Positions 1 to 64,000 of a stretch of 64,000 bases of DNA are shown piece by piece (positions within the stretch are counted from its first letter, which is position 1; each line of letters opens with the position of its first letter). The stretch lies in the NCBI GenBank assembly GCA_004431415.1, contig QPMI01000657.1, forward strand, positions 186,001 to 250,000, given 5' to 3'. The notes under the pieces are model-generated. The model was given only the letters and a program-made list of their open reading frames with translations, made no database searches and was not told where the DNA came from. Origin of the DNA: Cyanophora paradoxa CCMP329. Its lineage: Eukaryota; Plantae; Glaucophyta. Both the position numbers and the translations under genes were made by a program.

Positions 1-2788
1 CCTGCCACGGCCCTCCTGATCACGGTCCGGTCCCCTCGTCTGCTCCAAGCTTAAATTAAACGTAGAGCCTGATTCGGGGCAGACGCCGCTGCTGGCGGCG
101 TGCGCGCGGGGCCACTACGAGTGCGCGGCGCTGCTGCTCGAGCGGGGCGCGGACGCGCGGGAGGCGGCGGCGCGGCGGGAGGGCCCCGGCGGCCTCGCCC
201 CGCTCCCCGCCGCCCTGGAGGGCCTGGGGCTGGCCGAGGACGGGCGGGAGGAGGCGGGGCGCTCGGCCCTGGAGCTCGCGGCGGCCGCCGGCTCCGCGCG
301 GCTCGTGCGGCTCCTCGCAAGGCACGGCGCCCCCGCCGAGCGCCCCGCGCCCCGGAGCCCGAGCCCGACCCCGCGAAGCCAAAGCCGAAGAGGCAGGCGC
401 CGCCGCCGCCGCGGTGCGCGCACAGCTCGGCGCTGGGGCTCGCCGTCGCGCGCGGCCACGCGGCGGCGGCGCGGGCGCTGCTCGCCCTGGGGGCCGACCC
501 CGCGAACCCCCTCGCCCTCGCCTGGCGCGACCCGAGCCGCGGCTTCTACGGGCCGGGGCCCGTCAAGGGCCGCTCGGCCCTGCAGGCCGCCGTGCAGCGG
601 CGGGACCTGCCGCTCCTCGTGGCGCTGCTCGAGCGGCTCGGGCCGGACGGCGGCGAGGCGAAGCGGGCCGCCGTGTGCCTCACGGGGGACGACGGGCAGA
701 GCTGCCTCTACCAGGTCCTCGCCGGGGAGGACGGCCGCCGCTCCGGGGCCGGAAAGGGCGGCGCCGCATTTGCGGCCGAGGCCCCGCGGCTGCTGCTGGC
801 GGCGGGGGCGGATCCCTTCCGCGTGGAGAACGCCCCCGAGCGGGGCGAGGCGCGGGGCAGGCGGCCCGAGAGCTGCCTCGCCCGCGCCGCCGCCGCCGGC
901 CCCGCCGGGACCGCCCTCCTCCGGCGAGCCCTCCCCTTCCTCCCTTTCTCTCGTCCGCCTCTCATCCCGGGCCGCTCCCAGGGCGCTGAAGGACGCCGGA
1001 GTGGCGGCCCCGCGGACCCCCGACTCGACGGCGGCCCTCGCCGCCGCCGTCTCCGCACGCTCCCTCGAGTTCGTCAGGTGTGCCCCAGGCGCCCTCGCCT
1101 CTTTAGTTCGAACTCTGAAGTTACCTCCAATCTTTAGGCTGGCGCTGGAGCTGGGCGTCTGCCCCTCGTTCGCCCTTCTCGGCGAGGAGGCCATGCGGGG
1201 CCGCGGGGCGGAGACGCCGCCCCTCCTCGCCGCGGCGATGTGCCTGCGGCGGGGCAACCGCGGGGCCGACGCCGAGGCCCCCGACGAGCAGCAGGCCGCC
1301 GAGTGCCCTCCACCCCTTTCCCTCCAATCTACGTCTCCGCCTGACTTCCCTTATAAATTAGCGCGCTGGAGATGGCGCGGCTGCTGCTGGAGGCGGGGGC
1401 GCCCCCCGACGAGGCGGCCCCCGAGCAGGAGTCCGGCTGGGGCCGGCGCAGCGACGAGCCGCGGACGCCCCTGCAGGCCGCCCTCGAGTCGCCGCTGGGC
1501 CTGCCCCTCGCCGAGCTGCTCATGGCGCGGGGCGCCCCGCTGGACGCCGCCGCCCTCCGCTACGCCGTCCGCTCGCGCTTCGAGCCCCTCGCCCGCGCCG
1601 TCTTCGCCCGCGCCTCCCCCGAGACCGTGCGTGCACCCCCTCAATTATTCGGGTCTCGGCCGGACTCGAACCCGCGGCCTCGGATTCGAAGATGGCGGAG
1701 TTTGTGCGGGGGGCGCCCAAGGCGGCGGCGGAGCTGGTGAAGGGCATCCGCATGGAGGACCCCAGCCCGCTCCCCGTCCTCCAGGCCCGCCCCAAGAATC
1801 GCGGCATGATTTGTTTTGAGTGATCTGTACCCGGCAGGTGCTGCGGGAACTGGCCGGGGACGGCGTGCTGGGCCACGGGCAGGTCCTCCTCCAGGTCGGC
1901 CCCGCCCTCGGAATTAGATCTCGCGGGTGGCTATGGCTCCCCGGCCCGGCTGCTCTGTATCTGATCGCATCTATACACCCCGGGGCGGGGCGGCAGGTGG
2001 CGCAGGACTCGACGCCCAACCGCGGCAGCGGGATGGAGTTCATGAACACCCGCGACGTCATACAGTGCGCGCCCCCCGCAAGATCTAGAGCTGGCGCTAG
2101 CTTTTTCGTTGGGGCTTTCGAGCCTGCTCCGCAAACTTTCCTCCCCTCGGCGAACTTAGCCTCCGCCCCCCTCCCGCTGAATCGGGCGGTGGCCAGCTGG
2201 CTGCTGGCGTGGGAGGTGGAGGCGTGCGAAAAGCGGGGCGGCGGGCCGCCCCCGCTCGAGACCGAGGGCCAGCGCAGCGACCGCGAGGCGGCGTGCGCCC
2301 CCTGCCGAGCCGAGCCCGGCCCCCGCCCCCTCCCCCTCAGGCCTGGGCAGGATCCTGTGGTCGGTGGCGGCGATCGTGCAGGACGCGCAGTCCGCCTCCA
2401 GCGTCCCCTTCCTCAGGCCAGGCCCCCGCCCCGCCCCGCGCGCCCCGCCCCGCCCCGCCCGGGCGCCACTGAGGAGGGTGCACGTGCGGGGGCAGGATGG
2501 CGCTCGACCTCGCGCTGAACGAGGGCGCCCACGCCGACCGCGCCCTCGCCGAACGCTTCCGCCAGGCCCGGCCCCGCCCCCGCGCCCGCCGGCCCGCGGC
2601 CGCCCCCTTCTCAATCTAGCCCGGCGGCGGCGGGGGCGGGGCAGTTCGACGCGACGTCGCCGGGGTACGGGCTGTACGGGGAGGCGGGGGCGCTGCGGGC
2701 GGTGGAGCGGCGGGTGGAGGCGGCGCGGGCGGAAGGGGGCGACCCGGACCCCGCCGACGAGGCCCTCGCCGTCCGCGAGGTCCGATGA
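1..2788 (+). CDS. Multi-exon ankyrin-repeat protein, 5' end outside window; may splice on into the downstream ANK-TIR gene
   Basis: Exonic ankyrin-type motifs HYECAALLLERGAD, SALGLAVARGHAAAARALLALGADP, SALQAAVQRRDLPLLVALLE and TPLQAALESPLGLPLAELLMARGAPLD, separated by short GC-rich GT-AG introns. The last frame ends ...EALAVREVR-TGA (2786-2788), but GAG|GTCCG just upstream could be a donor. Exon boundaries approximate. Confidence 0.75.
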
Positions 2789-3096
2789 CCTCTCAAGCTT
2801 GCAGTCGCTGCCGCCTTCACTTCGCGTCTCTATTTGAGCAAAACTAATTATAATCTAGGCCTGAGAGGTTTTGTTCTTAGTTTGCTGGCCGATGTTTCTA
2901 ACATTAGCGGCCTTCGTTCTAGCTCAGGCCTAGCTATAGGGTCTCCGTCGCCTCGCCTTGTTGCAGCCTTTTTTGAGCCGGAGCGCAGGCGTGCCGGCTG
3001 GGGCTCCGCCTCACGGCCGCCCGCCTCGCCCGCGCCGCCGCGCCCTCCCGCGTCGAGTGCGTACCCGTCTCTCCCGCCCTCCTCCCCCCCCTAACA

Positions 3097-5762
3097 GAAC
3101 GCAGCGAGCCGGATGCGGAGGGGCGCACGGCGCTCTACTACGCGGTGGAGTGGGGCCCCCCGATGCTCGCCGCCTGCATCGCCCTCATCCGCAAGGGCGC
3201 GCCCCCTCCCCTCCCTGTGTACCGAACGGCCCTCACCCGCGCGGGCAGGGGCGGACGCGGGGCGGGCGGTGGGCGAGGGCCCCACCCGCCGCACCGTCCT
3301 CCAGGCTCGGCCCCGCCCCCCTCCCCCCTGCCCTCCCCTTCTTGGCCTCGAGCCGGCGGGCAGGGGCACAGCGACGTGAAGTTCCTCGCGGCGCTCAAGC
3401 GCGCCTCCGGCCTCCGCGACGTCTACATATGGTGCGCCCAAGGCCCGAAGCTCGTGTTTGCCTCCCGTTTACTTGCGCTGTTTGCAGCCGGGAGGAGGAG
3501 GGGGAGGGGGCGGCGGCCTTTGCGGCGCGGCTGCGGGTCGGCCTCGAGACCGCCCACGTCACCGTGCGCCGCGGCGGCCCCTCCCTTCGCGGCTGGTCCC
3601 TTGCTCGGCGCCTCCGATCCGCTCAACCCGGCCTCGAAATGCAGTGCCTGGAACCGGAGGAGGAAGGCGGCGCAGGCGGCGGCGAGCCCGGGGCTGCATC
3701 CGGATCCGCGTCGGACCCCTCCGCCGTGCGCGCGCTGCTGCCTGCCTCAAAGCTCTGGTCGCCGCCGCCGGCCTCAGCGGCTCCGCAGGCGGAGCACCTG
3801 CGGCGGGTGGCGGCAGTCATCTTCGCCGTCTCCCCGGCCGCCTGCGCCTCCGCCCGCTGCCGCGCCGAGCTCGCCGCCGCCCGCTCCCTCGGCAGGCCCG
3901 CGCGCCCCTCCAATTGCAAGTTAGTCGGTCAGTGAGACGGTCGGTTAAGCTCGCGCCGCAGGACGGTGCTGCCGGTGTGGCGGGAGAAGGCGGAGCTGGA
4001 CGACCAGATGCAGGTCCGCCCACGCCGCCGCCCCGCCCCTCCTCTCCGAAGCCCTCTTCTCAACGCGACCGGTCGAAGGGGTTCCTCCTCAAGCAGCAGT
4101 TCGGCGCGCCCCCGGCCCTCCCCGCCCATGCGAAGCACTAGCAAAGCGCTGACGGGGCGGCCCTCCTCTGCGGCAGCGGACTTCACGAGCGGGGCGCTGC
4201 TGGAGGCCGGCCTCCCCGCCTTCGCCCTCACCGTCGCCCAGAAGGCCCGCCGCCCCCGCCCCGCCCTCGCCCATCGATGACCCCGCGTCTGCTGAGCGCG
4301 GGCTCTGTGCAGGTGGGGGCGGGCGGGGGCGCGGCCCCCGCGGCGGCGCCCTCCGCCGCCGCCGAGCTCGCCGCCCTCCCCGAGGCCCGGTGCGCCCCCC
4401 AGCTCCCCACCCTCTCTCTCCCCTCCGCCCTGCGACGGGGCCGCGGGGCGGGGCGGGCAGATGCGACGCGGCGGGCGAGGCGGACTTCCTCTTCCTCTGG
4501 TGCTCCCCCGCCGTGCGGCCCCGCCCCGCCCCGCCCGCACCCCGCGCCCGTCGCCTCCGCCGAGGCATTGGGGCAGGACGCGGGGGCGGCGGTGCGGGTC
4601 GCGCGGGCCCTCGCGCGCCGCGGCCTCCGCTGCTGGACCGAGTGCCCCGTGCGCCCGCCCCGCCCCGAAGCGCCAGCGCCGCGCGTCGATTTCGCGAGCC
4701 GACGCGTGCGCGCCGCGCCTGCAGGGCGTCGGGGAGGCCTCGGGCGGCCAGGACGCCGGCGCCGCCGACGTCGGCGCCCTCGCAGCGGTACTCCCCTTCG
4801 CCCCCCCCTCCCGCCTCCCCACCCTCCCCTCCCGCCCTGAGGAGATAGAATTCTAAACTCGCCACCCGACCGCCGCCGCCGCGCAGGTCCGGTGCCGCGC
4901 CTTCGTGCCCCTCCTCTCGCCCTCCTCCATCGGCGACCCCCTCCTCCGCGATCGCATCCAGGTACCCCCCCCCCCCTCCGGGGTCCCACGCGTGCCCCTG
5001 CTCGCGTTCCATTGTACCCCCGCAGCTGGCGGAGCTGAACAAGCGGCCGATCCTGCCCCTCCTCCCCACCGACATCCCCGTGCGTCCCTCCCGTCCCACG
5101 TACCCCTCCCCGGTTCGAAAAAGCGGTACCCCTAGGCCCCGGAGGGCGTGCCGCCCGACGCGGAGCCCTTTGCGTACGTCACGGCCGGCAACGTCGCCCT
5201 TTTCGCCGTGCGCCCGTTTCGATATCGGATGAACCTGTACCCCCCTCTGAATTGAAGGTCGAGTGTACCCCAGAACCTCGACCGGCTCGTCGACTCCGTC
5301 CCGGGCCTCGCCCCCACCCCGCCGCCCCGCCCCCGCCCCGCCGCCCCAGCCGCCGTCGCCCCGGCCCCCGCCGAGCAGCCAGCGCCGGCTGCTGCTCCGG
5401 AGACGCCTCGAGCTCCGGGTGCGGGCGCGGCGGCTGCGGCCACTGAGGCGCGGGAGCTGGAGGAGCGGCGGCGCCGAGTCGCGGAGGCGCGCGCCCCCCG
5501 CTTGCCCAGGTCTCTCGCGATCGCTCTGACTCGACCCGATCAGCTGGAGGCCCGGGTGAGGGAGGCCGAGGCGGCGGGGAAGGGGGCGGCCCCGCCCCGC
5601 CGGCCCGGCACCGGCCGCGGGCCCGGGCCCCGGCGCGCCCTCCGCGGGCCCCGCGCGTGCGGCCACTCCGGCCTCCAAGGCCTGCGCCGTCATGTAGGGC
5701 GATCATGCTCTGCGGATTTTTTTTTCAGAAGGCATGGCATCGCGTCCCGCGCGGCGGCCTGA
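3097..5762 (+). CDS. Multi-exon protein with an ankyrin repeat, two TIR-like (TIR_2-type) domains and a coiled-coil tail
   Basis: DAEGRTALYYAVEWG (ankyrin). First TIR-like domain: FAARLRVGLE...VAAVIFAVSPAACASARCRAELAAARSLGRP|VLPVW, matching the TIR betaC-alphaC-betaD pattern. Second: VARALARRGLRCW...CRAFVPLLSPSSIGDPLLRDRIQ|LAELNKRPILPLL. Tail EARELEERRRRVAE|LEARVREAEA. Boundaries approximate. Confidence 0.65.
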
Positions 5763-6489
5763 TCATTGGATAGAAGTAGTAGAAGTAGTAGAAGAAGTGG
5801 TAGAAGTGGCGCTGGGCATTCATCGAATCTCGCACCGCCATCACGTCCCACGCAACTTTAACGGCCCCTAACAGCGCTGCAGGTTAAGCACAGCGCGCGC
5901 GACAGCGTCGAACAAGAACGGAAATCAGATCGTGATCGCGATCGGTGTCCTGGAGGGTTGAGGCCTGCAAAAATTGCTCAATTGCAACCTGCGCGGAAAT
6001 TTCGCGACGCGAAAATCGCGAAAAGCACCTGAAGCGCGGGACTAAAACCCTCCGCTGTAGCTGCGCGCGTCGCACGTGGTCGCGGCCGAAGAATGTTTGG
6101 CAGAATATGTCGGTGCATGCGCCTCGACCGTCGGACATCGGAAAGCTGATCACGAACGAGCACCATTTTCAGGAATCAGGGGATCAGGAATTCGAATGCA
6201 TGATCGAGCTGAAAGCAAAAGGGGGCAAGGCGAATTCGAAGGGGGCAGGGCAGGGCCGAGAGGGCAGGCGGTGCATGCCGCGGAATTTTAATTTGCGGTT
6301 GAATGTTGCCGGTCCTGATCATTCAAATGATTCGCGAATCAAATGCATTCGGTCGATAAACAAAGCCGATCGTCAAGAGCTACTAGCGGGATTGACGGCG
6401 ATCGGGGTCCGACAAAAAGCAGTGGAAATTTACAAGCGCGTGGTCCCTGGATCGTCGGGCGCGCGCGGCAGGGCCCGCGCTCTCCACAT

Positions 6490-7411
6490 CTACATATCGT
6501 CCGCCAGCGTCGCCGGCCGCCAGCGTGCGATCGCGAGCTCCTTGAGAAGTTCTGCGTAGTGCGTGGAAAATGAAAAATCAGTCGAATTCGAATTCAGTAA
6601 ATAAAGTCGCCGGTCGCGGGAATTCGCAATAAAGCATTTCATGATCTGACCGTTGGCCTCCGACCGGCCAATCTCTGCCTGGTACGTTTACGTATACGTA
6701 TACCGGAAAAGACCGACATCGACCGTGATCAGCGCCTAGAAAATCAAGACGTGCGAGCACGCGCACCTGCGCCAGCTGGACTTTCATCTCCTGCAGCTTC
6801 AGCTGAGCAGCGCAAGTGAGTTCTGGAAATCGGCACCATGAATGCCCGCGGCACCTGCGCCTCGCCGATGGCAGCCATAAGCTGGCGCTTCTCCGTTTCG
6901 CGCTCAATCTCAGCATCCGCGAGGCTCTTGACACGCTCCTTCAGATTGACGTTCTCTTGCCGCAGTCCCAGCAGTGAGATCTCGTCGCTCCGCGCGCGCT
7001 CCAACAGCTCCTTGACGTAACGCGCCGACGCCTCCAGGTCTGCGGCGGGTGCGTGCGAAAATCATGTTGGGCGAATTTGTTTTGGAGCAGCATCCGCAAA
7101 TTTCCGCAGCTCGCTGCCTGTACATGTGCACCCTTTGACATCAGGAGCTTCTCGTGACCAAGCAGCTTCGCACGCGCCGCGGTCTCGGTGGCCAGGAGCT
7201 CTTCATTTCGGCCCTCCAACTGCGAGAGCGGTCGCGGCGCCTCGGCGCGCGCCTCGGGAGAATTTTAAGAGCGCCGGCACCGGCGCCGCGGGAATTTTAA
7301 GCTGCAGCCATGGCCACGTGCACGCACCGCGAGACGCCGGGAGAGCTGCGCGAGGCGGTCGGTGTTGTTTTCTATGGCGTCCAGCTGCAGCGCCGTCGAC
7401 GTCGTTTCCAT
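6490..7411 (-). CDS. Small multi-exon coiled-coil protein of unknown function
   Basis: Spliceable exons METTSTALQLDAIENNTDRLAQLSRRLA | LEGRNEELLATETAARAKLLGHEKLLMSK | DLEASARYVKELLERARSDEISLLGLRQENVNLKERVKSLADAEIERETEKRQLMAAIGEAQ | LKLQEMKVQLAQ | AEIGRSEAN | ELLKELAIARWRPATLADDM*, with GT-AG junctions and heptad character. Confidence 0.6.
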
Positions 7412-7899
7412 CGCTGCTCGCGTGCTGATGATCGAAGCGGTCTTAAACTAAACGAGTACAGCCCCTCTCCGGATCTTTCCTCTCCGGATCCAAAGAGCAT
7501 TAATATATTTTCTCTCGAGCCCAGCTAGCCAGCCATTCGAAATACGGATAACTTATAAATTATATACTAAGTTATAACTTATTACTTAAGACGCAAGCGG
7601 ACACTTGCGAAAAAAATCGGGTTAACACGGCCGGCTGAGCTTGCAGTTTCGATTCAGTTCCCCGTTTTGTCGCACCCAATATGAACCCTCATGTGCGAAC
7701 ACGTCGAGTGTCGACATCGATATCGGCGTATACCGTATACGTAGAGTCGTAGACCCGACTCACCCCGACAGCTGCCGCAGCCACTAGCTGCTGCATGCCA
7801 GCTGCAGCCTGCAGGCTGCCAGCTGCAGGCGAACGCGATCATCGGATAGGCCTAGGTGGCATACTAGTACTAAGTTCGAATCGGCCGCGGACCACAGAC

Positions 7900-8205
7900 C
7901 ACGGCGAGTCGACGTCGCGACTCGCGACTCGCGAATTCGAATCTCCCCAAAACGCTAGATTTACTCAGTTAATGTCGACGTCGACGTCGACTCGTCCCGC
8001 GGGCCGCGGCGTACGTGGATATCGATCGACGAACGTAGTTACCCAAAATGACGTCGTTCCCCAAAACGCTAGATTTTCAAGTTTGACATCGTTTGCAAAC
8101 GGAAACTACGTGGTGGCCATGGCTTATCCGCGGATAACGGAACTTTTTTGAAAGTAACGGAAAATGGCGGATACTAGTAACGGAAAGTAACGGAAACACA
8201 CCGTG
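7900..8205. mobile_element. Possible small non-autonomous TIR element (CACGG...CCGTG)
   Basis: Short inverted ends CACGG/CCGTG flanked by AC on both sides. Internal repeats CCCCAAAACGCTAGATTT x2 and TAACGGAA x4. The TIR is very short, so support is weak. Confidence 0.3.
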
Positions 8206-9468
8206 ACTGCAGTCTGCATGCAGCTAGCGCTGGACTAGTACCGTAGTAGTACGTATACTGCTGCTGATGTAGGCTTTATAAGCAGTCTTAGCTATAGGCT
8301 CTATAATAATTAACGCAGCTACAGCCCGCACTACGTATACGACATGCGCAGCCTGGCCATGGCAGGCTGCAGCAGCGCAGCTGCAGCTGTCATGAACGTT
8401 GCGCTCAGCAACCGTGTACGCACTGCTCCTGCTGCATAGATAGCGTCTGTACATACGTACGTGGCTAGCGCTAGCATAGGCGCTTGTCTTGAAGGAGCAC
8501 ATCAGCAGGCGAAGCCAACGCAGCGCTCGGCTAGCGGAAGCAGCGAATATTTCGAAGCTTAAGGCTCGAGGCGCCCGCCTATTAATGATGAATTCGAAGT
8601 AGCGAGGCTATTTAAATTTGAAGACAAAGAAAGACCGCAGTGCCCTGAATTCGAAGTCTAGATCTGGCATTTTTTCTGAGATACTGCGATGGGGCGATCG
8701 AAACCCCCGTACACGTACGGGTATGTATCGCGTTTCAAATTCATATGCATGCATATTTCACGCACAGACAGAGCCTGCAGCTGGAATTATTAAATGGGGG
8801 GGTGCGGGGGGGCTTGCCCCCCTGCTTGTGAATTAGTAAGAATAAGTGCGGGGACGAGCTAGGGCGCCTCTACCGGTCGTGGTCTCCGGCGCGGCGCTCG
8901 CTGCGGGCGAATTCGAAGGAGATGTAGAGCACCGCGGCCTTGGTGGATTCGATTCCAGGATTCGAACCTCTTGAAGCAATCCCGCCGCCAGGCCGGCCGA
9001 AGCAATCCCGCTTCGAATCCCAGCGTGGTCGTTGGCCCAGTGGGGGGTTTGATGGTAACCCAACGCTGGGCGGACCCCATAGCCGCACTCACTGCAGCTG
9101 GACCCGAAAGGCCGAAGGTCACCGGGTGGGGGCGGTCCTGTGCGTTCCCATAAGAACACCCATAAGAACATATACATAGGGAGAAGGCTGTGCGAAGAAG
9201 GATAATCGCCCCAGTACGGCCGCCGGGCCCGGCCCGGCCCGAGAGCCCCTTTTTTGAAGGCGGGGAGAGCTCGAGGCCAAGGGAGGAAGAATGCATATGG
9301 GTGGGGGGAAAGATCTTTCTAGTCGGGGTGGGGGGATGGGTGGGGGGAAGAATGCATGCGCATGGGTGGGGGGATGCTGCCAGGCTGGCCATGGTCGGGG
9401 GAGTTGGGGAGAGCGGCCGTTATATAATCAGGAGAGCGGCGCCGGCAGAACGAAGTCGGAAGCAGCGA

Positions 9469-11307
9469 ATGTCGAGCGCGCGCCTTCCAGACGCGGTGCT
9501 TGCTGACATTCTGCAGTGTCTTGACATTCCGGAGGCCGAACTCGGAACGAGTTCGCGCCGTCGCGAAATCGTGGCGGCGCGCCGTGGAGAGCATTGAATG
9601 GACGCGGGTTAGCGTCAGTTCAGCATTGCCGGCGGTGTTCGACGCTGTTGCGGCGCTCATTGATGCTGGGAAGATCAAATTGCAGCAGGAGGTGGTAGTG
9701 TACATCAATATTCAAAGCGTGCTCGGCGCGGGGAATTCGAATACAGCTGAGCTTCTCGGCGCGGTATCTGGTCTGTTGTGCAGTGTCAGCGGCTGCGAAT
9801 CCGTAGCAAATCTATCTGTTAATCTCTCCGCGAGCAGCTCCGGCCGCAGCTATTCGCCAACCCTGAAAAGAGATGTCGAGGACCCACTCTACTCGTTATT
9901 TTGCGGCTCTCTTGTCGGCCTCCAGGCACGGCCTGACGCGCTCATTAGCTTCTCGTTTCGCTCGTGCAATTCCCGCTACATTCCGCAAAACGAGATATAT
10001 GGTTCGGAGTTGCGCGAAGCCCTCCGGCCTTTCCGTCGACTTCGGACGCTAGTAATTCCGAATCTCGATATAGTCGCCGAAACAGCGCGTGTCATTGCGG
10101 AGTGCTGCACCGCACTCAAGTCCATTACGTTCAGACCATCTTCCCCAGATGCCCTTGGCGCTCTCTCCTCTCTTCACCTCGAGGAGCTGTCGACTGTCGG
10201 CACAGCAAACATTGGTGATGGGATTCACTCATTGGCGGCGGGGGCTACCAGAACCACTCTGCGCGTCCTGGCATCTGCAAATTGGTGCGGTACACATGCT
10301 TCATTGCAATTGATACCGCCCGCGGCCGTCCGACGGTCTCTTCCAATCGCTCATATATGGTGCATGGTGGTCGATCGGGACGTCGACCGGGCGTGGTGCA
10401 TGCGCAGCCCGATTGAGCTTTCTGATATCTCCATCCAAGCTTTATTGCAAATGGAGGCTCTCAAGAAAGTCGAGGGAATATGCCTTGTCCGTCCTTCGAA
10501 TTCGTATCACTAGTACTGTCTCGCCGATCGCGAGTCGCAATCAATATCGCAGTTCAATATCTGCAAGATAGACTTATATCGCTGCGCATGCACAGATCTC
10601 CAAACACGTTACTCCCGATGGAGTGCGGGCGCTTGGAACCGGTGTGGCAGATATGTCAAACGGAAATAAAAAAGATCGGTTTCCCAAGATTTATTTTGAG
10701 TTTTCCTTTGCGGACATGATTGAGAGTCGGACCTACCCCGCAATGTGCCAAGCGCTTGCGGAGACCCTGCAGCTGCTTGCCGTGCAGAATATGTCTCAGC
10801 ACATGCTAAAAAGCTTCTCCGCAAAGATCCGCTTCGAAGATAGTGGTAAGTGTACTATTCTGTATGACATTGAAATTCGAATTCGTTAAAACGTTGCAAT
10901 TGCCAAATGAGCGATTATGCCAAAAACAGTTTAAGCAAGTCTATATATTGCGATGCTCGCTTCTGAGAGTGTTACGTGTCGCAGATGGGGAAAAGGAAGC
11001 TGTTGCCAATCTTCTCGCAGCGGCACATATACAGCATTGCTGCTTTTTCTTCATGGTGACACCACGCTCCATTCGATCCTTGTGCGATGCTATTCTCACG
11101 TCACTGCGACTGAGCGGCATAGCTGCTTATGCATATGCATCCGAGTCTCGGCTACGGCTTTCAATTCACGCCCTGATTGATAACATCACCGGAGCAAGTT
11201 CGCTTCTGGTGCTGCAACGCTTCTATATATTTTCCACACATTTATACAAAATTATGCTCGATCCGACTATCCAATCAATCGTTTTTGCTTCTGTAACTAA
11301 GTTATAA
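9469..11307 (+). CDS. F-box-like N-terminus + LRR-like protein, multi-exon, frameshift near 9545 (possible pseudogene or sequencing error)
   Basis: MSSARLPDAVLADILQCL...RVRAVAKSWRRAVESIEW (F-box pattern LP-x-L-x-I...V-x-K-x-W). LRR-like ELREALRPFRRLRTLVIP...IAECCTALKSITFRP. TATATAA at 9421. 3' end uncertain. Confidence 0.6.
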
Positions 11308-11601
11308 TTGTAATCAATTACTTTTTTTTGGTGAATTACCGGCCACAGCTGCAGTCTCTAGACACCAGCACTGCGGGGGCTGCCCAGGGGGCATAGAGAC
11401 AAAAAAGCGAAATAACTAAGACAAGAGCACGAAGAAAGATAAGACAACTTGGCAAAGAGCCATAATCGACAATAAAAAAACAGAGCTCGAGACAGATCGA
11501 GAAGAGACGATAAATAAACCAGACCGAGCAGATCTAGGGACAGAGGATGACTGACACGAAGAAGAGCCAGAGATAGAGATACCATCAATATCGGAAGGAA
11601 T

Positions 11602-11857
11602 TGTCGCGTGCCGCGATTCCCTCGGATTAGGCTAGCCGGCAGTCTATGCGTAGCCGCTAGCCCTAGTCTAGTGCTATCGAGCAGCTAGCTCTAGCACTCT
11701 CTGTATTCTGACTTAGCGCCGGGCGCGACTCCGTTTGGGGGTACGCGATCCCTGGACGGGTACACTTGTGAATAGACCACTTGTGCTCCCAGCTACAGCC
11801 CCAGCCCGTGCGTGACCGCACGGACGCTGCACCGGGTGGGAATCCTCTCATCCGACA
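11602..11857 (+). repeat. 5' LTR (256 bp)
   Basis: Direct repeat of 30035-30290 (offset 18,433). TG...CA ends with a 5-bp terminal inverted repeat TGTCG/CGACA. Confidence 0.97.
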
Positions 11858-11868
11858 GGCGCCATCTG
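11858..11868 (+). promoter_or_regulatory. Putative primer-binding site (tRNA-Lys-like)
   Basis: GGCGCCATCTG abuts the LTR. It resembles TGGCGCCGTCTG, the complement of the plant-type tRNA-Lys(UUU) 3' end as I recall it, but the leading T is absent. Confidence 0.45.
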
Positions 11869-12401
11869 CTCACGGAGCCAGAACCCCGATCATCAGCGAC
11901 CCGTCATCAGCAACCGACCCAGCTCGGCGACCGCGGCTCAGCCGGCGCGCAGGTAGACCTCAGCAGAGGTCGTGGGTCGCTTCTCGCGCCCCGCCTGCGC
12001 CGCTCCGGGCTGATCCGCAGTTGGCGACCGAACATTCTGGAAAGAACCAGAACTTAGTCCTGCGGATCCAGGAACGCGCGCGAATACCGAGGGATCCCCG
12101 TCCGATCGGATCGTCGCCGTTTCCTGAGCGAGCTGCGTGCGAGCCCGTGGGATCATTCCTGATCGGTCGCTAGTCACTCGCCGCGACGCCAGCCTTCTCC
12201 GGCTGTTGCGATCGTGCTGGACAAGACGAAGAGCGATCGGATCGACGGCTGAGGCGTGCGCGCCCGAGCTGTCTCCGGAATCGCCGCAGCCGAGCTAGTG
12301 AGCTTGCTCGCCGCTGCTGTGGACCACGACGGCCTCGGATCTCGAGCGAGGCACATTCTCTCACGGAAAAGCGTGGCATTACGTCGCCGCTTGACCTGAG
12401 A

Positions 12402-14820
12402 ATGTCCTCGGGGACCGGAGCCTCCGCGGAGTTCGTCGTCCGGGCCGCGCACGCGCGTGGCGCCGCCGACATGGACTCTATGAGCGGATCAAATGTTTTG
12501 CAATGGATCCAGAGCCTGCCGAAGCTGCCGCCGGGCAGCGATCAGCGCACGGTTCAGGACCACCTCCGCCAGTTCGAGAGCTGCGCGAGCATGAGCAAGG
12601 ACTTGCTCAGTGTCTCGCCGACTGCACACATTGAAGTGCAGAAGCGAACTGGGTGGGCTCTTCTCGGCACGCTAGATCACGGGCACCCCGTGCGCCAGAA
12701 CATCTCGCTGTTCCAGAGCGCCGAGCAGATCGACACTCGCGAGCTCGAGAAGCTGAAGGCGTACCGGGCCGAGCGTGCGCGCACGAGCACGGCGGACCCG
12801 CGAGACGTCGCGATCCTCGAGACGCTCGATGAGAAGATCGCGCAAGCCGAGGAGGGCTTGCAGCGGACCGCCCTCACGGTCACGTACACCGCGATCAGGC
12901 GCCGTCTCGAAGATGACGCCGAGATGCGGAACCCTGACCGGTACAAGGCGCTCCTCGACCTGCCGCACGTGGGCGAGGCGCCGGAGGCGTTCTATCGCCG
13001 CGTCCTCGACTTGAGCATCATCCCGGAGTGCCGCGAGGCGCACGAGACACCGCTTATGGCACTCATGCGCCACGCGGGCCAGATGCTCAAGCGCCGCACT
13101 CGCAATCAGTGCCGCGACTTCGAAGACTCCGAGATTTCGGACACCGATCGCCGGCACATGATGACGAACTTCTCCACGGCTCGGAAGATCTATGACGAGC
13201 TGTCGCAGAAGATCGCGGACCGCGAGATCACGGGACCCTCTGCGGTCATCGACCTGGTAACCAAGCGCACCAATGAACTGGGCGCCTGGGACGTCGATAT
13301 CTCCAAAGTCCCCGGCTCGGCCCTAGTGCTGGGCTCGCGCGGGACGCCGCTGCAGGCGCCCACGGCTGCCTCGCGCACGCCGCAGAGCGCGCCGCCGATC
13401 ACGCACACGCCAGCTGTCCCCGTCGTCCCCTCGCGCTCGAACGCGGGCGCCGGCGCGGGCACGCGCATCATGCTCGCGACGACGGTGTCGGAAGCCGAGA
13501 TCGCAGAGCTTGAGGCAAACGCGTACGGGTGGGACGCGGACGACGCCGAGGATCAGAACGCCGAGGTCATCTCGTTCCTGCAGCTCATTGCTCGGGACGA
13601 GCCCCTCGTCGTAGTCCGCGCGCTCTACCCGTCGGCGTCCGCACCGCCGCCCCGCCTTGACGACCCGGTCTATCAGCAGAAGATCAAAGACTTCCTGAAG
13701 GCCCGGGGTCTCCCCGAGAAGCCCCGGCGGCCGTGCCACTGCGGCGAGTCGCACTACTCGTTTGAGTGCCGGACCAACCCGCGGCCTCTGCCCGAGTGGT
13801 CGGCAATCAACCCGGCCAAGCGCCGCGGGCCAACGGGCGCAGGCACCGGTGACCCGAAGCGCCGGTTCTACCCCGCGCCGCAGGGTGGGAACGGCCGCTC
13901 GAGCCCCCCGCCCCAGCAAGCTGCAGGGCCCCGGGCGTGCTACAACTGCGGCAAAACCGGCCACCTGGCCGCGTCCTGCCCGGCCCAGGCGCAGACGCTC
14001 GAGGCCGCGGTCCGCCGCGCGCTTGCAGAACACGCCGCCGCCGCTGCAGCCCCGCCCGTGCCGCCCGCGACGCCGGCGCCCTGGGCTGACCCCAACGCCT
14101 TCACGATCGCGCGCGCCATGCTCGAGCAGGCTGCCCGAAGCGGCGCCGCCGGCCCGTCCGCGACTGCACTGCTTCCCGCGCCGACCGGCGGCCACGGGTC
14201 GGGGCCCACGGCGGCCCCGGCGCCCGCCGAGCTTGGCAAGGAAAAGCACGTGTACCGTGTGCGCATCGTGCGCAGCGACGAGGCGTTGGTCGACGATACC
14301 TTCCGAGCCTTCACCGCAGCGGCCGCGGCGCACGCCGCCGCGCTGCAGGACCCCCGGGACGGCCCCGCTCTCAACGCGGTCGCCGCAGCCGCCACCGCTT
14401 TCGCGATCGCAGTAGTGCAGCTGTCCGGGGAAAGCCGCCCAGACCTGTGCCCCACGGGAGCCGAGAGGCCGGCCCCCTGCGAGGCGCAGGACCTGTTGCC
14501 GACCCGCCCGGAGTCGGGCCTGGACGAGGGGGAGAAGAAGGTCGCGTTCGACGCAGTGGACGCCGCCCTCGAGGAAATCGCACTCCTCTTGGCGGCCGCC
14601 CCGGACCCAACGGAGGTCGAGGGCGCTGACGCAGCAGCGAAGGGTCCCGCGCCGACGCCCGTGCCGACTTCTTTCCCCGCCGAGCTCGCCGCCGGCATCG
14701 TGGACGCCGCCCTTGAGGAGGTCGCACTCCTCTTGGCGGCCGCCCCGGACCCAACGGAGGTCGAGGGCGCTGACGCAGAAGCGAAGGGTCCCGAGCCCGC
14801 GACGGAGCTCGCTCCCACCA
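12402..14820 (+). CDS. gag: Gag region of the retrotransposon polyprotein, with two zinc knuckles
   Basis: Variant knuckle CHCGESHYSFEC (13734-13769) and canonical CCHC CYNCGKTGHLAASC (13938-13979). Helical capsid-like region upstream. 31-aa internal duplication (14556-14649 / 14700-14793). Confidence 0.85.
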
Positions 14821-17800
14821 AGTCGGTCCCGAGACCGCCGCCGCCGAGGCTCCGGCGGACCCCGCCGCCGGCGTGGGCTGCTGCCTGGGGTACTCCTCGG
14901 GGGCCGAGACGGTAGCGAGCCTCGAGGTGACCGACGACGGCGCCTCCCTCGCCGACGAGGACGCGACCGTAGCGTCTAAGGAGACCCTGCGCCTCAACCG
15001 CGCTCGCCTCCTCAGCGCTAGCCCCGGCCTAGACCTCACTCACTTCGGAGCCGTTGAGTTAGAGCCGGTGAAGGGCCGCGAGCACGAGCTGGGGCCCGTT
15101 CCTCTCTGGAACGTGGACGCGCACAAGCTGAAGGGCGCCGCGTCGGTCCCGCTCGACCGCGCGGCGTTCCTGTACCCAGCGCCGTGCGAGACTCACTGCG
15201 GCTGCACTGTGAGCGAGGGGCTGATCGAGGTCCGGGACGAGCAGTGGTATGCCACTGCGTTCCGCTGCCCGGCCCGCACCCGCCAGACGCTCTCCTTCTT
15301 GCTTGCGGCGTTCTCTCAGCCGCTCGCCACCGAGAGCACGTACCTCGGCTCGCGGACCCTCCCACTGCGTTCCTGCAGATGCTGGGGCATGACCCGCTGT
15401 CCCAGGACACGCTGGCTCACGCCTGGCCGACGCACTATTATGAAATCATGAGCCTCACGCACCAGGCCTCTCGCGTCGCCGCGAAGTGGGCCGGGGGCCA
15501 CGCGTGGCCGCACGCCGAGGGCCTCACGCCCGAGGGTCGCCCCGCAGTCGAGCCCGACGCCCACAAGCTTACGAAGCTTGGGGACGAGTGCGTCGCTACC
15601 GCCGGCTGGCTGGAGCCATACCGCCGCCACTGGAGCATTGGCCAGCACTCGCCCGTGGCGGCCTCTCTCGAGCCGCACGAGATGACAGTGTCGGGCCGCC
15701 GCCAGCTAATCGAGCTGAGCGAGCTGTTGCCGGCACAGGACCGCCTCCGCCTTGCGTGCGCCTCGACTGTTGCGGGCTATTTCCTGCACCGCGTCGACTA
15801 CGGTGCCCCGGGCACCGCCGGCGCCGTCGAGAAGATCCTCGGCCGCTTCTTTAAGTTCGCCGAGCCGCTCATGGTGGACGCGCGGGTCGACGCCTATGGC
15901 TTCGCCCTGCTGGCCCTCGAGCACGCGATCCAGTGGAAGACCGTGGCTTGCATCGGCGGCCGCGCCGGTCCCCACGACGCCCACAAGAGCGCCGTTGCCC
16001 TGGCCGACGGGAACCCTCTTGTCCCCTCGGACTCGGAGTTCACGGAAGCCGTTCACTCGCTTGCCGTCCTGGCTGCCTCCGTTGAGGTTCCGATCCCGGG
16101 GCGGGCACGTCTCCGCTCGGATCGGGACGCCGAGGGATGGCTGCGGGCAGCGCTCGCGGAGCGTCTGACTGCGTACCGCGACGGCCGTGCCCCGCCTTCC
16201 CGGTCGTGAGCGAGGGCGAGTCCCGCACGGTTGAACGCGTTCCGGTGGAGCCCCGCGTCGCCGCCGCCCGCGTTCTGCACCTCCGGGACCTGCACTTGTG
16301 CGACACCTGGCTGCACTGGCCGCGCCTGCACGGGGCAGAGCCTGGCACGTGGAGGGTCGGCCGCGTGCGCCCGATCACGCGCACCACGCAGTTGCCCCTG
16401 CACGGCACGACGCGAGGCGGGCAGCTGCCCACGATCGTGCCTGAGGAGCTCTACGTGCTGAGCCAGCTCGGCCCGCGCCCGCCGCTCACCGCCCTGTGCG
16501 ATGCAGCCTGGGCCCGCACGGTTCCCGGATCCGCCGGGGCCGCGGAGCTGCTCCGGTACATCGAGGGGGCCAAGGCGGGCGACCGGGCCCACCTCGTCAT
16601 TCTATTCCGTAGGCTGCTGAAGAAGCGGGCCGGTTTCAATGACGAGGCTGTCAAGGACATGATCGCGCTCGTGGAGAAGTGGCGCACGGATGCGGGCAGC
16701 CGCACCCCACTCCTCTCCACGACCTGCCCACCACGCCGAAGCCGGCGTCGGACACGACGGGCGCCTACACGGCGAAGGCCGTCAGCGCGACGATCAAGGA
16801 GGCTAAGGCCTGCCTGCCGCCGCGCCCGCCTGTGAAGGCGCTCTCGCCGAGGGACCCGCCAGCGCCGGCGCGGCCGGCGCCCGTTCCTGTCCCGCCGCCT
16901 GCACCGACGGCGAAGCTCGTGACCTTGCACGCCGCGGCAACATGGCCGCCGCTTGCGAGCCCGATGGCGCCGCGGCCCACCGCCGCTCCGACGCCGCCCG
17001 CCACTGAGCCCGCGCCTGTCGAGCCTCGCCTGAGCGAGCCGCTACTCGACGTCGCGCGCGCGACCGCGCCGGCTCCCCGGCAGGCCGCCCGTCGCGGCGA
17101 GCGTGGCCGCGGGGACGGGGTCGTGCGCGTCAGCACCCGTGGGCGCGGCTCGCAGGGGCCACGAACCCGCAGCGCCCGCCGTGGGCAGGCTGAGGGGGAA
17201 GACGCCGAGATGGGCGAGCGGGGCGACGGCGATGAGGCGCCCGAGGAAGCGCCGCCGCCGCCGCCGCCGTCGGCTATCGATGAGAACCTGAGCCAGCGGG
17301 CCCTGTACGAGGCTATGGGCGTGATGAGCGGCGTCCTCGCAGTGCCGGGGTGCCCGCCTCGGCTCTGTGAGGGGAAACAGATCACCGAGTGGCCCATGAC
17401 GGCCCGGTCTGATCTCGCCCACCGCTGGAGCATCCCCTTCGACGCACTGAAGGGCACGTTCGAGGACCTGCGGGTCCCGCACCTCAAGGCGTTTCTCGCC
17501 AGCGAGAGGAGCACGCCAATCCAGAACCGCCTGGATGGGCCGCCCGTGCCGCACGAGGAGCCGCCGGAGGGCCGCGTCGCGCTCAGAGCCGATCGCACCG
17601 TTCGCCTCGCGCGGCTCAACGCGGCCGCGTTCGAGCTCTTCATGATCGCGCTGGGGCTCCGTGGCCCCGTCACGCCCCACTCCCACGATCTCCCGTTCCA
17701 CCTGCATGAGTGGACGGAGCAGCAGTTGGAGCACTTCCTGACTCTGCGTTGGACGATCCCTGCCACGCGCCTGCCGCGGTGGACGCACGGGGGCCGCTTC

Positions 17801-20800
17801 AACCCGAGCGCGGCCGTCATCCCGCCGCAGTGGGCCCAGTACCTCTTGCGTGCTCACACCATGTTCCGCGCCGAGGCGGTTGGGACCACCGTTCCCTCCG
17901 CGGAACGCGCCGGCCTGGAGTTCCCGTACGGGGTTCGCTGGCTGCGCCGCCACCTGCAGCTAGGGACGCGCGCGCAGGAGGAAGCCGCCGAGAGCGACCC
18001 GCACAGGGGCTTGGCCCTGACCGCCCAGCGCGCGGCCTTCCAGGAGAAGGTCTTGCATGCCCTCGAGCGTCACGCTGCACGGCAGTCGTTCACGTTCGAC
18101 GATGCGCTTGTGGGCACCTACATCGCCGATGAGCCTGAGCCCCGCCTCGAGCCGCTCGACATTGACCATGTCGAGAGCGAAGAGGAAGAGGGCGAGAAGG
18201 AAGAGGCGCCGGCTGCCATCCCTGCGGCGGCGCACAGGCCGTTCGAGCCGCACAAGGACTGGCAGCCGCGGCCGCTGTTCTCGTTGGCGGACCCGACGTA
18301 CGCCAACGATCACAAGCTCTTGCGCGAGTACATGGACCGGAAACACGCGTTTTTCCGGCCCCTGGAATGCTATGAGCCAGGGTTCACTGAATGGGCAACG
18401 CTGCCCGCGATCAGCTACCCCTTGCGCTGGCAGCACGCCGGCGACGTTGACGAGTACAACGTCGACGTGCTCACGCTGCAGGACCAGCACATGGGCGAGC
18501 TGTGCTCAACTATGCTCAAGCGCGTCGGCCCCGCCGCGCGCGGCATAGTGAACTGGTTCTCGCTCGTAGGCCCGCCTCAGCGGCCGTTCGACGAGGATCC
18601 GGAGCTCTTCGACCTGCAGGGGCTTGCATTCCCGCACGCCGCCTGCGGCGTCAGCTTGGATATCGTGCAGTACCTCGCGGTCGGGACCCGTACCGCACAG
18701 TCTGCCGTCCCGACGTACACGGGCGCCTGGGATCTCACGCACGAGGGCACAGCCCACGCACCCGTGTGTTCGACCCTGGGCCAGGTCTCGCGGGTGCTGT
18801 ATACCGCCTTCTTCCACGAAGGCGGCGGCGCGCGGAACGCCCCGCCGCCGTACATGCCGCACCCCGAGCGCCCCACCCTGCACACCTCAGTCTTGGGCGG
18901 TAACATCGCCGACCCGAACGAGGAGGACGCCAGGACGCCGTTCGCGACCCGCTTCGCGCGCGACGTCGCCGTGCTGGCCCTGCTGCGCCCGCTCGCCGAC
19001 AAGCGCGTCGAGAACGTTGAGGGTCGCCTGCAGACGCGGCGCATCTACGCGCCCCGCCTCGTGGCAGGCACGGCCACGCCCGCGCCGAACGCTGCCTGCG
19101 ACAAGGACGTCGCAGGGGGCGCGCCGCACCAGCGCGAGAACAAGAAGCTGTGGCTCGCAGTGACGGTCGCCCAGCTTGCGAGCCAGCCCAAGAAGAGCCA
19201 CGCGAACCCGCGGCTCGTCACCGCGTTCGGTTACGAGCTGCCGCCTTTCCCGAACTCACCTCCGGGGACGTGCCCTTGGGCGCCGATCCCGGCGGAAGAG
19301 GAAATCCTCGCGACGGCCATCGGTTTTACGCTGGCCTGGCACGCGCGCTTCTTCCAGCGTCACGCGCCGGGCAAGCACCTCCGCAGCCAGCACTGGGCTG
19401 ATGACTTTCTGTCGGCTGCGGCCATGGACGTCGAGTCGGAACGCCCGGCTGACTACGTCCCGAGATCGCTCGGGCGGTCGCCGATCACATGGATGACTTC
19501 AACAAGGTGTTGAACTCGTTCCGCTGCGTGGTGCCGGACGGTCTGATGGTGTTCATTCACGAGGCCTTCCTGACTAAGCCGACGGCCAAGCCGGACCGCG
19601 GGTCCGACGTCTTGCCTCAGGGCAAGAAGGTCTTCGACGCGGACGCGAGGCCGACGTACCCGGACGGTCATCCCACGCTTGCGTGGAAGTTTGGCCCGAA
19701 CAATGCGGTCGTGCCGGACCACGAGGGTCGTGCGGCGATCTGTGGGCGGATCCTGCTCGCGATGCTGCAGGGCTTCCAGTATCCCGCATCCCGCTGCTCG
19801 CGCAGCGGGTGGACAACTGTGCGCCCCTGAACGCCGCCATGCCCCAGAACGTGGCCGAGGTCTTCAGGGCCCTCTTGCGCACTATGACGAGGGATGAGTG
19901 CGCCGACTCGGATGCCCGCGCGCTGGCGGACGGCATCCGCGCGTACCTCACAAACATGCCGCACGGTCTCGGGTACCAGCGTCTTGAGCTCGGCTCGCCC
20001 CCGATGGCCGGCGCCGAGGACGCGTGGCCCGCCGGCGATGACCTTGGCGCCGGGGGCAAGAGTGGGATACAGCGCCACCTTGAGGCCGCCCGCGCCGCCG
20101 AGGAGCTGGAGAACTGTCCCGGGAACTTCCCGCTGGGGCTCATCTTTACCGATGAGGCTATACCCCTGCGGCCTCAGTTCGAGACGATGCTCCGTTCGCT
20201 CTACGCCGATCTGAATGTCGCGATCCGCCTCGCGCGCCCGATCGACTGGGAGACGGACGACCCCGTGCTCCCCGACTGGGACGTTGAGGCTCTGCGCCCG
20301 GCGCTGATGTGGGACGCGGTCCAGAACAAGGGCGCCGCGCCCTCGGCCCGGCGCAGCCTGACTGCGACGGCGGCTGTCGATAAGGAGGCCGAAAGCCTTC
20401 TGGTTCGCACGCCGTACCAGCCGATCTACGAAGGAGCGGTCCGCGCGACGTGGGCGGGCGTGCGGTTCCAGCCGCCCTCAACCATCGTCGGCGGGCTCGC
20501 GGACGACCCCGCCGAGGCGGCGCCATCCGCCACCCGTCGGCGCCCGCGCCGGCGCAGGCCGCTGCGCAGACCGCCGCGCCGCCGACGGCGCCGCAGCAGG
20601 CGCGGCCCCGGCGCAACGCGGGCCAGGCCGTTGGCCGAGGCGGCCGCGGGCAGGGTCACCAGCGGGGCGGCCGGCACCGCGGTCGCGACGGCCGAGGCCA
20701 CCGTGACCGTGGCGGCGACCGCGGCGGTGGCCAGGCGCAACCCGCACAACCCGCTGTCGACCCGAACGACCCGTTCGGGCTGGATGCGTTCCTCGCGCGG

Positions 20801-23440
20801 CAGCAGGGGTATGACCCCAAGACCATGCGCGTAACCGTCTCGGACGGGAAGGTGAAGGTCGAGCGGATCGCCGAGAGCGCTCCGCCAGACCAAGCCCCGC
20901 CGGCTGAGACTCCCTCCCGGACCTTGATGCCGCCGCCCAGCTCGAGCCGCCAGGCCGAGGCAAGCTCGAGCCGCAGGGACGACACGGCCAGTCGCGCGTC
21001 GCAGGCCCGCCGGACCCCTGAGCGGGCCTCGTCTCAGCGCCGCTCGCGCACACCCGAGCCGCGCCGAGCCCCGTCCAGTCGCCGCTCTCGCACCCCAGAC
21101 AGGCGCGAGACGCGGGGCCCCTCCACGCGCCGCGAGCGCTCCCCGGAGCCCCACCGGCAATCCCGGGCGCCGCCGCCGTCCCGCCGTTCGTTGGAACGCC
21201 GCGATCGCGAGGGCTCCCGACGCCCTTCGCCGGACCGCCGGGACCGCGAGGCCTCCCGCCGCCGCTCCCCGGACCGCCGTGATCGCTCGCCGCCGCGCCG
21301 CGACCGCAGCCCGCCGAGCCGACGGTCCACGGCTCGCGACACTCGCGACAGGCGGAGCCCTCGCCGAGGCTCGCGGGAACGCCGCCGGAGCCGAACACCG
21401 TCCCGCTCTAGCTCCCGCTCGCGCTCGCGCGATCGGAGCCCGAGCCGGAGCCCCGCCATGACGATAAGCGGCGCAAAAGCTCGAAGAAGGGCTCGCGCGA
21501 CCGCGCCTCGCCGCGAGACCGCCGCAGCCCTCGCAGCAGCCAGTCCTCTCGCCGCCCGCCGGACCCGCCGCGCGGCGCCGTAGACGCTGCGTACAAGCGG
21601 CACGAGAACGACGCCCGCCTGCGAGGCTGCCCGCCCACATTGCGCGAGCTCTTCGACATGGTCTGGAAGGCGCAGTACGCTGAGATGCCAGACTCGCTCT
21701 CGGCGTCCGCGCGAGCTGAGCAGGCCACCGCGCTGGTCCTGATCAAGCTCCAGAACCAGATGGACGCTCAGTCCGCGTCGTCCTCGGCCCGCGCCGCCGC
21801 GCCACCATCGGGTGGGCAGCCGCCGACGGGCGGACGCAACGAGCGCCAGCAGCCCTTTCTAGAGGGGCCTGAGGGGCAGAGCGAGGCCGGTCCGCAGTCG
21901 GCGGCGCCGTCCAAGCCTGCGGAGGGTCGCGCCTCCATCTCTCAGGCCCAGGAGCGGTCATCGCGTGCGAGCCAGGCCGAGCCGCCGCGCGCAGACCAGT
22001 CGACGCCGGAGCAGCCGCGCGCCTCAGTGGCCGCGCCGCGCGCCTCCGCCGCCACGACTTTCAACCCCCAGGCTGACGTCCCAGCAGGGGGCCTCCTGCA
22101 GTTTGTGCGCGAGTGCTCGAGCTGCCGCGACGTGAAGATCCGGGCCAAGGGGTCACGGAATTGGGGCTTTGGCTTCAAACAGTCGAGCGCCAGATCCGCA
22201 CCGCCGCTAGCCACGCCGAGACGCGCGCCAAGCCCGGCGGCGCTCAGAAGGTCTCAGACGAAGCCTTCGCCCAGGCAAAGCAGGCCGCTCGGCGGGCCCT
22301 GGAAGACGTCTGCCGCGCCCTCCGGGCCGGCATCGATATGCAGATCAGCCTCTCCGCTGGGGAGACGGGCATGATGATCTCGCTCCTCCCAGACGGGCCC
22401 CGTGCCGATCTCGAGGCTCTGCGGGCCACGCTCGATCGCACCAAAGACTGGCGAGCCTTGCTTGAGCGCGAGCGCCAGCACGAGGCTCGCGTGGCAATGC
22501 AGGCCGCGGCAAAAGCCAACCCAAAGCCCTTCTTCGCGGTATACACCGTCGCAGAAGCGTCGTCACCCCGCGGGCACGAGGCCCGCGCGCCCTGTGACCT
22601 TCCCGCCCACTTGCATACGCCGGCGTCGGTCCGGGCCGCTGTGCCGGTGCCGGCGGACGAGAAGTACATCTCGATCCGCCGCGTCCAGACGGTCGTCCAC
22701 GAGCCGCCCGCTCAAACAGTCGCGCCGCCGGCGCCAGCCGCGCCGCCCGCCCCGGCCCCACCAAAGAGCCGCGAGCCTGCGCCGGCCTGGGCCCGCCGCC
22801 TGCTGCACAAGCTCGGGCCGCGCTCGACCGTGCTGGTCTTCAACTGGCTGTCGAACCCCGCGCAAATGCTGCAGGTCGATCCAAAGACCCTGGAGCCCGC
22901 CTTACGCGCGGTGCATCAGGCGATCATGGACCGCTACGGCATCTCGATGCGCAAAACGGGCTACAAGGCCCCGCCACGGCCGACTCGCGCGTGGTTCTCG
23001 GGTTCAGCGCCGACAGCGGCGTTCGCCCCGCAGAACGCGCTCGAGGCCGCCGCGATCATTTACCCCGAGGGCCTGACCTCCGACGAGGAAGCTCTCATGC
23101 CCGCGGGCCACGCCCTGGGCTCCAAAAACCGCCCGTCCCTCGCCGTGCCCCGCCCGGCAGAGGAGACGCCGCTGGGAACGCGCGCCGGCTATGACCCGCC
23201 CAGCGACGAGTTGCTCTACGCCAACCGCCACGGCCCGGGCCCGCGCAAGCGGACCAAGCCCTCGCCGTTGGCCGACCAGGCAGAGCAGCGCCGAGTCGCC
23301 GAGCGAGCCGCGGCTCGCCAGTCCCGGCCCCCATCCCCAACCGCAAGCGCAACGGACCTGTCGGGTCCACCCGCGCCGCCGGAACCAGAATTCCACGTCC
23401 GCCGCGCCCGACCTAGCTTCCCGCGCGACCGGGCCCTGGA
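14821..23440 (+). CDS. Large unknown polyprotein segment between Gag and protease (frameshift-broken), including RGG and RS-rich tracts
   Basis: Overlapping ORFs starting at 14873, 15184, 16137, 16679, 19489, 19683, 20450, 21640 and 22113 chain by successive -1 frame steps. The sequence is complex and W/H/C-rich, so it looks globular, and alternates with P/A linkers. Confidence 0.75.
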
Positions 23441-23870
23441 ATTCTTCCGGCCAAAGACACTGCACATTCACGGCAGCATTGCTATGCGCCTGCCGAACGG
23501 CCGCTCCGGCGCTGAACGGCCCGCTCGCATTGTTGTCGACACGGGCGCCCAGGGAACTGTAGTTCCCCAGGAAGTCCTCGACCGCCTGCCGCCCGACGAA
23601 GTCAATTACGTCGAGGGCCACACGATAGTCCGCGGTTTCATGGACCGGGACAAAATTCGTTGTCGCCGCGCCGACGTAGTCTTCGTTCTGGGCTCGCTCC
23701 GCTTCTGCCGCCGCGTCTTCGTCGTCCCGCGCGGCGCCATGGGCGTTGAGCCGGACATTCTGCTCGGCCTGGACGCGATCCAGGCCGTCCACGGCCAGAT
23801 CGACACGACGCTGTCCGGGTGGTGCCTCCGGGCCCGTGACCACCTGCACCGCGAAGTCGTCGTCCCTTTT
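23441..23870 (+). CDS. pol: Retropepsin aspartic protease domain
   Basis: ARIVVDTGAQGTVV (DTG at 23538-23546) and downstream DILLGLDAI (ILG-x-D motif). Confidence 0.9.
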
Positions 23871-23879
23871 CGGCTCCGG

Positions 23880-24170
23880 ACCAGCTTGGGATCCTGGTCC
23901 GAGTCCTGGGACCAGTAAAGCTCCCCGTCGGAGAGGCCCTCGTCCCATGCACGCTCAATGGGCAGGGCCCGGCAACGCGTGAGTTGCCGCACCTCTACGT
24001 CGAGCCGTCGCCGGAGTCCCCGCAAGCCTTGGGCGTACTCTGCCCTTACCAGCTGCATAATCACCCGGGAGACAAAATGTTTCACGTGCGGTTGTGCAAT
24101 CCTGGCCGGCAGCCGGTAACCCTGCCGCTAGGATCGGTAGTAGCGGTCGCTTCGGCGGTCGCCCTACCGC
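23880..24170 (+). CDS. Degenerate dUTPase-fold-like spacer between PR and RT
   Basis: VRVLGPVKLPVGEALVPC...FHVRLCNPGRQPVTLPLGSVVAV resembles the dUTPase V-x-L-x-N...x-I-x-x-G-x-x-IA segment. No catalytic motifs recognised. Confidence 0.4.
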
Positions 24171-24899
24171 CTGGTGATTTTGAGTACGAACCTGAGCAAA
24201 TGCCTTGTAGTGCGAGTGCATTGACAGACCTCTTGATTCGCCGGCTGCGAATCGTGCCTGCCAAACGCCGCACTGGACTCCGCCACTTTAATAGAAAAGC
24301 ACGCATGCTTGGCGCGGCATATGAGCCCGCCAAAGACGTTGAGAAAATAATCTCCACCCTACGTTCTGTCGTAGATGAGGCGGAAAAGCAGCGCGCTCTG
24401 TCTAGCGCAGCGCCTGCTGAGCCCGCCGACCCACCCGCGCACCGCCCTACGACGTCGACGATATAGTCGTCACGTTTGGCGAGCTGCCCTTCGACACAGC
24501 CGACCGGCCGTTGCAGGACCTTGATGCTATGAGCATCATTAGCCTCGACGACGATGCTATGAGCACGTCGTCACGAAGCGCGTCCCCAACGCCGGCCCCG
24601 ATCACAGGCCCCTCGGTCGACGAGTTCGTCGCCGCAGTCGAGGCAGTGTCCGTCCCCAGAGACGCCACCCTGCGCTCGACCTTCCCCGGTCTCTCCGAAA
24701 AAGCGGAGCGCGACTTGCTCGATGCAGTCCGCGCCATGCGCGGCGACGTTACGGTCCGCAAGGCCGCACCGGTCGCCGACGCCGAGGCCCACCCCAGAGT
24801 GTGGTCACAGCCTCGCTTTCGGCCCGGCCCGATGCCCCACCCCCTACGACTGCAGCACCCGACGCGAAGCCCGCTGAGGCACCGCGGCCGGTGCCTAAT

Positions 24900-26360
24900 G
24901 CAGAGGAGGAGTGGCAAGAGCTGCTGAAGAAGATTCCTGAGCTCGGCTCTCACCCGTCAATCACGACGGCGCAGAAAGCCGAACTTCACGCGCTCCTGCG
25001 GCGCTACAAGGATGTCTTCGCAGACAAGGTCGAGGCCAAAGAGGGCACCAGCAACCTGCTCTATTACGAGCACGTGATCAAACTCACGACTCGCCTTCCG
25101 GTGTTCACGCCTCCGCGGCGTATGAACCCGCACGCCGAGGAACACGCCCGCAAGGAAATTCAGAAACTCCTTGAGCTTGGGCTGATCGAGCCCTCCCAAG
25201 CGGCATATGGCTCGCCGGTAGTGCTGGCCCCAAAAAGGACGGCACTTGGCGTTTCTGTGTCGACTATCGGAGGCTGAATCAGATCACCGAGCGGGACGTG
25301 TTTCCCCTACCCCGCATAGACGACCAGCTCGAGCGCCTCCGCGGCTCGATGGTCTTCTCGACTGCTGACGCGACTGCCGGCTTCTGGCAGCTGCCTCTGC
25401 ACCCCGGCTCCCGAGCCTACACTGCATTTGTGGTCCCCTGGGGTCACTTTCAGTGGAAGGTTACGCCGTTTGGGGTCACGAACGGGCCCGCGGCATTCTC
25501 CGCGCGATCACTGCGATCCTGGGCCCCTTGCTGACCACCTGCGTCGTCGCGTACATCGACGATATCACGGTCTTCTCACCGTCCATCGATCAGCACCTTC
25601 TAGACTTGAAGGCGCTCTTCGAGACGATCTCTAAGGCGAACCTGCGCCTGAAGCCGTCGAAGTGCCGCTTCTGCGTGCCTGAAATCGACCTTCTCGGCCA
25701 CCGCATCTCCGCCGAAGGGATCCGCCAGGACCCTGCGAAGACCAAGGTGATCACGGACTGGCAGACGCCGAAGAACGCGGACGAGCTCCGCTCGTTCCTC
25801 GGCCTCGCCGGCTACTACCGCCGCTTTGTCGAGAACTTCTCCAAAGTGGTGCACGCCATGCAGCGCCTTCTATTGAAGGACGCCGTCTGGAGTTGGCCAG
25901 AGGACGGCCCCGCCGACCGCGCCTTTAAGGAGCTGAAAGAACTCCTGGGCCGCGATATTATATTGCGGTTCCCGGACTTCTCGAAGCCCTTCATTCTCCA
26001 GACGGACGCCAGCACCTACGCTATCGGCGCAATTCTGAGCCAGGCCGACGACAAAGGCGTCGAGCGGCCGCTCGCGTTCATCAGCCGCACGCTGCTGCCG
26101 GCCGAGATGAACTACTCCGCTACGGAGCTGGAGTGCCTCGCAGTAGTCTGGGCCATTAAGTATTGGCGCCACTATCTGCTGGGCGGCCCCCAGTTCCTGG
26201 TGCGGACCGACCACCACGCCCTCCAGTGGCTGAAGACGCTGGACCCGACGACGGGCCGCCTCGGTCGCTGGTCCCTGCTCTTGCAGGCCTACGACTTTGA
26301 GATCGTCTACCGCCCTGGCAAGCAGAACGGGGGTCCCGACGCGTGCTCGCGTCTCCCTAA
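24900..26360 (+). CDS. pol: Reverse transcriptase + RNase H (two apparent frameshifts)
   Basis: RT: HVIKL...IEPSQAAYGSPVVLAP(K)KDGTWRFCVDYRRLN...FPLPRIDD...DATAGFWQ...TPFGVTNGPAAF...YIDD (25552-25563)...FLGLAGYYRRF. RNase H: LQTDAS...ELECLAVVWA...TDHHAL...DACSR. Confidence 0.97.
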
Positions 26361-27683
26361 GGACCACCCCGTCTGGCAGCCAGGCGGTGCAGACGGTTCC
26401 TCGTCCAAGCCCGCGGCCTACAAGGGCGCCGAAGGCTTCGGCATCCCGCAACATGCTGTAGGGGCTGAGCCTGAGGATCCCGACGTCCCGCTGGGCATCT
26501 TTAGGATGCAGCTGGGCCCGACCGAGCGGGCCCTGCGCCAGCTCGCCAACTCCGCCGGCTTCCGCGCGGAAGCCCCAGCCGAGGGTGGCCGAGCCGCTAG
26601 ACGCCGAGCGCCCCGGGCGGCGCCTGCGAGCGCCCCTCTTCCCCGCCGGGCCGCTCCTCTTATGCAGAGGAGGAGTCGCGGCCCCCTGTGCCAGCCAGTG
26701 CTCCTGAGGCCGAGCCCGACGCCGGCGCCCCTGAAGCGCCCGCGCCCGAGCCTGAGGGTGAGGCTGGCGGTGCTGCGGAAACCGATTCCGACGCCGAGCC
26801 CCCGCCGCCAGAGCGCGCGCCGCGACGCCTGCCCCGCGAGCTCGCCAAGCTTGCTGCGTCGGCTGGGTTCGCTGAGGCCAAGGCCTCCGCCTCGGCTACT
26901 GACGCCGCCACGCGCAAGCGAGCGCGGGCCGCCCCAGAGCGCTTCGCGCCTCCCGCGCCAGAGTCGGTCTCGCCGCCCCCGAAACGACGAGAGCCGGGCC
27001 CGGCGCCCGCTGTCGAGGAGCGCGAGGCTCCCTCGGACGCGGAGATGCCCGACGCCCCTGAGGGCGACCTGGGCGCCCCGGCCGCGCTGCTAGAGGACGC
27101 TCACGCAGAGGCCGAGGCCTCGGGCGAGATCGATGACGAGTCGCTGCCGGAAGGGCCTGTCCCCTCCGACGCCTGCGACGCTGACGGCTTCCCCTCGCTC
27201 TTGCGGAGCGAGTCCCGAAGCGCTCGGAAACCGGGCCCCGTCGGTGGGGCGCCAAGGGATTTGCCGAGCCGCGGCCCCTGCATCCCGACGCGCTCTTCCC
27301 TCGCGGCCCGCCTTGAGGCGGCAGCCTCGAGATGAGTACAACACGCGCCACTGGCGCTCCCCGGTCGACCCCTCGGATCGGCCGGTGCCGATTCATATTG
27401 AGTGGGAGCCGGAGGACCCTGAGGGCGAGCCGCCTCCCGGGCCTCCGCGCCGACGCTCGCTCTCCCCGGAGACTGCTCGCCACCAGATCCGCGTTCGGCC
27501 GGTCCCCCGGACCCCAAGCCAGCGCCGCGGGCTCGAGGTCGCCCCTCTGCCCGCGGGCAGGCTTCCGACGACGCCGCCCCGCTCGAGCCTGAGACGGTCG
27601 CCGCCGAGGCCGCTGCCCCGCAGCGGTGGGTAGAACTCGACCCTAGAGGCCGGGACGTTCGCCCGCCGTGCAAGCCGGTCTTC

Positions 27684-29344
27684 GTGGATACCGTCCTCGA
27701 CGCGTGGGCCTGCGGACCCTCGCCAGCCGTCGATGGGGCGCTCCCCGACGCGCTGCGCCGTATGTTCCCGCCCGAGAAGCGCAAGCGTCTGCTCGCCGCT
27801 CAGAAGGAGGATTCCTTCTGCAAGAAGCTTCTCGCCTTCCACGCAGAGGGCGAGAATCCAACTGTCTGTACCCGCGGCTCGAGGCGCGACGCAGATCCCT
27901 GCTCGCCCAGCTGCGCTCACTGCCTGCGGGCCAAGGAGCGCTTTGCACGCCTGGCCGGCGAGTTCAGCCTGGCCGACGACGGCGTCATCGAGCGCAACCC
28001 CTTGGTCCCTGCCGGCCGGTTCCTACCCGTCTTGCCGGACGCTTGGATCGACAGGGTGCTCTACGCCTATCACGAGGGCTGGGCCCATCGAGGCGCGCCC
28101 GTGATAGCCCGTCGGATCGCCCTGCGGTTCTGGTGGCCTGGCATGTACGCCTCCATCGCTCGCTTTGTGCGGTCGTGCCCGCACTGTCAGTTCGCGAAGG
28201 CCGCGAAGCCCCGCCGTACCGCCATTCAGGTGATACAGCCTTCGGGCAAGGGAGACCTGTGGCAGGTGGATATCTTCCACTTGGATATGCACGAAGACGG
28301 TTCGCGATACATCATCGCGTACGTCGACGCATACACCAAGTTCTGCTATATCTACCCGCTCTCCCGTATCTCCGGCGAGGCCTTGCTCGCCACCGCGATC
28401 GACTTCTATACGCACGAGGGCGTGCCCGCGCGCATCCTGACGGACCGCGGGTCCCAACTCGTTGGGGGCGCGTGGAACGCGTTCTTCAAGGAGAAGGGTA
28501 CCCGGTTCGTGCACGCGGCCGCCTACCACCACGCCTCGAACGGCGGCGCCGAGCGCCTGGGCGGAGTCTACAAGACTCTCGCTTACGCCATGTGCCGTGA
28601 GCACAAGCGGCCGCTCTCTGACTGGCCTCTTTACAACGCCGATATCGTTCTCGCGTTGCGGACCACCGTGCACTCCGCCACCGGGTTCTCCCCGATGGTC
28701 TTGCACCGCGGTTCTGAAGTGCACCTGCCCTGCGAAGTGCGCTTCGGAGCCGGCGTCCGCTTCGTGAACCCCGACCACACGCACCCGGCTGATTACCTTC
28801 TCGCGATGACGCGAGCTGCCGCGAGCGCCGACGCTGCCTCGCGCGAGTACCGTCGGTTCTATCGGAACCGCATGGTTGCTCGCACCGGCAACCCGCCTCA
28901 TCGTCGCCGCTTTGAGGTTGGCGACAAGGTATTGTGCTGGATGGGCGAACACAACAAAGGGCTGTACAATTCGTGGGTCGGGCCCTACACTGTGACTGGT
29001 GTTAACCCTGGCGGTTACACCTACACGGTCAAGGGGTCGGCTAAGCCCTACTCCGCCAAGGACGATGCCCGTACCCGTCCTCTGCGTGAGACTGTTGCCC
29101 ACATCGACTGCATGCTTCCGTTCCGCACGCGTCTCTCCGAGTCTCAAGCCCGTCCCCGCGTTGGTCGGCCTCGGAAGACTGCTGTGAACGCCGACGAGCC
29201 GGCGATCGACCCCGCACTCGCGGACTCGCCCGCTCAAGAACAAAATCCACCTCTCGCCCCTGACGTCGACGCCGAGGGCCCGAGCGGGCTGCCGAGGGCG
29301 ACGAGGTTGGGATGGATGACGCGATTTTGGTCGACGACCTGTGA
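27684..29344 (+). CDS. pol: Integrase (HHCC, DD35E, GPY/F) with an AT-hook-like tail; no chromodomain seen
   Basis: HEGWAH...CPHC; D28269 (WQVDIF), D28443 (ILTDRG), E28551 (NGGAERL) with exact D-35-E spacing; WVGPYTV; RVGRPRK. After a final -1 step near 29280 the frame ends ...ILVDDL-TGA at 29344. Confidence 0.95.
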
Positions 29345-30022
29345 GAAGCTCGTCCCATTGCTGTTCCCTTTGCGATCGCTGTGCTTGCGCCGTGGGGCAG
29401 ATTTCTTTGCCCGCTTTGCCTCAGCCCTGGCTTCCGAGGTGGGACGTGGGTTGGCTGGTGGCCAATCACGGGGCGCCATCTGGGCCTTTCGTTCCATTTT
29501 CTGGGATCTGGGCCCGTCGCTCGTGGAGAGTGGCTGGGTGTAGGCCTCCCGGGTGCCTGCGGGTCCGTGAGGGGCTCGAGGTTGCTGGCTGGGGGTGCAC
29601 TCAGTCGTGCCCTATCCTTTCGTTGGGCCTGATGGGCGGCCCGGATACCTCCTCGCTGGTTTCTTCCCGAGGCGGTGAAACTTCCCATCCGTGCCACTCT
29701 CCTTCGGCTCTCGCCGTTGGAGCGAGTTTGGGCCAGCTTTTGGGGGGTTTCGAGTTCTATGCTTTTCCATCTTTCGAGCTTGGCCTGGGGTTGCCTAGGT
29801 ACATGCACTATGCTGGTATCGGCTCCTATTTCGGTCGCGAGCTATGCTACCTGGCATATCTGGTTGCTGACGACGGACATTCTGCTTCGAGAGGAGTTCA
29901 CTCGCCGCCGCCCTGTCGCTGCCGTGGTTGGTGCACACCCCGGCGGTGGGGTGGACGCCCCGTCGAGCATGCAGACTCGACGTTCGGCTTGGCGCGGTCC
30001 GGTGCGAGGACGCACCGTATGC

Positions 30023-30034
30023 AGAGTGAGGAGT
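30023..30034 (+). promoter_or_regulatory. Polypurine tract
   Basis: AGAGTGAGGAGT immediately 5' of the 3' LTR. Confidence 0.6.
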
Positions 30035-30290
30035 TGTCGCGTGCCGCGATTCCCTCGGATTAGGCTAGCCGGCAGTCTATGCGTAGCCGCTAGCCCTAGT
30101 CTAGTGCTATCGAGCAGCTAGCTCTAGCACTCTCTGTATTCTGACTTAGCGCCGGGCGCGACTCCGTTTGGGGGTACGCGATCCCTGGACGGGTACACTT
30201 GTGAATAGACCACTTGTGCTCCCAGCTACAGCCCCAGCCCGTGCGTGACCGCACGGACGCTGCACCGGGTGGGAATCCTCTCATCCGACA
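30035..30290 (+). repeat. 3' LTR (256 bp)
   Basis: Matches 11602-11857; followed by TSD GGAAT. Confidence 0.97.
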
Positions 30291-30405
30291 GGAATTACAT
30301 CACGAAGAAGCGGAGGACAAAATTAAGTAAGATGAATAACAGGAAGCAGACTAGTAAGAGGAACAACAAGACAACGTGGACGCTTAACCGCACCCCCTTC
30401 CCCCG

Positions 30406-31099
30406 CGCAGCTGGCGGAGCTGAACAAGCGGCCGATCCTCCCCCTCCTCCCCTCCGACATCCCCGTGCGTCCCTCCCGTCCCACGCACCCCTCCCCGGCT
30501 CTAAAATGCCGTACCCCCAGGCCCCAGAGGGCGCGCCGCCCGACGCGGAGCCCTTCGCGTAAGTCACGGCCGGCAACGTCGCCCTCCTCGCCGTGCGCCC
30601 GTTTCGATATCGGATGAACCTGTACCCCCCTCTGAATTGAAGGTCGAGTGTACCCCAGAACCTCGACCGGCTCGTCGACTCCGTCCCGGGCCTCGCCCCC
30701 ACCCCCGCCGCCCCCGCCCCGCCCCCGCCGCCCCAGCCGCCGTCGCCCCGGCCCCCGCCGAGCAGCCAGCGCCAGGTGCTGCTCCGGAGCCGCCTCGAGC
30801 TCCGGGTGCGGGCGCGGCGGCTGCGGCCACTGAGGCGCGGGAGCTGGAGGAGCGGCGGCGCCGAGTCGCGGAGGCGCGCGCCCCCCGCTTGCCCAGGTCT
30901 CTCGCGATCGCTCTGACTCGACCCCGCCCAGCTGGAGGCCCGGGTCAAGGAGGCCGAGGCCGAGGCGGCGGGGAAGATGGTGCCCCGCCCCGCCGGCCCC
31001 CGCGCCAGCCGCGGGCCCGGGCCCCGGCGCGCCCTCCGCGAGCCCCGCGCGCGCGGCCACTCCGGCCTCGAAGGCCTGCGTCGTCATGTAGGGCGATCA
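30406..31099 (+). pseudogene. Duplicated 3' fragment of the ANK-TIR-TIR gene (copy of 5021-5705)
   Basis: Colinear, highly similar copy from CGCAG|CTGGCGGAGCTGAACAAG to GTAGGGCGATCA, introns included. Upstream exons are absent. Confidence 0.85.
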
Positions 31100-31639
31100 A
31101 CAAAACATTCGCTCGGATATATAGGTCCTGCCAGGCAGGCATGCAGGGCGATTATCGCTATATTTGTCCTAAATCTTAGTCTCGGATTTAGAGCTCTATT
31201 CGCAGTTAAAGCTTGAGAGGCAAGCTTCTATTCGCAGTACGTTGAAGCTTGAAAGGCGAGCACTGCGCAGGGGGGGGGAGGGATATAGATCGAGGCCTAG
31301 GAGAGGGGACCCATGGCCAGCGAGGGGAGAAAATGGATCGGAACCGGTGCTGCCAGGCTGAGAGCTCGGAGCTCGGAAATTAAATCGATCTAGAGCGGAG
31401 CTCGAGAGAGGAAAGGATCGAAAACTCGGTGATCGATTACGATAACGCTACAGCTGCCACAGACGGGCGCCGCGCGCTGTGCAAAAATCGCGACACCTGC
31501 GCAGCTGATATCGAGAGCTTCGAATTCGAGGTGACGTCGCCACGTCCTATTTCGCGCCACGTCCTATTTCGCGCCCATTTATAATTTCGCGCAATGCGCG
31601 TTAGCGCTGCTGATCGATTTCTTACAGCGCGCGTCTGGA

Positions 31640-33948
31640 ATGTCAAGCTCAAGCACTGATCGCGATCGTGCGAAGCGCGCGGAGAAGCGCGCGGAGAAGC
31701 GCACTCGCGTCGATCGCGAAGAGCCGCCACCAGCGATATCGAATGCACCGCTGCCATCGGAAGCGCTGTCGGATTCGGTCGTCAACAATATTCTCAACGC
31801 GGTCGGGCTGCGGACGAGCGGTGCAAGCAGGTCAGCTCTGGCGTCGAGCCGTTCGAATTCAAAGCGTTTTAATTTTGACGTCGACTGACCCCGCGCGCGC
31901 GACTCGCAGCCAGTGGCTTCAGATGTTGAGAGGCACGGAGTGGGCGAGTTTCAAGCTGCGCGTGGGGATGAAGGCCAGCGCCGAAGCGGAGCAGCCGCAG
32001 CCGCAGACGGTCGATCCCAAAGACACGATCGGCGCGGCGACAGCGCTCTTCGAGAAGCGACAGTTGCGGCTCAGCGGTGGGGCTAGCGTCTCACTTCTGT
32101 TTAGCCAGGAGTCGAAAAATGACGGCAACTCGGACTACGTGGCCTACAGCCATCGCACGGCAGAGGCGGTGTGCAAAATCCTATCAGCCATCACCCTCAG
32201 CCACAGCGGCCCACAGCAGCCAGGAGAGGTGACGGTTGCGATCGGAACCGACTGGAAACACGGAGGTCCTAACGATGAAGGTTTTCTTCGCGCCTTCGTG
32301 CTCGACGTGCTGCGGGCGTTGCGTCCGTCAGGAGGGGCGGCAAGTGTTCTGAAAAGTCTCAGCATCGGCTTTTTTGGCGGAGAGTACGCTCGCTCACAGG
32401 CGTCGTGGCCGTCAGCGGCCGAGCTGCAGGCGGCCCTCGCGCCCTTCGGGGCGCTGCGCACGCTCAACCTATTCTTCAGCAACTTTGCTGGCGGCTTCAG
32501 CCCGGAGTCTGCATCGGCTATCGCCTCCGCCTGTCCTCTTCTCCGCTCTCTTAGCTTCCGTCCGGAGAAGGCATCGATCTCAGCGGCACTGGCGGCTCTG
32601 GCGCCGCTCTCGCAGCTGGAGACCCTCGTTGTGATGAACGACGGGAGCGGTGGCCGCCGCAGCGATGTCGACGTCGGCGGCGGCTTGGTTGCACTTGCGG
32701 ACGGCGCCGCGGGCCTCAGCCTGCGCAGCATCGACTTCACCATCGAGCGGGGCCTGTGCCAGTTGCAGTGCGCATGCGTCGCCCTAGTTTTCTTGTCCGA
32801 TGGTCACCCTATATAGGCCTTGAGCTTGTTTTCGCACTCTTCACCCTTGCATTATGTTGCACTTACAGCAAACGCGGCAGCGATTTTTCATATATGCGCA
32901 GAGATGTTTCGTTTGGAGTTCAGGGATCGCGTCTCTCGGACGCCGATGTGGTCGCTCTCAGCCGCATGCCGAAACTCGAATCCTTCGGCACCCTGCTGGT
33001 GCGCATCACCGTAATAATTAAGAAGTTGTAATTATAATAACTAAAGCGTACACAGTAAATATTTAATGACTACAATTCGAAAATCTAGCTCTTGATCATG
33101 ACCTCATCCGGATCCGAGAGCACATGTACATACTCACGATCGAGATTGCCACACAGGTCGCGGGTGTGACACGGGGGCCCCTCCAGGCGATCAGCCGCGC
33201 CCCGTTCCGGCTGCAAGCCGAGGCGGATGTCGACTGGGCCGACTGGAAAGCCTTGGCCTACAAGATCTCCTGCCTGCCTCCCTCGACCCGACTCCATCTA
33301 GACATGTGCATCATGCCTTGCTATACAATTCCGCGTGAGTGCACTTTATCTTTCCTGTCTCCCTTTTACACTTTTACGTATACACGCATACATTAATTAC
33401 TCCCGCTCCATGTGCACCGTCAGCTTCCCACGTGTGCCCGCGCCCCGAGGAAGTCGCCGCGTTCCTCCGGAGCCCCGGCGTGCAGCGCAGCCTCGTCCGC
33501 CTTCACATGGACCTCGTCATGGGCCCGCTGGAGACAGTGGTGGCGAAGGCCATGCGAGGACTGCAGTCGATCGAGCGCATCTACATCACTTTCTCGGGCA
33601 TAGATGTGATGCTCCAACCCGTGGCCCCTTTCAAGGTTTGAAATATTCGAGCTGTTTGCATGATCATGAATACATGTCATAGTGTAGTGTAGCGATTAAT
33701 ATTGCAACTGGCCATGGGCGACGCTAACCGGGGCGCGGCGGCGCCAGGTCCTCGGGGGCCTGCCCCTCGGCGTCGCAGTGGACATCGAGTTCGATATGCC
33801 CGAGGACTTCGAGTTCGGCTCGGACGGGGAAATCGACAAGACCGGCTACGATGAAACCTGGAAGGCGATTGACAAAACCTTCAAGGCGATAGAGCGCGCC
33901 CTCCGCATCCCGGAGCGCCCAAAGTCTTCCGTAGAGAGTCACTCGTAG
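31640..33948 (+). CDS. F-box-like/LRR protein, multi-exon, paralogue of the 9469 gene
   Basis: LSDSVVNNILNAV...QWLQMLRGTEWASF; WPSAAELQAALAPFGALRTLNL...IASACPLLRSLSFRP...LADGAAGLSLRSI aligns with the 9469 gene. Last exon VLGGLPLGVAVDIEF...ESHS-TAG (33946-33948). Confidence 0.7.
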
Positions 33949-34349
33949 GGACGTCCTGACGGGCCGCGGCCGCGCATACGACGCTGGATTCCTTGCCTTG
34001 TTCGCAATGTTACGTACACCTTAAAAACAAATCGCCGTGTTGCTGCTGTGCGGTGAAACATTTGTTTTCGTATTTATAGCTGCACGTACAGCGTTTTCGT
34101 TCGCATTCATTCACGTCAGCATTCACTCACGCGCACGCACCATATATCCGATCGCGATGAGGATCGTTACATCAAAGACTAGTGGCCCGGCCGCGTTTTG
34201 GCGCGCCGGGGGTGCAAGGGGGGAATCTGGATCTAATGAAAGAGTAGTAGTGGCACGAACATGCACGGGGCAGATGTAGATCGACCCCGGCCCCCGGCCC
34301 CGCAGCTGGGCAAAGAAGGCAATAACCGCCGTTGCAAGCCCCAGTACTA

Positions 34350-34537
34350 GTGCTACAACGCTGGAACTGTACGCTCTCGCCTTCAACAATGCCTTCAGGC
34401 AGTTCTGCACCAGTTTTTAATTTGCGGCCTCGTCCCATGTTAGCTACAACGCTGGAACTGTACGCTCTCGCCTTGCGCTGCAGCTGCACACACGCTCCAA
34501 TTGCAACGCTGGAACGTTAACTGTACGCTCTCGCCTT
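34350..34537 (+). repeat. Three dispersed copies of a ~27-bp motif
   Basis: CAACGCTGGAACTGTACGCTCTCGCCTT at ~34356, ~34447 and ~34504; the third has a 6-bp insertion. Confidence 0.8.
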
Positions 34538-35033
34538 TGTTATTCGCAACTCGAGCTCGAGTGCTCGCTCCAGACCGCCGGTGCAGCACACTTGCGTTCG
34601 CTGTTCAGCTTGCCGCTGACGCGCTCAATACCCGGATTCAACTCGGAACAGTTTCGCTGTCAAAGTTTCTCGCGGTTGACAGGCCAATCTCTGCTATTCG
34701 AAACTCGAGCTCCTGCAGACCGGCGTACGACCTGCTGGAGATCTAGACTCGAGCTCCACCGAGCTGGACTGCTGGCCGGGTGGCAGACGGCACGTACGCA
34801 GGCACGCGGCGCAACGCGGGGCACACGCGGGGCGCAGACTAAGGAAACAAGTGCCACGTCGTGCGCAGCACGCGAACTAGTCTGCTGGCCAGGTGCCGAG
34901 CGCAACAAGAGCGCCCGGCCCAGCAGGCGTGCTCGGCCGGCTCACGCGGTTCTGCGGCGCACGCGATGTCGGCGGCTTGCTGAGCGCAGCAAGAGACTAG
35001 CTACATGTACAGTCTGGACTCAGTGACTGCCGC

Positions 35034-35448
35034 GCAAAATTTAGAGGAGACAGCGCTAGCTAGCGCTGGTAGAAGTGGTTGGCATGCAAAACCGCCGCGT
35101 GACACCCCAGCGCCGCGCGAAGGAGAGGCCCGGAGAGCTCAGATCTACAGCTAGAGCCTAGCAAAATTTAGAAGAGAAAGCTGGGAGAAGTGGTTGCCAT
35201 GCAAAACCGCCGCGTGACACCCCAGCGCCGCGCGAATGAGAGGCTAGCAAAATTTACAGGAGACAGCTGGGAGAAGTGATTGCCATGCAAAACCGCCGCG
35301 TGACACCCCAGCGCCGCGCGAAGGAGAGGCTAGCAAAATTTAGAGGAGACAGCTGGGAGAAGTGGTTGCCATGCACAACCGCCGCGTGACACCCCAGCGC
35401 CGCGCGAAGGAGAGGCCCGGAGAGCTCAGATCTACATCTAGAGCCTAG
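35034..35448 (+). repeat. Minisatellite, 4 units of ~86-127 bp (long-short-short-long)
   Basis: Repeated GCAAAATTTAGAGGAGACAGC...GCAAAACCGCCGCGTGACACCCCAGCGCCGCGCGAA. Confidence 0.9.
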
Positions 35449-36336
35449 AAATTGGTTTTCCCCGAGTTCCTGCAGACCGCCGGGCAACCTGCTCTAGACT
35501 CAAGTTCTGACTGCAGCTGCAGACTGGAGAGAGAAGATGAGAGCTGTCGCGAAGAGACGACAAGATCGAAAGAGAGAAAACTGGTTTTCCCCCTCGAAAA
35601 CCGCTTTTTGCGTGCACGCTCCCAGCGACCAACACGTGTCGCAACGCCATTTTGGCTCATTTTTTTCCTGCGTTGCAAACTGGACCTCGAAAACGGCCTC
35701 ATAGAAGAATTTTGGCTGAAGCGAGGGAACGGGAAGCAAGGGGGGGAAGACCTTCGGTCTTCTTTTCCCCCCTTGCAAAAAAGCTCGATCGCGAGCGTTG
35801 TATCTAATTATTTAAATTAGAACCTCGAGCTGCGAATTCGAATGGTTAACGTTACACGACCGTCGGGCGCGTACACGTAACGTGTCGCTCTCGCCTTAGT
35901 ATACGTAGTGGGATCATCGCATTGTCAAGACCTGATCATGATATCGATGGGCCTCCCGCGCGCGGGCTTTCGCCGAGTCGCAGACTCGGGAGTTCGACAA
36001 TGTACATCAATATCTACAACCGGAAAGTACAAAGGATGCGAAAACACAGAACATGTACACCCAACAACTCCAAATAAATAGCTAGCTAGCTCGGGAGTCG
36101 GGACTGGCCTGGCGCCCTAGTATTGACACAAATATTAATATCCTGCGAAACTGCAACAAGTCGCAAAAGTGAAAAGCGCAAAATCCTGTAAAGTGCGAAA
36201 CTGAATCTCGAAGGTGCTAAAATCAAAGGCCTTGCCCCGAAGCTATCTACTTCATAACAAAGTAAATTTCAAGCGCATCATGGCATCTGCTGCCGGGCTG
36301 CTGTAGGACGCGGGGCGACGAAATTAAAGCTCTGCG

Positions 36337-38764
36337 CTAAGCCGAGAGGGGCGCCGTGGCGCCGGCCGCGGGCCGCATCACGCCGGCAGGCGGGGCCGGG
36401 AGGGCGGTTCCGGGTCTGGAGGGAGCCGGCGCCGCCAGCTTGGAGGGGAGGTCGACAGGGGCCGCGCGGACGCAGAGGTCCCGCGACGGGACGAGGATCT
36501 CTGCGCGCGCGCGGAAATGCTCAGGCGAGCTCGAGCGAGCTCGAGGCGCGCGCGGCCAAATTACTAAGTTAAAGCCTGGGCGGCGGGGCGGCCGCACCCT
36601 CGCCCCGGCGGATGTCGCGGCTCGCCACCAGGTTGAGCCCGTCGAAGACCTGCCCGTCGCGGGCGAGGCGCGCGCGGTGAGCGGGAGGAACTCCCACGTG
36701 CACCCAGGGCTGCCGCCGGAAATTTAAAATTGAAGGGCGGAATGAATTGCGAACCGCGTTGAACTTCGAGTCGTCGCTCTGCACGTACCTGCGCGAATGC
36801 AAGAAGTTAGCGATTTAAGCAAATGAGACAGAGGCGCGGTGGGGCGGCCGCGGGGCGGGCCGGGGCGCGGCGGGGCGCACTGCCACTTGGCGGCCTTCTC
36901 GCTGGACTCGACGAAGACGAGGGAGGGGGCGCCCCGGTGCGGCGACACGCGGAAGCCCGTCTGGCTCTGCGGCCCGCGGCGCGGGCCGCCGGCCTCGTCA
37001 GCTGCAGGCAATGAACCCGGAGGGGCGGGAGGCCTAGGGGAAGGACCAGCTGGGAGGAGCGGGCGAAGGAGATGGCCGTGTCGACGTGGACCTGCGCCGC
37101 GCCGCGCCCGGGCTCGCTCGAGCTCGGGTGGGCGGGGGCGGCCGCGGGGCGGGCAGGCAGGCAGCTGCAGGAGGGCGGGCGGGCCTTGGAGACGACGGGG
37201 AGGAGCTGGCCCTCGTTGTAGACGACGGTCTCGCCGGCGCGGATTGGGCCCGTCGCGAAGATCCCCAGCGGGCCCTCCCGCGTCCGCATCCGCACCTGCC
37301 GCGCCCTTGAGGCCTAAGCGGGGAAGAGCGGGGGAAATTAAAGGGGGGAGGGGGCGCGGGCCTCGAACTTGGAGCGGCGGCGCTCGTGCGCCCGCAGCGC
37401 CGTCTCCATGATCTGCCCGCGAGGTCGGACCCAGAGTGCGGGGTGGGGGTGGCGGGGCAGACGCGGTCGACGAAGGCGCGGTGGCCCCCGTTGGCGTGCA
37501 GGATCTGGTCCGCAGACTTCCACTCGCTGCGCGGGGGGCGGCGCTCAGCCGCCAAGTCGGGCAGAGGGGGAAGGGGCGGGGAAGGCGGTGGCCATGGGCC
37601 GGGGGCACCTCCGGGGGTAGAAGACCCCGCAGTTCGGGTTGATCTCGAGGAAGAAGATGCGGCCCTGCGGGGGGAAAGGGGAGGTCGATTTGAGACGCTC
37701 CGTCAGAAGATTTGCCTCGGGCTTCAGGGGCGGGCCTCGGGGTCGACGCGGAAGTCGCAGCGGCCGTAGCTGGTGCCGCGGAGGGCGAGGAAGGCCCGCC
37801 GCGCCTCCGCCATCACCCGCGACGCCAGCGCCTCCTCCTCCAGCGCCTTCCACGCCACCTGCCGGGGGGGGGGGGGGGGGGGGGGGGGGGTGGGGGGGAG
37901 GGGGGGACGGTCAGATCTGATCCGATTCGAGGGGTCGGATCGGATCTGATCATGATCTGAGCACCTGGGAGGGGTCAACGAACTTGATCCCGAAGTGCTG
38001 CGCCGCCGGCCGCCACAGGCGTCGGTCCCCGGACGGGGGTGCGGGGCCGCGGCCGGTGCCGGGGGGTACGCGGGAGCGCACCTTGAAGTCCTCCCCGGGG
38101 GGGAAAGAGCACTCGACGGGGCGGTAGACGGTCGGCTGCTCGGGCCGCCCCGGGTCCTCCGCCACCAGCACCGTGAACTCACTGCCGGGATGGTTCCTCG
38201 CGGTCAGGGGCGGGCGGAGAAGTGCGGGGGTACTGGTTCTTTCTAGAGCTGCGCGCTGGGCACCGGCCCGGGATGAACTCCTCGACGAGGACGCCGCCGT
38301 ACTGGGCGAGGAAGGGCGCCGCCTGGTCCCGCAGCTCCTCCGCCGTCCCGCACTTGCTCCGCCTGCCGGCGGCCTTGAGAGATCGGCCTCGACAGCTCAG
38401 GGGGGCGGGTGGGCGGACTTGGACATGCCGATGGAGCCGGAGGAGTTGGGGTGCTTGACGATGACGGGGAAGTGCAGGAGGCGCGCCGCCGCCTCCACGT
38501 CCTCCTCGTCCGCCGCGAAGAAGAACGGCGGCGTCACGATCCCGTGCTGCTGCACGGCGCGGCGCCGGCGGCTCAGGACTTCAGAGGAGGGAAAGAAGGG
38601 CCGGCCGCGGGACGAAGAGGGGTGGGTGCGGGGCGCACCGATGTATTTCACTGCGATAACGAGCGAGCCGGGCCGGGGCGGGCGCATGGGCAGGGCGCAT
38701 GGGCACGAAAATTAAGCTGCGCGCGCACTCTTGTTCTTGGGGAGGCGGTAGAAGTTCGGGTCCG
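36337..38764 (-). CDS. 3' exons of a D-Ala-D-Ala-ligase-like ATP-grasp + degenerate SET-domain fusion gene
   Basis: ATP-grasp: ADPNFYRLPK, VTPPFF, LHFPVIVKHPNSSGSIGM, EFTVLVAE, YGRCDFRV, IFFLEINPNCG. SET: GIFATGPIRAGETV and LNLVASRDIRRGEEILV. The frame stops at 36337. Confidence 0.85.
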
Positions 38765-38797
38765 CTGTTCACGTGCCCGGGGCACGAGAGGGCGGTC

Positions 38798-38835
38798 CAC
38801 TGGGGCTTAAGAAAGTCTGTTTCCCGGGGGAAACA
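38798..38835 (+). repeat. Left TIR
   Basis: CACTGGGGCTTAAGAAAGTCTGTTTCCCGGGGGAAACA. Confidence 0.93.
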
Positions 38836-39732
38836 GTCACATGTTTCCCGGCTAGCCGGGAAACATGCGCCAGTTTCCCGGGAGGTGGGAAACAGAGCTG
38901 TAACCTGGTCGTGAGGCGAGTCAGCAGCGCGGGGACGCAGCGCTGTGCCACTGCGTACGCTGACCTTACCTACATAGCTGAGGATGGCGCCGCAAAGAGC
39001 CGATGGCCAGATTGGCCCGGTTGGCCGTTTGCTGCTGTGACCGGGTTCGTCAAGAAAACGAGCGCGCGCCACCAAAGCGCGCGGTTCAAAGTTGCTTACA
39101 GCTCATTTGGAGACGTTCTAGGCGGCTAAAACGTGTGCTTTGGGGTTGGCGTGGTCCGCCGATCAAATGTTGGGCAGAGCCCGGAACGCATCGGTGGCGC
39201 GCCATTCTGCTGCAGAAATGCTTTGATGTGATCGATAAAGCAAACTCGAGACCCGCGGCTCGCGCCGGAGAGCGATCTGTGTAACGTGCGGGTCGGGAAA
39301 CACCAGGTGGGAAACGCGGGCGAGTTGCATGGCTTGGCCAACCACGTCACTGGCGCTCGCTGGGAGTCCAGAACGACGCCTGTACATCGTCTGGTGCTTA
39401 GATGCAACGCTTAGATGGTTGAATAGCGCCGCTTTTCAACCTGTCTGGCTTGACGACGTCGTGCTGTGTTTCATATCGGACTCCTCCCCCCCCCTTTGAA
39501 GCTGTATCCCTGCTAGCCAGGAAACGTCTGCGCATGCAGCTTTTGCGGGGTTCTTTGAAGTTGCTGTTTCTCGTCCAGGATGCTATGATGCCTAAATGCG
39601 ATGCCGTTCACGTTGTGACTTGAATTCGGCCATGGCTGAGGTGCGACGTACCTTGCGCACATGCATTCGTTTCTTAGGGAAACATCTCGCACCCAATTCC
39701 AAAGCACCGCTAATGATGAATTCTTAGTTCCC

Positions 39733-42700
39733 AACGAGTGCTTAATTCGAAATGAATGATGCTACTGACCTTCGCCGTGCATGCACTCTGATCGGCCGCC
39801 TCACGGCTGGAATCACTGAATCAGAAACGACCCACTTATGCACGCCGCCATCGCCAGAGCCGACCGCCCGAGATGGCGATCATGATCACTCTAGATCAGC
39901 GAGGTGCGGCTCAGGCCGCAAACGAGCAGTTGCAGGAGTTGCAGCTACGATAATGCTAACCGGATTTAGGAAATGGGAGAGCCGCTCGCCCTCCCAGTGC
40001 AGTAGTAGCGACAGTGCGGCAAAGCCGTGATCATGAGTACTGAAAACTAGCTTCCAAGGCTCTCTGCGAGGTTGCCCGCTTTAAACGAGTGCTTAATTCG
40101 ACATGAATGATGCTACTGACCTTCGCCGTGCATGCACTCTGATCGGCCGCCTTACGGCTGGAATCACTGAATCAGCAACGACGTCGACCCATGCCGCCAT
40201 CGCCAGAGCCGACCGCCCGAGATGGCGATCACTCTAGATCAGCGAGGTGCGGCTCAGGCCGCAAACGAGCAGTTGCAGGAGTTGCAGCTACGATAATGCT
40301 AACCGGATTTAGGAAATGGGAGAGCCGCTCGCCCTCCCGGTGCAGTAGTAGCGACAGTGCGGCAAAGCCGTGATCATGAGTACTGAAAACTAGCTTCTCA
40401 GGCTCTCTGCGAGGTTGCCCGCTTTAAACGAGTGCTTAATTCGAAATGAATGATGCTACTGACCTTCGCCGTGCATGCACTCTGATCGGCCGCCTCACGG
40501 CTGGAATCACTGAATCAGAAACGACCCACTTATAATTATGCACGCCGCCATCGCCAGAGCCGACCGCCCGAGATGGCGATCACTCTAGATCAGCGATGTG
40601 CGGCTCAGGCCGCAAACGAGCAGTTGCAGGAGTTGCAGCTACGATAATGCTAACCGGATTTGGGAAATGGGAGAGCCGCTCGCCCTCCCGGTGCAATAGT
40701 AGCGACAGTGCGGCAAAGCCGTGATCATGAGTACTGAAAACTAGCTTCCAAGGCTCTCTGCGAGGTTGCCCGCTTTAAACGAGTGCTTAATTCGACATGA
40801 ATGATGCTACTGACCTTTGCCGTGCATGCACTCTGATCGGCCGCCTCACGGCTGGAATCACTGAATCAGCAACGACGTCGACCCACGCCGCCATCGCCAG
40901 AGCCGACCGCCCGAGATGGCGATCACTCTAGATCAGCGAGGTGCGGCTCAGGCCGCAAACGAGCAGTTGCAGGAGTTGCAGCTACGATAATGCTAACCGG
41001 ATTTGGGAAATGGGAGAGCCGCTCGCCCTCCCGGTGCAATAGTAGCGACAGTGCGGCAAAGCCGTGATCATGAGTACTGAAAACTAGCTTCCAAGGCTCT
41101 CTGCGAGGTTGCCCGCTTTAAACGAGTGCTTAATTCGACATGAATGATGCTACTGACCTTCGCCGTGCATGCACTCTGATCGGCCGCCTTACGGCTGGAA
41201 TCACTGAATCAGAAACGACCCACTTATGCACGCCGCCATCGCCAGAGCCGACCGCCCGAGATGGCGATCATGATCACTCTAGATCAGCGAGGTGCGGCTC
41301 AGGCCGCAAACGAGCAGTTGCAGGAGTTGCAGCTACGATAATGCTAACCGGATTTAGGAAATGGGAGAGCCGCTCGCCCTCCCGGTGCAGTAGTAGGGAC
41401 AGTGCGGCAAAGCCGTGATCATGAGTACTGAAAACTAGCTTCCAAGGCTCTCTGCGAGGTTGCCCGCTTTAAACGAGTGCTTAATTCGAAATGAATGATG
41501 CTACTGACCTTCGCCGTGCATGCACTCTGATCGGCCGCCTCACGGCTGGAATCTCTGAATCAGCAACGACGTCGACCCACGCCGCCATCGCCAGAGCCGA
41601 CCGCCCGAGATGGCGATCACTCTAGATCAGCGAGGTGCGGCTCAGGCCGCAAACGAGCAGTTGCAGGAGTTGCAGCTACGATAATGCTAACCGGATTTGG
41701 GAAATGGGAGAGCCGCTCGCCCTCCCGGTGCAATAGTAGCGACAGTGCGGCAAAGCCGTGATCATGAGTACTGAAAACTAGCTTCCAAGGCTCTCTGCGA
41801 GGTTGCCCGCTTTAAAAGAGTGCTTAATTCGAAATGAATGATGCTACTGACCTTCGCCGTGCATGCACTCTGATCGGCCGCCTCACGGCTGGAATCACTG
41901 AATCAGCAACGACGTCGACCCACGCCGCCATCGCCAGAGCCGACCGCCCGAGATGGCGATCACTCTAGATCAGCGAGGTGCGGCTCAGGCCGCAAACGAG
42001 CAGTTGCAGGAGTTGCAGCTACGATAATGCTAACCGGATTTGGGAAATGGGAGAGCCGCTCGCCCTCCCGGTGCAATAGTAGCGACAGTGCGGCAAAGCC
42101 GTGATCATGAGTACTGAAAACTAGCTTCCAAGGCTCTCTGCGAGGTTGCCCGCTTTAAACGAGTGCTTAATTCGAAATGAATGATGCTACTGACCTTCGC
42201 CGTGCATGCACTCTGATCGGCCGCCTCACGGCTGGAATCACTGAATCAGAAACGACCCACTTATGCACGCCGCCATCGCCAGAGCCGACCGCCCGAGATG
42301 GCGATCACTCTAGATCAGCGAGGTGCGGCTCAGGCCGCAAACGAGCAGTTGCAGGAGTTGCAGCTACGATAATGCTAACCGGATTTAGGAAATGGGAGAG
42401 CCGCTCGCCCTCCGGTGCAATAGTAGCGACAGTGCGGCAAAGCCGCGATCATGAGTACTGAAAACTAGCTTCCAAGGCTCTCTGCGAGGTTGCCCGCTTT
42501 AAACGAGTGCTTAATTCGAAATGAATGATGCTACTGACCTTCGCCGTGCATGCACTCTGATCGGCCGCCTCACGGCTGGAATCACTGAATCAGAAACGAC
42601 CCACTTATGCACGCCGCCATCGCCAGAGCCGACCGCCCGAGATGGCGATCACTCTAGATCAGCGATGTGCGGCTCAGGCCGCAAACGAGCAGTTGCAGGA

Positions 42701-45700
42701 GTTGCAGCTACGATAATGCTAACCGGATTTGGGAAATGGGAGAGCCGCTCGCCCTCCCGGTGCAATAGTAGCGACAGTGCGGCAAAGCCGTGATCATGAG
42801 TACTGAAAACTAGCTTCCAAGGCTCTCTGCGAGGTTGCCCGCTTTAAACGAGTGCTTAATTCGAAATGAATGATGCTACTGACCTTCGCCGTGCATGCAC
42901 TCTGATCGGCCGCCTCACGGCTGGAATCACTGAATCAGAAACGACCCACTTATGCACGCCGCCATCGCCAGAGCCGACCGCCCGAGATGGCGATCACTCT
43001 AGATCAGCGAGGTGCGGCTCAGGCCGCAAACGAGCAGTTGCAGGAGTTGCAGCTACGATAATGCTAACCGGATTTAGGAAATGGGAGAGCCGCTCGCCCT
43101 CCCGGTGCAATAGTAGCGACAGTGCGGCAAAGCCGCGATCATGAGTACTGAAAACTAGCTTCCAAGGCTCTCTGCGAGGTTGCCCGCTTTAAACGAGTGC
43201 TTAATTCGAAATGAATGATGCTACTGACCTTCGCCGTGCATGCACTCTGATCGGCCGCCTCACGGCTGGAATCACTGAATCAGAAACGACCCACTTATGC
43301 ACGCCGCCATCGCCAGAGCCGACCGCCCGAGATGGCGATCACTCTAGATCAGCGAGGTGCGGCTCAGGCCGCAAACGAGCAGTTGCAGGAGTTGCAGCTA
43401 CGATAATGCTAACCGGATTTAGGAAATGGGAGAGCCGCTCGCCCTCCCGGTGCAGTAGTAGCGACAGTGCGGCAAAGCCGCGATCATGAGTACTGAAAAC
43501 TAGCTTCCAAGGCTCTCTGCGAGGTTGCCCGCTTTAAACGAGTGCTTAATTCGAAATGAATGATGCTACTGACCTTCGCCGTGCATGCACTCTGATCGGC
43601 CGCCTCACGGCTGGAATCACTGAATCAGAAACGACCCACTTATGCACGCCGCCATCGCCAGAGCCGACCGCCCGAGATGGCGATCACTCTAGATCAGCGA
43701 GGTGCGGCTCAGGCCGCAAACGAGCAGTTGCAGGAGTTGCAGCTACGATAATGCTAACCGGATTTAGGAAATGGAGAGCCGCTCGCCCTCCGGTGCAATA
43801 GTAGCGACAGTGCGGCAAAGCCGTGATCATGAGTACTGAAAACTAGCTTCCAAGGCTCTCTGCGAGGTTGCCCGCTTTAAACGAGTGCTTAATTCGAAAT
43901 GAATGATGCTACTGACCTTCGCCGTGCATGCACTCTGATCGGCCGCCTCACGGCTGGAATCACTGAATCAGAAACGACCCACTTATGCACGCCGCCATCG
44001 CCAGAGCCGACCGCCCGAGATGGCGATCACTCTAGATCAGCGAGGTGCGGCTCAGGCCGCAAACGCGCAGTTGCAGGAGTTGCAGCTACGATAATGCTAA
44101 CCGGATTTAGGAAATGGGAGAGCCGCTCGCCCTCCCGGTGCAGTAGTAGCGACAGTGCGGCAAAGCCGTGATCATGAGTACTGAAAACTAGCTTCCAAGG
44201 CTCTCTGCGAGGTTGCCCGCTTTAAACGAGTGCTTAATTCGAAATGAATGATGCTACTGACCTTCGCCGTGCATGCACTCTGATCGGCCGCCTCACGGCT
44301 GGAATCACTGAATCAGAAACGACCCACTTATGCACGCCGCCATCGCCAGAGCCGACCGCCCGAGATGGCGATCACTCTAGATCAGCGAGGTGCGGCTCAG
44401 GCCGCAAACGAGCAGTTGCAGGAGTTGCAGCTACGATAATGCTAACCGGATTTAGGAAATGGGAGAGCCGCTCGCCCTCCCGGTGCAGTAGTAGCGACAG
44501 TGCGGCAAAGCCGTGATCATGAGTACTGAAAACTAGCTTCCAAGGCTCTCTGCGAGGTTGCCCGCTTTAAACGAGTGCTTAATTCGAAATGAATGATGCT
44601 ACTGACCTTCGCCGTGCATGCACTCTGATCGGCCGCCTCACGGCTGGAATCACTGAATCAGAAACGACCCACTTATGCACGCCGCCATCGCCAGAGCCGA
44701 CCGCCCGAGATGGCGATCACTCTAGATCAGCGAGGTGCGGCTCAGGCCGCAAACGAGCAGTTGCAGGAGTTGCAGCTACGATAATGCTAACCGGATTTAG
44801 GAAATGGGAGAGCCGCTCGCCCTCCCGGTGCAGTAGTAGTGACAGTGCGGCAAAGCCGTGATCATGAGTACTGAAAACTAGCTTCCAAGGCTCTCTGCGA
44901 GGTTGCCCGCTTTAAACGAGTGCTTAATTCGAAATGAATGATGCTACTGACCTTCGCCGTGCATGCACTCTGATCGGCCGCCTCACGGCTGGAATCACTG
45001 AATCAGAAACGACCCACTTATGCACGCCGCCATCGCCAGAGCCGACCGCCCGAGATGGCGATCACTCTAGATCAGCGAGGTGCGGCTCAGGCCGCAAACG
45101 AGCAGTTGCAGGAGTTGCAGCTACGATAATGCTAACCGGATTTGGGAAATGGAGAGCCGCTCGCCCTCCGGTGCAGTAGTAGCGACAGTGCGGCAAAGCC
45201 GCGATCATGAGTACTGAAAACTAGCTTCCAAGGCTCTCTGCGAGGTTGCCCGCTTTAAACGAGTGCTTAATTCGAAATGAATGATGCTACTGACCTTCGC
45301 CGTGCATGCACTCTGATCGGCCGCCTCACGGCTGGAATCACTGAATCAGAAACGACCCACTTATGCACGCCGCCATCGCCAGAGCCGACCGCCCGAGATG
45401 GCGATCACTCTAGATCAGCGAGGTGCGGCTCAGGCCGCAAACGAGCAGTTGCAGGAGTTGCAGCTACGATAATGCTAACCGGATTTAGGAAATGGGAGAG
45501 CCGCTCGCCCTCCCGGTGCAGTAGTAGCGACAGTGCGGCAAAGCCGCGATCATGAGTACTGAAAACTAGCTTCCAAGGCTCTCTGCGAGGTTGCCCGCTT
45601 TAAACGAGTGCTTAATTCGAAATGAATGATGCTACTGACCTTCGCCGTGCATGCACTCTGATCGGCCGCCTCACGGCTGGAATCACTGAATCAGAAACGA

Positions 45701-48700
45701 CCCACTTATGCACGCCGCCATCGCCAGAGCCGACCGCCCGAGATGGCGATCACTCTAGATCAGCGAGGTGCGGCTCAGGCCGCAAACGAGCAGTTGCAGG
45801 AGTTGCAGCTACGATAATGCTAACCGGATTTGGGAAATGGAGAGCCGCTCGCCTCCCGGTGCAATAGTAGCGACAGTGCGGCAAAGCCGTGATCATGAGT
45901 ACTGAAAACTAGCTTCCAAGGCTCTCTGCGAGGTTGCCCGCTTTAAACGAGTGCTTAATTCGAAATGAATGATGCTACTGACCTTCGCCGTGCATGCACT
46001 CTGATCGGCCGCCTCACGGCTGGAATCACTGAATCAGAAACGACCCACTTATGCACGCCGCCATCGCCAGAGCCGACCGCCCGAGATGGCGATCACTCTA
46101 GATCAGCGAGGTGCGGCTCAGGCCGCAAACGCGCAGTTGCAGGAGTTGCAGCTACGATAATGCAAACCGGATTTAGGAAATGGGAGAGCCGCTCGCCCTC
46201 CGGTGCAGTAGTAGCGACAGTGCGGCAAAGCCGTGATCATGAGTACTGAAAACTAGCTTCCAAGGCTCTCTGCGAGGTTGCCCGCTTTAAACGAGTGCTT
46301 AATTCGAAATGAATGATGCTACTGACCTTCGCCGTGCATGCACTCTGATCGGCCGCCTCACGGCTGGAATCACTGAATCAGAAACGACCCACTTATGCAC
46401 GCCGCCATCGCCAGAGCCGACCGCCCGAGATGGCGATCACTCTAGATCAGCGAGGTGCGGCTCAGGCCGCAAACGAGCAGTTGCAGGAGTTGCAGCTACG
46501 ATAATGCTAACCGGATTTAGGAAATGGGAGAGCCGCTCGCCCTCCCGGTGCAATAGTAGCGACAGTGCGGCAAAGCCGTGATCATGAGTACTGAAAACTA
46601 GCTTCCAAGGCTCTCTGCGAGGTTGCCCGCTTTAAACGAGTGCTTAATTCGAAATGAATGATGCTACTGACCTTCGCCGTGCATGCACTCTGATCGGCCG
46701 CCTCACGGCTGGAATCACTGAATCAGAAACGACCCACTTATGCACGCCGCCATCGCCAGAGCCGACCGCCCGAGATGGCGATCACTCTAGATCAGCGAGG
46801 TGCGGCTCAGGCCGCAAACGCGCAGTTGCAGGAGTTGCAGCTACGATAATGCAAACCGGATTTAGGAAATGGGAGAGCCGCTCGCCCTCCCGGTGCAGTA
46901 GTAGCGACAGTGCGGCAAAGCCGTGATCATGAGTACTGAAAACTAGCTTCCAAGGCTCTCTGCGAGGTTGCCCGCTTTAAACGAGTGCTTAATTCGAAAT
47001 GAATGATGCTACTGACCTTCGCCGTGCATGCACTCTGATCGGCCGCCTCACGGCTGGAATCACTGAATCAGAAACGACCCACTTATGCACGCCGCCATCG
47101 CCAGAGCCGACCGCCCGAGATGGCGATCACTCTAGATCAGCGAGGTGCGGCTCAGGCCGCAAACGAGCAGTTGCAGGAGTTGCAGCTACGATAATGCTAA
47201 CCGGATTTGGGAAATGGGAGAGCCGCTCGCCCTCCCGGTGCAGTAGTAGTGACAGTGCGGCAAAGCCGTGATCATGAGTACTGAAAACTAGCTTCCAAGG
47301 CTCTCTGCGAGGTTGCCCGCTTTAAACGAGTGCTTAATTCGAAATGAATGATGCTACTGACCTTCGCCGTGCATGCACTCTGATCGGTCGCCTCACGGCT
47401 GGAATCACTGAATCAGAAACGACCCACTTATGCACGCCGCCATCGCCAGAGCCGACCGCCCGAGATGGCGATCACTCTAGATCAGCGAGGTGCGGCTCAG
47501 GCCGCAAACGCGCAGTTGCAGGAGTTGCAGCTACGATAATGCAAACCGGATTTAGGAAATGGGAGAGCCGCTCGCCCTCCCGGTGCAGTAGTAGCGACAG
47601 TGCGGCAAAGCCGTGATCATGAGTACTGAAAACTAGCTTCCAAGGCTCTCTGCGAGGTTGCCCGCTTTAAACGAGTGCTTAATTCGAAATGAATGATGCT
47701 ACTGACCTTCGCCGTGCATGCACTCTGATCGGCCGCCTCACGGCTGGAATTACTGAATCAGAAACGACCCACTTATGCACGCCGCCATCGCCAGAGCCGA
47801 CCGCCCGAGATGGCGATCACTCTAGATCAGCGAGGTGCGGCTCAGGCCGCAAACGAGCAGTTGCAGGAGTTGCAGCTACGATAATGCTAACCGGATTTAG
47901 GAAATGGGAGAGCCGCTCGCGCTCCCGGTGCAGTAGTAGCGACAGTGCGGCAAAGCCGTGATCATGAGTACTGAAAACTAGCTTCCAAGGCTCTCTGCGA
48001 GGTTGCCCGCTTTAAACGAGTGCTTAATTCGAAATGAATGATGCTACTGACCTTCGCCGTGCATGCACTCTGATCGGCCGCCTCACGGCTGGAATCACTG
48101 AATCAGAAACGACCCACTTATGCACGCCGCCATCGCCAGAGCCGACCGCCCGAGATGGCGATCACTCTAGATCAGCGAGGTGCGGCTCAGGCCGCAAACG
48201 AGCAGTTGCAGGAGTTGCAGCTACGATAATGCTAACCGGATTTAGGAAATGGGAGAGCCGCTCGCCCTCCCGGTGCAGTAGTAGTGACAGTGCGGCAAAG
48301 CCGTGATCATGAGTACTGAAAACTAGCTTCCAAGGCTCTCTGCGAGGTTGCCCGCTTTAAACGAGTGCTTAATTCGAAATGAATGATGCTACTGACCTTC
48401 GCCGTGCATGCACTCTGATCGGCCGCCTCACGGCTGGAATCACTGAATCAGAAACGACCCACTTATGCACGCCGCCATCGCCAGAGCCGACCGCCCGAGA
48501 TGGCGATCACTCTAGATCAGCGAGGTGCGGCTCAGGCCGCAAACGAGCAGTTGCAGGAGTTGCAGCTACGATAATGCTAACCGGATTTGGGAAATGGGAG
48601 AGCCGCTCGCCCTCCCGGTGCAGTAGTAGTGACAGTGCGGCAAAGCCGTGATCATGAGTACTGAAAACTAGCTTCCAAGGCTCTCTGCGAGGTTGCCCGC

Positions 48701-51700
48701 TTTAAACGAGTGCTTAATTCGAAATGAATGATGCTACTGACCTTCGCCGTGCATGCACTCTGATCGGCCGCCTCACGGCTGGAATCACTGAATCAGAAAC
48801 GACCCACTTATGCACGCCGCCATCGCCAGAGCCGACCGCCCGAGATGGCGATCACTCTAGATCAGCGAGGTGCGGCTCAGGCCGCAAACGAGCAGTTGCA
48901 GGAGTTGCAGCTACGATAATGCTAACCGGATTTGGGAAATGGGAGAGCCGCTTGCCCTCCCGGTGCAATAGTAGCGACAGTGCGGCAAAGCCACGATCAT
49001 GAGTACTGAAAACTAGCTTCCAAGGCTCTCTGCGAGGTTGCCCGCTTTAAACGAGTGCTTAATTCGAAATGAATGATGCTACTGACCTTCGCCGTGCATG
49101 CACTCTGATCGGCCGCCTCACGGCTGGAATTACTGAATCAGCAACGACGTCGACCCACGTGCACGCCGCCATCGCCAGAGCCGACCGCCCGAGATGGCGA
49201 TCACTCTAGATCAGCGAGGTGCGGCTCAGGCCGCAAACGAGCAGTTGCAGGAGTTGCAGCTACGATAATGCTAACCGGATTTGGGAAATGGGAGAGCCGC
49301 TCGCCCTCCCGGTGCAGTAGTAGGGACAGTGCGGCAAAGCCGCGATCATGAGTACTGAAAACTAGCTTCCAAGGCTCTCTGCGAGGTTGCCCGCTTTAAA
49401 CGAGTGCTTAATTCGAAATGAATGATGCTACTGACCTTCGCCGTGCATGCACTCTGATCGGCCGCCTCACGGCTGGAATCACTGAATCAGAAACGACCCA
49501 CTTATGCACGCCGCCATCGCCAGAGCCGACCGCCCGAGATGGCGATCACTCTAGATCAGCGAGGTGCGGCTCAGGCCGCAAACGAGCAGTTGCAGGAGTT
49601 GCAGCTACGATAATGCTAACCGGATTTAGGAAATGGGAGAGCCGCTCGCCCTCCCGGTGCAGTAGTAGTGACAGTGCGGCAAAGCCGTGATCATGAGTAC
49701 TGAAAACTAGCTTCCAAGGCTCTCTGCGAGGTTGCCCGCTTTAAACGAGTGCTTAATTCGAAATGAATGATGCTACTGACCTTCGCCGTGCATGCACTCT
49801 GATCGGTCGCCTCACGGCTGGAATCACTGAATCAGAAACGACCCACTTATGCACGCCGCCATCGCCAGAGCCGACCGCCCGAGATGGCGATCACTCTAGA
49901 TCAGCGAGGTGCGGCTCAGGCCGCAAACGAGCAGTTGCAGGAGTTGCAGCTACGATAATGCTAACCGGATTTGGGAAATGGGAGAGCCGCTCGCCCTCCC
50001 GGTGCAATAGTAGCGACAGTGCGGCAAAGCCGCGATCATGAGTACTGAAAACTAGCTTCCAAGGCTCTCTGCGAGGTTGCCCGCTTTAAACGAGTGCTTA
50101 ATTCGAAATGAATGATGCTACTGACCTTCGCCGTGCATGCACTCTGATCGGTCGCCTCACGGCTGGAATCACTGAATCAGAAACGACCCACTTATGCACG
50201 CCGCCATCGCCAGAGCCGACCGCCCGAGATGGCGATCACTCTAGATCAGCGAGGTGCGGCTCAGGCCGCAAACGAGCAGTTGCAGGAGTTGCAGCTACGA
50301 TAATGCTAACCGGATTTGGGAAATGGGAGAGCCGCTCGCCTCCCGGTGCAATAGTAGCGACAGTGCGGCAAAGCCGCGATCATGAGTACTGAAAACTAGC
50401 TTCCAAGGCTCTCTGCGAGGTTGCCCGCTTTAAACGAGTGCTTAATTCGAAATGAATGATGCTACTGACCTTCGCCGTGCATGCACTCTGATCGGCCGCC
50501 TCACGGCTGGAATTACTGAATCAGCAACGACGTCGACCCACGTGCACGCCGCCATCGCCAGAGCCGACCGCCCGAGATGGCGATCACTCTAGATCAGCGA
50601 GGTGCGGCTCAGGCCGCAAACGAGCAGTTGCAGGAGTTGCAGCTACGATAATGCAAACCGGATTTGGGAAATGGGAGAGCCGCTCGCCCTCCCGGTGCAG
50701 TAGTAGCGACAGTGCGGCAAAGCCGTGATCATGAGTACTGAAAACTAGCTTCCAAGGCTCTCTGCGAGGTTGCCCGCTTTAAACGAGTGCTTAATTCGAA
50801 ATGAATGATGCTACTGACCTTCGCCGTGCATGCACTCTGATCGGCCGCCTCACGGCTGGAATCACTGAATCAGCATGCGCAACGACCCACGCCGCCATCG
50901 CCAGAGCCGACCGCCCGAGATGGCGATCACTCTAGATCAGCGAGGTGCGGCTCAGGCCGCAAACGAGCAGTTGCAGGAGTTGCAGCTACGATAATGCTAA
51001 CCGGATTTGGGAAATGGGAGAGCCGCTCGCCCTCCCGGTGCAATAGTAGCGACAGTGCGGCAAAGCCGCGATCATGAGTACTGAAAACTAGCTTCCAAGG
51101 CTCTCTGCGAGGTTGCCCGCTTTAAACGAGTGCTTAATTCGAAATGAATGATGCTACTGACCTTCGCCGTGCATGCACTCTGATCGGCCGCCTCACGGCT
51201 GGAATTACTGAATCAGCAACGACGTCGACCCACTTATGCACGCCGCCATCGCCAGAGCCGACCGCCCGAGATGGCGATCATGATCACTCTAGATCAGCGA
51301 GGTGCGGCTCAGGCCGCAAACGAGCAGTTGCAGGAGTTGCAGCTACGATAATGCTAACCGGATTTAGGAAATGGGAGAGCCGCTCGCCCTCCCAGTGCAG
51401 TAGTAGCGACAGTGCGGCAAAGCCGTGATCATGAGTACTGAAAACTAGCTTCCAAGGCTCTCTGCGAGGTTGCCCGCTTTAAACGAGTGCTTAATTCGAC
51501 ATGAATGATGCTACTGACCTTCGCCGTGCATGCACTCTGATCGGTCGCCTCACGGCTGGAATCACTGAATCAGAAACGACCCACTTATGCACGCCGCCAT
51601 CGCCAGAGCCGACCGCCCGAGATGGCGATCACTCTAGATCAGCGAGGTGCGGCTCAGGCCGCAAACGAGCAGTTGCAGGAGTTGCAGCTACGATAATGCT

Positions 51701-54700
51701 AACCGGATTTGGGAAATGGGAGAGCCGCTCGCCCTCCCGGTGCAATAGTAGCGACAGTGCGGCAAAGCCGCGATCATGAGTACTGAAAACTAGCTTCCAA
51801 GGCTCTCTGCGAGGTTGCCCGCTTTAAACGAGTGCTTAATTCGAAATGAATGATGCTACTGACCTTCGCCGTGCATGCACTCTGATCGGCCGCCTCACGG
51901 CTGGAATTACTGAATCAGCAACGACGTCGACCCACGTGCACGCCGCCATCGCCAGAGCCGACCGCCCGAGATGGCGATCACTCTAGATCAGCGAGGTGCG
52001 GCTCAGGCCGCAAACGAGCAGTTGCAGGAGTTGCAGCTACGATAATGCAAACCGGATTTGGGAAATGGGAGAGCCGCTCGCCCTCCCGGTGCAGTAGTAG
52101 CGACAGTGCGGCAAAGCCGTGATCATGAGTACTGAAAACTAGCTTCCAAGGCTCTCTGCGAGGTTGCCCGCTTTAAACGAGTGCTTAATTCGAAATGAAT
52201 GATGCTACTGACCTTCGCCGTGCATGCACTCTGATCGGCCGCCTCACGGCTGGAATCACTGAATCAGCATGCGCAACGACCCACGCCGCCATCGCCAGAG
52301 CCGACCGCCCGAGATGGCGATCACTCTAGATCAGCGAGGTGCGGCTCAGGCCGCAAACGAGCAGTTGCAGGAGTTGCAGCTACGATAATGCTAACCGGAT
52401 TTGGGAAATGGGAGAGCCGCTCGCCCTCCCGGTGCAATAGTAGCGACAGTGCGGCAAAGCCGCGATCATGAGTACTGAAAACTAGCTTCCAAGGCTCTCT
52501 GCGAGGTTGCCCGCTTTAAACGAGTGCTTAATTCGAAATGAATGATGCTACTGACCTTCGCCGTGCATGCACTCTGATCGGCCGCCTCACGGCTGGAATT
52601 ACTGAATCAGCAACGACGTCGACCCACGTGCACGCCGCCATCGCCAGAGCCGACCGCCCGAGATGGCGATCACTCTAGATCAGCGAGGTGCGGCTCAGGC
52701 CGCAAACGAGCAGTTGCAGGAGTTGCAGCTACGATAATGCTAACCGGATTTGGGAAATGGGAGAGCCGCTCGCCCTCCCGGTGCAGTAGTAGCGACAGTG
52801 CGGCAAAGCCGCGATCATGAGTACTGAAAACTAGCTTCCAAGGCTCTCTGCGAGGTTGCCCGCTTTAAACGAGTGCTTAATTCGAAATGAATGATGCTAC
52901 TGACCTTCGCCGTGCATGCACTCTGATCGGCCGCCTCACGGCTGGAATCACTGAATCAGAAACGACCCACTTATGCACGCCGCCATCGCCAGAGCCGACC
53001 GCCCGAGATGGCGATCACTCTAGATCAGCGAGGTGCGGCTCAGGCCGCAAACGAGCAGTTGCAGGAGTTGCAGCTACGATAATGCTAACCGGATTTAGGA
53101 AATGGGAGAGCCGCTCGCCCTCCCGGTGCAGTAGTAGTGACAGTGCGGCAAAGCCGTGATCATGAGTACTGAAAACTAGCTTCCAAGGCTCTCTGCGAGG
53201 TTGCCCGCTTTAAACGAGTGCTTAATTCGAAATGAATGATGCTACTGACCTTCGCCGTGCATGCACTCTGATCGGTCGCCTCACGGCTGGAATCACTGAA
53301 TCAGAAACGACCCACTTATGCACGCCGCCATCGCCAGAGCCGACCGCCCGAGATGGCGATCACTCTAGATCAGCGAGGTGCGGCTCAGGCCGCAAACGAG
53401 CAGTTGCAGGAGTTGCAGCTACGATAATGCTAACCGGATTTGGGAAATGGGAGAGCCGCTCGCCCTCCCGGTGCAATAGTAGCGACAGTGCGGCAAAGCC
53501 GCGATCATGAGTACTGAAAACTAGCTTCCAAGGCTCTCTGCGAGGTTGCCCGCTTTAAACGAGTGCTTAATTCGAAATGAATGATGCTACTGACCTTCGC
53601 CGTGCATGCACTCTGATCGGCCGCCTCACGGCTGGAATTCGAATTACTGAATCAGCAACGACGTCGACCCACGTGCACGCCGCCATCGCCAGAGCCGACC
53701 GCCCGAGATGGCGATCACTCTAGATCAGCGAGGTGCGGCTCAGGCCGCAAACGAGCAGTTGCAGGAGTTGCAGCTACGATAATGCAAACCGGATTTGGGA
53801 AATGGGAGAGCCGCTCGCCCTCCCGGTGCAGTAGTAGCGACAGTGCGGCAAAGCCGTGATCATGAGTACTGAAAACTAGCTTCCAAGGCTCTCTGCGAGG
53901 TTGCCCGCTTTAAACGAGTGCTTAATTCGAAATGAATGATGCTACTGACCTTCGCCGTGCATGCACTCTGATCGGCCGCCTCACGGCTGGAATCACTGAA
54001 TCAGCATGCGCAACGACCCACGCCGCCATCGCCAGAGCCGACCGCCCGAGATGGCGATCACTCTAGATCAGCGAGGTGCGGCTCAGGCCGCAAACGAGCA
54101 GTTGCAGGAGTTGCAGCTACGATAATGCTAACCGGATTTGGGAAATGGGAGAGCCGCTCGCCCTCCCGGTGCAATAGTAGCGACAGTGCGGCAAAGCCGC
54201 GATCATGAGTACTGAAAACTAGCTTCCAAGGCTCTCTGCGAGGTTGCCCGCTTTAAACGAGTGCTTAATTCGAAATGAATGATGCTACTGACCTTCGCCG
54301 TGCATGCACTCTGATCGGCCGCCTCACGGCTGGAATTACTGAATCAGCAACGACGTCGACCCACGTGCACGCCGCCATCGCCAGAGCCGACCGCCCGAGA
54401 TGGCGATCACTCTAGATCAGCGAGGTGCGGCTCAGGCCGCAAACGAGCAGTTGCAGGAGTTGCAGCTACGATAATGCTAACCGGATTTGGGAAATGGGAG
54501 AGCCGCTCGCCCTCCGGTGCAGTAGTAGCGACAGTGCGGCAAAGCCGTGATCATGAGTACTGAAAACTAGCTTCCAAGGCTCTCTGCGAGGTTGCCCGCT
54601 TTAAACGAGTGCTTAATTCGAAATGAATGATGCTACTGACCTTCGCCGTGCATGCACTCTGATCGGCCGCCTCACGGCTGGAATCACTGAATCAGCATGC

Positions 54701-54994
54701 GCAACGACCCACGCCGCCATCGCCAGAGCCGACCGCCCGAGATGGCGATCACTCTAGATCAGCGAGGTGCGGCTCAGGCCGCAAACGAGCAGTTGCAGGA
54801 GTTGCAGCTACGATAATGCTAACCGGATTTAGGAAATGGGAGAGCCGCTCGCCCTCCCGGTGCAGTAGTAGCGACAGTGCGGCAAAGCCGTGATCATGAG
54901 TACTGAGAGCTCGCCCTCCCGGTGCAGTAGTAGCGACAGTGCGGCAAAGCTGTGATCATGAGTACTGAAAACTAGCTTTCAAGGCTCTCTGCAA
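39733..54994 (+). repeat. Satellite array, 44 units of ~345 bp
   Basis: 44 occurrences of ATGAATGATGCTACTGACC counted from 39752 to 54623, spaced 343-357 bp apart; units are nearly identical. Confidence 0.98.
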
Positions 54995-55351
54995 GGAAGT
55001 CTTCTGCGAGAAAGTCTAGCCGACCGCCAGAGCCATAATTATAAGAGCCGGAGTCTTTTGGCGGGTCGGATTATATCAAAATAGATGGTAGTCGCTCGCT
55101 CATGAGCATCGCCGGTCAACTTTGCTCATGGCTTCCCAGCCACTGAGCCCTAGGGCCGCTTCAACTGTTCCTGAAATCACCTACCAGGTTCTGGAATGCT
55201 ACAGCTAGTTGTTCATGTCGTGCACGTGTCGAGCCGTTCATGATCAGCACCTACCAGGGTCTGGAAAGCTACAGCTAGTTGTCGCGTCGAGCTGGTGTTT
55301 TAGCTGTAGGCCTCCAGGGCTGCTGCGAGGTTGCACAGATCCGCCCTATAA

Positions 55352-58300
55352 TTAGCTGGCGCCAGTAATAACGGTAACTGAATGCATTATGGACGAACCA
55401 GCATTGAAATCAATTGGGAATATATATCGATGCAATGATGACTTTTCGGCAGCAGGCTGCACAGAAACTCCAAGAGGTGGGACATTTGGAGGGACTGCAA
55501 AGAGAAACCCTGTGTTGACGTTGCAAAACACTCATTCAAAATATACGTGGAAAGCCTTGTACCTGCATGAGACAGCTGATCTGTGCGCTCAGAGCCTCTA
55601 GATGTGGAAGCCCTTAAGCTTCGAATTCGCTCGGCAGCGGGATGGCTGTTCATGATGTGTCGAATCTTGTCTCGAATTAATTCTGACGCTGCATGAAGGT
55701 CTTGAAAGAATCTTGGATTGGCTTTTCGCATCCTGCACACTGCGAATAGTGAATAGGCGTGTGTGAATTCAATTTTGCGAAATTATAACAATATAACTAC
55801 TGACGTTCTTCGAGCAGCCATGAAGTTTGAAGAAGTGCGAAACGATAAGGCTGAGTTGTGACAGCATCTGTGAAGACTCTAATAAGTGTATGCAGTTGCT
55901 TTTAGAAACGACTCTTATAAGTATATGCAATTGCTTTAGAGCGGCTCCATACCTACATAATCGTTTTGTGCGAAATGCTTGGCAGAGACTTCGAAAGTGC
56001 GATACCAGGGATCTTCTCCACTTGGCATTTGCTTCACCTGAGTAACAATCGCATATGAATGTGCAATATATGCATGTAATAATTACGCACAAGAATGAAT
56101 GATGGAATCAACATCTTTCCCGTAATCACACCGTGGACGTAGACGTGGTCACGATTGGCTGCAGCGCTCACGAACTGCTCGAATGCGAAATTCGATTTTG
56201 CCGTTCTGCAGGCGGCTGGCCATTGCATGCGATAAGCTTGCATGCTCGAGCTCGCATTATACGCATATGCCGACACACACCCGTATTCGATTCATCGAAG
56301 ACAAGGGCTATGCCGAACTCCAGGCAGATTGCCGATAGCTGCAGAAAGTAGTCCAGCGACATATAACGTATTCCTTCGTAGGGATCCATTTGGATCGCCT
56401 CGCAGATGATGACCTATTTCCACGCTAGTCACGCTTGAATTTCACAAACAGGACTATAAGACATGCATGCGCATGCAGATACGTACGTATACACGAGCAT
56501 ACCTTGATGGGCAGCTTCGAAAAAGGATGCGACTTTGTCAGCTCTTCTTGAGTGATCTCTGCACTTTCTTGCTTGCGACCTTGAATCATCTGTATATATT
56601 TATATCGGAAGCAAGGCATCCCCCGGCCTGGCATCAGGCGATCATCTCTGCATCTTAAGCTTGCAAAGTTTCAAACCGTGCGAAGTTCTCGAATAGCGTT
56701 TTGAACCGCCGCTGCTTTTGGTTCTGGTCGTTGCTTACTTGGATGTTCATTCTCGTAGATGCAAGGGATGACGACGTATTTTTCCCTTGGGATAGTACAA
56801 TCAGCGGCTCTAAATTTTCGTATGCACATAAATTAAAAAGAGACAGTTGGCAGACCTTCCCATAATTGCACTAGCAGGCATGGGCTCTCGTTTGTTGGTC
56901 GCGTTTGGTACATTTGTTCCGAGAGCGCCTCTTGATGTTCCGTAGCATCCTTTTGCCCAGACATACGTCCCCATTTTGCACTTGGGATTTGAGTGCAGGC
57001 TCGCGATCTATTTGAAGTTTAGTCGTCTCAAAATTTGACAAATAGGAAGAAAAGAGCACCAGGCATGCAATCTCATTGATCACCGATTCCAAGTCAGATG
57101 AGCTGCCAGCGTTTGCACGCATCAACAATTTGAAGCCCTCTGACAACGTGTTGAGGTAGCCATCAATCGTTTTCCTCAAAGCTTCAATTTTCTCTGCGTC
57201 ACGTACACATCACTGAACTGTTGATTCAGCATCTAGCGTTTGAGAATTAATATACCCGTTGAGTAATACTGAAATTGTACATGTGTGCCGTCGACGTCGA
57301 CGTTAACGTTGTCATGCACCAATGAGGGCAAGGCCATTGGGTCTGACAAAGCATGCCGCATGAATCTGTAAAGGTTGAAGAACAAATTAGATACGGCAGA
57401 TATCGCGATCGATCATGGGATTGCAGCCGAGTATAAATCACTCACTTGCCGGTAAGATCATGGGTGACTTTCGGTTGTGAAAGTACGGATGCCATTGATG
57501 AGCCCCAAGCTCTGAAAAAATCTTGCTTGCCTGCATTGTAGGTGGATCTCAACTGTGGATCGTGATGCAGTCGACTCTGCAAAATTTCCACAGCCACTGC
57601 TGGTGCCACCAGGGACCAAGTGGAGTCGTTGGCCTCCGGATCTGGGCTGCAACTGGAACTAGTCCTCCAATCTTGAAGGGGATCCAGAAGCCCTGAAAGA
57701 TCGTCTGTGGATAGTTCAGCACATGCTCTGCGTATGCAAAAGAGGCTTAATCAGCGTTAACGTTGTTATGAAGTATAAAAAGAACATCCTCAGGCACCGA
57801 AACGCTTCGAGCGCTTCTTCAGGACTATGGAGCTGACTGAAGCTGAGAAACATGATGAGCACTTGGACGATAGGGCTCTTGAAATTATTTGCCAGCTGCA
57901 GATTCATTGCCCTGTCGACGTAAAATATATTAACAAGCGAATTTCAGAGCAATTGCGAGCATTGTACTGACTTCATGACGGCTGTGAAGATGCCCGTTAA
58001 TGCAGACAAGCATGGAAGATCCGACTTCAGGTTTCGAAGCAGTTCTGTTCGTTTCACGAATGAGGTCGCCGCGGCGCGGCCCTGTTGCGGGCCGCATTCG
58101 CAAAGAACGGGATCGCGCACGGCTAGCGCTGAGGGGCCTGGCAGCCTCGAAGGCGGCCGCCTTCCGCTTTGCAGCTGCACCGGACTCTGTGATTTTCAAA
58201 CCGAGGGCGCGAGTTAGCTGCTAACCGGGCCGCACACGCAAGGAGCAGCTGCACGCACGGGTGCCTGGGGATGCGGGAGCACTGCTAGCGCTGGCGGCCG

Positions 58301-58729
58301 CCTTCCGCTTGGCAGCTGCCATCAATTGCAAGCTTTCAATTGCAAGCTTTCGCGTGCAGGGCGCCCCCGCGGCGCGCCTAGCGTGCCTGTGCCTTGCGGC
58401 GCGTGTTGCTATAGATGTTAGGGACTGCTCAGCACGGGCTGCAGCGCCACCGGCAGCTGTTCCGTTTTGTATGGCACATGCAAGGCGGCCGTTCTCGGAG
58501 CGAAATCGATTGCCGGGCGGTCTAGCGGGGCCGAATATCGCTTTTAGATGCTAGAGAGTGAAAGCGCACCTCCGGAGGCTTGGCAATCGATTCTGCTACC
58601 CGCTCTGGCCGCGGCGGCATTGGCGGTATGCTGGCGCTTCACGGCGGCGAGCTTGCCATGCCCTTTCTGATGCGATCGCTTTGGCTTCTCCTGGGCGTCC
58701 GCCGCGGTGACTTCGGGGGCGTCCTCCAT
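55352..58729 (-). CDS. Multi-exon divergent class-III PLP-dependent aminotransferase-like protein with a basic low-complexity N-terminus (transposon cargo)
   Basis: Spliced exons give colinear class-III motifs: ANAGSSSDLESVI, YVWAKGCYGTSRGAL, VIICEAIQ...DYFLQLSAICLEFGIALVFDESNT|AACRTAKSNFAFEQF...VITGKML, IRDKIRHIMNSHP, AGFLFAV, LHRYIFPIDF, then TAA at 55354-55352. Start codon and some exon edges are tentative. Confidence 0.75.
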
Positions 58730-59293
58730 TGCCGCTCGGCGTTGCCAAGTTGCTCAGCGTTCCTTTCAAGTTTGCTCGAGCTCTAGATCTAGATCTCCGC
58801 TGCTGCTTGTCCTCTTAAAAGAGCGATTCCCCTCTAGATCTCCGCGTTTGATCTCCTCTAGCTTCACGGCGCCGCTTGCCCCCCCCTCCAGAAAGCGTAC
58901 CCCCAAAAGTTTTGGGAACGGCCGTCCTCGTTCAAAAAAGCGAGCAGCTCTGCCTACCGAACAGCTCAGCGACTGCTGCCGAATGAAGATCATTGCCGAT
59001 CGGAATGCAAACCATTTGAGGGCGAGGAGAGGTCAGGTTTGTGTGGCTGTTCGTGCTCCAGGTGCGCTCCCGCTCATCACAGCTGCACGCTTGCAATAGG
59101 CTGTTTCCTTAGTTGCGCAAAAGCGATAGCAATTGGTTCGCAGCTGCTCATCCGCCCCAGCCGCGGCCGCAGGCTGCAGCTGCTCATGGCCATGGAATGG
59201 ATCGATGGCGCCGCGCGCGCCGGCAAGCGCGACCTTCAACGAAGGTGCGCATCCCCTTGGTTGCAACTTCTCATCATTTCCCGCCTGCTCATA

Positions 59294-61352
59294 GCCGCGC
59301 CTCGCAGAGTGATCGCTTTCTCGGGGGGTTGGCTCTGGCGGGCTGTTTCTGACCCGAGTGCTGGGGCGTCGCTCCGGCCGATCCGAGTGCATGGCGAAGG
59401 TCAGTTCCATCATTCATTTCGATATTTGCACTCGTCTCAATCGTGCGACCTTGCAGGCATCTTGGGAGCTTCGCTTTCGGCACTCTCGGCGTGGCCGCGC
59501 CGCACCTGGTGGGCAGGCGCGGCGCTCTCGCTTCGTAATAAAGGTGAGTATACGTATACGTATCGCTGCTGCTGCAACTTCTAATCGTTTCGGGCCTGAC
59601 CCGCGCCTCGCAGAGTGATCGCTTTCTAAGGGGGTTGGCTCTGGCGGGCTGTTTCTGACCCGAGTGCTGGGGCATCGCTCCGGCCGATCCGAGTGCATGG
59701 CGAAGGTCAGTTCCATCATTCATTTCGATATTTGCACTCGTCTCAATCGTGCGACCTCGCAGGCATCTTGGGAGCTTCGCTTTCGGCACTCTCGGCGTGG
59801 CCGCGCCGCAGCTGGTGGGCGGGCGGCGCTCTCGCTTCGTAATAAAGGTGAGTATACGTATACGTATCGCTGCTGCTGCAACTTCTTATCGTTTCGGGCC
59901 TGACCCGCGCCTCGCAGAGTGATCGCTTTCTAAGGGGGTTGGCTCTGGCGGGCTGTTTCTGACCCGAGTGCTGGGGCGTCGCTCCGGCCGATCCGAGTGC
60001 ATGGCGAAGGTCAGTTCCATCATTCATTTCGATATTTGCACTCGTCTCAATCGTGCGACCTCGCAGGCATCTTGGGAGCTTCGCTTTCGGCACTCTCGGC
60101 GTGGCCGCGCCGCAGCTGGTGGGCGGGCGGCGCTCTCGCTTCGTAATAAAGGTGAGTATACGTATACGTATCGCTGCTGCTGCAACTTCTAATGGTTTCG
60201 GGCCTGACCCGCGCCTCGCAGAGTGATCGCTTTCTAAGGGGGTTGGCTCTGGCGGGCTGTTTCTGACCCGAGTGCTGGGGCGTCGCTCCGGCCGATCCGA
60301 GTGCATGGCGAAGGTCAGTTCCATCATTCATTTCGATATTTGTGCTCGTCTCAATCGTGCGACCTCGCAGGCATCTTGGGAGCTTCGCTTTCGGCACTCT
60401 CGGCGTGGCCGCGCCGCAGCTGGTGGGCGGGCGGCGCTCTCGCTTCGTAATAAAGGTGAGTATCGCTGCTGCTGCAACTTCTTATCGTTTCGGGCCTGAC
60501 CCGCGCCTCGCAGAGTGATCGCTTTCTAAGGGGGTTGGCTCTGGCGGGCTGTTTCTGACCCGAGTGCTGGGGCGTCGCTCCGGCCGATCCGAGTGCATGG
60601 CGAAGGTCAGTTCCATCATTCATTTCGATATTTGCACTCGTCTCAATCGTGCGACCTCGCAGGCATCTTGGGAGCTTCGCTTTCGGCACTCTCGGCGTGG
60701 CCGCGCCGCAGCTGGTGGGCGGGCGGCGCTCTCGCTTCGTAATAAAGGTGAGTATACGTATACGTATCGCTGCTGCTGCAACTTCCAATCGTTTCCGCCC
60801 TGAGCTACGCCTCGCAGAGTGATCGCTTTCTCGGGGGGATGGCTCTGGCGGGCTGTTTCTGACCCGAGTGCTGGGGCGTCGCTCCGGCCGATCCGAGTGC
60901 ATGGCGAAGGTCAGTTCCATCATTCATTTCGATATTTGTGCTCGTCTCAATCGTGCGACCTCGCAGGCATCTTGGGAGCTTCGCTTTCGGCACTCTCGGC
61001 GTGGCCGCGCCGCAGCTGGTGGGCGGGCGGCGCTCTTGCTTCGTAATAAAGGTGAGTATACGTATACGTATCGCTGCTGCTGCAACTTCTTATCGTTTCG
61101 GGCCTGACCCGCGCCTCGCAGAGTGATCGCTTTCTCGGGGGGATGGCTCTGGCGGGCTGTTTCTGACCCGAGTGCTGGGGCGTCGCTCCGGTCGATCCGA
61201 GTGCATGGCGAAGGTCAGTTCCATCATTCATTTCGATATTTGCACTCGTCTCAATCGTGCGACCTCGCAGGCATCTTGGGAGCTTCGCTTTCGGCACTCT
61301 CGGCGTGGCCGTGCCGCAGCTGGAGGGCAGGCGCGGCGCTCGTACTTCGTAA
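59294..61352 (-). repeat. Second satellite array, 7 units of ~304 bp, an inverted diverged homologue of the 345-bp unit
   Basis: Unit spacing 306, 304, 304, 292, 304, 304. The reverse complement shares blocks ACGAGTGC, TCGAAATGAATGATG, ACTGACCTTCGCC, GATCGGCCG, CGCCAGAGCC, GCGATCACTCT and CTGCGAGGT, in the same order as the left array. Confidence 0.95.
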
Positions 61353-63048
61353 ATTAAAGAAGGCGAGTATCTCCGTAGCACTATCAATATAGCTAACAAA
61401 GATGGCTATTGGTTAAAGCGCTATCGTTAGTGTACATGTATTAATTTTAGCGATAGGCGAGCACTACCAGCGATTTTAATGCGTTAGTACTAGTGTTTTA
61501 ATCATGGTTCACCGATCGCGAGTCACGGTTTCTTTTTTGCAAAAGTGGACCGTCGGACGTCGCATTGATACACCACGGCACATGTATCAATGTTCTACGT
61601 GACGTGCCCTTCCGACCGGTCATCGATATCTATCTAGCCGAAGGTGCTAGCTAGGTGCCGGTCATGGGTCACCGAGTCACGGTTTCAGACGTCAACGTGT
61701 CACGTTTTCAGACGTCAATGTTGAATTCTTAAAGATAATGCCAGGATCTAGACTCGTTGAGTTCTATAGCCCCGCAGCCCCTCATGATCAACGACTGCTA
61801 ATAGGCTTCATCTTTGCATGTCCCCTGGTCTGCGCAGATCAAGCCTAGATCGTGGCTGTATCCGTAGCACTCTAGATCTTTATAAACCGTTGAACTGACT
61901 TGCAAATACGCTCGCAGTGCTTTTCTCCGGGCGGCGCCTCAACTGAACGGTCCTAGGCCTCGGACAAGGTGATTCATTCATGATTTGCAGCTGCACTAGC
62001 TATACCTATAGTACTAGATCTAGATTTGCAGCTGTACTATCATATATAGTACGGATCTGGCGTTATATAATTAGATGAAATAGCTATAGGCAATCTCTAT
62101 TTTGAAATTCGAATTCAACCGCCGATCGAGAATCGAGATCCGTTGGTAACATTTGCATTCTATCGTTGCTATATGTATCAATATTAATGCTATCATTCTA
62201 GATACAGATTAGAGAGCCGGCGCAAGCGCTAGCTATGCAGATCTACCTCCTGCTGCAGTCCACTGATGATACGGCTTCCTTTTCCACAGGTCAGCTCTAC
62301 ATCCGCTCTGTATGTGTTCAGGTCCGAGTGCGAGCTCGCTCTAGATCTGCAATATACGTTTATATATATACATGATTATTAAAACTGATTGCGGTATGGC
62401 TTTGTACGAATGTATACACGCAGTTTTCTTCTACTGGCCTCCGCCAGCTGCAGCCGCCCGGTCAATATCATGATCATGAGGTGCTTTGAACTTGCAATTG
62501 CTATCATAGCAAGCTGCACTAGTAATATAGCTAATTATTGCTCGCATGCGCAGCGTTGGCATGCGTATGGCACGCGGTCATGAGTCATGATCATGATCCG
62601 CTGCAGCTGCAGCTGCAGCTGCGCGCAGCAAGCTTAAGTACTGAGTAGGAGATCTAGAGCAGCGCTATAGCTAGCTATATACATTGCTCGCCTTGCAGCG
62701 TTAGCACAGCACGCGTACGTATACGATGCAGCCCAGCAAGCAGAAGATCATCGGATCCCGGCCTAGCTAGCTCGGATCTTAGCTAGCTAGCTCGCTAGGA
62801 TCTTAGCTAGCTCGCTAGGATCTTAGCTAGCTCGTTAGCTTGAGTTGTACATGTGTATAAAGAGTACAGCGTTAACGTTGCGCATGTTTGGCGATGTAAA
62901 AACCAGCTAGATGGGTCGGGTAATGGGCAAACGAAAAAAAAGTTACCCGGTGGGAAACTCAGCGATGTTTCCCACCTGACGTTTCCCACCTGATGGTCCC
63001 CATGGGGGTCCTCCGCCCCGGTGTGTTACCTATAGGGTAACATGCATG

Positions 63049-63086
63049 TGTTTCCCCCGGGAAACATACTTTCTTAGGCACCAGTG
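63049..63086 (-). repeat. Right TIR
   Basis: Reverse complement reads CACTGGTGCCTAAGAAAGTATGTTTCCCGGGGGAAACA. Confidence 0.93.
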
Positions 63087-63141
63087 GTCAGCCTCACCGG
63101 CTCACCGAGTCAAAGGGGCGGGGGCGGGGAGGGGGGGGTAC

Positions 63142-63215
63142 CGCCGGTGTAGGGGAGGTCCAGGGCCTCCAGGGCCTCGATCACCTCTACCCCCGCCCGA
63201 TCCTCGTCGAAGGCC
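63142..63215 (-). CDS. Upstream exon of the same ATP-grasp-SET gene, separated from the rest by the CACTA insertion
   Basis: AG|G-AFDEDRAGVEVIEALEALDLPYTG-G|GT joins in phase to AG|CG GAC CCG at 38764, giving LPYTGADPNFY, the Ddl-family PYTG motif. Confidence 0.85.
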
Positions 63216-63253
63216 CTGCGCGTGCCCCGCCCCCGTGAGGAGAAGGCGGCGGA

Positions 63254-63289
<36 letters not shown>

Positions 63290-63379
63290 CGGCCGCGGCG
63301 CGTCTTCGAATTCGAGGCGCATCGAACTCGTTCCCGGGTCCGTAAAGCGAAACTCGAAATTTAAGACAGCTCGCTCCAA

Positions 63380-64000
63380 GGTAGACCCCACCAATTGCGC
63401 GACCTTCCCACTACCATTCTCAGTAAGCCCATTATCCATTTTCGAATTTCTCAGTAAGGCTCAGTAACAAATTATAAATTAGCACTGTATTTTTCAAACA
63501 TCTAACCTCTCCTTACTGAAACCAATCACGAAACCCTTTCATTCTTCATTTTTCTAATTCCTTACCATTCTCAGTAAGCCCTTAAACCCTCCCTCAATTT
63601 CTCAGTAAGGACAGTAAGACCCCTATTTTAATGAAATGTTCCCGATCGTTTCCGGACTGTTTTCAGTTAGCCAAATTGAAAAATCAAGGTGAGCCCCACC
63701 AATTAAACAAGTGATCCCACTTAAAGACTTCCCGTTAATATACTGTAACAATGGCAAGCGATCAAGTAACTCTACCTGAGAGTAAGCAATGCAATGTTTG
63801 CGATAAGGTAAAACCGGCATCGAGTTATGCATTGCAAAAGAGTCGCTCAGGCGATCAACAATTGAATTGGAGATGCAAAGTCTGCGAACGTGACTATCGC
63901 AATTACCTTTATCATTTCGTGTTAAAAACGCGTCCGAAGATCGAAGTACAATCGAAGGTATGCTCGCACTGCAAGATTGAGAAGCCTGCAAGCGAGTATA
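63380..64000. mobile_element. Probable end of another insertion (AT-rich), running off the window
   Basis: Abrupt drop in GC inside the next intron of the ATP-grasp gene. TTCTCAGTAAG x4 subterminal-like repeats (63418-63620). 3' end of an unknown minus-strand ORF (63623-63991). Confidence 0.45.

Follow-up and report, generated by a model that had tools for sequence, protein, structure and literature searches.

A 24-kb CACTA-type transposon of Cyanophora paradoxa with an aminotransferase-like gene between two inverted satellite arrays

Introduction

What kind of element is the 24-kb segment that occupies an intron of a Cyanophora paradoxa CCMP329 gene, how did it come to lie there and what is the gene that it carries between two satellite arrays? 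We addressed this question in a window of 64 kb, meaning the whole stretch of DNA that was analysed (contig QPMI01000657.1). CACTA (En/Spm) elements are recognized by CACTA/G…C/TAGTG ends, terminal inverted repeats (TIRs) mostly of less than 50 bp, a 3-bp target-site duplication (TSD) and subterminal motifs in direct and inverted orientation (PMC10741241, PMC8978399), and the published glaucophyte repeat survey does not mention them (PMC6704402).

Results and discussion

Termini and insertion site

The ends of the element and the intron that holds it are as follows.

38765–63141, minus strand: host intron holding the element
38795–38797: left TSD, GTC, flanking the CACTG end
38798–38834, plus strand: left TIR, 37 bp, starting with CACTG
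38819–39683: left subterminal GGGAAAC motifs in both orientations, at 38819, 38828, 38843, 38858, 38873, 38887, 39295, 39309 and 39677
61353–62950: right arm, noncoding, 47% GC, with X-rc(X)-X nine-mers
62952–63065: right subterminal GGGAAAC motifs, at 62952, 62967, 62981, 63050 and 63059
63050–63086, minus strand: right TIR, ending with CAGTG, paired with the left TIR
63087–63089: right TSD, GTC, flanking the CAGTG end

The two TIRs match at 34 of 37 positions, whereas no other 37-mer of the window matches at more than 22. Excision in silico of the element together with one TSD copy leaves an 85-nt GT–AG intron, in frame between two exons of an ATP-grasp/D-Ala-D-Ala-ligase-like host gene. This restored intron and the perfect TSD confirm a real insertion with En/Spm-type ends, as the first-pass annotation had claimed. 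The motif GGGAAAC/GTTTCCC is found eight times in the first 600 bp and five times in the last 200 bp (13–25 per kb), compared with none in the 23 kb of the element interior and three in the 38.8 kb outside the element. The right arm is dense in X-rc(X)-X nine-mers (34, compared with 0.4 expected). Giant CACTAs of this kind are tied to the frequent X-rc(X)-X micro-insertions of this genome, which look like excision footprints of elements with a 3-bp TSD.

Among the 92 stop-free frames of at least 45 aa in the element, none gave a transposase match in Pfam: the TnpD/TNP2 DDE transposase and the TnpA/TNP1 protein of an autonomous CACTA are both absent from the interior, again as first described. 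With its termini, short TIRs, 3-bp TSD, subterminal motifs and dispersed copies (see below), the element can be classed among the CACTA (En/Spm)-type DNA transposons as a non-autonomous member of unusual architecture.

Dispersed copies and mobilization

The expectation that other copies with the same terminus exist was borne out. In two DNA runs the left arm lies on contigs with approximately 7–9 times the depth of the flank, contig depth not being equal to copy number, and four contigs run on across 38797/38798 into flanks other than the one here, of which no more than one can be the element's own right flank. The same two runs contain a subfamily that has diverged by about 7%, which together with the other flanks indicates a dispersed family. 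The depth falls from about eightfold to about threefold ahead of the 345-bp array, and most copies bearing this terminus therefore probably have a different interior. Since the element has no transposase of its own and other copies of its terminus exist, mobilization in trans is the natural reading. We propose that the element recently entered the host intron by cut-and-paste, with a transposase that a partner element at another genomic locus would supply; a TnpA-like protein from this partner would bind the GGGAAAC motifs. Recently active giant CACTAs are documented here in a glaucophyte.

The apparent divergence of most terminus copies ahead of the array would also suit a nest of unrelated pieces or an assembly artefact, i.e. 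a CACTG element of small size brought together with a stray gene and satellites of independent origin, and the array length could be wrong. However, the matched TIRs, the perfect TSD and the in-frame 85-nt intron fit precisely around the interior. Contigs of two DNA runs read through the left junction with no difference, albeit over 29 letters only, and 20 DNA runs contain 93–98% of the interior words of the element. The arrays are also homologues of one another, and neither has a relative elsewhere in the 64-kb window. We regard such a composite as very improbable.

Two inverted homologous arrays

Tandem arrays make up 17 kb of the element.

39733–54996, plus strand: tandem array of about 44 units of 345 bp (partial unit to 54996)
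59262–61352, minus strand: tandem array of about seven units of 304 bp, 97.5% alike, inverted homologue of the 345-bp unit

TRF reports 43.9 copies of the 345-bp unit (39733–54906, 97% matches) and 6.8 copies of the 304-bp unit (59295–61352, 96% matches). The 345-bp units have a mean pairwise identity of 98%, with length variants of 343–357, and both ends of their array show dimer and trimer patterns. The two consensus units align when one of them is inverted: of 294 aligned columns, 228 are identical (78%), and the score is 203, compared with −57 ± 13 for shuffles; the arrays are out of phase with each other, and conserved blocks are common to both units. An RNA gene or a coding repeat is ruled out: the unit belongs to no Rfam family, gives no hit in a tRNA search, folds no better than shuffled sequences (z 0.42) and has no open frame running through it. 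Both arrays probably descend from one ancestral unit of approximately 300 bp by an inverted duplication long ago, after which each would have grown and been homogenized separately through unequal exchange.

Beyond the 52 terminal bases, the similarity between the two TIR-to-array arms is at shuffle level, and the same holds for the inner flanks of the arrays. The image of a gene caged between the arrays stands as far as its position is concerned, whereas the cage itself is asymmetric and its arms are unrelated. Foldback elements (Drosophila FB-NOF, Tetris and Galileo, and nematode Tm1) likewise have inverted, tandemly repetitive blocks on either side of a middle domain, and FB-NOF contains a non-transposase gene, according to a title cited in PMC4079207. 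In those elements, however, the tandem repeats belong to long, near-identical TIRs and the TSDs are 8–10 bp (PMC4079207, PMC3169594). With unrelated arms, arrays that differ in phase and match at only 78% of aligned columns, and a 3-bp TSD, the foldback-like nature that had been suggested does not hold in the strict sense. Rather than forming a hairpin, the arrays most likely serve as padding, either passive or made up of binding sites.

A long tandem array of units of hundreds of base pairs within CACTA ends is shared with other satellite-bearing CACTAs. The Triticeae Caspar CACTA has repeats of about 340 bp. Jozin of Chenopodium quinoa is a 16.5-kb CACTA with an array of 32.5 × 171 bp (PMC8978399). 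In these elements a single array lies towards the 3′ end, next to a transposase, whereas here two inverted homologous arrays surround a gene that is not a transposase. Another archaeplastid alga offers a further parallel: enlarged En/Spm families of 16–20 kb with 4–5 ORFs in Chondrus crispus, as cited in PMC6431247, are likewise giant CACTAs with extra accessory ORFs. They have several ORFs; as cited there, neither an ORF of aminotransferase fold nor inverted arrays are mentioned for them. The architecture, which the first-pass annotation did not know from any described element, is thus less unprecedented than stated.

The gene between the arrays

A single spliced gene is found in the element, on the minus strand between the arrays. 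With it, every structural component listed at first sight (TIRs, TSD, GGGAAAC motifs, two inverted homologous arrays and one minus-strand spliced gene) has been recovered.

55352–58137, minus strand: class III aminotransferase-like gene, 14 exons, 633 codons (spliced model, exon homology, Pfam)
58137–57972, 57911–57798, 57727–57446, 57365–57256, 57193–57060, minus strand: exons 1–5 of the 14-exon model
57007–56856, 56809–56677, 56589–56503, 56413–56281, 56215–56091, minus strand: exons 6–10
56037–55953, 55867–55805, 55739–55563, 55494–55352, minus strand: exons 11–14
58570–58729, minus strand: candidate first exon with its ATG at 58729, phase-compatible, without homology support

All 13 introns are GT–AG (46–89 nt) and the reading frame is open over 1.9 kb, with neither internal stop nor frameshift; the candidate first exon would bring the gene to 15 exons and 687 aa. 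The spliced protein was compared exon by exon, and phases and stops were counted on the joined model.

The sole Pfam match among the 92 frames is to Aminotran_3 (E = 2.6 × 10−4, below cutoff). Against a PF00202 cutoff of 30.5, a single exon scores 15.9 bits and the C. paradoxa homologue described below 18.5 bits, and NCBIfam aminotransferase scores are far under cutoff. Profile matches in the PDB are to class III aminotransferases (E = 6 × 10−4 to 9 × 10−3), led by lysine ɛ-aminotransferase and GABA aminotransferase, and do not separate substrate classes. The ESM Atlas gives 0.91 to the PF00202 family, with 30 of 30 matches to PF00202 and 147 of 256 features shared. Four motifs are invariant in three homologues: NAGSxSDLE, GTSRG, LVFDE and VHGxxxGKxLxPSF. 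LVFDE, with the PLP-binding Asp of the DE motif, aligns with the DEVQ of solved enzymes. The invariant GK, a candidate for the Schiff-base lysine 38–39 residues after this Asp, we take by eye to resemble the class III GKAL motif about ten residues late (the spacing from Asp to GK is 29 residues in OAT); in the HMMER alignment it falls beyond the catalytic lysine of the enzyme from Mycobacterium. The other invariant motifs presumably occupy, again by eye, the places of the phosphate-binding and ring-stacking motifs. Small profiles of three conserved exons, the GK-bearing one among them, retrieved no aminotransferase from the PDB. AlphaFold reached a pLDDT of 32 for a single homologue and 43 for the core alignment, and Foldseek with the latter model returned noise. 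Compared with the class III PLP aminotransferases (PF00202: GABA-AT, lysine ɛ-AT, ArgD, BioA and OAT), the VIxCE…LVFDE core is matched, whereas scores are far below cutoff, the GK spacing is about ten residues longer and some 280 N-terminal residues are added, for which no known kin and no DNA-binding domain were found. Judged from these motifs and profiles, the gene encodes a distant relative of the class III aminotransferases; the earlier label `aminotransferase-like' holds in this remote sense, at Pfam scores below cutoff. The `aminotransferase-like plant mobile domain' (PF10536) gave no Pfam match.

Homologues and origin of the gene

Two relatives were found, C. paradoxa tig00020531_g10036 and a homologue on a metagenome contig (L001), the gene product being about 35–50% identical to its nearest relatives. 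The L001 homologue matches at least 11 exons in order (tblastx E = 3 × 10−41), with almost no DNA similarity. It stands head-to-head with an AWS–SET gene (Pfam SET E = 1 × 10−4, AWS E = 0.003) on a contig that also holds an AT-hook-like stretch and contains no TIR. A DOT1-like gene in L001, seen by eye as a motif, was rejected (Pfam and PDB blank). Word-indexed searches seeded with tig00020531_g10036 or with the core alignment returned known relatives only, and scans of JGI metagenomes with a TIR pattern and a protein pattern gave no match.

Several non-autonomous CACTAs (dSpm, Tpn1 of morning glory, Tgm-Express and Pack-CACTA) share the CACTG…CAGTG ends, TIRs of less than 50 bp, a 3-bp TSD and subterminal motifs in direct and inverted orientation, lack a transposase and can exceed 20 kb (PMC10741241, PMC8978399). 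They hold recognizable host gene fragments, whereas here a whole, intact gene of 14–15 exons is accompanied by 17 kb of arrays. Capture of genes and satellites by CACTAs being well documented (PMC8978399, PMC10741241), the gene could have come from the host, as an ordinary gene or as one gained by horizontal transfer, and be carried as a decaying passenger beside captured satellite arrays. No RNA run contains it, and six footprint-like 6-bp in-frame insertions are found in exons; their depletion relative to introns is not significant as a test of selection (p = 0.15), which would fit relaxed selection. However, all 14 exons are present without a stop or frameshift, and no close host parent was found among 1.8 billion representatives. 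The composition also differs from that of host genes: the gene span has 47% GC, compared with 71–75% for host exons, and the low-GC bias in amino-acid composition recurs in tig00020531_g10036, setting it apart from three host F-box proteins. We consider such a capture unlikely. An old gene of the element's own, rather than a Pack-type capture, is favoured by the low GC content and the 35–50% identity; the case for an element-borne lineage draws on composition and on this one element. Of the cargo that had been proposed, an intact gene is indeed carried, but it does not resemble a captured host gene.

It is fairly probable, in our view, that a recent trans-mobilized CACTA insertion, an old accessory gene of PLP-enzyme fold and arrays from a single unit together account for the locus. 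Within a large CACTA lineage, the gene would be an accessory of long standing that stayed intact after loss of the transposase. Its product, nuclear or cytosolic, would have a class III PLP-enzyme fold with an extra N-terminal region, and would most likely still bind PLP and serve the element rather than host metabolism. We know of few cases in which eukaryotic DNA transposons keep whole metabolic-type enzymes under selection. The three sequences form a small and very divergent class III aminotransferase-like family, at least one member of which lies inside an active CACTA, and are a candidate for a new accessory function.

What might this function be? In Arabidopsis, VANDAL elements likewise combine an accessory protein, VANC, with internal tandem repeats, and the sequences that VANC recognizes are arranged as tandem repeats, which vary from one related transposon to another (PMC5735166). 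VANDAL elements belong to the Mutator-like transposons and VANC binds DNA (PMC5735166), whereas the present element is of CACTA type. By analogy, a chromatin-acting PLP enzyme, which might for example transaminate a histone lysine ɛ-amine or a formylated base, or else a pseudo-enzyme, might be recruited to the arrays and sustain the activity of the element and of its partners. The AWS–SET neighbour and AT-hook-like stretch in L001, the leading PDB matches and the conserved blocks common to both array units are consistent with such an anti-silencing module. However, the neighbourhood is a single one, the PDB matches blur substrate classes, the N-terminal region lacks a detected DNA-binding domain and no expression was seen in the RNA runs; we consider this role distinctly unlikely. 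More speculatively still, and as a long shot for its two parts taken jointly, glaucophyte giant CACTAs might carry a chromatin toolkit in which a repurposed class III PLP enzyme would act chemically on the histone lysines of the tandem arrays, or on modified bases there, and so evade silencing, with a SET methyltransferase beside it in a related element. If true, this would be the first transposon-encoded effector of aminotransferase fold, together with a new chromatin chemistry.

Ends of the element and insertion site

The insertion is framed by two features of the window:

38798–63086, CACTA-type element with CACTG…CAGTG ends and GTC on both sides
36700–38790 and 63142–63240, minus strand, host gene with an ATP-grasp/D-Ala-D-Ala-ligase-like domain

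The terminal inverted repeats (TIRs) of the element are 37 bp long and match at 34 positions, the next best 37-mer match in the 64 kb being 22/37. The motif GGGAAAC, counted in both orientations, is found eight times in the first 600 bp of the element and five times in its last 200 bp, compared with none in its 23-kb interior and three in the 38.8 kb outside it. When the element and one copy of the target-site duplication (TSD) are removed, an 85-nt GT–AG intron is restored with the flanking exons in frame; the mean intron length in C. paradoxa is 86 nt (PMC6704402). The TIRs, the TSD and the restored intron thus confirm that the insertion is real, as proposed in the first-pass annotation, and the element is a clean, recent cut-and-paste insertion. 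In each of two DNA runs, contigs span the left junction with no differences, but by 29 letters only, just short of the tool's 31-letter rule, and no empty site occurs among the contigs listed at this junction in the two runs. Nesting or misassembly is very improbable as an explanation of the structure. Between 93 and 98% of the words of the interior are present in 20 DNA runs, and none in four probable RNA runs; the two of these that were examined also lack the host gene's own sequence, so the absence from RNA need not mean silence.

By eye, a SET-like stretch apparently follows the ATP-grasp domain of the host gene, with no Pfam match. RNA contigs fit a paralogue of this gene, about 90% alike, rather than the copy in the window.

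Dispersed copies and classification

Contigs of the two DNA runs were mapped onto the left junction of the element. The depth steps up exactly at the left TIR, from 51–68 to 280–1000 in the first run and from 29 to roughly 200–520 in the second. In each run at least four contigs have a different sequence ahead of 38797/38798, at most one of which could be the element's own right flank. Nearer the array the depth comes down to about three times that of the flank, with a drop beyond about 39390, and one contig leaves the element sequence at 39374; most copies sharing the left terminus therefore probably have a different interior. Contigs nearly identical to the left arm (the stretch from TIR to array) reach 2–3.5 times the flank depth, and a variant differing by about 7% reaches 5–6 times. 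A rough reading is about eight copies in two subfamilies, taken from contig depth, which is not copy number (the tool's own warning).

A Pfam scan of 92 stop-free frames of at least 45 amino acids (arms, middle and one unit per array) found no transposase, the sole relevant match being Aminotran_3 (E = 2.6e-4). Both the absence of a transposase and the CACTA-type assignment of the first-pass annotation hold: the element is a non-autonomous CACTA-type element by its ends, 3-bp TSD, subterminal motifs and dispersed copies, transposase lineage forming no part of the assignment (criteria of PMC10741241 and PMC8978399). It would be mobilized in trans by a TnpD/TnpA pair.

Tandem arrays

39733–54996, plus strand, 345-bp units (43.9 copies by TRF at 39733–54906)
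59262–61352, minus strand, 304-bp units (6.8 copies by TRF at 59295–61352)

Aligned in opposite orientation, the two units prove homologous (identical at 228 of 294 aligned columns; score 203 versus −57 ± 13 for shuffles), with 97–98% homogeneity within each array. Set against this homogeneity, the divergence between the arrays indicates that their inversion is old and that homogenization has been recent and separate in each; the arrays may have grown by unequal exchange. The arms outside the arrays are unrelated to each other, so the element is not a foldback element and the label 'foldback-like', taken strictly, is not supported. Searches, folding and reading-frame checks ruled out RNA genes, structured RNA and coding sequence in the arrays. 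At its outer end (39733–41474) the 345-bp array alternates between units of 351 and 343 bp, at its inner end (50435–54906) it follows an approximately three-unit pattern, and its middle is uniform; these end patterns are incipient higher-order repeats.

Insertion variants of the 345-bp unit mostly have the form X-rc(X)-X, where X is a 3-mer, and so do all three 6-bp insertions listed for other left-arm copies. Such nine-mers number 34 in the right arm (0.4 expected) and are 20- to 85-fold more frequent than in shuffles at 61353–63086, 7400–8800 and 55352–58137 and in the array units. This is the footprint expected of hairpin excision of elements with a 3-bp TSD, and suggests repeated visits by such elements.

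The aminotransferase-like gene

58137–55352, minus strand, gene of 14 exons with 13 GT–AG introns of 46–89 nt (633 codons, no stops)
from 58729, minus strand, candidate first exon, lengthening the product to 687

The 5′ exon structure is provisional, and an 'NLS-like' stretch may be out of frame. Homology searches were run exon by exon. Among 1.8 billion representatives, the best exon retrieved two genuine relatives: the nearest, C. paradoxa tig00020531_g10036, and an ORF on L001, an 8.8-kb contig of metagenome ERR10034898. The L001 homologue is spliced, and its segments match the gene in order at the protein level (tblastx E = 3e-41), whereas the DNA is hardly similar at all; as a sequence comparison, this confirms the spliced gene model and indicates long selection on the protein. 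Four motifs are invariant in all three homologues: NAGSxSDLE, GTSRG, LVFDE and VHGxxxGKxLxPSF. No known kin was found for the N-terminal region.

In searches of Pfam, NCBIfam and PDB the LVFDE region resembles class III PLP aminotransferases, all scores being below cut-off and the subfamily not clear. Features from the ESM Atlas yield 0.91, and 30 of 30 matches are to PF00202, but the 147 shared features correspond to the level of distant relatives. The aminotransferase-like call is thus upheld as a class III likeness, at subthreshold scores. We take NAGSxSDLE and GTSRG to occupy the positions of the family's phosphate-binding NSGSEA and ring-stacking YHG/FWG motifs, and the GK of VHGxxxGKxLxPSF to resemble its catalytic GKAL. 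This GK is 38–39 residues past the Asp, compared with about 29 between Asp and catalytic lysine in class III enzymes, and HMMER places it beyond the catalytic lysine of the Mycobacterium enzyme. Our preferred reading is an enzyme with an insertion, a pseudo-enzyme being the other candidate.

Resident or captured gene

The gene span has 47% GC (GC3 50%), compared with 71–75% for host exons, and L001 has 53%. The window protein and its C. paradoxa homologue have GARP values of 0.26–0.30 and FYMINK values of 0.20–0.24, against 0.39–0.50 and 0.06–0.09 for three host F-box proteins. No close parent was found in the sequence collections searched. The low-GC composition common to all three members, the missing parent and the wholeness of the gene argue, on a small comparison set, for an old element-borne gene rather than a recent Pack-type capture, and make a decaying captured passenger unlikely. 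The 'cargo' previously proposed is better described as a gene that looks old and element-borne. We consider it reasonably probable that the gene is a resident accessory gene of the element, substrate unspecified; this PLP-fold gene would have been retained from a larger ancestor element.

Two features accompany the homologue on L001, the first of them bearing on a further reading, a chromatin-acting anti-silencing module:

L001:254–5560, minus strand, spliced gene of AWS-SET-postSET type (Pfam matches to SET at E = 1e-4 and to AWS at E = 0.003), head-to-head with the homologue
L001:8385–8790, four GG(G)AA(A)C motifs clustered in 400 bp on the downstream side of the homologue, close to where the contig ends

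The head-to-head SET gene favours this reading, which we nevertheless rate as rather improbable; a chromatin role for the family is a lead from one neighbourhood. The 254–5560 interval also has an AT-hook-like stretch near 3900 and, by eye only, a DOT1-like methyltransferase motif near 3130–3400, for which Pfam and PDB searches were blank. The motif cluster weakly recalls the subterminal motif of the element.

Precedents

Internal satellite arrays are known in CACTA elements (PMC8978399), multi-ORF En/Spm elements of 16–20 kb in a red alga are a precedent for large size and extra ORFs (PMC6431247), and FB-NOF, as cited in PMC4079207, is one for a non-transposase gene between inverted repeats. 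The architecture, initially thought undescribed, therefore has precedents for its parts; for the combination, and in particular for an element whose only content is an intact class III aminotransferase-like gene, no report was found in an incomplete coverage of the literature.

Neighbouring features

The window comes from an alga with a GC-rich, intron-dense genome, and a host F-box-like ORF has matches in C. paradoxa proteins only (41–46% identity); with the nearest relative of the element's gene, this points to a Cyanophora-like glaucophyte. Other features are:

11596–30292, Gypsy-type retroelement with 264-bp direct repeats (11596–11859 and 30029–30292, 99.6% alike) and long gag, protease, RT/RNase H and integrase-like ORFs
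5017–5705 and 30402–31099, 700-bp direct repeat, 94% alike
9500–10513 and 31668–32816, F-box/LRR-like ORFs, one some way beyond each copy of the 700-bp repeat
35034–35451, array of 3–4 units of 86 bp within a low-GC stretch

The 700-bp repeat and the F-box/LRR-like pair probably represent a tandem gene duplication, and the 86-bp array may mark where another mobile element ends.

Follow-up and report, generated by a model that had tools for sequence, protein, structure and literature searches.

An intact gene related to the class-III aminotransferases lies inside a bounded CACTA-type transposable element of the glaucophyte Cyanophora paradoxa, has several diverged copies, and keeps the residues that bind PLP. 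The reading given about an even chance here (a probability of roughly 0.5) is that the gene has long been an accessory of a CACTA family in this glaucophyte and forms part of a chromatin-modifying cassette. The window analysed is a 64,000-nucleotide stretch of GC-rich eukaryotic DNA with short introns, and coordinates refer to it unless a contig is named.

The element occupies 38798-63086 (24,289 bp), with CACTG and CAGTG at its ends and a 3-bp target duplication, GTC, on both flanks (38795-38797 and 63087-63089). Its terminal inverted repeats are imperfect and about 50 bp long, the left one (38798-38849, plus strand) being about 83% identical to the right (63035-63086, minus strand, its CAGTG ending at 63086). 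There are nine copies of the subterminal motif GGGAAAC in the arm on the left, as far as 39732, and five in the arm on the right, from 61353, against a background of three in the first 36 kb of the window. Termini, 3-bp duplication and subterminal motifs are those of CACTA/EnSpm (CMC) elements; the item lacking, by comparison with an autonomous member, is the transposase, as the open frames inspected in the arms gave no convincing coding stretch for TnpD/TNP2, and the element is therefore classed as non-autonomous. Two tandem arrays lie in its interior, one of a 345-bp unit (39733-54906, plus strand, about 44 copies, 97% matches) and one of a 304-bp unit (59295-61352, minus strand, about seven copies). 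The 304-bp unit resembles the 345-bp unit when inverted (78% over 116 bp). The arrays look like products of one ancestral unit that face each other with the gene between, and a 90-codon open reading frame in the 345-bp unit is without a match in the protein collection, as are the other open reading frames of the window that were tried. With the element excised in silico, its flanks join into a plausible intron of a host gene on the minus strand. The insertion site in that intron, GCTGAC, resembles a branch site, and one part of the interrupted gene looks, by reading, D-Ala-D-Ala-ligase-like and another SET-like; the two pieces tested against Pfam gave no confirmation.

Elsewhere in the window, a young Gypsy-type retroelement (11596-30292, with 264-bp terminal repeats that are 99.6% identical) encodes a zinc knuckle, protease, RT/RNase H and integrase, and has about 7 kb of unassigned coding sequence between gag and protease. 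It is flanked by a duplicated stretch (5608-5705 and 31002-31099), each copy of which adjoins one of two look-alike genes (9500-10513 and 31668-33950) with leucine-rich-repeat-like text and no Pfam match. Low-GC intergenic DNA at 35034-35451 holds three to four copies of an 86-bp tandem repeat.

The gene of interest spans 55352-58322 on the minus strand. All motifs quoted in the original prediction, which had proposed a spliced class-III aminotransferase, are present on that strand where it had placed them, and the exons can be joined as it supposed: 15 GT-AG introns of 46-89 bp link 16 exons into an open frame of 650 codons that no stop interrupts, one exon (55867-55801) being additional within the span first read. 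The 650-aa product consists of a low-complexity start, a conserved helical region of about 130 aa and a class-III aminotransferase-like fold. Searches were made exon by exon, the joined translation being used for stops, motifs, variants and composition; in the alignments and the local profile each exon had a row of its own next to a database protein, and the core alignment also served as a query. HMMER with exon 11 over 1.84 billion representative proteins yielded two real relatives, P0001, from a Logan contig (L011), and P0002, which is C. paradoxa tig00020531_g10036 (EukProt; g10036 below), a gene prediction for which the host proteome lists three isoforms. P0003 and P0004, from the same search, were set aside as false matches driven by repeats. 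Nothing past P0001 and P0002 came from word-index searches, whether the query was exon 11, P0005 or the core alignment, and neither viral contigs nor JGI metagenomes contained relatives; with 15 introns and no viral relatives, a viral source of the gene is unsupported.

Read in order, exons 1-2 (58322-58259 and 58186-58121) hold a duplicated stretch, and exons 3-4 (58044-57972 and 57911-57798) encode helical N-terminal sequence with a weak match in L011 and no Pfam family. Exon 5 (57446-57727) has a D-F-x-x-A-W-G-S motif, common to both relatives, that resembles the N-terminal D-x-x-x-S-W motif of HemL/BioA. Exon 6 (57256-57365) is matched in L011; its candidacy as holder of an N-terminal D-x-x-G motif was dropped because the relatives place the motif in exon 5. 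All three family members keep NAGSxSDLE, with the phosphate-binding Gly-Ser position, in exon 7 (57060-57193), and [YW]GTSRG in exon 8 (56856-57007), where the PLP-stacking aromatic is kept and the His of the HG motif is lost. Exons 9-10 (56809-56677 and 56589-56503) contribute P-x-I-Y and S-H-P-F motifs also found in the relatives, exon 11 (56281-56413) a conserved Glu, the PLP-binding Asp (GIALVFDE) and the PF00202 match, and exon 12 (56091-56215) the conserved Arg that follows DE..T, together with the Schiff-base Lys (G-K-x-L-x-P-S-F). D-P-W and T-x-Q-[PS]-Y-R motifs follow in exons 13-14 (56037-55953 and 55867-55801), and exons 15-16 (55732-55563 and 55509-55352) encode the small domain, with H-R-[YF]-I-F-P as in L011 and the stop at 55352-55354. 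A possible upstream first exon (58570-58729, minus strand, ATG at 58729, with KPKR) is a candidate for linkage to the gene. The splice giving DESNT-AACRTAK has P0002 in the same register (DEALT-TCFRNG) and an L011 intron at the same place and in the same phase; with the relatives thus supporting the splice first read, the alternatives, reading through as DESNTGVCR or splicing at a GC donor, were rejected.

Class-III aminotransferase ancestry, that is PLP fold type I, is upheld by several lines of evidence from exon 11 and the relative P0002. Against PF00202, exon 11 scores E=2.6e-4, so that the Pfam match foreseen in the original prediction is found, but at 20.3 bits, below the gathering cut-off of 30.5 bits, which full-length P0002 (18.5 bits) likewise falls short of. 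In exon-wise scans against ten class-III reference enzymes significance was reached for exon 11 only, and the weak matches of this exon in PDB, plasmid and NCBIfam collections are nearly all class-III enzymes. With full-length P0002, 30 of 30 ESM Atlas matches were to PF00202, at 0.91, and a small family profile aligned with an ArgD-type profile over the core (hhalign 96%, E=3.7e-9). A low-confidence AlphaFold model of P0002 (pLDDT 49; 32 from a single sequence) matched fold-I chains among the matches listed, with a best Z of 9.2, a result that is partly circular given that its alignment was seeded with ArgD rows; MAFFT misregistered the alignment outside the core. Lysine aminotransferase, GABA-AT and BioA ranked top structurally for P0002, weakly and tied, and with the top candidates tied no class-III subfamily can be assigned to the family.

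The retention of the PLP-binding Asp and the Schiff-base Lys, and the alteration of other motifs, had both been proposed and both hold across the family. The Asp for the pyridine nitrogen (FDE) is invariant in the window gene, g10036 and L011, and the Lys (G-K) follows about 30-38 residues later in all three, in a strand-Lys-strand setting in the P0002 model. Also kept in all three are the phosphate-binding Gly-Ser (NAGS) and a stacking aromatic (Y/W/W), both placed by motif order, the Thr and Arg after FDE, and the exon 11 Glu; the Arg with which the small domain binds the keto-acid carboxylate seems to be retained. At the place expected for the partner-subunit Thr (T-x-x-G-N-P) each member has T-x-Q-[PS]-Y-R, in uncertain register. 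The His-Gly after the aromatic is absent (GT stands for HG), as is Gln/Ala-Thr-Gly after DE, where DESNT, DEALT and DEGMT are found instead, and the Gly-rich turn after the Lys is lost in all three. In short, by comparison with the E. coli enzymes, PLP-holding residues are kept, and the HG His, the DEVQ Gln and GGNP are lost. As they are shared by all three members, the odd motifs are family signatures, and their pattern agrees better with an altered substrate site than with decay. They might also be expected of a pseudo-enzyme, in which the fold would act, with no catalysis, as a dimer scaffold or as a PLP/SAM-binding module for a methyltransferase. The family-wide loss of the HG His, DEVQ Gln, GGNP loop and Gly-rich turn and the score under the PF00202 cut-off speak for that idea, which is nevertheless very doubtful, for Lys, Asp, Glu, Gly-Ser, aromatic and Arg have been kept despite saturated synonymous sites.

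A claim that fared poorly is that the basic N-terminus acts as a nuclear localisation signal. AAAKRKAAA occurs twice in one frame of the stretch duplicated in exons 1-2, of which a second frame is likewise open; the AAAKRKAAA frame is slightly favoured because the sole difference between the duplicated copies is synonymous in it. Conservation is lacking as well, the L011 relative having an acidic N-terminus, with KRKA at its C-terminus, and P0005 having neither. What the family does have in common ahead of the aminotransferase fold is the helical region (P0005 residues 40-150; window exons 3-5), for which Pfam gave no significant match (best E=0.036).

The age of the gene is seen most directly from L011, where the relative is collinear with window exons 4-14 and 16 and has introns at the corresponding positions after window exons 7, 9, 11, 12 and 13. 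Amino acid identity is 46% over 323 codons, nucleotide identity is 57/67/30% by codon position, and 17 of 70 four-fold sites are identical, i.e. synonymous sites are saturated, which together argue for long purifying selection and bear out the view that this is no recent capture. Closer copies are present in DNA run X1, which has exact contigs over most of the window gene (depth 34-42) and at least two further copies that are roughly 80-85% alike and alignable mostly exon by exon, their introns being unalignable and the listed indels all falling outside exons. Among the variants listed (40 of 181), those in exons left nine codons synonymous and 13 non-synonymous. One 4,719-bp contig of X1 combines a diverged copy with a match to 58936-59290, the non-coding stretch between the gene and the 304-bp array (joint from 57117 to 58936; variants at 59026-59192), and so at least one other copy has the layout of the window element. 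Conserved exons beside unalignable introns in these copies point to selection while in the element family, and the diverged copies, together with the distance to L011, count against the gene being an ordinary host enzyme that was duplicated and is now in decay.

CACTA elements capture genes, captured cargo is usually either decayed or a near-identical fragment, and the cargo of Pack elements consists of recent host fragments. The gene could accordingly be passive cargo, one member of a glaucophyte-specific host aminotransferase family captured long ago, with the neighbour of the L011 relative a chance matter in a gene-dense genome. This is somewhat unlikely, though it gains from the place of g10036 among predicted host genes, from the absence of visible terminal repeats at L011, from the SET-like part of the interrupted host gene, in that SET genes may be common, and from capture by CACTA elements being a known process. 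The exon conservation of the 80-85% copies counts against it by indicating selection within the element family, and so does base composition: the core coding sequence has a GC content of 48.5% (GC3 49%), far under the genome mean of 67.6% (PMC6704402). The original observation that GC is lower than in neighbouring host genes stands against the flanking host gene (63-73%), but low GC is not unique to the element's gene, since the nearby gene at 9500-10513 is at 51-59%.

The link to chromatin comes from the L011 contig (8.8 kb), which has just two genes and then repeat-like DNA at its end. Head-to-head with the aminotransferase relative lies a large intron-split gene (L011:200-5600, minus strand), the end of which (1070-230) encodes AWS (E=0.003), SET (E=1e-4, above the cut-off) and a post-SET cysteine cluster, SETD2 and ASH1L being the nearest PDB chains to the AWS-SET region, with weak E values. 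Its middle (near 3350-3050) carries class-I methyltransferase motifs (Y-G-E, D-F-G-A-G-N-G and G-V-E), presumably DOT1-like, a likeness for which Pfam, NCBIfam, PDB and plasmid tblastn gave no match. Pieces from a second sample are identical to L011 and stop at about the same point, and no transposon ends or terminal repeats are seen on the contig. The pairing of aminotransferase and methyltransferase is that of one locus, given the absence of the partner from the window element: CACTA ends are found at the one, the SET partner at the other, and no readable locus has both. An accessory role for the gene in a transposon, as originally proposed, agrees with its position inside the bounded CACTA element and finds no counterpart in transposon ends at L011; a role in chromatin draws circumstantial support from the head-to-head AWS-SET-postSET gene and none from the unconserved localisation signal.

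No metabolic genes neighbour the family at the window or L011 loci, and the only neighbour seen is of chromatin type. This weighs against a transposon accessory enzyme with a small-molecule role unconnected with chromatin, be it in amine or cofactor metabolism, as a toxin-antidote or in making a stress product that aids persistence. Such a role is rather improbable, even with the small-domain Arg for a keto-acid carboxylate seemingly in place and with the persistence of the window gene apart from any methyltransferase partner; all characterised class-III enzymes known to us act on small molecules.

If the gene is indeed an old accessory gene of a chromatin-modifying cassette, the window copy would be a non-autonomous derivative that has retained the enzyme gene and is missing transposase and methyltransferase partner. 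The protein would be an active PLP dimer that takes an amino group from an omega-amine, its preferred substrate perhaps a lysine-type side chain (free or in a histone), alternatively SAM or an amine derived from it, and enzyme and partner methyltransferases together might protect the element from repressive chromatin during brief expression. The choice of substrate is a guess guided by the methyltransferase partner and by the weak, tied structural leanings: a lysine-type substrate is unlikely, SAM or a polyamine less likely again, and some other substrate on a par with the latter; the substrates first suggested (SAM, polyamines, modified bases) gained no support. The most specific form of the idea has a PLP transaminase strip histone lysine of its epsilon-amine (or divert SAM) and so block repressive methylation, beside a DOT1-like and H3K36-type writer of active marks. 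It is quite improbable; no class-III aminotransferase is known to us to use a lysine within a protein as substrate, and class-III active sites are buried.

In three presumed RNA runs no contig fell on any modelled exon, though contigs cannot prove silence; the sole part matched, in all three, was 58427-58497, by contigs of 60-70 bp that are about 87% alike and come from another locus. In C. paradoxa repeats are methylated and methylated genes are mostly silent (PMC12344493), with which the lack of transcripts agrees.

SET, TET/JBP and VANC proteins are anti-silencing cargo of transposons. The pairing at L011 with a histone-methyltransferase-like gene hints at use of vitamin-B6 enzymes on chromatin by transposons, and should the dual histone methyltransferase link be true, it would bring a new kind of chemistry to the conflict between host and transposon in an early-branching relative of plants. 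No account was found of a PLP enzyme that a transposon has long kept as cargo: an aminotransferase is not mentioned in PMC12730594, and the literature, covered slightly as regards subscription papers and Repbase Reports, yielded no transposon-borne class-III aminotransferase. As judged from its motifs, the family would be an orphan class-III branch with predicted catalytic residues intact and substrate site rebuilt, and as such a direct target for an enzyme screen.

Compared with known class-III aminotransferases (lysine epsilon-aminotransferase PDB 2cin, GABA-AT, BioA/DAPA synthase, ArgD), the family is alike in fold type I, in motif order and in its Asp, Lys, Glu, Gly-Ser and stacking aromatic, and unlike in an identity of about 20%, in GT for HG, DEVQ without its Gln and a replaced GGNP, and in the extra N-terminal helical region. 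With the plant mobile domain (PMD, PF10536; MAIN/MAIL1, PMC5418596) it has in common only an 'aminotransferase-like' name and transposon association; no exon, nor P0002 or P0005, matched PF10536, and PMD identity was rejected in favour of the PF00202 match. The enlarged En/Spm elements of the red alga Chondrus crispus, which have 4-5 ORFs (PMC6431247), and Pack-CACTA elements resemble the window element in CACT ends, 3-bp duplication, a size of 16-24 kb and extra genes, whereas the window copy combines a single intact, old gene with two satellite arrays related to each other and lacks a transposase. Transposons that carry chromatin enzymes (PMC12730594) include HarbingerS and MuDR of Phytophthora with SET cargo, fungal EnSpm/Plavaka/KDZ with TET/JBP cargo, and VANDAL elements with anti-silencing proteins; the likeness lies in a long-kept accessory gene and in the SET neighbour of the L011 relative, and the difference in that the cargo in the window is a PLP enzyme.
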